Shown: positions 1-32,000 of the stretch, in pieces
Position numbering within the stretch: position 1 is the stretch's first letter
Layout: each line of letters begins with the position of its first letter
Assembly (NCBI GenBank): GCA_038858525.1
Contig: JAWCFL010000021.1
Span: 1-32,000 of the forward strand
Direction: 5' to 3'
Length of the DNA stretch: 32,000 nucleotides
Source of the DNA: Candidatus Jordarchaeales archaeon
GTDB lineage: Archaea; Asgardarchaeota; Jordiarchaeia; Jordiarchaeales; Freyrarchaeaceae
Notes under the pieces: model-generated
Told to the model about the DNA's origin: nothing
Databases searched by the model: none
The model's input: the letters and a program-made list of their open reading frames with translations, nothing else
Position numbers and translations under genes: made by a program

Positions 1-285
1 TTTAGATTTGGCGTAACTCAGTAAACTTTGCTTCTGCCCCTCCAAATCCCCCTTCTGTTTCTGGTCATGAGGGGAAACTCTAGCATAAATCACGGCTTTT
101 TTGGACATGACTGTTTTAACAATACCCATCAAACGCTCAACTTCACTTTCAGGTATCCTCCTCCTACCACCAACAGTCCTAACAACTCTGATCTTCCCCT
201 GTTTATCCCATTTTCTAGGCGTATTTGGATGAATGCTCAACCTCTCGCAGGCTTCGCTGAGCGTCAGCAACCTCTCAATCATCAT
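1..285 (-). CDS. tnpA: IS607-family serine transposase TnpA (MerR-like HTH + serine recombinase), 5' part; runs off the window edge
   Basis: Not in the ORF track. Manual translation of the minus strand from ATG at 285: MMIERLLTLSEACERLSIHPNTPRKWDKQGKIRVVRTVGGRRRIPESEVERLMGIVKTVMSKKAVIYARVSPHDQKQKGDLEGQKQSLLSYAKSK. It has the HTH with TxGGRRR, then the YARVS catalytic Ser motif and DLxxQ, typical of IS607 TnpA. Confidence 0.92.
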   Translation of the reverse strand, partial: MMIERLLTLSEACERLSIHPNTPRKWDKQGKIRVVRTVGGRRRIPESEVERLMGIVKTVMSKKAVIYARVSPHDQKQKGDLEGQKQSLLSYAKSK

Positions 286-293
286 ACAAAAAT

Positions 294-317
294 GTTAAGA
301 AGTGTTATATAAAGTTA
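294..317. repeat. Three GTTA motifs at exact 10-bp spacing just upstream of tnpA
   Basis: GTTA at 294, 304 and 314 (aatGTTAagaagtGTTAtataaaGTTAtct). Confidence 0.5.
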
Positions 318-734
318 TCTATTCAGGAACTGATGCAAACCCATAATTACACTGCTCGTCGTTTATTCATCACCAATCCTTTTCATTCGTTTTCTTAGTG
401 GGCGGTTTCGAAGCTCAATTTGCTACCCTTTCGCCGCCGTCATCCTACAGTGCCGAAGAACTCGTCTTCTAAGCAACTCCAAATTAATCGTACTCAAATA
501 AAAAATTAAGAGAGCCCTCAGAGTTCTCTCCAATAAATTATCCCAGCAGTAAAGACCGATCGGATAAAAACCTTAAGTTAACAAAGGTCCTTTCTATAAG
601 ATATTTCTTCGGCTTTTTGCTTAAACAGTTAATGTTTTTTGTTTTATTTTCTGGTTACGCTTTGTAAACGCAACAATTTAAGAAGGAAAGTGTTTAAGTG
701 TGTTTATTTTTTGTTATTTGTTGGGGGTTTCGTC

Positions 735-1226
735 TTGTCGTATCCATTTAGGCTTGTAGGTGTGTCTGGAACTTTTGATAGGCTTCATAGAGGGCATAGA
801 TTTTTGCTGAGTAAAGCCTTAGAAATGGGGGAGCGGGTGATGGTTGGTTTAACTTCTGATGAAATGTGCTCTGGAAAGCAGCTTTCGAGTAAAATTGAGC
901 CATTTGAAGTTAGACGCGCAAAATTGGAACAGTTCTTCAAAGAAGTGGGCGCCGCCTCAAGAGTTGAAATAATCACGCTTAATGACCCCTACGGACCAGC
1001 AATCGAGGATTCAGGACTCGAAGCTATCGTCGCAGGCGAAGATGTAGCCTGGCGTGTAGAAGAGATTAACAAAATTAGGGAAAAGAAAGGTTTGTCTCCG
1101 CTAAAACTTATAGTTGTTAAGCTAGTGAAGGCTAGTGACGGCGAACGGATAAGTAGCACTCGAATAAGAAAAGGTGAAATAGACGAGGAAGGTCGCCTTC
1201 AAAAGGTTACGTTCTCGTCTGATTAA
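735..1226 (+). CDS. coaD: Archaeal phosphopantetheine adenylyltransferase
   Basis: GTFDRLHRGH (HxGH) nucleotidyltransferase motif, GLTSD, and the C-terminal ISSTRIRKGEID motif. Start moved to TTG 735, after a GGGGG SD-like run; the ORF-track start at 639 adds a non-homologous extension. Confidence 0.9.
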   Translation: MSYPFRLVGVSGTFDRLHRGHRFLLSKALEMGERVMVGLTSDEMCSGKQLSSKIEPFEVRRAKLEQFFKEVGAASRVEIITLNDPYGPAIEDSGLEAIVAGEDVAWRVEEINKIREKKGLSPLKLIVVKLVKASDGERISSTRIRKGEIDEEGRLQKVTFSSD

Positions 1227-1367
1227 ATGGACAATGAGTACCCCTCTAACGTCTCTCTTTTACTGATTCTCCTTATATGTTGTCCATTTCCTCCATAACT
1301 TTTTTAACGTTTCTCGATTTTCTAATCCCTTTGAAGGTTACGCAGCGTAGGTAAAGGAGGGTTTCGA

Positions 1368-2897
1368 TTGTCTCTTTCCTTTGAAGGTCTTCGTGAAGTT
1401 GACATCAGGATCCTTCGCTTTTTAGCTGAGCAAGGTGATAAATCACGGCTGAACGATGTACTGGAGAGAACAGGTATTGAGCATGCTGCGCTCGTGAAAT
1501 CTCTAGCTTGGCTTGAAGAGAAAGGCTTTGTGTCTGTTGAGCGCATTGAGTTAGAGTTTTTTTCTCTCACCGATGAAGGTATGCATTACGCTTCTTCTAG
1601 TCTTCCAGAAAGAAAACTTTTAAACTTCCTCATTGAAAGAGGTGGGAAAGCCACTCTAAATGACGTTTTAAAGGCAGGCGTTATCCCTGAACCCATGGTT
1701 AACGTTGCCATTGGGTGGGCGCGGCGTAAAGGATGGATCGAAGTTTTAAAAATGGATAACGAAACCATTATCAACGCTTTATGTACTTCTCCTCCGAGAG
1801 GCTCCGATGAGCTTCTCTTAGAATTCCTTTTAAAGAAGAAAAGCGCAAAGCGGTCAGAGTTGCCTGAAGAACTAGTCTCTGCAATCGATTTACTTTATAA
1901 ACGTAACTTGTTAGAGAAACGTAGTGAAACTGAAGTTTTTGTGTGGATAACAAGTAATGGCACCGCACTCTTAGAAAGTGGTGTTGAGGCAGATGAGGGA
2001 ATAAGCTTACTAACCCCAGACCTCATAAGGACGCAGGCTTGGAAAAATGTTAAGCTAAAAAAGTTCAACGTTGAGGCGCCTACCAAGCCTGTTTATCCGG
2101 GAAAGCTACATCCCATAATTCAGCTCATTAATGAGATAAGAGAAATTTTTCTGAGTATGGGATTCGAAGAGATTAGAGGTCCTCTCGTGGAGTCTGCTTT
2201 CTGGAACTTTGATGCGCTCTTCACCCCACAGGACCATCCAGCACGTGAGATGCACGATACTTTTTACCTTAAAAAACCATCTACAGTTCGGTTACCAAGA
2301 GAAGAATTGGTTTACAGAGTAGCTAAGACTCATGAAAATGGATGGAAGACTGGGTCAAAGGGATGGGGATACTCCTGGAAAACGGAGCTTGCTCAACAAG
2401 CAATCCTAAGAACGCATACCACAGCTACAACTATACGGTATCTTGCAGAGCACGGAACACCTCCTGTGAAAGTTTTCTCGGTAGATAGAGTTTACAGAAA
2501 TGAGAGAGTGGACTATAAGCATCTCGCGGAGTTTCATCAGATAGAAGGGATAATAGTTGACAAGAATGTAACATTAAGGGACTTGATGGGTGTGCTGAGG
2601 GAATTTTATTGGAAGCTCGGGTTTAAAAAGGTTCAATTTTGGCCTAGTTTCTTCCCGTATACTGAACCTTCGATTCAATCAACGGTTTATGTTGACGAGT
2701 ATAGAGCTTGGGTGGAACTCTGTGGCGCAGGAATATTCAGGCCCGAGGTTACTGTACCCCTTGGGGTCAGAGTTCCTGTTTTAGCTTGGGGAGGCGGGTT
2801 TGAGAGGATCGCTATGCTTCGACTTGGGCTAGATGATATAAGAGACCTCTATAGGAACTCCTTAGGGTGGCTGAGGCAAACCTCGGTCATACTTTAG
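1368..2897 (+). CDS. pheS: Phenylalanyl-tRNA synthetase alpha subunit (archaeal/eukaryal long form)
   Basis: WNFDALFTPQDHPAREMHDTF, LRTHTT, FHQIEG, FPYTEPS and AWGGGFERIAM motifs; N-terminal winged-helix domains; GGAGG SD before a TTG start. Confidence 0.97.
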   Translation: MSLSFEGLREVDIRILRFLAEQGDKSRLNDVLERTGIEHAALVKSLAWLEEKGFVSVERIELEFFSLTDEGMHYASSSLPERKLLNFLIERGGKATLNDVLKAGVIPEPMVNVAIGWARRKGWIEVLKMDNETIINALCTSPPRGSDELLLEFLLKKKSAKRSELPEELVSAIDLLYKRNLLEKRSETEVFVWITSNGTALLESGVEADEGISLLTPDLIRTQAWKNVKLKKFNVEAPTKPVYPGKLHPIIQLINEIREIFLSMGFEEIRGPLVESAFWNFDALFTPQDHPAREMHDTFYLKKPSTVRLPREELVYRVAKTHENGWKTGSKGWGYSWKTELAQQAILRTHTTATTIRYLAEHGTPPVKVFSVDRVYRNERVDYKHLAEFHQIEGIIVDKNVTLRDLMGVLREFYWKLGFKKVQFWPSFFPYTEPSIQSTVYVDEYRAWVELCGAGIFRPEVTVPLGVRVPVLAWGGGFERIAMLRLGLDDIRDLYRNSLGWLRQTSVIL

Positions 2898-2910
2898 AGG
2901 GGGTGAAGGA

Positions 2911-4569
2911 ATGCCGACTCTCGTACTTAAGGTGAAGAGGATGAGTGAGCTTCTCGGTCGTGAAATCACAGTGGAGGAGCTTGAACGGGTTGTTCCTTGG
3001 CTTGGTGTAGATATAGAGAACGTTGGCAGTGATTATGTTAAAATAGAGTATAACCCGAATAGGCCAGACTTTTCAAGCCAAGAGGGAGTAGCCCGAGCCC
3101 TGAGAGGCTTCATGGAGATAGAAACCGGGCTTCCAAGGTACAATGTTGAATCAGGGTCGGTAGTTTTAAAGGTTGACCCTTCTGTTCGCCCTATTCGACC
3201 GTGGATCGTCTGCGGCGTGGTTCGTGGACTTAAGCTGGATGAGGAACGCATAGTTGAAATTATAGAAATGGAGGAAGCGCTCGATTGGGCGATAGGTCGA
3301 AACAGAGCGATATCTTCGATAGGGCTTCACAATCTTGACGCTGTTAAGCCTCCCTTCAAGTATCATGCAGTGTTGCCCGACGAGATCCGTTTCGTTCCAT
3401 TGGATATGGAGACAGAAATGACGCCTAGAGAAATTCTGAATGTTCATCCTAAAGGAATAACATATAGACATATATTAGAAGGCGCTGAGCGTTACCCGAT
3501 AATAACTGATCGGGAAGGTAATGTTCTCTCCTTTCCCCCGATCATAAACGGAGTCCTAACACGTATTACTGAGAACACGAGAAATCTTTTTATAGACTTG
3601 ACTGGCACACGGCTAGAAGCTGTCTCTGCTGCATTAAACATCCTCGTAACAACGTTTGCAGATATGGGAGGGCGTTTAGAATCTGTAACGGTAGAGTACC
3701 CTGATAAGACGTTAATTGTTCCCAATTTGTCTCCTTCAAGGTGGACGTTAAGCGTTAAGAATACAAATAAACTTCTAGGTTTAAAGTTAAAGCCCGAGCA
3801 AATCGCTAGATGTCTAGAGAAAATGCGGCTTGGCGTTGAGCACGTTGGAAAGGAGCTTTCAGTGCTGGTTCCAGCTTACCGATACGACATAATGCATGAA
3901 GTCGACCTAATAGAGGAAGTGGCTATAGGATATGGTTACTTTAACCTGGAGCCTACGCTTCCAAGCACGGTCACTATAGCTCTAGAGAATCCCATTCAAA
4001 AACTTTCAAATAAAGTGCGAATGATAATGATTGGCTTCGGCTTTACAGAAGTCATCAGTTCTACTCTTGCGAATTATAAAGAGCACTTTGAGTACATGAT
4101 GGTTAAAGGCGATCCTGTTAGAATACTTAACCCTGTTAGCGCTGAGTATGATATACTTCGCTCCTCGCTTATTCCCTGCCTCCTAAAAGTTTTAAGCAAC
4201 AACAAGCATGAAGCCTTCCCACAAATAATTTTTGAGGTAGGAGACATCGTCGTGCCTGACGACGATGCAGAAACAGGAGCTAAACGCTTATTACACCTCG
4301 CAGGAGTGATGACGCATAGCGAAGCAGGTTTCACAGAAATTAAGTCGGTTGCCGAAGGAGTGCTCAGAGAGATGGGTGTTAAAAACTACACTTTCAAGGC
4401 TACAGACCACCCCAGCTTTATTCCAGGAAGGTGTGCCGAAGTGAGAGTAAATGGAAACACTATAGGCATTGTTGGAGAGATACATCCAAAAGTATTAAAT
4501 AATTTCGAATTGGAATACCCCGTAGGGGCGTTCGAGTACGATTTACAGTTTCTTTTAGAGCGTGATTAG
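2911..4569 (+). CDS. pheT: Phenylalanyl-tRNA synthetase beta subunit
   Basis: NRPDFSS, SFPPIING, YRYDIMHEVDLIEEVAIGYG and FIPGRCA motifs; directly follows pheS. Confidence 0.97.
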   Translation: MPTLVLKVKRMSELLGREITVEELERVVPWLGVDIENVGSDYVKIEYNPNRPDFSSQEGVARALRGFMEIETGLPRYNVESGSVVLKVDPSVRPIRPWIVCGVVRGLKLDEERIVEIIEMEEALDWAIGRNRAISSIGLHNLDAVKPPFKYHAVLPDEIRFVPLDMETEMTPREILNVHPKGITYRHILEGAERYPIITDREGNVLSFPPIINGVLTRITENTRNLFIDLTGTRLEAVSAALNILVTTFADMGGRLESVTVEYPDKTLIVPNLSPSRWTLSVKNTNKLLGLKLKPEQIARCLEKMRLGVEHVGKELSVLVPAYRYDIMHEVDLIEEVAIGYGYFNLEPTLPSTVTIALENPIQKLSNKVRMIMIGFGFTEVISSTLANYKEHFEYMMVKGDPVRILNPVSAEYDILRSSLIPCLLKVLSNNKHEAFPQIIFEVGDIVVPDDDAETGAKRLLHLAGVMTHSEAGFTEIKSVAEGVLREMGVKNYTFKATDHPSFIPGRCAEVRVNGNTIGIVGEIHPKVLNNFELEYPVGAFEYDLQFLLERD

Positions 4570-4571
4570 CG

Positions 4572-5120
4572 ATGGCGGCCAGAACAGCTGTTTTGGTCAT
4601 TGATATGCTAAAGGACTTCATAGAGGAAGGAGCAGTTTTAGAGGTCCCAAAAGGACGGGAAATCATTCCAAATATAAAGCGCCTAACGGATGAGGCGAGA
4701 AGTAAAGGCGCTCTAGTCATTTACGTATGTGACAGTCATGATCCGAATGATCCCGAATTTTCAAAGTGGCCTCCCCATGCTGTAGAAGGAACCAGCGGGG
4801 CAGAAGTTGTAGACCCAATTAAACCACAGAAAGGCGACGTTGTAGTTAAAAAACTCAAGTACGACGGCTTCCTTGGAACCACTTTAGACCTTATCCTGAG
4901 AAGCAGAAAAATAGGCGCTGTGATTTTAACCGGCGTCTTAACAAATATTTGCGTGCTATATACAGCGTCAACAGCATCCATGTTAGGTTACGACGTAGCT
5001 ATTCCACGGGACTGTGTAGCATCAACCAGTGATGAAGAGCATGAATGGGCTCTTCATCACATGAAAGACATACTCGGAATAAAGATCATTAACCTCAGGG
5101 AGGCGCTCGCCTCTCTTTAA
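4572..5120 (+). CDS. Isochorismatase-family cysteine hydrolase (nicotinamidase-like)
   Basis: VIDMLKDF (Asp), K-Y-D-G-F (Lys) and GVLTNICV (Cys) triad; D-S-H and WPPH metal ligands. Confidence 0.88.
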   Translation: MAARTAVLVIDMLKDFIEEGAVLEVPKGREIIPNIKRLTDEARSKGALVIYVCDSHDPNDPEFSKWPPHAVEGTSGAEVVDPIKPQKGDVVVKKLKYDGFLGTTLDLILRSRKIGAVILTGVLTNICVLYTASTASMLGYDVAIPRDCVASTSDEEHEWALHHMKDILGIKIINLREALASL

Positions 5121-5293
5121 AAAACGCAAGATAAAGATCTTACTTTCTTTTCTCGCATATATGTTCCCTTTTAAAAGCCTCCTCTTATATGTGATTTACA
5201 ATTTTTGTAAAAAATACCGTAAAATATATTGAAATATTATTCATTTTCTTTAAAGCGAAAGATTTTTATTAAGAAATTCTCCTATGAAAGATG

Positions 5294-5411
5294 GGGTGGG
5301 CGGATGATGGCGCGAAAACCCCAGAACTATTTCTGTTTCGTGTGGTTTTATCCCCCCTCCCCCTCACTGCAGAAATAGACAAAATGGGGTTGTGAAACCG
5401 CCCGCCCACCC
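5294..5411. ncRNA. Candidate structured RNA or miniature element (three nested perfect inverted repeats)
   Basis: GGGTGGGCGG 5294-5303 pairs with CCGCCCACCC 5402-5411; AACCCCA 5317-5323 with TGGGGTT 5385-5391; CTATTTCTG 5327-5335 with CAGAAATAG 5370-5378. GC-rich island in an AT-rich intergenic region. Confidence 0.45.
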
Positions 5412-5465
5412 GAAACATTTTACAAGAACTTCTCCTCTTTTCTTCTTATAGAAGACCCTATCGGG

Positions 5466-6627
5466 ATGAGGTTCATGTGGCGTGCTATAAGGCCAGACTC
5501 CATCAGTGTTTGGAGCAATGAGCAGGTTCTAACTCGACTTAAGCGCTACTACGCTGTCCTTAAAGATGAAAAACCGGCTAAAATGCTTGTGGCCAGAAAA
5601 GTGGAAATTGAAGACGACCTCAACGTTCCAACAGACAAACTCTGGCATCAACACCAAAGGGCTAGTGGAAAGTTCCGTAGCCTTCTCAAAGAAGTAGACC
5701 AAGGTAAAATTAATCTAAAAGATTTAGACACTCCGAAAACCTCGTACTTAGACCTAAAATTGGAGCTTGCTAGGCGAATACTGGCAAGCTGCCACTTCTG
5801 TGAAAGAAGGTGCGGCGTGAACAGACTGGAAGGCAAACATGGCGCCTGTCAGCTTAACGCAAAGGCGTACGTCTCTTCAGCATTCCTTCACTTTGGAGAA
5901 GAAGCTCCACTAGTGCCATCAGGCACAAACGCCCGAGTTTCTCTCTGGCGGTGCAATCTTCTTCAACATGTGCACGTTTAAGTGTGTCTTTTGTCAGAAC
6001 CACGATATCTCTACGGCAATAGATGGCGTTGAGGTAAACGGAGAGAAACTAGCTAGTTTAGCTCGCCACCTTAAGAGAGAAGGCGCACGAAACATAAATT
6101 ACGTCGGTGGAGACCCAACTCCTTCCGCTCATGTAATCCTTGAAGCCATAAGAAATCTCGCGTATACGGAGACAAACATTACTCAGCTTTGGAACTCTAA
6201 CTTTTACTGTAGCAAAGAGTTAATTATTCTTCTGCTTGACGTCATGGATTTCTGGCTTCCCGATTTTAAGTATGGAAACGACGAATGCGCTGAGCGTCTC
6301 TCCAAGGTTAAGCGTTACTTCGAAGTAGTATCAAGAAATCATAAGCTGGCATATGATGAGACAGTTGTAGAAGGCACTTCAGGCATGATCATACGCCACT
6401 TGGTTCTGCCAGGACATTTAGATTGTTGCACGAAGCCGATTTTGGAATGGATCGCTGAAAACACTCCGTTGGCTCTCGTGAATGTAATGTCGCAGTATCA
6501 CCCTGACTACCTAGTGCCTCAAAACCCTGATTACAGAGAAATAAATCGCAGAGTAACAGTTAAAGAAATGAAGGAAGCATACGAGTACGCAGACAAACTA
6601 GGTTTAGTATGGAGACCAGTCAGTTAA
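5466..6627 (+). CDS. pflX: PflX-like radical SAM protein, spliced gene join(5466..5928,5957..6627), 377 aa
   Basis: The ORF track shows two frames (5466-5981, 5968-6627). Removing 5929-5956 gives HFGEEAPLVPSGTIFFNMCTFKCVFCQN, the canonical PflX motif with CxxxCxxC. Also CHFCERRCGVNR, GGDPTP, DFWLPDFKYGNDECA, IIRHLVLPGH and NVMSQYHP. Confidence 0.88.
5929..5956 (+). other. 28-nt BHB-type mRNA intron in the pflX-like gene
   Basis: Central helix GCAC(5923-26)/GTGC(5951-54); 3-nt bulges AAA(5927-29) and AAT(5955-57); inner helix CGCC/GGCG plus GAG/CTC; outer helix AG/CT. Cuts after the second bulge nucleotide give ACA A|TC = Thr-Ile in frame. Confidence 0.88.
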
Positions 6628-6806
6628 ACTCTGTATTTCAAAAAGCATCATTTTTGCGCGTTGCTGTTTCGGGCATCTAACTTACGCCAACAACCCTCTG
6701 TTATTTAAGTCCGATATGACGTCGATTGTAATGATTCTTTTGGTTAAGGCCGATTTAAGCTTCGCCTTTATAATTTAAGTTGAGGGTGGGCGTCATTGCG
6801 TGATAA

Positions 6807-7835
6807 TCACCATTTTGTCTCCCTACATTCCCCGACAATTGCAATTTTTTCGTTGCAACGTGGGCATCTGCCATCCTTAAGGTTACATTTCTTTACTATG
6901 AAGCCGTATCTTTCGATCACTTTTTCGTTACACTTCGGACAGTAAGTGTCCTCTCCTTCCCCAGGCATGTTTCCCATATACACGTAGTGTAACCCTTCCT
7001 CCCTCGCTAACTTCCACGCTTTGGCTATCGTTGAAGGAGGTGTGGGCGGAAGATTACTCAACTTATAGTGGGGGAAAAACCTTGAGAAGTGAACTGGCAT
7101 ATCTAATCCCGCGTTTTCCTTAACCCATCTGGCGAACTCTCTTATTTCTTCTTCGCTATCGTTCAGCGTTGGTATTATCAGGTAAGTCAACTCTACATGT
7201 ATCCCTTCCTCTTGCATAATAAGAATATTATCCAGCACTGGCTTTACGCTTGGCGCCTTGCAAATCTTTCTATAAAATTCATCTTTCATTGATTTGACAT
7301 CTACGTTTGCCGCGTCTATGTAAGGCGCAATTTCTCTGAGCGGTTCCTCCATTACGTAGCCGTTTGTTACAAGTACGTTCTTTATTCCCTCCTGATGAGC
7401 AAGTTTTGCCACATCGTAAACGAATTCATACCATATGAATGGCTCATTATACGTGTACGCTATAAATTTACTGCCGCTTCCCTTAATACGCCTAACTATT
7501 TCTTCTGGTGAGAAATCCCTTGTAAAACCACTTTCTATCGATGCTTGCGAAATCTCCCAGTTCTGACAGTTCTGGCAGTGGAGGTTGCAGCCGACAGTTG
7601 AAATGGAGAATATAGGCGAACCAGGATAAAAGTGGAATAAAGGCTTTTTCTCTATAGGGTCTACAGCCATTGATGAAACTGACCCATAAACCAAAGTGAA
7701 AAGCGTTCCTCCTCTGTTTTCTCGGACACCACAGCCCCCTCGTCTTCCTTCTTTAATAATGCATTTCTGAGGGCAAAGAAAACAAACAACCGTCCCATCG
7801 TCCTTAACCTCATAGAACAAGGCGTTCTTAATCAT
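6807..7835 (-). CDS. amrS: AmmeMemoRadiSam-system radical SAM enzyme
   Basis: N-terminal CxxCPxxC, DPIEKKPLFHFYPG, GCNLHCQNCQNWEISQ, YTYNEP, FSRFFPHYKL and C-terminal CPKC...CPRC. Confidence 0.92.
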   Translation of the reverse strand: MIKNALFYEVKDDGTVVCFLCPQKCIIKEGRRGGCGVRENRGGTLFTLVYGSVSSMAVDPIEKKPLFHFYPGSPIFSISTVGCNLHCQNCQNWEISQASIESGFTRDFSPEEIVRRIKGSGSKFIAYTYNEPFIWYEFVYDVAKLAHQEGIKNVLVTNGYVMEEPLREIAPYIDAANVDVKSMKDEFYRKICKAPSVKPVLDNILIMQEEGIHVELTYLIIPTLNDSEEEIREFARWVKENAGLDMPVHFSRFFPHYKLSNLPPTPPSTIAKAWKLAREEGLHYVYMGNMPGEGEDTYCPKCNEKVIERYGFIVKKCNLKDGRCPRCNEKIAIVGECRETKW

Positions 7836-8008
7836 AATCCTTCACACGCCCTCAAGATGTCTACCTTCGCCTATATTTATATTAACTTGGAGATATTTTT
7901 CAGTTTCGCAAAAGAAAAATAACAGTAGTCGTCCCCCAACAAAGTAACTAAAAAGTTTTTACGGGAAAGTGTTCAGTCTCCATTTAGAGAAAGAAATGGA
8001 GGGCCCGG

Positions 8009-8899
8009 ATGGACACGCCGGATAACACCGTGCTTGTTGCAGGATCCGCTTCTCAAATGCTGGCGGTCAGGATAGCCCGTGTCCTTGGGGTAAATATTGT
8101 CCCAGTATCCTCTAAACTTTTTCCTGATGGTGAACTTTACATACGTCTTCTTTCATCACTTAATGGGCGCAAGGTAATTATTGTCCAGTCGACTCCTCCC
8201 CCTCAAAACTCAAATCTGCTCGAGCTCTTTTTTCTCATTAACACTGCTGTAGAGCAAGGTGCAGAGAAAGTCGTTGCTGTGGTGCCTTACTTCGCGTATG
8301 CCCGGCAGGACAAAGAGTTCCTCCCAGGGGAGGCCGTTAGTGGGCGTTATGTGTGCCGCATGTTAAGGCATTGTGGCGCCGACATGGTGGTGACCGTAAA
8401 CATTCATAATAGACGTATATTTGATGGTACTGGTATGCCCTTTATTGACTTGAACGCGGTGCCTTTGATAGCGGAACACTTTAAGAACTTCTCATTAAAG
8501 AACCCTATGGTTTTAGCGCCTGATGAAGGCGCGATAGAGGAAGGAAAACTGGTTTCAGAGATGCTCGGTTGTTCTTTCGCTTTCCTCAAAAAAGAGAGAG
8601 ATAAGCATACTGGGGAGATTGTCACTGAGGAGAAACAAATGGAACTTAAGGGAAGAGACGTGCTAGTGATTGATGACATAATAAGTACTGGGGGGACTAT
8701 GGTTAATGCTGTTTCCATAGCTGCTAGGCAGGGTGCAAGAAACATATACGTTGCCTGCGTTCATCCTTTACTAGTAGGGGAAGCCCGTCTCAGAATACTT
8801 AGCGCGGGTGCAAAGGAAATAGTTGGAACTGATAGTGTGCCAAGTGATGTAAGCCTTATCTCTCTAGCTTCTTTAATTGCTGGTGCGTTAAAAAATTGA
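8009..8899 (+). CDS. prs: Ribose-phosphate pyrophosphokinase
   Basis: FPDGELYIR, PYFAYARQD, APDEGA and VIDDIISTGGT (PRPP-binding) motifs. Confidence 0.95.
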   Translation: MDTPDNTVLVAGSASQMLAVRIARVLGVNIVPVSSKLFPDGELYIRLLSSLNGRKVIIVQSTPPPQNSNLLELFFLINTAVEQGAEKVVAVVPYFAYARQDKEFLPGEAVSGRYVCRMLRHCGADMVVTVNIHNRRIFDGTGMPFIDLNAVPLIAEHFKNFSLKNPMVLAPDEGAIEEGKLVSEMLGCSFAFLKKERDKHTGEIVTEEKQMELKGRDVLVIDDIISTGGTMVNAVSIAARQGARNIYVACVHPLLVGEARLRILSAGAKEIVGTDSVPSDVSLISLASLIAGALKN

Positions 8900-9930
8900 T
8901 ACAGCGCTTCTTTTTCTTATTATCAGGAGAAAATGAAGCTCTTTCTTGGGGAGAATGTAAGGCGTTGCTGGAGGCTAGCGGCTCCCCCTTTAAATTCTCA
9001 ACTTTAAAACAAGTTCTTATAGCTGAGACCACCTATGACTCCGCTCGCTTCGTTTTGGAGCGCGCCGCTATGTGCCACTATGGTTGCTTGCTCATCGCGA
9101 AATTACCTTTCTCACTCAAACAAATTTCTTCCGCTATTTCGTCGTATGAATCCGGCATTGCTTCAATAATTTCGTCCAGTGATTCGTTCGCCGTTAGAGT
9201 GCGTTGCGTTAAACCAACATTTCACAGAATTGATACATTAGCTCTTGAGAAGGTACTGGGGGAAACTGTGAGGAAGATCACTGGAGCAAAGGTAAATCTG
9301 GAAAATCCAAATAAACTTCTCATAGGAGTCCTAACAGAGGGTTGGTTCTTGTTCGGCTTATGTCTTGGCCGTTCCGCCCGGAAAAGTCTTGGGTTACGTT
9401 CCCTCCGTTACAGGCCTTTTATGACGCCTTCATCTATGACGCCTTACATTGCAAGGACAATGGTTAACTTATCCAGGGCAACTCCTCGTGACATTTTTTT
9501 GGACCCATTCTGCGGTAGTGGAAGTATACTTATCGAAGCAGCACTGGTCGGATGCCGCATCATAGGATGCGACATAGACCCAAGAATGGTTAATGGCGCC
9601 AAAGCTAACCTTACATATTACGGCTTAAATGGAGAACTAACGTTAAGTGACGCCCGTCACCTTCCTTTTTCATGCGCCGACAGGGTCGTGACGGATCCAC
9701 CCTATGGCCGTGCCGCGTCAACAAAGGGAATACCCCTCAAAAAACTTCTTCAAGGTTTTCTATCCTCTGTAGAAAGTGTGCTTGGCAAGAAAGGTTGGCT
9801 CTGCATGGCTTCTCCCTCAAATGTGGATGTAGAAAGCTACATGAATATGTATGGCTTCCAAGTAATCGAGACCTATCATATACGAGTTCATGAAAGTCTC
9901 ACGAGAAAAATAATTGTTTCTCGGAAATGA
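8896..9930 (+). CDS. trm11: tRNA (guanine10-N2)-methyltransferase, THUMP + Rossmann-fold methyltransferase
   Basis: THUMP (VNLENP), RPF..PSSM, LDPFCGSGSILIEA and VTDPPYGR motifs. Confidence 0.88.
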   Translation: MIQRFFFLLSGENEALSWGECKALLEASGSPFKFSTLKQVLIAETTYDSARFVLERAAMCHYGCLLIAKLPFSLKQISSAISSYESGIASIISSSDSFAVRVRCVKPTFHRIDTLALEKVLGETVRKITGAKVNLENPNKLLIGVLTEGWFLFGLCLGRSARKSLGLRSLRYRPFMTPSSMTPYIARTMVNLSRATPRDIFLDPFCGSGSILIEAALVGCRIIGCDIDPRMVNGAKANLTYYGLNGELTLSDARHLPFSCADRVVTDPPYGRAASTKGIPLKKLLQGFLSSVESVLGKKGWLCMASPSNVDVESYMNMYGFQVIETYHIRVHESLTRKIIVSRK

Positions 9931-9945
9931 GGCAGGTGCTATCCC

Positions 9946-10884
9946 TTGATAAGAGTAGTTTTCTTGGGTACGTCAGGTAGCGTTCCTACAAATCAAAGAA
10001 ACCTTCCCGCAATTGCACTGCGCCGTAACAAGGAGATACTCCTTTTCGACTGCGCAGAAGGTACGCAAAGACAAATGCTAAAGGCAGGGTTAAGTATAAG
10101 TCGAGTTTCGAGAATTTTTATATCGCATCTTCATGGAGACCACGTAATGGGGTTACCAGGAATAATTCAAACTCTTTCTCTCATGGAGAGAGAAACCCCT
10201 CTGCACGTTTACGGCCCCTCTAACCTCTCAGGCTTTATAGATTCCCTTGTAGAACACTTAGAGTTCGCCGCCTCTTTTGAGATTTGCGTCCACAGCGCTC
10301 ATCCAGGAATCATTTTTGAATCCTCCGACTATCTTGTCAAGTGCGAACGAGTCGACCATGGTCTAGTTGAAGCCTACGCTTACGCCTTTGAAGAGAAACC
10401 TAGACCTGGAAAGTTTCATCCTGAAAAAGCCATTACGTTAGGTGTACCTATTGGTCCTCTCTGGAAGCAACTTCAGTTAGGGAAAAGCGTGTCTTTGAAA
10501 GATGGACGCGTAGTATACCCTGAAGAAGTCGTGGAGCCTCCAAAGTTAGGAAGAAAAATCGTTTATTCTGGGGACACCGCCCCTTGTCAGTCTCTCCTCA
10601 GAATGAGTAGCTTTGCAGATGTTCTAATACACGAGAGCACGTTTGACCAGAGTCTTGAAGGTAAAGCCATTGAGACGAAACATTCGACAAGCACGCAAGC
10701 TGCGCTGGTTGCCCGCGAAGCAAATGTTAAACTCCTCGTACTAACACACATCAGCTCAAGGTATACTGATCCGAACGTGCTACTTCAGCAAGCAAAAGAA
10801 ATTTTCGCCAACACAATAATCGCTCAAGACTTCACAGAGGTACTTATAGACTTGGAAGGCTGCATAAAAATAATTTCTCCTTAA
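9946..10884 (+). CDS. rnz: Ribonuclease Z (tRNA 3'-end processing)
   Basis: FLGTSGSVP, HLHGDH (HxHxDH), exosite G-V-P-x-G-P, YSGDT, HEST and LTHISSRY motifs. Confidence 0.96.
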   Translation: MIRVVFLGTSGSVPTNQRNLPAIALRRNKEILLFDCAEGTQRQMLKAGLSISRVSRIFISHLHGDHVMGLPGIIQTLSLMERETPLHVYGPSNLSGFIDSLVEHLEFAASFEICVHSAHPGIIFESSDYLVKCERVDHGLVEAYAYAFEEKPRPGKFHPEKAITLGVPIGPLWKQLQLGKSVSLKDGRVVYPEEVVEPPKLGRKIVYSGDTAPCQSLLRMSSFADVLIHESTFDQSLEGKAIETKHSTSTQAALVAREANVKLLVLTHISSRYTDPNVLLQQAKEIFANTIIAQDFTEVLIDLEGCIKIISP

Positions 10885-11008
10885 TAGCGAGAAAACTCAT
10901 AAACCTCCTAGAAAAGAACAGCTTAAATCTACTTTTAGAAACAACGTCTTTCTAAGGAGTTTTATTTAAACTGCACCAGTACTTCGTTTTTTATTTCTTT
11001 CGTGACGG

Positions 11009-11437
11009 TTAAGCGTCAGTGGGTGGTGCTGCCTCCTGCGGCTTCCCGTTTATTGTAGGTGGACAGAGCCACTCAACTACTTCATCTATCTTACTGCTTT
11101 TTATTGTTACCTTTATTGCTCCCATTGGTGACTCTCTTTCAGGGGCGCAGAAATGTACCTTTCCCACGTATGCCGCCTGCTTGTTCAGAAAAAAAGTTAG
11201 CTCGTCCCCTTTAATTCCCTTCTTTAAAATTCCTCTTGCTGCTTCGACAATGTATTGTCCACGCAGTTTTTCATAGAGTTGCCGTAGATGCTCTAACCCC
11301 TCCGCCTCACCAACCATCTTCTTGTCTTCACCTTCTCCGAAAACTTGGTAATCAACGTTCAAAACGTTCTTTAGTGCCCTCACAACTTTATCCGGGTCCT
11401 CTGTCGGCTTTAAGGGCGTCTCCACTCTTATTTTCAT
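11009..11437 (-). CDS. UPF0201/DUF54 family putative RNA-binding protein
   Basis: PTEDPDKVxxAL, LNKQAAYVGKV and SPMGAI motifs; follows a UPF0200 gene, as is usual. Confidence 0.85.
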   Translation of the reverse strand: MKIRVETPLKPTEDPDKVVRALKNVLNVDYQVFGEGEDKKMVGEAEGLEHLRQLYEKLRGQYIVEAARGILKKGIKGDELTFFLNKQAAYVGKVHFCAPERESPMGAIKVTIKSSKIDEVVEWLCPPTINGKPQEAAPPTDA

Positions 11438-11981
11438 TTATTATCCTCCCAAGAATCTCCTTCACCTTTGCTTTAAACTCCTCTATTCTTCCTTCATTAA
11501 CTATCATGTAATCTGCCAAAGCTAGGGCAGCTCCTACACCTACTTGCAGCTCCCTCTCGTCTCTTTCAATAAAATGCTTTATCGTTTTAGGGTCATCCTC
11601 TCTCCCCCTCGCCGCCAACCTTTTTAAACGAGTTTTTGGAGACGCATAAACACCGATTAACACAAAGTCCGAGTATCCCTCTTTAAACGCTTTGACTTCA
11701 GCTAAACTCCGCACCCCCTCCACAACAACCACATCTGAATCCTTCGCATCTATTTTTGACATGCATTTCCTTGCCACTACGTCTTCACCCTCTTCCTCCC
11801 TAATTTTAATCATAATCCTCCCTATGTTTTCTGGGGACGGTGGAATCCCTTGTAGAGCCGCCACTTCACGTATGACGTCTCCCATAGAAACCACAGGTAG
11901 CCCTTCATTCCTCGCCACCTGCGCTGCAACACTTTTTCCACTGCCAGGCATACCGACTATACCTATCACCTTTTTTTTCAA
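11388..11981 (-). CDS. UPF0200 family P-loop NTPase (dephospho-CoA-kinase-like)
   Basis: GMPGSGKS Walker A, SMGDVIRE, EGVRSLAEV, RGREDD and RDERE motifs; TTG start; 3' end overlaps the DUF54 gene by 50 nt. Confidence 0.85.
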   Translation of the reverse strand: MKKKVIGIVGMPGSGKSVAAQVARNEGLPVVSMGDVIREVAALQGIPPSPENIGRIMIKIREEEGEDVVARKCMSKIDAKDSDVVVVEGVRSLAEVKAFKEGYSDFVLIGVYASPKTRLKRLAARGREDDPKTIKHFIERDERELQVGVGAALALADYMIVNEGRIEEFKAKVKEILGRIINENKSGDALKADRGPG

Positions 11982-12004
11982 TGCCTCCCACCCGGGGGTT
12001 TACA

Positions 12005-13138
12005 TTAAACAAATAAATGCTCTACGCCCACAACTTTACCCGGGCTTTTCAAAATTTCCTTCAAAACTTCTTCTATTATACCTTGATCTATGACATTCCC
12101 TCCCTTTATGAGGACCCTATGAAAAGCTGTTTTGAGCAACTTCTCCTTTAAGTCTCTCCCGGAAAATCCCTCAGTCATCATAGCTATCCTGTTAAAATCG
12201 CACTCGACTCTTATAGGAATCTTTTTGGCATACATTTCAAGAATTTGTCTCCGCTCCTCCACGCTAGGCAGAGTAAATTCTATCTCCTCTTCAAATCTGC
12301 TTCTGAGAGCAGAGTCGAGAAGCATCATATTATTTGTGGCTCCAATACAAACAACTCCAGAGGTTAGCTCAAGTCCATCTATTTCCGCGAGAAGCGCATT
12401 AACAACTTCTGTAACATCCCCCCTCACACTTTGAAACCGTCTGTCTAACCCTATAGCGTCTATTTCGTCTAAGTAAATCACACTCGGAGCGGCATCCCTT
12501 GCTCTCCTAAAAAGCTTACCAATTTTACTGGCGGCATCACCTACATGTGTTCCTATGAGCTCAGGAGACTTAACAAAGAAAAACTCCGCGCCAGTTTCAT
12601 TTGCTAATGCCTGAGCAGTCATGGTTTTTCCTGTTCCTGAAGGACCATAGAAAAGAACGGCTTTGGGCGCCCACTCTCCGAAGTTCTCTGGCTGTTCCAG
12701 ATATCTCTTTATGATAAGACATTTCTCCTTAGCTCTCTTCTGCCCAACTACATCTGCAAGCGTAACTTTAGGTAACTTAATAGCGCGTCGCTCAGCCTTC
12801 TTAATAACTTTAAATATTGTCTTACCGGTAATTTGGCCTTCGCTGGGTATCATGTCTGTTATTTTAAATGCGAAATCGGGGAAAAGAGACCTGTCAAAAA
12901 GCAAGTCCCCCTTTCTAATGTAAAGTCCATCCCACTGCTCTCTAGCATAGGCCTGGAAAACCTCCGGATTATCCACGACTAAAGTAGTCTCTTTTTCCTC
13001 CCCTACTTCTCTTAGAGGGTATCCTAATGGTTCCAATTCCACTATAGCTGCTTGCTTCCACCTTTCCTCGCTCCTCCTACGTCTCCCCGGACTTGTCTTC
13101 TTATATAATTTCTCTTCCTCTATTTCCTCTTTAACCAT
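12005..13138 (-). CDS. AAA+ ATPase with beta-clam-like N-domain (AMA-type)
   Basis: AREQW/LFD N-domain motif, Walker A GPSGTGKT, Walker B IYLDE, DRRFQSVRGD and SRH ATN...SRFEEE; immediately downstream of dnaG. Confidence 0.85.
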   Translation of the reverse strand: MVKEEIEEEKLYKKTSPGRRRRSEERWKQAAIVELEPLGYPLREVGEEKETTLVVDNPEVFQAYAREQWDGLYIRKGDLLFDRSLFPDFAFKITDMIPSEGQITGKTIFKVIKKAERRAIKLPKVTLADVVGQKRAKEKCLIIKRYLEQPENFGEWAPKAVLFYGPSGTGKTMTAQALANETGAEFFFVKSPELIGTHVGDAASKIGKLFRRARDAAPSVIYLDEIDAIGLDRRFQSVRGDVTEVVNALLAEIDGLELTSGVVCIGATNNMMLLDSALRSRFEEEIEFTLPSVEERRQILEMYAKKIPIRVECDFNRIAMMTEGFSGRDLKEKLLKTAFHRVLIKGGNVIDQGIIEEVLKEILKSPGKVVGVEHLFV

Positions 13139-13141
13139 TCT

Positions 13142-14360
13142 TTACCCCTCTCGTTCCATTATCTCGCTGAACTCTAACACTTTAAGCTCAGGTGGTTTTT
13201 TAACTATGTTTTCTTGGCGTACCCCTACAATCCATTTTACTCCCTTCTCCTGCGAGATATCAATGAGTCTTTGTGTCACTATACCATCTAAAATTACGGC
13301 TCCAACTTTCTCATTGAAGCTTCGAAGGAAATCTGCGAGCTCTGATACGTCGACTTCAGCCATCATGTTAAGTGCCTCCCCCAGGATCCTCGCCTTACCC
13401 GAGCCGAAAACTGCATTTGAATGATCAGTTATCTCCTGCGGAACCTTAGTTGCTTTTTTAATTATCTGCACTTTCTTTTCTTCACGCTTCTTCCAGCTCT
13501 CGTGTTCAGCGATTTGCTCGACGGGAACCTTATTGCTCAAGGCCTTCATAATCTCCTTAAATGTAAGCTCTTCAACTTCGCGGCCGGGAGGCGCCCTCGC
13601 CACATAGTCTATTTCTGCAATTTGCAGCAACTCCTTTAAGATTAAGTCACCACCTCTATCACCATCTAAGAAGGCTGTAACGGTCTTTCTCTTGCTAAGT
13701 TCAACGATAGTTCTAGGAACACTTGTTCCCTCCACCGCTATAACGTTCTTAAAACCATACTTTAGCATGTTCAAGACGTCAGCTCTACCCTCAACTACGA
13801 TGATCTCATCCGCTGAATCTATTTCTGGCCCGGCGGGTAACCCCTCCTTTCCATACTTACAGATTTCCTCGACTCTTGCCGCTTCAATGACTTTATTAAT
13901 TATTTGTTCAGTTTCAGGGGAAACCTCCTCAGACCATCTTCTGAGAATTTCAATAGCTCGTTCGACGATCCTCTTACGCTTACTTTCTCTTACATCCTCT
14001 ATGGACTCAAAGGTTACTTTAGCACTGCATGGACCAATTCTATCAATGGTTTCAAGTGCCGCCGCAAGAATAGCTGTCTCAACCTTATCAAGACTCGAAG
14101 GGATAAATATCTCCCCTACAGCTTTTCCTCCATGCGTCTCAATCTCTGCCTTTATTCGCCCTATCCTACCCGTACGTTGGAGCTCCCTTAAGTCCATCTC
14201 GTCGCCGAGAAGCCCCTCCAATTTGCCTACGTGAGCCCTCAGCTCTACGTAATTGGCCGAAAATCGCACCTATAACATCAGGCTTCTCGACGACACCATT
14301 TACCTCTATTTTAGCTTTTATAATATATTTTATCGTGCCAACATCATTTCGGTTAGCCAT
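13142..14360 (-). CDS. dnaG: Archaeal DnaG (primase family, exosome-associated), spliced gene join(14360..14253,14221..13142), 395 aa
   Basis: The N-terminus KYIIKAKIEVNGVVEKPDVIGAIFGQ is in one frame and EGLLGDEMDLRELQRTGRIGRI in another; removing 31 nt gives FGQLEGLLG. TOPRIM motifs VEGRADV and DGDRGG. GGAGGTGA SD upstream of ATG 14360. Confidence 0.88.
14222..14252 (-). other. 31-nt relaxed-BHB mRNA intron in dnaG
   Basis: Minus strand reads GGCC-AA|T-TACGTAGAGC-TGAGG-GCTCACGTA-GGCA-AA|T. Inner hairpin is 5+4 bp, the central helix is GGCC/GGCA (3 WC pairs + G.A) and both 3-nt bulges are AAT. BHB-rule cuts restore the frame. Confidence 0.8.
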
Positions 14361-14454
14361 ATGAACATCACCTCCAAATTCATCCGCATTGAAGTTAAAT
14401 GGTAACTGGGTATTGCAAGTTAATGTGCACACTCCTTATTTACTTCCAAGGTTT

Positions 14455-14886
14455 TCATGTTACTAATTCCAAATTTGCTTTTTCAAATAAATTAACATTC
14501 TCCCTTCTCGTGTTTTCAGCTTTAAAGTAAAGTTTAGCAAATCCCTCTACGCATGGCGTTACATGTGCCTTTAACTTTCTTATTTTTCCTCTAAAGTATA
14601 CTGTCAATTTATCGTTTTCCACTCTATAGGATAGTATCGTCTCCGCTAATCTCTCTCCTTCTTCATCAAAGTCCGTTAAAACTATCACCTCTCTTCCTCT
14701 GCTCTTCTCAGCTATTTCATGCAACCTTGCTCCTGAAACAGTTACTATCGGTCCGCTAAATCCTATTCTCCTTAAACTAGCCTCATCCCTCTTTCCTTCA
14801 ACTATGAGCGGGACTCCATTATTCGAGTATTCTTTCATTTCATCCAATATCTCCCTGAACATCTCCAGTATGTCCTCATTCACCAA
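14455..14886 (-). CDS. Stand-alone small TOPRIM-domain protein
   Basis: LIVEGKRD and VIVLTDFDEEG TOPRIM motifs; upstream of dnaG. Confidence 0.85.
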   Translation of the reverse strand: MVNEDILEMFREILDEMKEYSNNGVPLIVEGKRDEASLRRIGFSGPIVTVSGARLHEIAEKSRGREVIVLTDFDEEGERLAETILSYRVENDKLTVYFRGKIRKLKAHVTPCVEGFAKLYFKAENTRRENVNLFEKANLELVT

Positions 14887-15024
14887 GCTTATCCTTTCCC
14901 CTCTTATCCAAAGACTTAAAGGAACTTCGACTTTAACTCTGAGAGAATATTTTCTCCTAAATTATTTTAAACATAGCGCTTTGTAAAGAGGCGTCTTCAA
15001 AGCCGTAATAATTAACTCTCCTCT

Positions 15025-15058
15025 TAAGATAAAGGAAACTTTTTATTCCTTTATCTTA
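15025..15058. promoter_or_regulatory. Perfect 13-bp inverted repeat enclosing a TATA-like spacer in the divergent toprim/hflX intergenic region
   Basis: TAAGATAAAGGAA (15025-37) + ACTTTTTA + TTCCTTTATCTTA (15046-58). Confidence 0.4.
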
Positions 15059-15136
15059 TCTTCCGTTTATAGTGTAAGGGTGGTGTGAAAGATTACGTGG
15101 AAAACGCAAGATTATAATAAACGGGCAGTTTTATGC

Positions 15137-16300
15137 ATGCTAAAGACTAATCCTCATGATCACACGCTCTTCAAGATTTACTTAGATGAACTTGAAAGAT
15201 TAAGTGTTAGTGCCGGTTTTCATGTCGTTGATAGGATTATTCAGACTAGAATTAAGCCTAAGACTAATTTTTTGATTGGTAGCGGAAAAGTAAAGGAGCT
15301 TAAAGAACTCGTTAAGGCAAAGAACGTTGACTACGTTATTTTTTATAATTCCCTCTCCAGCAAGCAGAAGCTTTCCCTCTCTATAGAACTGGAATGCGAA
15401 GTCATAGACCGCTATGAGCTCACCCTGATGATCTTCGAGAAATCCGCACAAGACATCGTTTCAAAGTTACAGATAGAGTACGCCTGGCTTCGTAAACTCG
15501 CGCCTCTCTTTAAGCTTGAAGCCTCGATTAAATATAAAGGAGAACATCCGTTTTTCCGCTCCATGGGCGAGTATGCTTTTCATAGAAAACTTAACATAAT
15601 TAAAAGGAAGGAAAAAGCAATTAAACTTTCCATCGAAAAGCTTGTATGGGAGCGTCGCCGACAAATAGATGAGCGCAAAAAGCATGGTATACCGACAATA
15701 GTTTTGGCTGGTATGTACAACGCTGGAAAAACGGCACTCTTTAACGCTATCTGCGGATGCAACAAGCCAGTCTCTGACTCGCCTTTCACCACTCTTTCAA
15801 GCAAATACCAGCTAACTGAGACAGAGTCGCAGAAAATGTTTTTTGTGGATACTATAGGGTTCGTTATAGATCTAGACCCGATGCTTATTGAATCATTTAA
15901 GTTAAATCTTCTCGACCTAAAATCTGCCGACATGGTTGTCCTTTTAGTTGCTTTAGACGACCCACTAGAAATTATTAAACTCAAATTCAAGGAGGCAATT
16001 AGAATCCTCAGGAATATAGGTGTTGAGGAAAAACGAATAGTCATTGCGCTAAGCAAAGCCGACTTAGTTGACGAAGAGAAACGCACTGCAATACCTCTCT
16101 ATCTTACTCCTCTCCTAGGCGAGTTCGAGTGGTGCTTCGTTTCTGCTAAAGAAAAAGATTATTCATCTTTGTTTTCTATAATCACGAAAAAGTTACAGGA
16201 GCTAAGTCGCCCACAAAGCCCTCCTCAAATGCACCCTTGTCTGCCTTCAGGCGTGTCGTCTAGCCCTTTAATCATGAATACTGAAGGAAGTCTTTATTAA
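15137..16300 (+). CDS. hflX: HflX-family GTPase (divergent; true start probably further upstream)
   Basis: IGSGKVKEL, VIDRYELTLMIF, SKLQIEYA, G1 GMYNAGKT, G2 FTTL and G3 DTIGF; G4 reads SKAD instead of NKxD. Confidence 0.82.
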   Translation: MLKTNPHDHTLFKIYLDELERLSVSAGFHVVDRIIQTRIKPKTNFLIGSGKVKELKELVKAKNVDYVIFYNSLSSKQKLSLSIELECEVIDRYELTLMIFEKSAQDIVSKLQIEYAWLRKLAPLFKLEASIKYKGEHPFFRSMGEYAFHRKLNIIKRKEKAIKLSIEKLVWERRRQIDERKKHGIPTIVLAGMYNAGKTALFNAICGCNKPVSDSPFTTLSSKYQLTETESQKMFFVDTIGFVIDLDPMLIESFKLNLLDLKSADMVVLLVALDDPLEIIKLKFKEAIRILRNIGVEEKRIVIALSKADLVDEEKRTAIPLYLTPLLGEFEWCFVSAKEKDYSSLFSIITKKLQELSRPQSPPQMHPCLPSGVSSSPLIMNTEGSLY

Positions 16301-16379
16301 AGTAGTGTGTTCATTTACCCTCGTGCTTTTCACGCTCAAACCATTGAAGAATTGTTACTTCACGTTTGAGGTGGTAACT

Positions 16380-18017
16380 TTGAGTAAAGAGTCTTTCCGG
16401 CACTGGGTTGACGATACTGTGAACGGTCTGCTCAGTTATTGGGGAAACGTTAAGTGTTACGTTTGCAATTGTGGTCTCTCAGTTTCAGGATTACAACATA
16501 TAGGTCGATTAAGAGGCGAAGTAATTCTCACAAACACCGTTAAGGAAGAGCTGCAACGTAGAGGTCATGAAGCAAAACACTTCCTTGTACTCTATACCCA
16601 AGACCAATGGAAAGGCAAGGAATCTCAGATTGAGGTTTTTTCGGATAGGGAATTTGCAAAGTCACTGGTCGGGCGGCGTTTAGTGGACGTTCCCGATCCT
16701 CAAGATTGTCATGGTAGCTGGGTTGAACATTTCTGGGAGCCGTTCGGTAAGTACCTTGACGAGTTCGCCGTTGATGTGAACGTCATATCCACAACAGAGC
16801 TTTACAAAAGAGACGAAGTAAAGTCGCTAGTTAAAGAAGTATTTCTGCGACCGGATGAAATTAGAGGACTAATTAACAAGTATAGAGGACGAAAACCGTA
16901 CCCTGACGGATGGATTCCCTTTGAACCATTATGTAACAACTGTAAAGTAATAGGCGGTCATAGAATTTTGCGGTTCGATCTTTCCTCTTATACTGTTGAA
17001 TATGAATGTGGTAATTGTGGGGAGCGTGGTTGGTCTAATATAGAAGATGGAAAGCTTAACTGGAGAGTGGAGTGGGCTGCCCTATGGGTAGCTTTAGGCG
17101 TCAACTTTGAACCTTACGGAAAAGATCACGCAACTCCAGGCGGCTCAAGAGACAGCTGTGTTGAAATAGTTCAGAAATTTTTCGGGAAAAGACCCCCCTA
17201 CGGTATGCCTTACGAATGGGTTGCCTTAGCTTATGGCGGAAAAGAAATAGGAGATATGGGCTCCAGTGACTTTATGGGGATTACACCTGAAGATTGGCTT
17301 CTGGTAGCTGAACCAGAGGTCCTCAGATATCTTTGTCTAAAAAACAAACCTATGAGAAGAATGGTCATAGATCCCACAAAGGTTCCGGACTACTCTGACA
17401 TCTATGACCACGCGGAACGGGTTTTTTATGGATTTGAGGAAGTGGAACAGGAAAAGGAGCGTTTCGAGATAATAAGAAGCTATGAGTTGTCTCAATTAAA
17501 ACCTCCCCCAGAGGAGATGCCTGTTCAACTTAAGTACGGGCATGCTGTAACTCTCGTCCAGGTGCTACCTAAAGACACTCCTCTCCAAAGCGCTATTAAG
17601 CGTCTTAAGAGCACTGGCCTAGTTAGGAAGGACCAGCTTAGCAGCCTAGACATTAAGCGAATTGAAAACCGCCTTAAAAAGGCGAAAAACTGGGTTATAA
17701 AGTATGCTCCGGAAAACTTAAGAATACAGATACTCGATCATGTGCCTCCTGAAATCAAGAAATCCCTTTCAGATGAACAAAAAACTGCGCTGAAAGCGAT
17801 CTCTCGTTTGCTTTTATCTAAAAAATTCACCGAGGAGGAATTGGAGCAGGAGCTTTACCGAATAGCTAAAGAGGAAAGTGGATTAGGCTCCCGCGCATTC
17901 TTTAAGACTATCTACTTGGTCTTGCTTGGTAAGGAACAAGGTCCAAGGCTTGCCCCCTTTCTATTGCTCCTAGAAAGAGAGTGGCTTATAAGTAGACTCG
18001 AAGAGGTTGCAGAGTAA
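16380..18017 (+). CDS. lysS: Class I lysyl-tRNA synthetase
   Basis: SGLQHIGRLRGE, KLNWRVEWAALW, EPYGKDH and GPRLAPF motifs. Start moved to TTG 16380 after a GAGGTG SD. Confidence 0.95.
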   Translation: MSKESFRHWVDDTVNGLLSYWGNVKCYVCNCGLSVSGLQHIGRLRGEVILTNTVKEELQRRGHEAKHFLVLYTQDQWKGKESQIEVFSDREFAKSLVGRRLVDVPDPQDCHGSWVEHFWEPFGKYLDEFAVDVNVISTTELYKRDEVKSLVKEVFLRPDEIRGLINKYRGRKPYPDGWIPFEPLCNNCKVIGGHRILRFDLSSYTVEYECGNCGERGWSNIEDGKLNWRVEWAALWVALGVNFEPYGKDHATPGGSRDSCVEIVQKFFGKRPPYGMPYEWVALAYGGKEIGDMGSSDFMGITPEDWLLVAEPEVLRYLCLKNKPMRRMVIDPTKVPDYSDIYDHAERVFYGFEEVEQEKERFEIIRSYELSQLKPPPEEMPVQLKYGHAVTLVQVLPKDTPLQSAIKRLKSTGLVRKDQLSSLDIKRIENRLKKAKNWVIKYAPENLRIQILDHVPPEIKKSLSDEQKTALKAISRLLLSKKFTEEELEQELYRIAKEESGLGSRAFFKTIYLVLLGKEQGPRLAPFLLLLEREWLISRLEEVAE

Positions 18018-18094
18018 TTTTAAATTAGCCGGAATCATTTATAAATTCAACATTTTTTCTTTTTGTTTAGGATTTTAGGTAGGGGGTTCATTAA

Positions 18095-18742
18095 ATGTTG
18101 GGGCGACTTAAAGAGCTTCTGACAGCCTTCTTTAATCCTGTAGCGTTTTTCTTGATACGGCTGGGAATCACCCCAAACATCGTTACTGTTTTGGGCTTAC
18201 TCCTCTCCGTTTTTTCAGCCCTTTTTATTGTAGGAGGACGCTTAGACCCATTATTCCATGTTGATGAGGCTAACCGCCTAGTTATTGCAAGCATCTTGTT
18301 GCTTTCCTCGGGTTTTTGCGACCTTCTTGACGGACTCGTTGCAAGAATGGGAAGCATGGTTACAGCCTTCGGCGGCTTTTTCGACTCAATCTTGGACAGG
18401 TACTCTGAAGTGGTTTTTCTAGTAACGTTAATCTATATGAACTACTGCTCTGCTTTGTGGGGGCTCCTTGCTCTCTCAGGCTCCCTACTGGTAAGTTATG
18501 CGAGAGCTAGAGGTGAAGTCGCAGGCCTATCGGGAGTCGGGGTCGGCTTAGCTGAACGCCCTGAAAGACTGCTGATACTCAGCGGCGCCGTTCTTCTACA
18601 GGGAATCCTTCTCCACAATTATTTTGCGTCATATCCTATTATAGAGGTTGCAGTAATCGTTGTGGCATTACTGTCACACTTTACTGTTCTGCAACGAGGA
18701 TATTACGCCTGGACACACCTCCAAAAAATTAGGCAAACTTGA
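18095..18742 (+). CDS. CDP-alcohol phosphatidyltransferase (archaetidylinositol-phosphate-synthase-like)
   Basis: ITPNIVT and DLLDGLVAR...FGGFFDSILDR signature, SYARARGE and ERPERL; hydrophobic helices. Confidence 0.9.
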   Translation: MLGRLKELLTAFFNPVAFFLIRLGITPNIVTVLGLLLSVFSALFIVGGRLDPLFHVDEANRLVIASILLLSSGFCDLLDGLVARMGSMVTAFGGFFDSILDRYSEVVFLVTLIYMNYCSALWGLLALSGSLLVSYARARGEVAGLSGVGVGLAERPERLLILSGAVLLQGILLHNYFASYPIIEVAVIVVALLSHFTVLQRGYYAWTHLQKIRQT

Positions 18743-18882
18743 TATCTAATCTGATCCGTCTCTGTCACTTTGCTATTCTCTTTTTCTTGTTGCATCAACA
18801 AAAGTAAATATATCCCCGCTACTGTATATAAGAAATTTGAAGGGGGCGTTTCCGCCGGCTACTTGAAAGGATGTGTTGACGA

Positions 18883-20043
18883 ATGGCTGAGAGGCTGTTT
18901 AAAATTGCCACAGAAATAGCAGAAGAAGCCACTAAAAATGACAGGAAAGGCAATTATAAACAAGCTTGTCAGCAATACTTGCAGGCAGCAGAGATTCTTT
19001 ACAAATGTATACAGCTGACGAGGAACCCCCAGCTTAGGGAGGTCTACTTCGAAAGGGCGCAGAAATATGTTAACCGGTGTAAGCAGATTAAAACCACTCT
19101 TGCAAAGCCGCACCAGCCCTCCTTATCTGTCGAGACTAGAGAAAAAGGAGAAAAGGGAGATGGAGGCGAATTAGCTGAGGCGATCGCTGAAACTATACTT
19201 GTCGAGAAGCCATCTGTTAAGTGGGATGACGTGGCTAATCTCGAAGCGGCTAAGAAGGCTCTCCGTGAAGCGATAATCCTTCCCATGTTAAGGCCAGACT
19301 TCTTCAGGGGCGCTCGAAAACCCTGGAAGGGAATTCTGCTCTTCGGTCCTCCTGGTTGTGGGAAGACTCTTCTAGCAAAGGCTGTGGCATCAGAAGTTAA
19401 TGCTCACTTCTTTAATGTATCTGCCGCAACGCTGGTAAGCAAGTGGCTTGGCGAGTCTGAGAAGCTGGTGAGAGAACTTTTCAGAACGGCAAGGAGTAAG
19501 CAGCCAGCGATAATCTTTATCGACGAAATCGACAGCATAGCTACCACTAGGGACAGAGAAGAGGTAGGTGGGGAAAGGAGGCTTAAAACCCAGTTCATGC
19601 AGGAGATCGACGGCGTTACTTCTTCCGATAAGGATCGAATTGTTGTTTTGGGGGCCACCAATGTGCCTTGGGAGCTTGATCCTGCAGTACGTAGACGCTT
19701 TGAAAAGCGAATATACCTTGGATTACCTGAGTTTGAAGCGCGACGTGAAATATTCAGAATACATACGAAAGGCGTCGACCTGTCTAGCGACGTGAACTTT
19801 GATGAGTTAGCAAAGCTAACAGAAGGTTTCTCTGGAGCAGACATAGCGATCCTCTGCCGGGAAGCCCTAATGGCACCCATAAGAGAGCTGGATGAAGCCG
19901 GGCTCTTAACTAAGAGCGACGTGAAGATCCGTCCAGTAACACGAGACGACTTCCTCGAAGCATTAAGAGTAGTTAAGCCGTCAGTCTCCCCCTCCGAATT
20001 AACGAAGTTCAAGGAGTGGGCTAAAGAGTTCGCCATTGACTAA
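18883..20043 (+). CDS. vps4: Vps4-type AAA ATPase with N-terminal MIT domain
   Basis: Three-helix MIT domain (A...D..GNY..A...Y..A), WKGILLFGPPGCGKT, pore loop SKWLGESEK, RRRFEKRIY and C-terminal helix VS..EL.KF.EW..EF. Confidence 0.9.
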   Translation: MAERLFKIATEIAEEATKNDRKGNYKQACQQYLQAAEILYKCIQLTRNPQLREVYFERAQKYVNRCKQIKTTLAKPHQPSLSVETREKGEKGDGGELAEAIAETILVEKPSVKWDDVANLEAAKKALREAIILPMLRPDFFRGARKPWKGILLFGPPGCGKTLLAKAVASEVNAHFFNVSAATLVSKWLGESEKLVRELFRTARSKQPAIIFIDEIDSIATTRDREEVGGERRLKTQFMQEIDGVTSSDKDRIVVLGATNVPWELDPAVRRRFEKRIYLGLPEFEARREIFRIHTKGVDLSSDVNFDELAKLTEGFSGADIAILCREALMAPIRELDEAGLLTKSDVKIRPVTRDDFLEALRVVKPSVSPSELTKFKEWAKEFAID

Positions 20044-20060
20044 ACCAAGGAGGCGTCTCT

Positions 20061-20744
20061 ATGGAAAAAATGAGAGAGAAAGAAGAAAAGCGTGAAAAGG
20101 AAGTTGAAGAAAAAAGGGAGCACTCTCACTCTATAGAAGACGCCACGAGGAAGCCCTTATTAGTTGACGAACTTGAACATGTCATGCAAAGAATTTCTGA
20201 AGCCGAGGCTTTGCTTTTAGGGGTGCCTGCGAAACCCATAATGGTCCTCCGTCCTCCACCCATTCCGGAGTGGAGTGTTAAAAGTCCTTGGATGTTCACC
20301 AAGCCAAAAGAGGAGCGTTTTCTTAAGTCTTGGCGAGAAGAGTGGGCTAAGTACGTTCTTGAGTGGGCTGAAGCGCTATTAATTCACCTAATAGGAGTAA
20401 ACGAAATGCTCTCAAGAGATCTTTTCAAAAATCTTTCTATTGACGACCTAGTAGATATACTAGACTATATGTGTCTTAAAAACTGGTGTAAATGGTGGGA
20501 TAAGAAAAAAACGCTTATTAGAATTTACTGGAAATCCCTTGAAGAATGGAAAGAAGTAATATGGTCATGGGCTGTTAGCCAAGGACTTGAGTACATAAGT
20601 GTAATGGACCTCGCTAACGTTAAAGAAGCATTCAGCACAATTCCTCGAGAAGAACTTGAATTTCTCCTCAATAACTTGGTTAAGGAGAAACGGGCTGTAT
20701 GGGCTGATAAAAAAACCAAAACAATAAAACTGATTTTTACTTAA
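20061..20744 (+). CDS. vps25: ESCRT-II Vps25-like tandem winged-helix protein with an N-terminal extension
   Basis: SPWMFTKP...W..EW...V resembles eukaryotic PPFFTLQP...W..L; WWDKKKTLIRIYWKSLEEWKEVIWSW resembles EWLDK.K...I.WR.PEEW...IY.W. Directly downstream of vps4. Based on motif recognition only. Confidence 0.75.
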   Translation: MEKMREKEEKREKEVEEKREHSHSIEDATRKPLLVDELEHVMQRISEAEALLLGVPAKPIMVLRPPPIPEWSVKSPWMFTKPKEERFLKSWREEWAKYVLEWAEALLIHLIGVNEMLSRDLFKNLSIDDLVDILDYMCLKNWCKWWDKKKTLIRIYWKSLEEWKEVIWSWAVSQGLEYISVMDLANVKEAFSTIPREELEFLLNNLVKEKRAVWADKKTKTIKLIFT

Positions 20745-20775
20745 TTACTCTGGACGTGTTCTGGGAAGAATTTAC

Positions 20776-21525
20776 TCAATTTAGTTTTAACGTAACCCAT
20801 GGAGGCAGACCAAAATAGACATCAAAAAGGAGCATCGTAATTAATATTAAACTTATTGCTATGCTTACCACATAGTCCTCCTTACTCATTTTAAGTTCCT
20901 TTAAGCTTGTCCTCCTGCTTTTTGCACCGAATCCACGTGCCTCCATACTCTCCGCCATACTCATAGCTTTTCTTGTAGATACGGCAATCAGAGGCATTAA
21001 GAGGTACGCATATCCTTTAAGTTTTTCAATAATTCCTCCTTTCCGAAAATCAACTCCTCTGGATTTCTGCGCGTCAAAGATTAACTCCGCCTCTCTAATC
21101 ATAATTGGAACGTAACGTAATGCTATTGAAAAAGCCATAACGGCCTCCATAGGTAGCCGCAAACACTCCATTATCTGAAGAAGTTCATCCGGAGATGTCG
21201 TCACGAGAAGAAGCAAGAAAGATAAAATTATAGTAACGAACTTTATAATCATGGTTAAAGCAAATCCTAATGAGAAAAGCATAGCATCTAAAAGAAATAT
21301 TAATGTCATGAAGTAAATAAAACCTCTAAGCACCTTTAAAACGTCACTTATAATATGGGCGCGCCAAACGAGGAGCAGAGATAAAACGCAAACCATTAAT
21401 AGTAAAGTTAGATTCTCTATTAATAACGTAATAGTAATGAACGCTCCGGAAAGATAAATTTTCGTTCTCGGGTCGAGGTTATGTATCACGCTAGCCTTCG
21501 GATTATACTCAAGTAATCTTAACAA
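20776..21525 (-). CDS. ecfT: ECF transporter transmembrane T component
   Basis: LDPRTK, ALRYVP, AQKSRG and SMEARGF coupling-helix motifs. Confidence 0.9.
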   Translation of the reverse strand: MLRLLEYNPKASVIHNLDPRTKIYLSGAFITITLLIENLTLLLMVCVLSLLLVWRAHIISDVLKVLRGFIYFMTLIFLLDAMLFSLGFALTMIIKFVTIILSFLLLLVTTSPDELLQIMECLRLPMEAVMAFSIALRYVPIMIREAELIFDAQKSRGVDFRKGGIIEKLKGYAYLLMPLIAVSTRKAMSMAESMEARGFGAKSRRTSLKELKMSKEDYVVSIAISLILITMLLFDVYFGLPPWVTLKLN

Positions 21526-22343
21526 GCTTTACACCTTTTTTCAAGAATTAACGATACTGCATCATTAACCTTAACTGGTATGTTTCCCATTCCCCCCTCG
21601 GGAATAAGTCTGCTTATTAGTTCTGCCACCACTGGAGGCCTTAAGCCTGTTTTTTCCAGTAATTCAAAATTACTTAACACCTTCTCAGCTTCTCCATCAG
21701 TAATTATTTCGCCATCATGTAAGATAATTACTCGGGCGTCAAGTTCTGCACAGAACTCCACGTCATGAGTTACTATTATTACGCTTCTTCCCCCAGAAAC
21801 TGCTTCCCTTACAACCTCATCTATAATCTTTTTATTTAACCAATCTTGACCTGCCGTTGGTTCATCCATTATAATTATCTCGGGATCTATAGCTATTATA
21901 GCCGCTAAATTGACAAGCTTTTTCTCTCCCCCACTTAGCATTAGAGGATTCCTTCCCCTAAGACCCTCTATGCCAAGTCTCCGTAATGCCTCTACCATCC
22001 GCCTCCTAGCGTCTCCCTCTTTAATCCCTACTGCTTTAAGGGAGAAAAGTATCTCCTTCTCCACAGTCTCAGAAAACATCTGGTGATCTGGATTCTGGAA
22101 AACCACTCCGATCTTCAGTTTTCCCGCTTCCTTAGTATCTTGATTCACATCAACATTATTTATGAATACTCTTCCTCTTGTCGGTTTCAACAATCCGCTT
22201 ATTATTCTAACGAGAGTCGTCTTACCTGACCCATTAGGTCCCATTATACATACTAGCTCCCCTGCTCTCACTTCTAAACTAACTCCTTTCAAAACATAGG
22301 TTGTTCCGTCGTAGCTGTGCCACACGTTTTCCACTCTAATCAT
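21519..22343 (-). CDS. ecfA: ECF transporter ATPase subunit
   Basis: GPNGSGKT, FQNPDHQ, LSGGEKK, DEPT and THD motifs. Confidence 0.9.
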   Translation of the reverse strand: MIRVENVWHSYDGTTYVLKGVSLEVRAGELVCIMGPNGSGKTTLVRIISGLLKPTRGRVFINNVDVNQDTKEAGKLKIGVVFQNPDHQMFSETVEKEILFSLKAVGIKEGDARRRMVEALRRLGIEGLRGRNPLMLSGGEKKLVNLAAIIAIDPEIIIMDEPTAGQDWLNKKIIDEVVREAVSGGRSVIIVTHDVEFCAELDARVIILHDGEIITDGEAEKVLSNFELLEKTGLRPPVVAELISRLIPEGGMGNIPVKVNDAVSLILEKRCKAC

Positions 22344-23170
22344 TTGAGTGCTTCCTCCAATAGTTTGTACGCTTCATCTACTGAGAGAGGGGGATACGGC
22401 AACTCTAACCCTGCCTCCCTAAGTTTCCTATAAAGTTCAATAAGCTTAACACTTACCCCGATTCTTCTTGCTTCCTCTGATGATAAAACATCCCGAGGCT
22501 TTCCATCAATCAATATGTGCCCCTTTTCCATCAAAATGGCTCTAGTAGCATGCCGGGCAAACAGGTCCACCCTATGCTCCGTCACTATGACCGTTATCCC
22601 CTCATTATTAAGCTTCTTAACAACCTTAACTAGCTTCTCAGCACTATAAGCGTCTAAATTCGCCGTTGGTTCATCTAGAACTATAATGCTCGGATCCAAG
22701 GCTAAAATAGACCCTATAGCCACCTTCTGCTGCTCTCCTCCTGAAAGAGAAAAGGTTCTTCTGCTCATCAAGTGCTTTATGTCTAAAACACCGCTAACCT
22801 CCTCTATTCTTCTTATTATTTCACGTCTATCCATTGCTAAGTTTTCTGGTCCAAAAGCTAGCTCCTTTTCAACAGTTAATGTTACTAGCTGCTCTTCAGG
22901 ATTTTGAAAGACTAGTCCAACGTTTAACGCTAATTTGTAAACCGGGTGAAAGCGTGTATCAAGCCCGTTAACTTTAACATATCCCTCTAGCTTTCCTTTG
23001 TGAAAGTGCGGTATAAGCCCGTTAAAACATCTGCAAAGCGTCGTTTTGCCGCATCCAGTAGCCCCCAAACATAGAACAAACTCCCCGTCTTCTATCTCAA
23101 GGTTGATGTCTCTTATAGCTGGTTGACTTGCATAATTATACGTGAAAGTTAGTCCCTTAGCGTTGATCAT
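22340..23170 (-). CDS. ecfA: ECF transporter ATPase subunit
   Basis: GATGCGKT, FQNPEEQ, LSGGEQQK, LDEPT and TEH motifs. Confidence 0.9.
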   Translation of the reverse strand: MINAKGLTFTYNYASQPAIRDINLEIEDGEFVLCLGATGCGKTTLCRCFNGLIPHFHKGKLEGYVKVNGLDTRFHPVYKLALNVGLVFQNPEEQLVTLTVEKELAFGPENLAMDRREIIRRIEEVSGVLDIKHLMSRRTFSLSGGEQQKVAIGSILALDPSIIVLDEPTANLDAYSAEKLVKVVKKLNNEGITVIVTEHRVDLFARHATRAILMEKGHILIDGKPRDVLSSEEARRIGVSVKLIELYRKLREAGLELPYPPLSVDEAYKLLEEALK

Positions 23171-24161
23171 TTAACCCCTCTACGTTGCTTTCCTTTATCT
23201 TCTTTTTTAGTATCTCCTGAATCTCTTTGAAAACAACATTGAGTGGGCTCTCTCCATTAAATCCTGCTGCCAGTGAGTGTCCGCCTCCACTTCCTTTAAC
23301 TTTGCCTTCCACTTCCTTCATTACTTCTCCAAGATGGATGCCTGTTTTTTCGTAAAACCTCTTCGTCGCCCTTCCACTTACTCTTGTCTCATCTTTTCTT
23401 TCTGAACCAACTATCGCCACATCAGCGCCAAGCTCTATTAGACCTCTGCCTGCACTTGCCTCATAAGAGCCAACTTGTGTGAAAACAATAATCCACCCGT
23501 TAATATCAATAAGCTCTGCTCTTTTAGCTGCCTTTAATCGTGCCACTCGCTCCGCCCTGTCCATAGTACCCTTCAAGGCTTCTTGCGCAGCCGTATAGTC
23601 AGCTCCATTCTCAATTAAGAAAGCAGCAGCTCTCAGCGTCTTCGGCGTCGCTATGTAAAAGTTTCTACTGTCGTAAAGTATCCCTATAAGTAACGCCGTA
23701 GACGCTTTTTCAGAAGGACGAATTCTCGCTACTTCAAATAGTTTAGTGATTATTTCAGCAGTAGCGGTAGCATTATGGTCCACTATAAATGAGCTGAAAA
23801 TGTCCTTATGATTCAGCACGTGATGGTCTATCACCATAGTTGGTCTCATAAAAGGTGCATCATGAAACTTCCCTAGTTGCTCAGGAGTCCCAGCATCTAC
23901 CACGATGAACTTATCGAATGACTCCAGATCGTTGCTCGTTGAGTAGTCTATCTTTAATTCTTCCGCAATGTTGGCAGTTATACTACTAACTTCGTCGCTC
24001 AGCGTTGAGAACTCCGCCCTACATCCCATTGCCCACGCTAGGCACTCTAACGCATATGCACTACATAAAGCATCAGGGTCAGCGTTCTGATGACAAATTA
24101 CTGCTACCTTTATGCTCTTTCTCCCGAGGAACCTCCGCAGAGTTTTCAGCTCTCTTCGCAA
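23157..24161 (-). CDS. DHH/DHHA1-family phosphoesterase (NrnA-like)
   Basis: CHQNADPDA, IVVDA, IDHH, GILYDS and GGGHSLAAG motifs. Confidence 0.9.
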   Translation of the reverse strand: MRRELKTLRRFLGRKSIKVAVICHQNADPDALCSAYALECLAWAMGCRAEFSTLSDEVSSITANIAEELKIDYSTSNDLESFDKFIVVDAGTPEQLGKFHDAPFMRPTMVIDHHVLNHKDIFSSFIVDHNATATAEIITKLFEVARIRPSEKASTALLIGILYDSRNFYIATPKTLRAAAFLIENGADYTAAQEALKGTMDRAERVARLKAAKRAELIDINGWIIVFTQVGSYEASAGRGLIELGADVAIVGSERKDETRVSGRATKRFYEKTGIHLGEVMKEVEGKVKGSGGGHSLAAGFNGESPLNVVFKEIQEILKKKIKESNVEGLNDQR

Positions 24162-24423
24162 CTTCTCTCAGCCTTTCATCTATTTTCTCCATAGCTACGT
24201 CTATTGCCTTTTCAACCAGCTCGTTGACATCTACCCTAGCTAGACTAGATACTTCTAAGTCAACTTCCACGTTAAAAATTATTTCTTCTTCCACACTCGA
24301 AGAAACTACCACGTTTAGCCTTTGTACGTCCTTTTTTCTGCAGCGAGAAAAAATATATTTTCGTGCTGCCTGCTCCGCTAAGGCGCACGTTTCTTCTAAG
24401 TCTTCTTCCCTCAAAAATGCCAT
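24079..24423 (-). CDS. DUF3194-family protein
   Basis: AEQAARKYIFSR...VEVDLE...AIDVA pattern; conserved position after pfdB. Confidence 0.7.
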   Translation of the reverse strand: MAFLREEDLEETCALAEQAARKYIFSRCRKKDVQRLNVVVSSSVEEEIIFNVEVDLEVSSLARVDVNELVEKAIDVAMEKIDERLREVAKRAENSAEVPREKEHKGSSNLSSER

Positions 24424-24436
24424 TACTCTTTCTTCT

Positions 24437-24829
24437 TTATCCAGCTGGGGAAACCCCCCCTTGAAGAGCTGCTTGAATCTTCTCTCGCATCTCCTCCAGT
24501 TGTTGCCTTGAGCGCTCCTCCTGCCTTTTAAGGGTCTTTATCCTAGTATCAATGCTCACCTTTAAATCTTCTAGCTCCCCTTTAACCTTACTAGGGTCCG
24601 CTTTAACCAAGAGAGGTCCAACTATCTTGTAAACTGCATCCTCTGGTTTCACGCCTTCCAATTCTTTAAGCGCCATCTCTGTCTCCCTTAGTTGAATTTC
24701 AAGTTGAGTGCGTTGGGATATCAGCAACTCCAAGCTCTGTTGGAGCTGTTGCATCCTAATTATCTGTTGTTGAATTTGAGGGGGAATCTCGCTTGACGTT
24801 ATTTTAAGTCCCTCCTTTAACAATCTCAC
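24437..24829 (-). CDS. pfdB: Prefoldin beta subunit (start uncertain)
   Basis: EIPPQIQ, coiled coils flanking the VYKIVGPLLVK beta hairpin; superoperon position. Confidence 0.92.
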   Translation of the reverse strand: MRLLKEGLKITSSEIPPQIQQQIIRMQQLQQSLELLISQRTQLEIQLRETEMALKELEGVKPEDAVYKIVGPLLVKADPSKVKGELEDLKVSIDTRIKTLKRQEERSRQQLEEMREKIQAALQGGVSPAG

Positions 24830-25058
24830 ATATATCGCATATCGTCTTTACCCACCTTAAATAGGCGTTAAGCGCCGCTCTAAAAGCAACAGTATCGCTC
24901 GCCTCAAACTCGAATGTTAATTTACCGTCCTCCTTTTTTAATTTTCCTATGTACCTCTCACTTATTCTTTCTCTTGTCTCTGGAAGAATAGCCCTAAAGA
25001 TCGTTTCCGAATACTCAGTTTCCAACTCTACTACTGCCCTAATTTTTTTAACATTCAA
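24804..25058 (-). CDS. pcc1: KEOPS complex subunit Pcc1
   Basis: AILPE and FEASDTVAFRAALNAYLRW motifs; superoperon position. Confidence 0.88.
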   Translation of the reverse strand: MNVKKIRAVVELETEYSETIFRAILPETRERISERYIGKLKKEDGKLTFEFEASDTVAFRAALNAYLRWVKTICDICEIVKGGT

Positions 25059-25573
25059 AGTGAACCCAACCTAAGTACTTTAAACTTTATCCGTGGCCCT
25101 ACTTCCTCTCCTCCTATTTTAAAGTCCATTATGAATTCTTCTCCACTCGAACTTATCGTGATCGACACCACTTTATTTTCCTCATCATCTCTGCTTACTT
25201 CAAAAATTTTAGATAAAAACTTTGTCAGTTCCGTTTGCTCCTTGCTCTCTATTACTACTCTCTCAACTTTCCCTATTTTTCCATCTTTTCTGATCTCTCT
25301 TTGAAGTTTTACTCCCTTTACTCTAAATATTGCTAATGGTTTTTTTACGTCTGTCGCGCTCGCACGGTAAAAAAGCATGCTTCCGGGGTTTCCTTTCCAT
25401 GTCTCAACTATGAGCACATAGGGAAGCCCTCTCTGGGCTGCTTCAGCTAACACTTCGTATACGCTCTTTTTTCCTCTATTTATTTTAACAGCTCCGGGAA
25501 TAACCTGCGCAAGATCCTTACAGAAACTTCTAACCCGTCTCGTCGGCCGCCTAGATGTGGTTATCAGGATCAT
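25055..25573 (-). CDS. Brix/Imp4-domain ribosome biogenesis protein
   Basis: MILITTSRRPTRRVRSF, INRGK, KGNPG and GPRI motifs. Confidence 0.88.
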   Translation of the reverse strand: MILITTSRRPTRRVRSFCKDLAQVIPGAVKINRGKKSVYEVLAEAAQRGLPYVLIVETWKGNPGSMLFYRASATDVKKPLAIFRVKGVKLQREIRKDGKIGKVERVVIESKEQTELTKFLSKIFEVSRDDEENKVVSITISSSGEEFIMDFKIGGEEVGPRIKFKVLRLGSL

Positions 25574-25574
25574 C

Positions 25575-25838
25575 CTATTCTTTCAGTCCCTCTATCGCTC
25601 TTCCTTTCTCCTTTCCTGCTCCAGTAATGGGGACATATGCTCCACCAGCAAAAGTATACCCGCATTTTTTACAGGACCATATTCCTATAGAAACACGCTT
25701 AACTGCTTTCGTATTGCAGCTGGGACACTTATGTTTTTGCTTCATCTGAACTTCTATTTTTCTTAACCTATCCCTTATACGTAACCCGTATCTAGCTCCA
25801 AATCTTCCCGCTGGTCCTACTTTCTTAGTTCTACCCAT
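25575..25838 (-). CDS. rpl37ae: 50S ribosomal protein L37Ae (eL43)
   Basis: [21 protein letters not shown]...WSCKKC zinc ribbon and FAGGAY motifs. Confidence 0.96.
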
Positions 25839-25844
25839 CGACAA

Positions 25845-26666
25845 TCAGCTCCCTCTATTTTTTAGTAATGGCATGAAATACTTTTCACGTATTTCTTTTC
25901 CTTTTTCGATCGCTATTTCTAATGCTTCATTAATATCTTTCTCACTTAAGACCCCATCCTCGCTTTTCTGAACAGCAACCACCCTGCCTTCTTTATCTGT
26001 TACTATAGTGAGCCGGCATTCCATTGCTCTTTCTTCATCTAACATTGGATCGAGGAGGATGTGTTCTCCAATCTTGCTGAACGTAAGTGAGACCGGCAAA
26101 TCTCTTATTGGTAAGAGTTCCTTATCGTCTAAGCGCTTTACTTCGCCGTTTTTCACTTCCACTTTAGGTATTCTTGTTGAGAGGAGAGCTGCAACTGCCG
26201 CATACGATGCGGCGTCAAAAAGATTTCCGTTATCGTCAAGAATGTAAAGGTCTATAAAGAGAATCCAAACTTTTTCTCCCGGGATTATGCAAAGTTTTTC
26301 CATATCTACCATTTCAGTTTCTCTTATACCTCTATCAACTACCCGGGCTAGCTCTATAGCATCTTCTTGTGGAGGGCCTGCTTCAAATAATGGAGACGCC
26401 AAAGGAATAAGCTCTGCGTTACAAGTGATAACACCTTTATTCGGCTCATCCGGAAACGGAGCACCTATCTCTGCTTTGACTCCCGCAATGACCTTTGTTT
26501 CGCCTAAGGATACTTTAGCGGACCCCTCCGCTTTCTTAATGAGCTCCGTCTCTATAGTTATAGGCCTCATTTCTCTCAGTGTTCTTCCATCTGCTCTTCG
26601 TCCCTTGTTTGCCAAGGAAATAATGAATCTTCTCTCAATTTCCGAAAGGACGTCATGCATTCTCAT
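25845..26666 (-). CDS. rrp42: Exosome complex component Rrp42
   Basis: [26 protein letters not shown] and DDNGNLFDA motifs. Confidence 0.95.
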
Positions 26667-27429
26667 CTCCTCCTTCTTCCTCTTCTTCTTCAGACTCTTT
26701 TCTTACTGCCATGTATCTTTCTATCAGTGCTTGCCTTTGAAGTTTATATATCTCCATGCATCCGTCTATTGCCATTTTGTACGCCTCAATAAATTCTTCT
26801 TTAGTCATACGCCCATCCATCTGTAGAAGTGTAATAAACCGTTTTCTAGGCATAACTGCTACCGGCATATCCGCTTCTCCCAGTTTGTCTTCAACGTCGT
26901 TAGGATCTAAAACTAGTTGTCCATTGACTTTACCTACGGCGCAGGCAGTAACAAGGTCCCGCATAGGTACACCTGCATCTGCAAGCGCTAGGGACGCCGC
27001 TGTTATGCTTGCGCACCTTGTACCTCCATCAGCCTGAAGTACTTGAATATAAACATCTATAGTTGACCTTGGAAAGTTCTTGAGGAATATTGCAGGCGCT
27101 AGAGCACCTTTGATCACTTTTGATAACTCCAGTTCTCTTCTTGAAGGCGCTGGGTTTTTTCTTTCCTCCACCGAAAAAGTAGCCATCCTGTAAACGCATT
27201 GCAGAATTGCTGTATCTGGTCTAGCTAAGTGTTTTGGATGCAACTCCCTTGGCCCGTAAACGGCCACAAGAATTTTGTTGTTTCCCTGCTCTATATACGC
27301 TGATCCATCAGCTCTCGAAAGTACGCCTACCTCAAGTTTTATCGGTCTAAGCTCACGAGCGCCTCTACCATCCACTCTAATGCCGTTTTTTAAAAGTTCT
27401 TCTCGAGAATATTTACTACCTGAATTCAT
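26653..27429 (-). CDS. rrp41: Exosome complex exonuclease Rrp41
   Basis: [36 protein letters not shown] and LLQMDG motifs. Confidence 0.96.
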
Positions 27430-27448
27430 TGGTTTTCCTCCATTCGCC

Positions 27449-28135
27449 TCAAGTTTTTTGGGAAATTAATTCTCGTATTCTATCAGTAAGTCCCGTCGTG
27501 TGCGCTTCTTTTTCAATCTGCCTTATTGCTTTAACAACCAGCTCCTCACTTTCTGGGCTACTACCAGACACCCAAATTAACCCATTCTGCCCTATTACGA
27601 TTTGGCATTCTGTCTTCTTCTTGATCATATTTATCATTGACCCTCTCCGTCCGATAAGCCTCGGTATCTTCGTAGGTGCCATTCTCACTAGTCTTCCCCC
27701 CTCAAGCTTTCTAAGATTTTTTTCTTTCATAGTAAGTACTGGAGGTTGTGTTCTATCAAATGCCAAAATCTTTGCAACTATTAAGTCTCCAATATCATAT
27801 ATTCGTCGCAAATCCGTTTTAACGGGGTCAACTGGTTTTCCTGAGACATTCATAGGGCTAAGGGTAGCTAGATAGGGAGCAAGTATGTCAACATCCCAAG
27901 AAGTTAACTTGACATTAACTATTTTACCTATAACAGTATCGCCCGGTTTGGGCATGTAAACGCCTTCGAGAGGGACGACAACCACACTGTCCTCTCTAAT
28001 TTCTGCCAGTCCAATTACTGTTGCCAGAATTTTGTCTCCTTCTCTAAATGTTCCTTCACCGGACTTGAACTTATTTCCTTCAGCCAATATTTCGCCCGGA
28101 AGCACAATCTGTCTTTTTTTAACGTGAACAACCAA
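27449..28135 (-). CDS. rrp4: Exosome RNA-binding cap protein Rrp4
   Basis: IVLPGE, S1 domain, [13 protein letters not shown] domain and GQNGLIWV. Start set at TTG 28135 after an AGGAGG SD. Confidence 0.94.
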
Positions 28136-28178
28136 CGTCGTTTCCTCCTTTTTCCTAAAAAATATTTTCAATAGGTTG

Positions 28179-28898
28179 CTAGAGAAATTTGATTTCTGCT
28201 TTGCCCTTGGTTGCCATGTTGACCGCATTTATTAATTGTCCTTTTAGCCCTCCTGGTATTTCGATCAGAGCTATCCAAGAACCGTCGGCTTGCCACTCCC
28301 CCTTAACTATGTTCCCTAATCTTTCTAGGACGCTATATCCTTTCCCTGCATGTTCTGGTGGGAATTTAACGGCTACTCTGATCGTCTCCATTTTTATAGG
28401 GATCACTTTCTGTATTTGTTTGAGAACGTCTTTTACCTGTTCTTCTGCGCTTCTCCAAATATCTATTTGGACCTTTGCCTCCTCCATTGCGTTTTCGATT
28501 CGTGTGGGTGGATGGGGGAGCCCTGTCTGAGGGTTTACACATGTCCTAGCTAAGATCGCTATTATCTTCTTCTTTTTTTGTTCCAAGAATTCGCGGCGTT
28601 GCTCTTGGGTTAGTTGCAGCTCACCTTTTTTTAATATGACCTTTGCGACTTCGAAGACGTCTGTTGTACCAAAGACTCTTTCTATGTCCTCTTCTGTTGC
28701 TTTTTCCCCTCTACGTGCGTTTTCATATATTACGAAGGTTTGAATTATATCTGTGGGATCCACATTTTTTCCCGTCTTATACTCCCAAGCTTTCCTAACA
28801 TCCACTAATATTTCAAATGTTTTCCCCTCTTTCTCGTATCTGGCGATCGATGTATTTTCTCCGAATTCTACTCTTTTTTCTCCTCTAATCTGTGACAT
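28179..28898 (-). CDS. sdo1: Ribosome maturation factor SBDS/Sdo1
   Basis: FEILVD, FGTTD, KGELQLT and NPQTGLPHPPTRIENAM motifs. Confidence 0.95.
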   Translation of the reverse strand: MSQIRGEKRVEFGENTSIARYEKEGKTFEILVDVRKAWEYKTGKNVDPTDIIQTFVIYENARRGEKATEEDIERVFGTTDVFEVAKVILKKGELQLTQEQRREFLEQKKKKIIAILARTCVNPQTGLPHPPTRIENAMEEAKVQIDIWRSAEEQVKDVLKQIQKVIPIKMETIRVAVKFPPEHAGKGYSVLERLGNIVKGEWQADGSWIALIEIPGGLKGQLINAVNMATKGKAEIKFL

Positions 28899-28917
28899 AA
28901 AGCATCTTTCCTCGCCT

Positions 28918-29634
28918 TTAACTTAGGTTTTCAATATATTTCTGTACTTCTTCCGCTGACAGTTTACGGAATTTTTTCGTTTGTACGTCAACTATGGCGA
29001 TCTCCACTCTTGAGGCGTCGAATTCCCCTTCAAGAACTGCTTTCAAAGCGGTTAAAGACAGTTTAATTCCTTCCTCTAAGTTTAAATCTTTCTTATATTC
29101 TTTCTCAAGTATCTCTTTTGCTTTTTGTGAACCGGCACCTATTGCTGTAGCCCAGTATCCCCAGTAGGTTCCCGACGGGTCAGTCATAAAAAGTTTAGGG
29201 CCTGCATCGTCAACTCCTGCGATGAGGAAAGAGACGCCGAAGGGTCTAACTCCTGCATGTTGTGTGTAAACTTGTTTTAAATCTCCGATATATTTTGTTA
29301 AGCTTTCAACGCTGATTGGCTCATCGTAGCTTAACTTATTAACTTGAGCTTGAACACGTGCTTGATCTACGAGGACACGTGCATCTGCGGTTAGACCCGC
29401 TATCGCAGCACCTATATGTTCATCTATTACAAAGATCTTTTCTACGCTTTCCGGGTCTTGAAGTGATAAAATTCTTTTTTCGACAGCTAATACTACTCCA
29501 TCTTTACATCTGACTCCTATAGCAGTAGTTCCTCTTCGGACAGCTTCAATGGCATATTCAACCTGGAAGAGCCTTCCATCGGGAGAAAATATTGTGATAG
29601 CTCGGTCATAGCCTAAACCTGGCGCAGCAAACAT
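28918..29634 (-). CDS. psmA: Proteasome alpha subunit
   Basis: YDRAITIFSPDGRLFQVEYA signature; ATG 29634 follows a GGAGG SD. Confidence 0.97.
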   Translation of the reverse strand: MFAAPGLGYDRAITIFSPDGRLFQVEYAIEAVRRGTTAIGVRCKDGVVLAVEKRILSLQDPESVEKIFVIDEHIGAAIAGLTADARVLVDQARVQAQVNKLSYDEPISVESLTKYIGDLKQVYTQHAGVRPFGVSFLIAGVDDAGPKLFMTDPSGTYWGYWATAIGAGSQKAKEILEKEYKKDLNLEEGIKLSLTALKAVLEGEFDASRVEIAIVDVQTKKFRKLSAEEVQKYIENLS

Positions 29635-29791
29635 ATCTTGAACCCTCCCTGCCTCATTACTGTTTAACTTTGACAAAGCCTTTAGCTCGCTACCTTAGAA
29701 AACTCAAACAGGTTTATTTATTTTTCTACCCTTTTTATCGGTTTCCTCTTTCACAGTAGCTCATCAAGGCATGTTTTCAAAAATAGCTTTT

Positions 29792-30337
29792 TCATACTAT
29801 GCTTTCTATTTTTTCCTCCAATTCTCTTTTGCAAACATGGCAAAACTCCTTCTTTTTAGCATCCGTTTCATATATGCTATTTGAAAAATGCATCACGCAA
29901 TAGCTTCTTGGGCAATGTTTTAGGAAGAATGTGTGACCTAGTTCGTGGACAGCTTCTTTTATCATCCTTTCGAAAAACTTTTTTTCGTCATGTGGCTCTC
30001 CGTAGAACCCCGGTCTAAGTCTATTCGTCGAAATTAATGCCGCATTACCGCCATACTCTGCTAATCCAAAAACAAAGTTTAAGCTTGGCACATACAAGTC
30101 TACTTGTGTTACCCCAAGCACTCGGAACCCCTTTCTTCTTTTTAACTCGTTAAGAATCTCTTCTGCGTTATACTGTCCCCTTTGGTGATTGTAGGCGAAA
30201 TCTATAGAAAATCCCTCATCCTCTACTACTGTAAAGCTTAACCAGTGGAAAATTCGTGGTAGCTCATGGGCGAGTTTAACTATGTTGGTTAAGAAATCGT
30301 GTGATACTTTTATCGGTAAAATACGCGCCTCTCTCAA
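29792..30337 (-). CDS. amzA: Archaemetzincin Zn-dependent protease
   Basis: RGQYNA, LNFVFGLA, HELGHTFFLKHC and CVMHFSNS...D.K...FC..C motifs. Confidence 0.9.
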   Translation of the reverse strand: MREARILPIKVSHDFLTNIVKLAHELPRIFHWLSFTVVEDEGFSIDFAYNHQRGQYNAEEILNELKRRKGFRVLGVTQVDLYVPSLNFVFGLAEYGGNAALISTNRLRPGFYGEPHDEKKFFERMIKEAVHELGHTFFLKHCPRSYCVMHFSNSIYETDAKKKEFCHVCKRELEEKIESIV

Positions 30338-30400
30338 GATAACCCTTCCATTGCTTGCTGTTTTTATATTTTCTTGAAGGACATATTAAAGGGTGTTTAG

Positions 30401-30742
30401 GTGAATCGCCTTAGCTGGAAATTAACCAGCTCTTTACTCATAACAACTTTTTCTCTCCTAGTTCATACTCCTGTAGCCTTGCACTCGTTGCTTATTTTAT
30501 CTGCTGCCTCCTCAGAGCGTACGGTTGCTTTACTCGTAGTTTTTTGGCTGCTTCTCTCCATAATAGCATCTTTTTCGTTTAACTGGGTAATGCTAATTCC
30601 TTTATCTCTAATATTTGTAGCGACATTACCCATTGCAATAGCTATCGCCAACCAAAATTCAGCAATAATAAATTTTCTCTTAACAAACATCACAATAACC
30701 TTTATAACAATCATATTGAGATCAACAGCGAACCTTACCTAA
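30401..30742 (+). CDS. Small hypothetical multi-pass membrane protein
   Basis: 113 aa, about four hydrophobic segments, GTG start after a GGGTG SD-like motif; no family recognised. Confidence 0.55.
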   Translation: MNRLSWKLTSSLLITTFSLLVHTPVALHSLLILSAASSERTVALLVVFWLLLSIIASFSFNWVMLIPLSLIFVATLPIAIAIANQNSAIINFLLTNITITFITIILRSTANLT

Positions 30743-30824
30743 AAAGCAACTATTAATTCTCATATTAAAGCTAAGCTCAACAGTAAGCACTTTATTAAAA
30801 CTGTTTTCTAATTGTTGTGATTGA

Positions 30825-30950
30825 CGCGGGGGGCGGGATTTGAACCCGCGCTCCCCGAAAGGGGAACTGGCTCTCAAGGCTTCCGCTCGGGACCCTACAT
30901 GACCCCGACCAGCGCCGTTTTACGTTTTATGTCCGCTTGGCTACCCCCGC
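30825..30950 (-). tRNA. tRNA-Ser(UGA) with a 29/30 intron and a probable second D-loop insert
   Basis: Acceptor stem GCGGGGG/CCCCCGC, G73 discriminator, T-arm GCGGG-TTCAAAT-CCCGC, long variable arm TCCCC-TTTC-GGGGA. After splicing the anticodon arm is CTGGC-CT-TGA-GA-GCCAG. CCA is not encoded. Confidence 0.9.
30881..30909 (-). other. 29-nt tRNA intron at non-canonical position 29/30
   Basis: Minus strand reads GCGC-TG|G-TCGGGGTC-ATGTAG-GGTCCCGA-GCGG-AA|G: an 8-bp inner stem (2 G.U), central helix GCGC/GCGG with one G.G mismatch, and 3-nt bulges. Confidence 0.82.
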
Positions 30951-31186
30951 TCAACTTCAAACATCCCTATTTCTCTCACTTGTTTAATCTCCTTTTTCTC
31001 CTTTAAATTTTTAATCAACTAGATGTATCGCGTTTTAACGTTTTGAACTTTAACTCTTACCGGTACTTTTACTGGTATCCGGGCAAACATATATTTAAAT
31101 AATCTATATACTTGTTATTTCTGAACTTTCTCGGTTAATCCTTTGCTAAGGCGCTTCTATTATGATTATGATGGAGGTGTTAAAGC

Positions 31187-31417
31187 TTGGGTCGTAGAAA
31201 AAGTAGGAAAGTTGTAAAACGACCAAGGAAAACCATCCCAAAGGTCTTTCAGTGTCCTATATGCGGGGAAAATACTGTTACTGTTGAAATGAAAAGAGAC
31301 GAGAACATAGCGATTGTTAGTTGTGGGTCATGTAAGAAAAAAGAGGAAATTAAAATATCTAAAATTTCAGAGCCCATCGACGCATATAGCATATTCGTCG
31401 ATATCTGCTCTCAGTAA
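31187..31417 (+). CDS. elf1: Transcription elongation factor Elf1 homolog
   Basis: MGRRK, FQCPICG...CGSC zinc ribbon and EPIDAYSIFVD motifs; TTG start after GGAGGTG. Confidence 0.92.
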   Translation: MGRRKSRKVVKRPRKTIPKVFQCPICGENTVTVEMKRDENIAIVSCGSCKKKEEIKISKISEPIDAYSIFVDICSQ

Positions 31418-31430
31418 TGAGGAATCTGCT

Positions 31431-32000
31431 TTAGAAGAACATGAGATACAGCAGGAAACCAGCTAGCGCTCCTACAGCCGTTGAAACCAAATTTACTATG
31501 TTATTGTCTATTGCTAAATATCCCTTTATGTGTGTTGTTATTTGTCCGCAGTGCTTCTCCTTCTCTGTTATCTTTCCACATACATTGCATTTAAATAATG
31601 ACTGTAATGTTGCTCCTATCAAGCTGTCCGCGGTACTCCCTACGAACCCTGCAAAGACACCAATTGCAATCAGCTTCACCCAAACAGGAATTTCGGCTCC
31701 TAGATACTCAAATAATTTAATTAAGACACCATTCACCCCACCAGCGACATTTATTATGTTAAGCTGGTAGAGCGCTGACGCGATCCCGCCTATCATGAGT
31801 CCACTCATGAGGATCGCTAGCTCTCCTAGAGGTGTTATTCCTCCAGATGTTCCCGGAGGAACCTTTTTTAATGGATTGGTTATTAGGCGTGGTTCTCCTG
31901 GGTAAAGTAGCCCTATTTCTGTGGCGAGCGTATCAGCCGTAGCTGTAGCTACAGTGCCTATGAAACCAGCTAAGAAAATGTCAAAGTTTCCGAGTGGAAA
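31431..32000 (-). CDS. DUF92/TMEM19-family membrane protein, 3' part (start lies beyond the window)
   Basis: The frame is open from 32000: ATADTLATEIG, VPPGTSGGITPLG, GFVGSTADSLIGATLQ, CNVC..ITE..HC and DNNIVN motifs. Confidence 0.9.
   Translation of the reverse strand, partial: FPLGNFDIFLAGFIGTVATATADTLATEIGLLYPGEPRLITNPLKKVPPGTSGGITPLGELAILMSGLMIGGIASALYQLNIINVAGGVNGVLIKLFEYLGAEIPVWVKLIAIGVFAGFVGSTADSLIGATLQSLFKCNVCGKITEKEKHCGQITTHIKGYLAIDNNIVNLVSTAVGALAGFLLYLMFF

What the first reader, a model, noticed from the sequence alone, without database searches (positions are those of the whole stretch)
5921..5959. Textbook bulge-helix-bulge intron inside a radical SAM (PflX-like) protein-coding gene
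Seen: the apparent frameshift is a 28-nt insert (5929-5956) that folds into a full hBHBh' motif, with outer AG/CT, central GCAC/GTGC, 3-nt bulges AAA and AAT, and inner CGCC/GGCG plus GAG/CTC. Cutting after the second nucleotide of each bulge regenerates SGTIFFNMCTFKCVFCQN with no residue gained or lost. Established: the archaeal splicing endonuclease EndA cuts BHB motifs at exactly these positions in tRNA and rRNA, and the well-known mRNA case is cbf5 of some Crenarchaeota. Inference: this mRNA is spliced by the tRNA machinery (EndA plus an RNA ligase such as RtcB). Unspliced mRNA would give a 171-aa product without the CxxxCxxC cluster motif, so splicing acts as an on/off gate. Annotation pipelines would call this a pseudogene or a split gene.
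Basis: partly seen in the sequence, partly recalled or inferred. Interest (0 to 1): 0.93.

Follow-up and report, generated by a model that had tools for sequence, protein, structure and literature searches.

The report
tRNA-type intron in Asgard enzyme gene
A radical-SAM enzyme gene of a hot-spring Asgard archaeon (Jordarchaeia) is interrupted by a 28-base hairpin shaped like a tRNA intron, which must almost certainly be cut out of the mRNA; in the papers I could search, this kind of splicing is described for only one archaeal protein gene (cbf5).

Summary
Window 5929-5956 is a 28-nt insert in a 377-aa radical SAM gene, lying in a bulge-helix-bulge (BHB) fold. Removing it restores ...PSGTIFFNMCTFKCVFCQN.

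- **Conservation:** the insert sits at the same codon in 14 distinct sequences from Jordarchaeia/Freyarchaeia and Helarchaeota, at 27-34 nt.
- **Structure:** the central helix is always paired. The inner helix is replaced with compensatory changes.
- **Exon constraint:** the exon codons that pair with the intron are frozen in carriers but vary freely in 69 intron-less homologs.
- **Selection:** both exons are under purifying selection.
- **Second site:** a third lineage has a different 29-nt BHB insert inside CxxxC|xxC of the same gene.
- **Machinery:** the genome encodes two EndA paralogs and RtcB.
- **Other genes:** by the same cut rule, this genome also has inserts in cbf5, single-copy EF-2, dnaG, leuD and hypD.

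The outer helix is only 2 bp, so "textbook" overstates the fold. A regulatory "gate" is unsupported.

This scan has flagged similar introns in other Asgard genomes before. I found nothing in print beyond crenarchaeal cbf5.

Verdict: a real EndA-type mRNA intron (about 0.88), a new member of a known kind.

The parts
5466..5928 (+). Exon 1 of the radical SAM gene: 154 codons plus the first base (A) of the Ile codon. It holds an N-terminal Cys-rich region and ends ...PLVPSGT.
   Evidence: ORF and translation. It is 47-84% identical to the N-terminal parts of full-length homologs. dN/dS is 0.04-0.18.
5929..5956 (+). 28-nt intron in phase 1, from the third base of the 5' bulge to the second base of the 3' bulge.
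   Evidence: Absent from 78 uninterrupted homologous loci. Present at the same site in 14 distinct variants of 27-34 nt. Single copy in the genome.
5957..6627 (+). Exon 2: TC of the Ile codon, then FFNMCTFKCVFCQN... to the stop codon. This is the radical SAM core with CxxxCxxC.
   Evidence: Pfam PF04055, E 8.5e-14. 5289 homologs found; full-length ones are 355-383 aa.
5923..5926 (+). 5' strand (exonic, GCAC) of the 4-bp central helix H. It lies within the Gly-Thr codons GGC ACA.
   Evidence: Paired in 14 of 14 variants. GGCACA is used in 13 of 14 carriers against 4 of 69 intron-less homologs.
5951..5954 (+). 3' strand (intronic, GTGC) of the central helix H.
   Evidence: Invariant in all 14 variants.
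5927..5929 (+). 5' bulge AAA. The predicted cut is after 5928.
   Evidence: 3 nt unpaired in all variants (AAA or AAT). The cut position is inferred from the BHB rule and from frame restoration.
5955..5957 (+). 3' bulge AAT. The predicted cut is after 5956.
   Evidence: AAT or ATT in all variants. The cut is inferred.
5930..5950 (+). Inner (intron) hairpin h': CGCC/GGCG plus GAG/CTC, with loop TTTCT.
   Evidence: 6 of 8 aligned pairs show double-sided compensatory changes. 0 of 500 shuffles reach the observed covariation.
5921..5922 (+). 5' strand of the weak outer (exon-exon) helix, pairing with 5958-5959.
   Evidence: Only 2 bp. G-C holds in 14 of 14 variants; A-U fails in 3 of 14. Not predicted by RNAalifold.
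5958..5959 (+). 3' strand of the weak outer helix.
   Evidence: As for the 5' strand.
5913..5917 (+). Upstream exon segment GTGCC that can pair with 5922-5926 and compete with the central helix.
   Evidence: The minimum-energy fold uses it: -19.0 against -12.5 kcal/mol for the BHB fold. It is present only where the Val codon is GTG (4 of 14 variants), so it is not conserved.

Best explanation
Window 5466-6627 is one gene for a 377-aa radical SAM enzyme, of the family loosely labelled 'PflX / putative PFL-activase-like'. Its coding sequence is interrupted by a 28-nt archaeal bulge-helix-bulge intron at 5929-5956.

Proposed mechanism:
1. In the pre-mRNA, the exonic GCAC (from codons GGC ACA) pairs with the intronic GUGC. 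This forms the 4-bp helix between two 3-nt bulges, and a 4-9 bp intron hairpin stacks on the inside.
2. The splicing endonuclease cuts after the second base of each bulge. Here it is probably an alpha/beta heteromer, the kind known to accept relaxed motifs.
3. RtcB joins the exons and probably circularises the intron.
4. This recreates the Ile codon A|UC and the conserved ...GTIFFxxCxxxCxxC iron-sulfur motif.

Without splicing only a 171-aa fragment lacking the cluster motif can be made. Splicing is most likely constitutive, one case of a general dependence of this lineage on tRNA-type splicing of mRNAs.

Shown: the anatomy, conservation, covariation, selection and the presence of the enzymes. 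Inferred: the cleavage, the ligation and the exact cut sites.
For: - **Exact restoration:** removing the insert restores the conserved protein with no residue gained or lost.
- **Same site, many sequences:** the insert occupies the same site in 14 distinct sequences. These come from two families of the window's order (Jordarchaeia/Freyarchaeia, including chromosome CP147778) and from three genera of a Helarchaeota family. Lengths are 27, 28, 31, 32, 33 and 34 nt. All give GTIFF after BHB-rule excision.
- **Structure test:** 89% of cells are paired against 32-55% for slid controls. Six pairs show double-sided changes, and 0 of 500 shuffles reach the observed score. RNAalifold independently finds the central helix, the bulge and the inner helix. 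In 8 of 14 variants the BHB fold is the unconstrained minimum-energy fold.
- **Frozen exon half of the helix:** GGCACA in 13 of 14 carriers, and the exception keeps a U.G pair. 69 intron-less homologs use all 16 synonymous hexamers.
- **Selection:** dN/dS is 0.04-0.18 in both exons, with synonymous sites saturated.
- **No independent C-half:** 9 of 14 variants lack any start codon upstream of the first cluster Cys in the C-half frame.
- **Second site:** an independent 29-nt BHB insert lies inside CxxxC|xxC of the same gene in four genomes of another family, with wobble-preserving changes.
- **Machinery:** an EndA catalytic subunit (E 1.6e-48 to the A. pernix alpha subunit, 3P1Z_B), a second EndA paralog in which I saw no His at the triad position, and RtcB.
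- **Other genes in the genome:** the same cut rule restores cbf5, single-copy EF-2, dnaG, leuD and hypD.
Against:
- The outer helix is only 2 bp.
- In the window's own sequence a competing exon hairpin is predicted to be about 4-6 kcal/mol more stable than the BHB fold.
- The ORF is compatible with four alternative 28-nt excisions.
- BHB-like motifs that join open frames are common by chance, so the motif alone proves little.
- The carriers are related lineages, so counts across them are not independent.
Confidence: 0.88

Rival explanations
1. It is a real BHB intron, but it is used as a regulated switch. Splicing efficiency would be modulated, for example by the competing upstream hairpin or by EndA availability, to turn the enzyme on or off.
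For: Unspliced mRNA cannot give the enzyme. In the window's genus a competing hairpin sequesters the exon strand of the central helix. The eukaryotic XBP1/HAC1 system shows that such gates exist (own knowledge).
Against: The competing hairpin is absent from 10 of 14 variants. Housekeeping genes that must be made constitutively (EF-2, cbf5, dnaG) carry the same kind of insert. No regulatory element is conserved around the site.
Confidence: 0.1
2. It is a split gene. The 171-aa N-terminal and 219-aa C-terminal ORFs are translated separately and work as two subunits, and the hairpin is just an intergenic spacer.
For: Gene callers annotate two ORFs. In the window's genus an ATG lies one codon before the first cluster Cys.
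Against: In 9 of 14 variants the C-half frame has no ATG, GTG or TTG upstream of the first Cys of CxxxCxxC, so the cluster motif could not be translated. The spacer would not need a conserved BHB fold with covariation, nor frozen exon codons. The N-half tails after the insert are unconserved out-of-frame readings.
Confidence: 0.04
3. It is translational recoding. Ribosomes would bypass (hop over) or frameshift through the insert, as in phage T4 gene 60.
For: A stable hairpin follows the take-off region. CAA precedes both boundaries in the window.
Against: The insert lengths of 27-34 nt fall in different phases, and the 27-nt one is in frame but contains TGA. No matched take-off and landing codons exist (ACA against GCA). 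Hopping from ACA to GCA would drop the conserved Ile in family f2, where GCA is followed by TTC. BHB excision gives GTIFF in all 14 variants. The conserved elements are precisely those of an EndA substrate.
Confidence: 0.02
4. It is a pseudogene or an assembly artefact.
For: The frame is broken in the DNA.
Against: The insert is present in independent assemblies from JGI, ENA, Logan and NCBI genomes. Both halves are under strong purifying selection with saturated synonymous divergence.
Confidence: 0.01

Closest known systems
cbf5 pre-mRNA BHB intron of Crenarchaeota (Desulfurococcales, Sulfolobales; Watanabe 2002, Yoshinari 2006, Yokobori 2009 PMC2738675)
   Same: Both are short BHB introns inside a protein-coding sequence in the codons of a catalytic motif. 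Both must be removed for function. Both hosts have a heteromeric EndA. Both show presence and absence among relatives.
   Different: The gene differs (radical SAM, not cbf5) and so does the phylum (Asgard). The outer helix is minimal. The same gene family carries BHB inserts at two different sites in different lineages. This genome also has its own cbf5 insert at the published position.
Non-canonical tRNA introns of Freyarchaeia/Jordarchaeia and Atabeyarchaeia (PMC11291895; bioRxiv 10.64898/2026.10.13.758758)
   Same: Same lineage, same motif, and presumably the same EndA/RtcB machinery. Similar size (tens of nt).
   Different: The substrate is an mRNA, so excision must also restore a reading frame. 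Those papers describe tRNA genes only.
EndA-processed BHB intron in the 5' UTR of Haloferax volcanii HVO_1309 (PMC7714728)
   Same: An mRNA is cut at a BHB motif by the splicing endonuclease, with a circular intron detected.
   Different: That intron is 46 nt and lies in the untranslated leader, not in the coding sequence. It was shown experimentally, unlike the present case.
IRE1/RtcB unconventional splicing of XBP1 and HAC1 mRNA in eukaryotes (own knowledge)
   Same: Spliceosome-independent. A small intron (26 nt in XBP1) is bounded by hairpin loops. RtcB-type ligation occurs, and removal shifts the reading frame to give the active protein.
   Different: The endonuclease is IRE1, not EndA. 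That system is a stress-regulated switch. There is no homology of the introns.

Membership tests
Archaeal bulge-helix-bulge (EndA-type) intron | Two 3-nt bulges on opposite strands separated by a 4-bp helix | tested here: met
   5923-26/5951-54, with bulges at 5927-29 and 5955-57. The central helix is 100% paired in 14 variants and is predicted independently.
Archaeal bulge-helix-bulge (EndA-type) intron | Inner (intron) helix h' stacked on the central helix | tested here: met
   The hairpin has 4-9 bp. Six pairs show compensatory changes, and 0 of 500 shuffles reach the observed score.
Archaeal bulge-helix-bulge (EndA-type) intron | Outer (exon-exon) helix h closing the 3' bulge (strict hBHBh' form) | tested here: inconclusive
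   Only 2 bp. G-C holds in 14 of 14 variants, while A-U holds in 9, G-U in 2 and the pair is unpaired in 3. Not predicted by RNAalifold. Relaxed forms are accepted by (alpha-beta)2 enzymes according to PMC5829648.
Archaeal bulge-helix-bulge (EndA-type) intron | Excision after the second base of each bulge yields the functional product | tested here: met
   This restores GTIFF...CxxxCxxC in all 14 variants. The same rule restores cbf5, EF-2, dnaG, leuD and hypD.
Archaeal bulge-helix-bulge (EndA-type) intron | Host encodes the splicing endonuclease and an RNA ligase | tested here: met
   Two PF01974 matches (110.7 and 80.6 bits) and RtcB (601.5 bits).
Archaeal bulge-helix-bulge (EndA-type) intron | Spliced RNA, circular intron or in vitro cleavage demonstrated | not testable with these tools
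cbf5 pre-mRNA intron | Located in cbf5, between the first and second base of the catalytic Asp codon | tested here: not met
   This insert lies in a radical SAM gene. The genome's cbf5 has a separate 30-nt insert at that position.
(alpha-beta)2 heterotetrameric EndA with broad specificity | One catalytic and one structural paralog; L1/CSL loop in alpha | tested here: inconclusive
   The 191-aa paralog aligns end to end with the A. pernix catalytic subunit 3P1Z_B (E 1.6e-48). In the 198-aa paralog I saw no His at the triad position when reading its sequence by eye. Assembly state and the loop's function were not tested.
Radical SAM superfamily (PF04055) | Pfam match above the cut-off and a CxxxCxxC motif | tested here: met
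   52.5 bits against a cut-off of 29.5. The motif CTFKCVFC is present.
Pyruvate formate-lyase activating enzyme (TIGR02493 equivalog) | Score above the NCBIfam cut-off | tested here: not met
   29.6 bits against a cut-off of 231.75. 'PflX-like' is only a loose label taken from source names.
Self-splicing group I/II introns or other Rfam RNA families | Match to a curated covariance model | tested here: not met
   No Rfam match in the window at gathering thresholds. At 28 nt the insert is far too small.

The most novel reading that the evidence does not exclude
Jordarchaeia depend on genome-wide tRNA-type (EndA/RtcB) splicing of messenger RNAs. At least six protein genes of this genome need it, including single-copy EF-2, cbf5, dnaG, leuD and hypD. 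Some of these introns would be ancient: the radical SAM site-1 intron would predate the split between Jordarchaeia and Helarchaeota, and the cbf5 intron, which sits at the very nucleotide position known from Crenarchaeota, would go back to the Asgard-TACK ancestor. Protein-gene introns removed by a protein enzyme would then have existed in the archaeal lineage that gave rise to eukaryotes.
Probability: 0.3. Interest if true: 0.92.

Novelty: new member of a known kind. Interest (0 to 1): 0.8.

Why it matters
In the literature I could search, up to 2025-2026, cbf5 of Crenarchaeota is the only archaeal coding sequence reported to carry a BHB intron. Work on Asgard introns deals with tRNA genes only.

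- Practically, gene callers split or truncate such genes. Public calls here give 163-170 aa plus 219 aa instead of about 375 aa. Metabolic reconstructions and completeness estimates for these lineages are therefore biased.
- The case provides a clean test substrate with 14 natural variants for EndA specificity. It also makes questions of intron gain, loss and site preference in protein genes directly testable.

Tried and rejected
1. **RNA evidence:** No statement about expression or splicing in vivo can be made.
2. **Homology-free genome-wide scan:** I scanned for BHB geometry that joins two open frames of at least 70 codons. It gave 628 hits, against 661 for a mirror-image bulge control. There was no excess at any stringency, nor with A-initial bulges. 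The scan recovers the window's intron and cbf5 but cannot count introns, because adjacent genes are bridged by chance. I abandoned it as a census.
3. **tRNA and Rfam scans of the window:** ARAGORN and Rfam found nothing.
4. **Mobile-element idea:** the 28-nt intron has no second copy in the genome, only chance matches of 10-14 nt.
5. **Competing upstream hairpin as a conserved regulator:** rejected, since it is present in only 4 of 14 variants.
6. **Independent gain or single gain of the site-1 intron in Helarchaeota and Jordarchaeia:** undecided. The free tree separates them with the intron-less f8 lineage next to Jordarchaeia. The AU test does not reject one clade (p = 0.554), and the constrained tree is slightly better.
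7. **Structure prediction of the spliced protein:** not attempted, because the joined sequence is not a letter-for-letter product of the window.

Full report
**What is in the window.** On the plus strand, ORF 5466-5981 (171 aa) and ORF 5968-6627 (219 aa) overlap in different frames. The second ORF matches the Radical_SAM family (PF04055, 52.5 bits) and carries CTFKCVFC. Removing the 28 nt at 5929-5956 gives a single 377-aa ORF that reads ...EEAPLVPSGTIFFNMCTFKCVFCQN.

The insert lies in a bulge-helix-bulge arrangement:
- exonic GCAC (5923-26) pairs with intronic GTGC (5951-54);
- the 3-nt bulges are AAA (5927-29) and AAT (5955-57);
- the inner hairpin spans 5930-50;
- the outer pairs are AG/CT.

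The placement of the bulges is the canonical one for archaeal introns. Two qualifications apply. Deletions starting anywhere from 5926 to 5929 give the same protein. The outer helix is only 2 bp.

**Homologs show where the insert is.** The C-terminal part has thousands of relatives. Full-length ones are 355-383 aa, but the nearest are truncated calls of 182-233 aa, including entries labelled Jordarchaeia.

Whole-genome searches show the following:
- All ten matching genomes of the window's order carry an insert at exactly this codon (one of the eleven genomes searched gave no match with this query). It is 28 nt in the window's genus, 27 nt in a second genus, and 31 nt in the second family.
- Other families of the phylum read GT(I/V)FF without interruption.

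Metagenome contigs add variants of 32 and 34 nt. A separate family with three genera, which includes Helarchaeota Hel_GB_A, carries 28- and 33-nt inserts at the same site. Its inner helix has an unrelated sequence.

Named records place the window's genus in Candidatus Jordarchaeia/Jordarchaeum. The sister family includes the complete Freyarchaeia-1 chromosome CP147778. Independent assemblies from four sources carry the insert, so it is not an assembly artefact.

**The structure is conserved and the sequence is not.** Across 14 distinct variants:
- The central helix is paired in every case. One GGT ACA variant keeps a U.G pair.
- The bulges are AAA/AAT or AAT/ATT.
- The inner helix keeps pairing through wholesale replacement.

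On a MAFFT alignment with the BHB structure named by me, 89% of cells pair against 32-55% when partners are slid. Six of eight inner-helix pairs show double-sided changes, and none of 500 shuffles reaches the observed covariation. RNAalifold, given no structure, recovers the central helix, the 5' bulge and the inner helix, but not the 2-bp outer helix. In 8 of 14 variants the BHB conformer is the unconstrained minimum-energy fold. In the window and three relatives a competing exon hairpin (GTGCC with GGCAC) is more stable, but it exists only where the Val codon is GTG.

**A prediction of the splicing model holds.** The Gly-Thr codons that form the exonic strand of the central helix should be frozen in carriers. 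13 of 14 carriers use GGCACA. 69 distinct intron-less homologs use all 16 synonymous hexamers, with GGCACA in only 4. The carriers are related, but their synonymous sites are otherwise saturated.

**Rivals.**
- *Pseudogene.* Both exons are under purifying selection (dN/dS 0.04-0.18), which excludes it.
- *Split gene.* A two-polypeptide reading fails because 9 of 14 variants have no start codon in the C-half frame upstream of the first cluster cysteine.
- *Ribosomal hopping or frameshifting.* This does not fit insert lengths in all three phases, nor the in-frame 27-nt variant that contains TGA. Hopping would also lose the conserved Ile in the second family, whereas BHB-rule excision gives GTIFF in all variants.
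- *Regulated gate.* This cannot be excluded but has no support.

**A second site in the same gene.** Four genomes of a family with 1.3-1.4 Mb genomes carry a different 29-nt insert between the second and third cysteine codons. The family is unnamed by the tools; its genome size suggests Odinarchaeia, which I did not verify. The insert has central helix GCGT with ACGC (GCGT in one genome, keeping two wobble pairs), bulges ATA and AAT or ACT, and a 7-bp inner helix. Excision by the same rule gives C-A-Y-C-Q-N-Y.

**Machinery.** The genome (2.09 Mb, 92.7% complete) encodes:
- a 191-aa EndA closest to the catalytic subunit of the Aeropyrum pernix heterotetramer (E 1.6e-48);
- a divergent 198-aa paralog in which I saw no His at the triad position on reading its sequence by eye;
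- RtcB.

Published work assigns Asgard archaea the (alpha-beta)2 EndA with the L1 loop that confers broad specificity (PMC5829648). That would suit a motif with a minimal outer helix.

**Not an isolated case in this genome.** Following leads from earlier notes of this scan and my own scan, I checked the sequences directly. The same cut rule restores:
- cbf5 (30 nt, splitting the catalytic Asp codon G|AT);
- EF-2 (29 nt, DTPGHV|DFTGHV; single copy);
- dnaG in this window (31 nt at 14222-14252 on the minus strand, a relaxed motif);
- leuD (29 nt);
- hypD (16 nt, CGT|HE).

EF-2 is essential and appears to be single-copy in this 92.7%-complete assembly, so the organism very probably has to splice mRNAs of this kind. 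ARAGORN finds only 11 tRNA genes, 8 of them interrupted. This fits the reported 92-95% of intron-bearing tRNA genes in this class (PMC11291895).

**History.** In a tree of 107 homologs, the Jordarchaeia carriers (support 98) and the Helarchaeota carriers (support 100) are separate clades on an unresolved backbone. The intron-less f8 lineage lies next to the former. An AU test does not reject a single clade of all site-1 carriers (p = 0.554). One old gain followed by losses, a transfer, or two gains at the same site all remain open.

**Comparison with what is known.** The closest known system is the cbf5 pre-mRNA intron of Crenarchaeota (PMC2738675). A 2020 study still called it the only BHB intron reported in an archaeal coding sequence, and added a 5' UTR case in Haloferax (PMC7714728). 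A 2025 paper on EndA cites only the cbf5 work. Papers on Asgard introns treat tRNA genes only. I found no paper describing BHB introns in Asgard protein genes. The library lacks most subscription journals, so this is not proof of absence.

Earlier notes of this scan report similar introns in many Asgard genomes. One follow-up claims spliced reads in a Freyarchaeia/Jordarchaeia data set. I could not check that.

**Limits.** My homology-free genome-wide scan was uninformative, with 628 hits against 661 in the mirror control. The cut sites are inferred.

Noticed in passing
G000 contig C1:177182-177211 (+), outside the window: cbf5 carries a 30-nt BHB insert with central helix CACT/GGTG, bulges AGA/AAA and a 10-bp inner stem. 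It splits the catalytic Asp codon as G|AT (GHAGTL|DPKVTG). This is the same nucleotide position as published for crenarchaeal cbf5 introns (PMC2738675), so it reflects either deep ancestry or repeated insertion at one site.
   Followed up: partly
G000 contig C4, about 81117-81145 (+), outside the window: The only EF-2 gene found in the genome (one EFG_IV match) is interrupted by a 29-nt BHB insert with central helix ACGT/GCGT, bulges AGA/AAA and a 9-bp inner stem. Excision restores DTPGHV|DFTGHV. This essential, apparently single-copy gene would therefore depend on splicing.
   Followed up: partly
window 14222-14252 (-): dnaG (Toprim protein, ORF 13142-14269 on the minus strand) continues upstream in another frame. 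A 31-nt insert with a relaxed BHB (central helix GGCC/GGCA with a G.A mismatch, bulges AAT/AAT) joins ...VIGAIFGQ to LEGLLGDEMDLRELQ.
   Followed up: partly
G000 contigs C10 (-) and C44 (-), outside the window: leuD has a 29-nt insert (restores ...DYIIPGKYKF...). hypD has a 16-nt insert (restores ...HVCGT|HEQ...). Both follow the same BHB cut rule. In the cases checked, the inserts lie in codons of conserved motifs.
   Followed up: partly
L025, L026, L028, L125 (genomes G022, G011, G032, G312): A family with 1.3-1.4 Mb genomes has a different 29-nt BHB insert in the same radical SAM gene, between the second and third Cys codons of CxxxCxxC.
   Followed up: yes
whole genome G000: ARAGORN detects only 11 tRNA genes in a 92.7%-complete 2.09-Mb genome, and 8 of them are interrupted. 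Most tRNA genes are probably too fragmented by introns to be found by standard tools.
   Followed up: no
window 18883-20744 (+): A Vps4-like AAA ATPase with MIT and Vps4_C domains sits next to an ESCRT-II family gene. These are typical Asgard 'eukaryotic signature' genes. A proteasome-SBDS-Rrp4-Rrp41-Rrp42 exosome cluster lies at 25845-29676 (-).
   Followed up: no
L133 and L170 (public records JAPDJY010000039, DATKTP010000021): Two contigs carrying the site-1 intron belong, by GTDB placement, to Asgard genomes G004 and G141. Their public titles read 'Thermoproteota archaeon' and 'Candidatus Deferrimicrobium sp.', which are likely mislabelled bins or records.
   Followed up: no

Follow-up and report, generated by a model that had tools for sequence, protein, structure and literature searches.

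BHB introns in archaeal transcripts

In Crenarchaeota, a bulge-helix-bulge (BHB) intron was described in the pre-mRNA of cbf5 (Watanabe 2002; Yoshinari 2006; Yokobori 2009, PMC2738675), and cbf5 was the only archaeal protein gene with a BHB intron found in the literature searched. In tRNA genes, non-canonical introns with relaxed hBH/HBh' motifs are known from Thermoproteales, where they are cut by (αβ)2 or ε2 EndA (PMC5829648, PMC3241643, PMC2724299). Heavily interrupted tRNA genes were also reported for Freyrarchaeaceae, Jordiarchaeaceae and Atabeyarchaeia (Valentin-Alvarado 2024, PMC11291895; bioRxiv 10.64898/2026.10.13.758758). Both of these studies were restricted to tRNA genes; the word 'mRNA' is absent from the latter, in which none of the newly found insertions was shown to be spliced. 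In the literature searched, the heavy interruption of tRNA genes in this lineage has been described, but not the presence of mRNA introns in multiple genes.

The three inserts analyzed here, located in a radical SAM gene, in dnaG and in a tRNA-Ser gene of a 32,000-nt stretch of DNA (the window), resemble these systems in several respects. As in the case of crenarchaeal cbf5, short BHB introns appear in protein mRNAs, a hetero-oligomeric EndA is predicted, introns are gained or lost among relatives, and cbf5 itself is interrupted, in this genome by 30 nt. Unlike the crenarchaeal case, at least nine genes are affected here (dnaG, radical SAM, EF-2, ppsA, gatE and rpl44e among them), the host is assigned to Asgard archaea, and the introns are smaller, with 20–31 nt. 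As in Thermoproteales, the motif is relaxed, lacks one outer helix and would need an EndA with a specificity loop, but the substrates include mRNAs besides tRNAs; no sequence kinship between introns was seen in a by-eye comparison. The tRNA-Ser gene fits the published tRNA studies, which concern the same lineage and describe non-canonical introns, several per tRNA, and enlarged D-loops, as well as two EndA paralogues consistent with an (αβ)2 enzyme. A further parallel is offered by HAC1/XBP1 (IRE1 plus tRNA ligase/RtcB) and by the EndA mRNA targets of Haloferax (PMC7714728), in which protein-only cleavage of mRNA stem-loops is followed by joining by a tRNA ligase. However, the endonuclease of HAC1/XBP1 is IRE1, the Haloferax mRNA BHB sites were not described as ORF-restoring introns (PMC7714728), and the events in both systems are regulatory, whereas those proposed here would constitute a constitutive repair of a broken ORF.

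Three interrupted genes in one window

The first exon of the PflX-like radical SAM gene (5466..5928, + strand) comprises 154 codons plus 1 nt, and comparison with relatives by tblastn located the frame break at about residue 154. It is followed by a 28-nt insert (5929..5956, + strand) with an HBh' layout, composed of A, CGCCCGAGTTTCTCTCTGGCG, GTGC and AA, and by exon 2 (5957..6627, + strand), which begins directly ahead of the CxxxCxxC cluster motif and is matched by Pfam Radical_SAM from profile position 7. The last 6 nt of exon 1 supply the 5' strand of helix H and the bulge bases AA, so that GCAC (5923–5926) faces GTGC (5951–5954) in four Watson-Crick pairs, flanked by the bulges AAA and AAT, with CGCC.GAG/CUC.GGCG as the internal helix h'. 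This layout is the minimum-energy fold (−14.9 kcal/mol, z = −3.2). The spliced product would have 377 aa, reading ...PSGT and, across the junction, IFFNMCTFKCVFCQN.

On the minus strand, dnaG exon 1 (14253..14360) comprises 36 codons, starts at the ATG at 14360–14358, with GGAGGTGA upstream of it, and ends in ...FGQ. The 31-nt HBh' insert (14222..14252, − strand) consists of T, TACGTAGAGCTGAGGGCTCACGTA, GGCA and AA; both bulges are AAT, and helix H (GGCC/GGCA) has three pairs and a G·A mismatch. Exon 2 (13142..14221, − strand) contributes 359 codons plus the stop and carries the Toprim domain, giving a predicted spliced product of 395 aa, ...AIFGQ followed by LEGLLGDEMDLRELQ. The genome contains a single copy of each of these two protein genes.

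The class II tRNA-Ser(UGA) gene (30825..30950, − strand; 126 nt including insertions) was missed by ARAGORN run on the window and by Rfam, and was miscalled as tRNA-Pro by ARAGORN on the whole genome. Its 29-nt BHB insert (30881..30909, − strand) lies at position 29/30, within the anticodon stem, which is rebuilt once the insert is removed; helix H (GCGC/GCGG) has three pairs and a G·G mismatch at the exon-proximal pair. The D-loop (30917..30938, − strand) is enlarged to 22 nt, approximately 10–13 nt above the usual length, and ARAGORN gave Ser(UGA) only when it was shortened by at least 8 nt. Its sequence differs between orthologues, and it resembles the 'enlarged D-loop' insertions of bioRxiv 10.64898/2026.10.13.758758; either a second micro-intron or an insertion specific to the lineage may account for it.

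All three inserts fold as relaxed BHB motifs of the HBh' type, with an h' helix found in each (4+3, 5+4 and 5–8 bp). Since the exon-exon helix h is weak, with 2 bp in the radical SAM gene and a G-U-rich pairing in dnaG, they are classed as HBh' rather than strict hBHBh', and the central-helix mismatch of dnaG likewise indicates that the mRNA inserts are not canonical hBHBh' substrates. Cutting after the second base of each bulge recovers exactly the conserved protein or tRNA, and the spliced proteins neither gain nor lose a residue relative to intron-less orthologues, with which they are colinear.

The inserts of 28, 31 and 29 nt lie where the original prediction had placed them, and the purine-purine mismatch that it noticed, shared by dnaG and the tRNA at one and the same pair of helix H, holds within the window without being a general rule. 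Two of its proposed regularities proved more local. Cuts after AA are found at all four mRNA sites and at the tRNA 3' site of the window, but at 12 of 18 cuts across the genome they do not amount to a rule; similarly, both window mRNA introns are 3n+1 long, while genome-wide this is a tendency only. A more general feature is that bulges begin with A in 17 of 18 cases among the nine verified mRNA introns of the genome, which measure 20, 28, 29, 29, 30, 30, 30, 31 and 31 nt.

Conservation and covariation in relatives

In relatives, introns at the same sites measure 27–34 nt (orthologous introns of 27, 31, 32 and 34 nt) and show compensatory changes in both helices. The radical SAM intron has 28 nt in genomes G001–G003, 27 nt in G004 and 31 nt in family f2, and across families f1 and f2 the h' sequences differ while the structure is the same. 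Among the relatives compared at this site, the intron is absent from G016 and others. For dnaG, nine same-site sequences from families f1, f4 and f9 were available, in which the third pair of H varies between C-G, U-A and A-U, and the first three pairs of h' occur in two to three Watson-Crick types each. The G·A mismatch is found in this genus, and four of four pairs form in G004, f4 and f9. The tRNA-Ser intron is also kept in the G002 and G004 orthologues, with G-C to A-U in h' and G-C to G-U in H. In other lineages, the intron is precisely missing or one lies at a nearby site; introns at different sites were found in f3, inside CxxxCxxC, and in f12, 13 nt downstream.

These comparisons matter for the reading of the motif, which by itself is within chance expectation: a loose BHB matches 0.56% of all (position, length) pairs. 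What chance does not explain is the combination of exactly restored conserved proteins with introns that are conserved and covary in relatives.

Further mRNA introns in the genome

Frame breaks were defined by homology against one whole relative genome. An exact BHB was present at six of the six breaks with a surplus of 20–46 nt, for which the chance estimate, from the measured 0.56% background, is about 3e-7, versus none of the four simple frameshifts of ±1 or 2 nt. The BHB scan of split-gene sites proposed at the outset thus gave a positive outcome at every surplus break. The breaks without BHB include C1:114454, C28:9823 and C36:14207, and two frame breaks adjoin N-runs. A relative that is more than 90% identical lacks the EF-2 intron, the alignment showing a gap of exactly 29 nt.

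In-frame introns of 30 nt were identified in cbf5, at the GHxGTL/DP motif (the slash marks the junction), in rpl44e and in gatE, where the intron divides the Pfam domain exactly. Four strict in-frame matches (score ≥ 16) were obtained, these three included, whereas shuffles predict 0.6. It had been expected that in-frame introns would be invisible to ORF callers, but this did not hold, because all those found (the three here and one in G004) contain a stop codon; no convincing stop-free in-frame intron was found. In total, at least nine mRNA introns occur among approximately 1,070 comparable ORFs. The anticipated enrichment of BHB motifs over controls was borne out for the strict, homology-free motif, with 24 right-frame versus 9 wrong-frame sites (p = 0.007), but no enrichment was found for the loose motif at ORF junctions. 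From these sites, the pathway proposed for dnaG and the radical SAM gene would also handle at least the EF-2, PEP synthase, PCMT, LeuD-like subunit, Cbf5, L44e and GatE mRNAs.

Splicing enzymes and host

The genome encodes two EndA paralogues, with 3p1z_B and 3ajv_B as their best PDB matches. The catalytic one (191 aa; ...SVYEHGPGIDHAP...SVRKK...) retains the Tyr/His/Lys residues, its best solved relative being the Aeropyrum pernix α subunit 3p1z_B (E = 1.6e-48), and it has a crenarchaeal specificity loop (GIRKPKTPQF). The second (198 aa) keeps Tyr and Lys, while its His region reads EEAAKN. This pair suggests a crenarchaeal-type (αβ)2 enzyme with a specificity loop, the subunit composition and substrate range being predicted from sequence. 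RtcB is also encoded (601 bits). The window encodes Vps4 (MIT + AAA + Vps4_C), an ESCRT-II subunit and Elf1, and DnaG and EF-2 clusters at 80–91% identity bear the names Jordarchaeales or Freyrarchaeum; by its encoded proteins, the host genome is Asgard (Jordarchaeales). The checks suggested in advance for EndA architecture, RtcB and an Asgard host were all positive, with a catalytic and a His-less paralogue, RtcB present, and signature proteins alongside named homologues. The core of the original prediction, one EndA pathway of broad specificity serving tRNAs and many mRNAs, is supported by the genomic tests.

Alternative explanations

The inserts are very probably archaeal BHB introns removed by the tRNA-splicing pathway, and four other readings were weighed against this. 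Real introns could leave by self-splicing or through another nuclease and ligase, considering that the assignment to EndA/RtcB comes from sequence; nevertheless, group I and II ribozymes are far larger than 20–31 nt, the inserts show the geometry of the EndA recognition motif, and α and β-like EndA paralogues and RtcB are all encoded, which makes such a route very unlikely. Slightly less likely still is translational recoding, in which the mRNA would stay unspliced and the ribosome would bypass or frameshift over the hairpin, gene 60 of phage T4 being the precedent. The inserts are indeed short, stable hairpins within ORFs, and spliced RNA was not found. However, the inserts share their specific geometry of two bulges and 4 bp with the window's tRNA intron, which translation cannot explain, covariation maintains an exon-intron helix H that bypassing does not need, the data require no matched take-off and landing codons, and insert length varies between 27 and 34 nt while the BHB register is constant.

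The halves could also be made as separate polypeptides and assembled after translation, in line with the annotation of 3' parts as stand-alone proteins (219-aa radical SAM, 348–375-aa DnaG). This is more improbable again, given that the breaks fall within tight motifs (FGQ/xEGLLG, GT/IFFxxCxxxCxxC and, in EF-2, DTPGHV/DF), the junction offers exon 2 neither a conserved start nor a Shine-Dalgarno sequence, a frameshifted tail would be added to exon 1, and orthologues without the intron are colinear. Pseudogenes, or assembly and sequencing errors in a metagenome-assembled genome, might be suspected from the simple frame breaks of ±1 or 2 nt that lack a BHB and from the N-runs beside two breaks. 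Yet inserts of 27–34 nt with compensatory substitutions recur in independent NCBI, JGI, ENA and Logan assemblies, the host genes are single-copy and some are essential (DnaG, EF-2, Cbf5, L44e, GatE), and coding potential and conservation extend on both sides of the break, so that this explanation is scarcely credible and the least probable of the four.

A proposed splicing pathway and its significance

For BHB introns removed by the tRNA-splicing pathway, the inserts would be transcribed within the pre-mRNA or pre-tRNA, and the last four exon bases ahead of the 5' splice site would pair with four intron bases to form helix H, on which the intron-internal hairpin h' would stack. The splicing endonuclease would then cut the two 3-nt A-rich bulges, located on opposite strands, each after the second base, and RtcB would ligate the exons. 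Left unspliced, the radical SAM and dnaG messages are out of frame and the anticodon stem of tRNA-Ser is disrupted, which would make splicing obligatory for function. Cleavage and ligation would take place in the cell, presumably by these enzymes. Many mRNAs of this genome are probably cut and rejoined by tRNA-splicing enzymes, since relatives keep the hairpins with matching base changes. Spliced forms of dnaG, the radical SAM gene and EF-2 were not found in databases, whose mostly DNA-derived content means that this absence says little. In a collection of 5.8 billion proteins, all close DnaG homologues were truncated calls of 348–375 aa, and all close radical SAM homologues had 219 aa.

It is considered likely that in Jordarchaeales a few dozen mRNAs, including those of core replication and translation genes, must be spliced by EndA and RtcB, with introns favoring the most conserved coding motifs; this would represent a second way of splicing mRNA routinely, independent of the spliceosome. 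It is proposed that introns persist in such motifs because selection at the protein level guards the side of the recognition helix that is contributed by the exon. In addition, gene expression could be regulated, or subjected to a checkpoint, through mRNA splicing. If this reading is true, gene calls throughout the lineage are systematically wrong, the public 219-aa radical SAM and 348–375-aa DnaG proteins being truncated, and metabolic or phylogenomic inferences would have to be corrected where they score such genes as absent or broken. Archaeal mRNA splicing would be a multi-gene dependence, beyond the single-gene curiosity of cbf5, and protein synthesis would depend on EndA and RtcB in a way not recognized before. 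With such splicing occurring in Asgard archaea, the closest prokaryotic relatives of eukaryotes, a pre-spliceosome origin of interrupted protein genes and of enzymatic mRNA splicing would become directly testable.

Three short inserts in the window

Two genes of the window look frameshifted: the PflX-like radical SAM gene (rSAM), divided between forward-strand ORFs at 5466-5981 and 5968-6627, and dnaG, divided between reverse-strand ORFs at 14166-14432 and 13142-14269. In rSAM, excision of 28 nt at 5929-5956 (+) joins ...APLVPSGT to IFFNMCTFKCVFCQN and yields a 377-aa protein. The RNA of this insert is laid out as GCAC / AAA bulge / CGCC.GAG-loop-CUC.GGCG / GUGC / AAU, a fold that is also its minimum-energy structure (-14.9 kcal/mol, 93% of the ensemble, z = -3.2). 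Excision of 31 nt from dnaG (14252-14222, -) likewise joins ...VIGAIFGQ to LEGLLGDEMDLRELQ, giving a 395-aa DnaG; the layout is GGCC / AAU / UACGU.A.GAGC-loop-GCUC.ACGUA / GGCA / AAU, and the central exon-intron helix (H) contains a single G.A mismatch, at the exon-proximal pair. The third insert, of 29 nt (30909-30881, -), lies in a class II tRNA-Ser(UGA) gene of 126 nt (30950-30825, -), which visual inspection revealed and a whole-genome ARAGORN run also marked as a tRNA, while ARAGORN and Rfam run on the window alone called no tRNA there. Its removal rebuilds the anticodon stem CUGGC/GCCAG with the loop CUUGAGA, leaving a Ser(UGA) tRNA whose variable arm is long and whose position 73 is G. 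In all three inserts both cut sites lie behind base 2 of a 3-nt bulge, and because the outer exon-exon helix is weak, all three are relaxed (HBh') forms of the tRNA-intron motif known as bulge-helix-bulge (BHB). The observation of the three inserts is real.

Beyond these genes, the window, positions 1-32000 of contig C21, contains the archaeal exosome superoperon (SBDS, Rrp4, Rrp41, Rrp42, L37ae, Brix, Pcc1 and prefoldin beta), both PheRS subunits (alpha and beta), class I LysRS, proteasome alpha and an RNase Z-type metallo-beta-lactamase. A Toprim-only ORF of 143 aa (14455-14886, -) lies directly upstream of dnaG, an arrangement kept in the gene tables of relatives' contigs (L161, L163 and L164). 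Vps4 (MIT, AAA and Vps4_C domains; 18883-20744, +) directly adjoins a Vps25-like ESCRT-II subunit, and a 76-aa homologue of the Elf1 zinc ribbon is encoded nearby (31187-31417, +); these eukaryotic signature proteins place the host among the Asgard archaea. For both DnaG and EF-2, the clusters that match at 80-91% identity bear the names Candidatus Jordarchaeales or Freyrarchaeum guaymaensis, and a relative of the same order with a closed 3.58-Mb genome is Freyarchaeum deiterrae. An affiliation with Bathyarchaeia/Thermoproteota, suggested by the NCBI label of the nearest named genome, was overturned by the cluster names and the signature proteins, that label being wrong or outdated. Within the Asgard archaea, the host, whose assembly comprises 2.09 Mb in 63 contigs (completeness 92.7%), thus belongs to the class Jordarchaeia.

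Conservation of the introns among relatives

The dnaG gene was compared by tblastn across 40 relatives. The reading frame breaks at one and the same residue in G002 (same genus), in G004 (same family), in two family f4 genomes (G012 and G023) and in G037 (family f9), and additionally in three public contigs, with same-site introns of 31-34 nt, each in identical register. Pair 3 of H is C-G in seven sequences, U-A in one and A-U in one, the altered exon base being a Gly wobble position; pair 1 is G.A, G-C or G-U, and in the intron hairpin (h') pair 1 is U-A, C-G or G-C, pair 2 A-U or C-G, and pair 3 C-G, G-C or U-A. The gene is uninterrupted in family f2 and in many other relatives, and in family f12 (L032 and L034; G020 and G030) a 28-29-nt BHB intron lies 13 nt downstream of the dnaG site of the source genome.

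The rSAM intron is found at the same site with 28 nt in G000-G003, of which G000 is the source genome, with 27 nt in G004, where it is in frame and contains a TGA, and with 31 nt in the five f2 genomes, in which the h' sequence differs and the architecture is identical. It is precisely absent from G016 and others, and in family f3 (L063-L065; G022, G011 and G032) a 29-nt BHB intron lies instead within the CxxxCxxC motif (RCAY|CQN). The differing sites of the dnaG and rSAM introns in other Asgard families suggest that introns were gained repeatedly and independently in the same conserved regions.

Both the G002 and the G004 orthologue keep the tRNA-Ser intron; a G-C pair is replaced by A-U in h' and another by G-U in H, and the purine-purine mismatch at the exon-proximal H pair is present in all three genomes. 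The D-loop of this tRNA (30917-30938, -) has 22 nt, about 10-13 nt above the usual length; its sequence varies across the three genomes, and the G004 version forms a 6-bp hairpin (GCGGAC/GUCCGC). A second micro-intron, one lacking a clear BHB, may account for the enlarged loop.

Genome-wide search for interrupted genes

Taken alone, the BHB motif is within chance, and it is the comparative data that carry the weight. When defined loosely (at least 3/4 H pairs, h' of at least 3 bp, lengths 14-40), it has 3.45 million candidates in the genome, or 0.56% of (position, length) pairs. Combined over the whole genome with open-frame or hexamer coding-potential criteria and a wrong-frame control, the loose motif gave no right-frame enrichment, nor did it when A-first bulges or the absence of a start codon were required, since about 1,000 ordinary gene boundaries swamp the motif at such a density. 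With a strict motif (4/4 H pairs, h' run of at least 6, length up to 36), 24 right-frame versus 9 wrong-frame sites were obtained (binomial p = 0.007), so that the expected enrichment at split sites was seen in the strict form only. Junction-spanning tblastn of spliced peptides against G011, the reference described below, matched 25 true and 20 control sites, and so noisy an outcome was set aside as evidence; per-site shuffles (+-45-nt windows, simple score) were not discriminating, and an argument from exact position was used in their place.

For this argument, the 2,440 ORFs of G011, a complete 1.418-Mb genome of family f3, were searched against the source genome, 1,068 of them giving strong matches, and frame breaks were scored between consecutive parts of one query. 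All six sites with a surplus of 20-46 nt had a BHB exactly at the sequence-restoring position. They comprise the homology-defined dnaG (31 nt) and rSAM (28 nt) introns of the window and those of protein-L-isoaspartate methyltransferase (contig C1 near 145117-145147, -; 31 nt, ...GQTISAPH|MCV), EF-2 (C4:81118-81146, equivalent to L153:2119-2147, +; 29 nt, DTPGHV|DFTGH), PEP synthase (C1:42657-42676, +; 20 nt, SSASAED|LPGASFAGQ) and a LeuD-like dehydratase small subunit (C10 near 61188-61216, -; 29 nt, NTDYIIPG|KY). With each site admitting about 15 (position, length) pairs, a loose BHB is expected by chance at about 8% of sites, and six out of six at about 3e-7.

About four other breaks, in which the surplus was only +-1-4 nt or which showed a deficit, had no BHB and are plain frameshifts or divergence; two more lay at N-runs and two were antisense shadows. 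Those of +-1 or 2 nt, at C1:~114440-114455 (-), C28:~9817-9823 (+) and C36:~14207-14214 (-), are either assembly errors or real pseudogenes; one of these three falls in a helicase Walker A region. Frameshifts in this genome are therefore not always introns.

In-frame insertions relative to G011 gave four strict BHBs against 0.6 expected from shuffles, three of which are clear-cut introns of 30 nt, each with a stop codon in frame and between flanks that are perfectly conserved: cbf5 (C1:177182-177211, +; GHAGTL|NPKVTG), rpl44e (C1:178227-178256, +; GYGSQP|KPVQ) and gatE (C2:68773-68802, equivalent to L158 ~2273-2302, +; CTYEVDET|PPFEISDE). The GatB_N Pfam domain of GatE is split between positions 37 and 47, and the cbf5 and rpl44e introns lie about 1 kb apart. 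In a relative whose EF-2 falls into one 90%-identity cluster with that of the source genome (JGI 3300008019 contig Ga0105158_1000677; ENA ERZ27245635), the gene is uninterrupted at 734 aa on genomic contigs of 12-14 kb, and the alignment shows an exact 29-nt gap; the intron is therefore polymorphic among close relatives, which points to a recent gain or loss. The genome thus holds at least nine mRNA introns in about 1,070 comparable ORFs, a count blind to introns shared with G011 and to those near gene ends, and the full number may plausibly reach a few dozen.

Regularities, splicing machinery and tRNA genes

Among the verified mRNA introns, A is the first base in 17 of 18 bulges and AA precedes 12 of 18 cuts, so that the cutting after AA originally noted is a tendency rather than a rule; the 3n+1 length did not hold in general. 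Every verified intron lies within a highly conserved motif, which may partly be a detection bias. A selective argument would also fit this placement: as the exon supplies half of the recognition helix, an intron would remain spliceable only at places where the exon sequence is kept from changing.

Two paralogues of the tRNA-splicing endonuclease EndA are encoded in the genome, in the regions of C3:81835-82089 and C43:5978-6235. The 191-aa paralogue keeps the catalytic Tyr, His and Lys and has an insert that lines up with the loop specific to Crenarchaea in the Aeropyrum pernix alpha subunit; among solved structures it matches 3p1z_B and 3ajv_B best (E = 1.6e-48), and after them the alpha subunits from Pyrobaculum and Sulfolobus. 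In the 198-aa paralogue the His has been lost. Judged by sequence, the pair fits the (alpha-beta)2 pattern, and only (alpha-beta)2 and epsilon2 EndA types are capable of cleaving non-canonical introns (PMC5829648). The ligase RtcB is also present and intact; both findings support the original reading.

Rfam matched 8 tRNAs in the genome and ARAGORN 11, and 14 candidates with intact T-arm and acceptor span 76-280 nt. A census by ARAGORN after removal of BHB candidates gave unreliable output; without methods that allow for introns, the tRNA annotation of this genome is of essentially no use.

Relation to previous reports and overall reading

Previous work reported introns in 92-95% of the tRNA genes of Freyarchaeia/Jordarchaeia and Atabeyarchaeia (PMC11291895), and an October 2026 preprint (bioRxiv 10.64898/2026.10.13.758758) added hidden D-loop insertions and a two-paralogue EndA. 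The tRNA half of the finding is already known. That preprint leaves mRNA unmentioned and, as it states, none of its insertions was shown to be spliced; cbf5 is the only archaeal protein gene cited with a BHB intron in the literature searched (PMC2738675; reference list of a 2025 NAR paper, PMC12397907). The mRNA half appears to be new in that literature, which lies outside subscription journals.

Look-ups of the spliced DnaG, rSAM and EF-2 proteins returned truncated forms or an intron-less relative only. Within the protein collection, all close homologues of DnaG and rSAM were truncated calls, and two exact scans of the JGI metagenome_contigs gave no match to the spliced dnaG and EF-2 junctions; these collections are mostly DNA-derived, which makes the outcome weak evidence either way. 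A single EndA-type pathway across mRNAs and tRNA, as originally proposed, is supported as regards the interruption of mRNAs and the comparative BHB evidence, while spliced RNA was not found in these searches. The reading of the inserts as BHB introns is strongly supported by comparison among genomes, and it is likewise supported that many mRNAs of this archaeon are interrupted, as holds for at least nine genes, with their splicing in vivo and the enzyme responsible being predicted.

What the first reader, a model, noticed from the sequence alone, without database searches (positions are those of the whole stretch)
14220..14262. Second mRNA intron: 31-nt relaxed-BHB hairpin interrupting dnaG
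Seen: dnaG is split between frames at the conserved FGQxEGL motif by a 31-nt insert. The insert forms a stable hairpin (TACGT/ACGTA, GAGC/GCTC) and is flanked by AAT bulges and a GGCC/GGCA central helix. BHB-rule cleavage gives FGQ-L-EGLLG, a normal-length 395-aa protein with an intact SD and TOPRIM motifs. The outer helix is weak, so the motif is relaxed rather than strict. Established: archaeal DnaG is a near-universal exosome-associated protein, so an intact but frameshifted copy beside its usual neighbours is unlikely to be a dead gene. Inference: it is expressed by splicing. Unspliced mRNA would give only a 64-aa product.
Basis: partly seen in the sequence, partly recalled or inferred. 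Interest (0 to 1): 0.9.

Follow-up and report, generated by a model that had tools for sequence, protein, structure and literature searches.

The report
tRNA-type intron splitting Asgard dnaG
The only dnaG gene of this Asgard archaeon (Jordarchaeia/Freyrarchaeia group) is interrupted by a 31-base hairpin shaped like an archaeal tRNA intron. Relatives carry matching inserts, so the mRNA almost certainly has to be cut and rejoined before the protein can be made, which published work shows for only one archaeal gene (cbf5).

Summary
dnaG (minus strand) consists of exon 1 (14360-14253), a 31-nt insert (14252-14222) and exon 2 (14221-13142). Removing the insert by the bulge-helix-bulge (BHB) rule gives a 395-aa DnaG, and the two exons abut in the NCBIfam DnaG profile.

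The single-sequence motif is weak evidence: equally good motifs occur at about 0.9% of genome positions, and the BHB fold is not the minimum-energy fold. The case rests on comparison.
- All six species of the family carry the insert at the same site, with lengths of 31, 32 or 34 nt. The exon frames shift to match.
- Exon 1 is under the same purifying selection as exon 2.
- Across four Asgard families the intron base that pairs with the wobble base of the Gly codon covaries with it in 19 of 19 sequences.
- Two further BHB intron sites lie 13 nt downstream and 22 nt upstream in other lineages.
- The genome encodes a two-paralogue EndA (catalytic plus structural subunit) and RtcB.
- About 74 of 373 sampled Asgard genomes show a split dnaG.

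I found no RNA evidence. Pseudogene, frameshifting, bypassing and mobile-element readings fit poorly.

This scan had already noted dnaG BHB introns in at least 21 other genomes, and other mRNA introns in this genome. No paper in the searched library reports one.

The parts
14368..14375 (-). Shine-Dalgarno-like GGAGGTGA, 7 nt upstream of the dnaG start codon
   Evidence: Read directly.
14253..14360 (-). dnaG exon 1: 36 codons, from the start Met to ...VIGAIFGQ
   Evidence: It matches positions 1-26 of NCBIfam NF003108 (archaeal DnaG) at E = 8e-11. Synonymous to nonsynonymous codon differences are 173:40 among six species.
14259..14264 (-). H1a, the 5' strand of the weak outer (exon-exon) helix: AUUUUC
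   Evidence: It pairs U-G, U-G, U-A, U-G with 14219-14216, after a C.U mismatch next to the bulge.
14255..14258 (-). H2a, the 5' strand of the central 4-bp helix: GGCC (Gly codon plus the first base of the Gln codon)
   Evidence: It pairs with GGCA at 14227-14224, giving 3 G-C pairs plus G.A. The Gly wobble base and its intron partner form a standard pair in 19 of 19 sequences from four families.
14252..14254 (-). Bulge 1 (AAU); predicted 5' cut between 14253 and 14252
   Evidence: BHB rule: the cut falls between the 2nd and 3rd bulge nucleotide (PMC2738675). This bulge is also present in the minimum-energy fold.
14222..14252 (-). 31-nt BHB intron
   Evidence: It is single-copy in the genome. 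Homologous inserts of 31, 32 and 34 nt sit at the same site in the five other species of the family.
14228..14251 (-). H3, the intron hairpin: UACGU-A-GAGCU, loop GAG, GGCUC-ACGUA
   Evidence: Folds. Among the family, 98% of cells are paired and loops vary in sequence and length.
14224..14227 (-). H2b, the 3' strand of the central helix: GGCA
   Evidence: In the sister genus it is GACC opposite GGTC, a compensatory change.
14221..14223 (-). Bulge 2 (AAU); predicted 3' cut between 14222 and 14221
   Evidence: BHB rule. This bulge forms only in the BHB conformer, not in the minimum-energy fold.
14215..14220 (-). H1b, the 3' strand of the weak outer helix: UGGAGG
13142..14221 (-). dnaG exon 2: 359 codons plus stop, LEGLLGDEMDLRELQRTGRIGRI... 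with the Toprim domain
   Evidence: NF003108 DnaG at 469.6 bits against a cut-off of 300, with profile positions starting at 28. It is the only dnaG match in the genome.

Best explanation

**Proposed mechanism.**
1. The transcript folds so that the last bases of exon 1 (GGCC) pair with the last bases of the intron (GGCA).
2. This helix is flanked by two AAU bulges, a strong intron hairpin on the inside and a weak U-rich/GAGG exon-exon helix on the outside.
3. The cell's tRNA splicing endonuclease cuts after the second nucleotide of each bulge. The enzyme here is the two-paralogue, heterotetramer-type EndA, the type known to accept relaxed motifs.
4. RtcB joins the exons (...GGCCAA^UUGGAG...).
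5. Only the spliced mRNA encodes the 395-aa DnaG. Unspliced mRNA gives a 64-aa dead end.

**Shown here:**
- the anatomy;
- a single gene copy;
- conservation of the site and of both exons;
- length variation that tracks the exon frames;
- covariation of the central helix;
- presence of the enzymes.

**Inferred:** that cleavage and ligation actually occur on this mRNA. I also infer that the intron is most likely a neutral passenger in a lineage overloaded with such introns, not a regulator.
For: 1. **Exon fit.** The exons abut exactly in the DnaG profile: exon 1 ends at position 26, exon 2 residue 2 is at position 28, and residue 1 (Leu) fills position 27.
2. **Single copy.** There is one dnaG in G000 and one in each of the two family relatives that have a match, G002 and G004.
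3. **Family conservation.** Six species of the family (79-99% aa identity) all carry the insert at the same site. They come from independent NCBI, JGI, ENA and Logan assemblies. Lengths are 31, 32, 31, 34, 31 and 31 nt. The 32-nt species (91% identical) has its exons in a different relative frame.
4. **Selection on exon 1.** Syn:nonsyn is 173:40 in exon 1 against 613:128 in exon 2. The junction codon varies synonymously, TTG/TTA.
5. **Register.** I set the exon borders from the protein motifs only, not from structure. On that basis 71/76 central-helix cells and 55/57 of the first three inner-helix pairs are standard pairs in 19 sequences from four families. Sliding the partner by 1-4 nt drops this to 3-40/76.
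6. **Covariation.** The free position (Gly wobble base) pairs as C:G, U:A, G:C, A:U and U:G. All 19 pair in 0 of 200,000 shuffles. With one sequence per genus it is 18 of 200,000.
7. **Other sites.** The same rule restores the consensus FGQTEGLLG or SDIVGAIFGQ at two other sites in other lineages. These include 30-nt in-frame inserts that carry stop codons.
8. **Catalytic EndA.** One paralogue is closest to the crenarchaeal heterotetramer catalytic subunit (3p1z_B, E = 2e-48) and keeps Y..H..K.
9. **Second paralogue and ligase.** The second EndA paralogue lacks the His, and RtcB is present.
10. **Intron-rich host.** aragorn recognises only 11 tRNAs, 8 of them with introns. This matches the published tRNA intron overload of these families (10.64898/2026.10.13.758758; PMC11291895).
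11. **Precedent.** cbf5 introns are 16-44 nt, mostly relaxed BHB, and cut by the heteromeric enzyme (PMC2738675).
Against: - There is no RNA or peptide evidence for this gene.
- The motif in this one sequence is relaxed: the central helix has a G.A mismatch, and the outer helix is four weak pairs behind a mismatch.
- The BHB conformer is 4.6 kcal/mol less stable than the minimum-energy fold, which pairs the second bulge away.
- Equally good motifs occur at about 0.9% of genome positions.
- Within the family, covariation is thin: one compensatory pair, and shuffles reach the observed score 56/500 times.
- The spliced protein has Leu where nearly all DnaGs have Thr (FGQ-L-EGLLG).
- The genome is a 63-contig MAG, 92.7% complete, so a second copy cannot be strictly excluded.
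Confidence: 0.88

Rival explanations
1. Dead or dying gene: a 31-nt insertion frameshifted dnaG, and what we see is a pseudogene or a truncated protein made from exon 2 only.
For: Gene callers in every public source annotate only the exon-2 ORF, 348-375 aa. No spliced form was found in any database searched.
Against: - It is the only dnaG copy.
- The insert is kept at the same site in six species.
- Exon 1 stays under purifying selection equal to exon 2.
- No stops or indels accumulate in either exon.
- Insert length changes are always matched by the exon frames.
- The start codons of the called exon-2 ORFs are not conserved between species (called lengths 348-375 aa).
Confidence: 0.03
2. Recoding at the ribosome: programmed frameshifting, or translational bypassing of the hairpin as in T4 gene 60 or the yeast mitochondrial 'byp' elements.
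For: A stable hairpin sits directly after a conserved codon. In this species an 8-nt near-repeat (GGCCAATT / GGCAAATT) flanks the insert.
Against: - Close relatives would need opposite shifts: 31/34 nt against 32 nt. Others have in-frame 30-nt inserts with stop codons.
- The would-be landing codon matches the take-off CAA/CAG in only 2 of the 20 site-A sequences (L003 and L030, both CAA). It is AAA here and TAA, TAG or TTA elsewhere.
- What covaries is a helix between exon 1 and the intron's 3' end. That has no role in bypassing.
- The flanking repeat follows from the palindromic GGCC helix and is lost in the sister genus (GGTCAAGT / GACCAATT).
Confidence: 0.03
3. Two-piece gene: a 36-64-aa N-terminal peptide and a 359-aa C-terminal protein are made separately and assemble.
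For: Both reading frames are intact and conserved.
Against: - The break falls inside the most conserved motif of DnaG.
- Exon 2 has no conserved start codon or ribosome-binding site at its beginning.
- The tail of the exon-1 ORF differs in frame and length between species.
- This reading does not explain the register-exact BHB geometry or its covariation.
Confidence: 0.04
4. Assembly or sequencing artefact, or a small mobile hairpin element (MITE/REP-like) that landed in the gene.
For: The genome is a metagenome-assembled genome. The insert is a near-perfect hairpin.
Against: - The same or homologous inserts occur on more than 25 contigs from independent NCBI, JGI, ENA and Logan assemblies.
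- The 31-mer is single-copy in the genome. No other match is longer than 15 nt.
Confidence: 0.01

Closest known systems
cbf5 pre-mRNA BHB intron of Crenarchaeota (Aeropyrum, Sulfolobales, Desulfurococcales; Watanabe 2002, Yoshinari 2006, Yokobori 2009 = PMC2738675)
   Same: - A short intron (16-44 nt there, 31 nt here) inside a protein-coding gene.
- A mostly relaxed BHB, cut between the 2nd and 3rd bulge nucleotides.
- The host has a heteromeric EndA.
- The host gene is an RNA-processing factor.
- Patchy gain and loss among relatives.
   Different: - A different gene (dnaG) and a different host lineage (Asgard, NCBI kingdom Promethearchaeati; not Thermoproteota).
- At least three insertion sites lie within 35 nt of mature dnaG mRNA across Asgard lineages.
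- Splicing of cbf5 was shown by cDNA and in vitro cleavage. Here it is inferred.
Non-canonical tRNA introns of Freyrarchaeaceae / Jordiarchaeaceae / Atabeyarchaeia (PMC11291895; bioRxiv 10.64898/2026.10.13.758758)
   Same: - The same lineage and the same presumed enzymes (two EndA paralogues, RtcB).
- The same motif and size class.
- Evidence of repeated gains.
   Different: Those papers treat tRNA genes only. A term search of the preprint found no mention of mRNA, dnaG or cbf5. Here the substrate is an mRNA, and an error in splicing changes a reading frame.
Translational bypassing elements (T4 gene 60; mitochondrial 'byps' of Magnusiomyces); named from my own knowledge, not read here
   Same: A short hairpin-forming insert in a coding region that must be skipped to make the protein.
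   Different: Bypassing needs matched take-off and landing codons and acts on the ribosome. Here the flanking codons match in only 2 of 20 site-A sequences, and the conserved, covarying feature is an exon-intron helix with two 3-nt bulges.
HAC1/XBP1 unconventional mRNA splicing (IRE1 cut, RtcB or Trl1 ligation; mentioned in PMC13149111)
   Same: Protein-only, spliceosome-independent excision of a short intron from an mRNA, with a frame change that decides which protein is made. RtcB-type ligation in animals.
   Different: - A different nuclease (IRE1, not EndA) and a different RNA motif (twin stem-loops, not BHB).
- A regulated stress switch. No regulation is shown here.

Membership tests
Archaeal BHB (endonuclease-spliced) intron | [quoted passage not shown] | tested here: met
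   GGCC/GGCA gives 3 bp plus G.A, flanked by AAU and AAU, so the form is relaxed. The helix is a full 4/4 in the sister genus and in all 13 site-A sequences from three other families.
Archaeal BHB (endonuclease-spliced) intron | Cuts between the 2nd and 3rd nucleotide of each bulge give the functional mature RNA | tested here: met
   The cut gives the in-frame 395-aa DnaG, with exons abutting at NF003108 positions 26/27/28. The same rule works at three sites in 25 sequences.
Archaeal BHB (endonuclease-spliced) intron | Flanking helices on both sides of the bulges (strict hBHBh') | tested here: inconclusive
   The inner helix is strong (10 bp). The outer helix is four weak pairs after a mismatch. 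The BHB conformer is 4.6 kcal/mol above the minimum-energy fold. This is acceptable only for relaxed-specificity enzymes.
Archaeal BHB (endonuclease-spliced) intron | Helices maintained by compensatory change among homologues | tested here: met
   Across families, the Gly-wobble:intron pair takes 5 standard pair types in 19/19 sequences, with 0 of 200,000 shuffles matching. Within the family there is only one compensatory pair, which is not significant on its own.
Archaeal BHB (endonuclease-spliced) intron | Host encodes a splicing endonuclease able to cut relaxed motifs, and an RNA ligase | tested here: met
   There are two PF01974 paralogues. One is alpha-like with Y/H/K and is closest to A. 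pernix 3p1z_B. The other lacks the His. RtcB scores 601 bits. Subunit assembly itself was not tested.
Archaeal BHB (endonuclease-spliced) intron | Spliced RNA (or excised or circular intron) observed | not testable with these tools
   The junction pattern was not found in metagenome contigs. No full-length or junction-bearing protein appears in the 5.8-billion-protein collection. Absence there says nothing either way.
Archaeal DnaG (NCBIfam NF003108, exosome-associated Toprim protein) | Full-length match above the curated cut-off | tested here: met
   Exon 2 alone scores 469.6 bits against a cut-off of 300. Exon 1 supplies profile positions 1-26.

The most novel reading that the evidence does not exclude
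The 5' end of dnaG may be a recurrent landing pad for BHB introns in Asgard archaea.

- Three distinct sites lie within 35 nt of mature mRNA.
- Presence and absence are mixed even within single genera (15/53 and 17/37).
- The exon sequence itself supplies half of the splice motif (UUUUY-GGNC...GARGG).

This would point to an active, motif-guided mechanism of intron gain into mRNAs, for example reverse action of EndA/RtcB followed by reverse transcription. In Jordarchaeia it would sit within a genome-wide layer of obligatory mRNA splicing by the tRNA machinery in the prokaryotes closest to eukaryotes. That layer might couple expression of the exosome subunit DnaG to RNA-processing capacity.
Probability: 0.3. 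Interest if true: 0.9.

Novelty: new member of a known kind. Interest (0 to 1): 0.78.

Why it matters
**State of the literature.** Endonuclease-spliced introns in archaeal protein-coding genes are documented in the searched literature for cbf5 only. A 2025 paper on these endonucleases still cites only the three cbf5 papers for them.

**What this adds.**
- A second host gene, near-universal among archaea.
- It lies in Asgard archaea, the closest prokaryotic relatives of eukaryotes.
- It is present in roughly a fifth of the sampled genomes, at three positions.
- mRNA splicing by the tRNA machinery would then be a recurring feature of these lineages, not a crenarchaeal curiosity.

**Practical consequence.** Every public protein record for DnaG in this family is truncated to 348-375 aa because gene callers ignore the intron. 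Apparent frameshifts in Asgard MAGs should therefore not be read as pseudogenes or assembly errors without a BHB check.

Tried and rejected
- **Spliced junction in DNA.** I searched 241 million metagenome records for the junction with a degenerate 26-mer covering five of the six family species. There were 0 hits.
- **Spliced form among proteins.** I searched 5.8 billion proteins with exon 2 and with its first 100 aa, to catch short contigs. I also listed all members of the six nearest clusters. Every close relative is the truncated exon-2 ORF, so no transcript evidence was obtained.
- **Single-sequence significance.** A permissive BHB scan gives many false candidates. Motifs as good as the real one occur at 0.93% of positions. 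I therefore do not rest the case on the motif alone.
- **Thermodynamic folding.** It does not return the BHB as the best fold.
- **Within-family covariation.** The test is not significant, because there is too little variation.
- **My first border placement in family f12.** I set those intron borders by protein reasoning (TEG|AIG) and that was wrong. The BHB rule moves the intron 13 nt downstream of site A and restores the exact consensus TEGLLGED.
- **My first taxon guess.** I guessed Thermoproteota from the title of a relative's NCBI record. That was wrong. Source names and NCBI taxonomy place the group in Asgard, Jordarchaeales/Freyrarchaeales.
- **'Insert length is never a multiple of 3'.** This was an artefact of how I picked split genes. 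In-frame 30-nt introns with stop codons exist.
- **Flanking 8-nt direct repeat as an insertion footprint.** Rejected. It follows from the palindromic GGCC helix plus similar bulges, and it is not conserved in the sister genus.
- **Overlapping ORFs at 11009-11981.** They are two separate genes, not another split gene.

Full report
**What is there.**
- On the minus strand a start codon at 14360, preceded by GGAGGTGA, opens 36 codons that end ...VIGAIFGQ at 14253.
- The next 31 nt (14252-14222) break the frame.
- From 14221 a different frame reads LEGLLGDEMDLRELQRTGRIGRI... to the stop at 13142.
- Joining the exons gives a 395-aa protein. Reading through gives 64 aa.
- NCBIfam's archaeal DnaG model (NF003108) matches exon 2 from profile position 28 at 469.6 bits (cut-off 300). 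It matches the 36-aa exon 1 at positions 1-26 (E = 8e-11). The single residue between them is the Leu at the junction.
- This is the only dnaG match in the 2.09-Mb, 92.7%-complete genome.

**Geometry.** I derived the BHB register from the 37/38 geometry of tRNA introns. [quoted passage not shown]
- GGCC, the last four bases before the first bulge, pairs with GGCA, the four intron bases before the second bulge.
- Both bulges are AAU.
- The intron forms a 10-bp hairpin with one bulged A.
- The exon-exon helix is UUUU against GGAG, behind a C.U mismatch.

**How much this one sequence proves.** Little.
- Motifs meeting the same criteria occur at 0.93% of positions in 480 kb of this genome.
- A looser scan produces dozens of frame-restoring candidates per locus.
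- The minimum-energy fold keeps the first bulge, the central helix and the hairpin. However, it pairs the second bulge (AAA with UUU). The full BHB conformer is 4.6 kcal/mol less stable.

**Who the organism is.**
- A relative's NCBI record is titled 'Thermoproteota archaeon'.
- Source names of the nearest DnaG clusters say otherwise. The same-genus cluster is 'Candidatus Jordarchaeales archaeon', and the sister genus is 'Candidatus Freyrarchaeum guaymaensis'.
- NCBI taxonomy places both under the Asgard kingdom Promethearchaeati.
- Earlier notes of this scan pointed me to this.
- These are exactly the families reported to have the most heavily interrupted tRNA genes known (PMC11291895; 10.64898/2026.10.13.758758).
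- In line with that, aragorn recognises only 11 tRNAs here, 8 with introns.

**Family comparison.** Six species of the family are 79-99% identical in DnaG. They were assembled independently by NCBI, JGI, ENA and Logan on more than 25 contigs. All carry an insert at the same codon boundary.
- Lengths are 31, 32, 31, 34, 31 and 31 nt.
- The 32-nt species is 91% identical in protein, yet has its two exons in a different relative frame, as precise excision requires.
- Exon 1 shows 173 synonymous against 40 nonsynonymous codon differences in pairwise sums. Exon 2 shows 613 against 128, so both are translated in their own frames.
- The junction Leu codon itself varies synonymously (TTG/TTA).
- Hairpin loops differ in sequence and length, while 98% of stem cells stay paired.
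- The sister genus changes GGCC/GGCA to GGTC/GACC, a compensatory change that also repairs the G.A mismatch.
- On its own the family alignment has too little variation to be significant: shuffles reach the observed score 56/500 times.

**Wider comparison.** I searched 400 Asgard genomes with an uninterrupted 80-aa DnaG N-terminus from the sister family. The result is bimodal. Most genomes give one full-length match at E of about 1e-20 or better. The rest give two pieces at about 1e-8 to 1e-19.

| Family | Genomes with the split signature |
|---|---|
| f1 (this family) | 3/3 |
| f12 | 18/18 |
| f4 | 2/2 |
| f27 | 1/1 |
| f9 | about 50/126 |
| All other families, including f2 of the same order (Freyarchaeum deiterrae) | none accepted (a few two-piece or weak single matches were not resolved) |

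- In f9 the signature is mixed even within genera (15/53 and 17/37).
- In total about 74 of 373 genomes with a match are split. These counts use the proxy signature only; in the multi-genome families f9 and f12 I checked only part of the loci.
- I inspected 13 site-A loci from three of the other families directly.
- I set the exon borders from the protein motifs only. On that basis 71/76 central-helix cells and 55/57 of the first three inner pairs are standard pairs in the 19 sequences. Sliding the 3' partner by 1-4 nt gives 3-40/76.
- Three of the four exon bases of that helix are fixed by the Gly and Gln codons. The fourth, the Gly wobble base, takes all four values, and its intron partner follows it: C:G, U:A, G:C, A:U, U:G. 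All 19 pair in 0 of 200,000 shuffles, or 18 of 200,000 with one sequence per genus.
- Relatives are not independent. Still, at least four to six separate changes are involved.

**Two more sites.**
- *Site B.* In family f12 the BHB is GCCU-ACA-[hairpin]-GGGC/GGGU-AAU. It places a 28- or 29-nt intron 13 nt downstream of site A. Excision restores TEGLLGED exactly.
- *Site C.* In three f9 genomes a 30- or 31-nt BHB intron lies 22 nt upstream, at SDI|VG.
- Three of the inserts in this batch are 30 nt long (two at site C, one at site A). They are in frame but carry stop codons.
- My earlier impression that lengths avoid multiples of three therefore came from how I had selected split genes.

**Machinery.** The genome has two tRNA_int_endo paralogues.
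- One (191 aa) is closest to the catalytic subunit of the Aeropyrum pernix heterotetramer (3p1z_B, E = 1.6e-48). It keeps the Tyr, His and Lys of the active site.
- The other (198 aa) lacks the His.
- This fits the (alpha-beta)2 type. According to PMC5829648, only that type and the epsilon2 type cut non-canonical motifs.
- RtcB is present at 601 bits.

**Rivals.**
- *Pseudogene.* This does not fit selection on exon 1, the single copy, or site conservation.
- *Frameshifting or bypassing.* These would need opposite shifts in close relatives. The would-be landing codon matches the take-off CAA/CAG in only 2 of 20 site-A sequences (L003 and L030). It is AAA here and TAA, TAG or TTA in the others.
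- *Mobile hairpin element.* The 31-mer is single-copy in the genome.
- *Flanking 8-nt near-repeat.* It follows from the palindromic GGCC helix and similar bulges, and it is not conserved in the sister genus.

**What is missing.**
- I found no spliced RNA or junction peptide.
- All public gene calls for this family are the truncated exon-2 ORF.
- Literature searches found only cbf5 as a spliced archaeal coding gene. Nothing on dnaG or on Asgard mRNA introns turned up.
- Notes from this scan record dnaG BHB introns in at least 21 other genomes and several other mRNA introns in this genome. I treat those as leads, and what I tested here agrees with them.

**Verdict.** This is a real BHB intron in dnaG, of the relaxed kind. 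It is a new member of the cbf5 kind in a new gene and a new lineage. I hold this with high but not experimental confidence.

Noticed in passing
window 5929-5956 (+), between ORFs 5466-5981 and 5968-6627: A second split gene in this window. A 28-nt insert just upstream of the CxxxCxxC motif of a radical SAM protein has a clean BHB: GCAC/GTGC central helix, bulges AAA and AAT, inner CGCC/GGCG. The downstream ORF matches PF04055 from profile position 7.
   Followed up: partly
L024, L026 (family f12); L052, L053, L055 (family f9): dnaG carries BHB introns at two other positions in other Asgard lineages. Site B is 13 nt downstream of this window's site (28-29 nt). Site C is 22 nt upstream (30-31 nt). 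That makes three sites within 35 nt of mature mRNA.
   Followed up: partly
L053, L055, L056: Some dnaG introns are exactly 30 nt, so they sit in frame, but each carries a stop codon. A frameshift-based screen would miss them.
   Followed up: partly
protein clusters P0001-P0006 and members P0121-P0134: All 20 public protein records for DnaG of this family are 5'-truncated. Nineteen are exon-2-only calls or shorter pieces (216-375 aa) and one is a 47-aa fragment. None carries exon 1, because gene callers ignore the intron.
   Followed up: yes
window 14219-14221 (-): The first codon of exon 2 is Leu (TTG/TTA) in all six species of the family, where nearly all other DnaGs have Thr (ACN). The U at this position is the third base of the second bulge. 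Whether the intron constrains this residue is unknown.
   Followed up: no
whole genome G000: aragorn finds only 11 tRNA genes in a 2.09-Mb, 92.7%-complete genome, 8 of them with introns. This fits the published finding that standard tools miss heavily interrupted tRNA genes in these families.
   Followed up: partly
window 14455-14886 (-) and 12005-13138 (-): dnaG is flanked by a small Toprim-domain protein upstream (143 aa, weak PRK04017-family hits) and an AAA+ ATPase downstream (377 aa, PAN/CDC48-like). The same three-gene order is kept in the relatives' contigs.
   Followed up: partly
genera g10 and g64 of family f9: Presence and absence of the dnaG intron is mixed within single genera (15/53 and 17/37 genomes). 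This implies frequent gain or loss. These counts use the proxy signature only; I checked 10 split loci in f9.
   Followed up: partly
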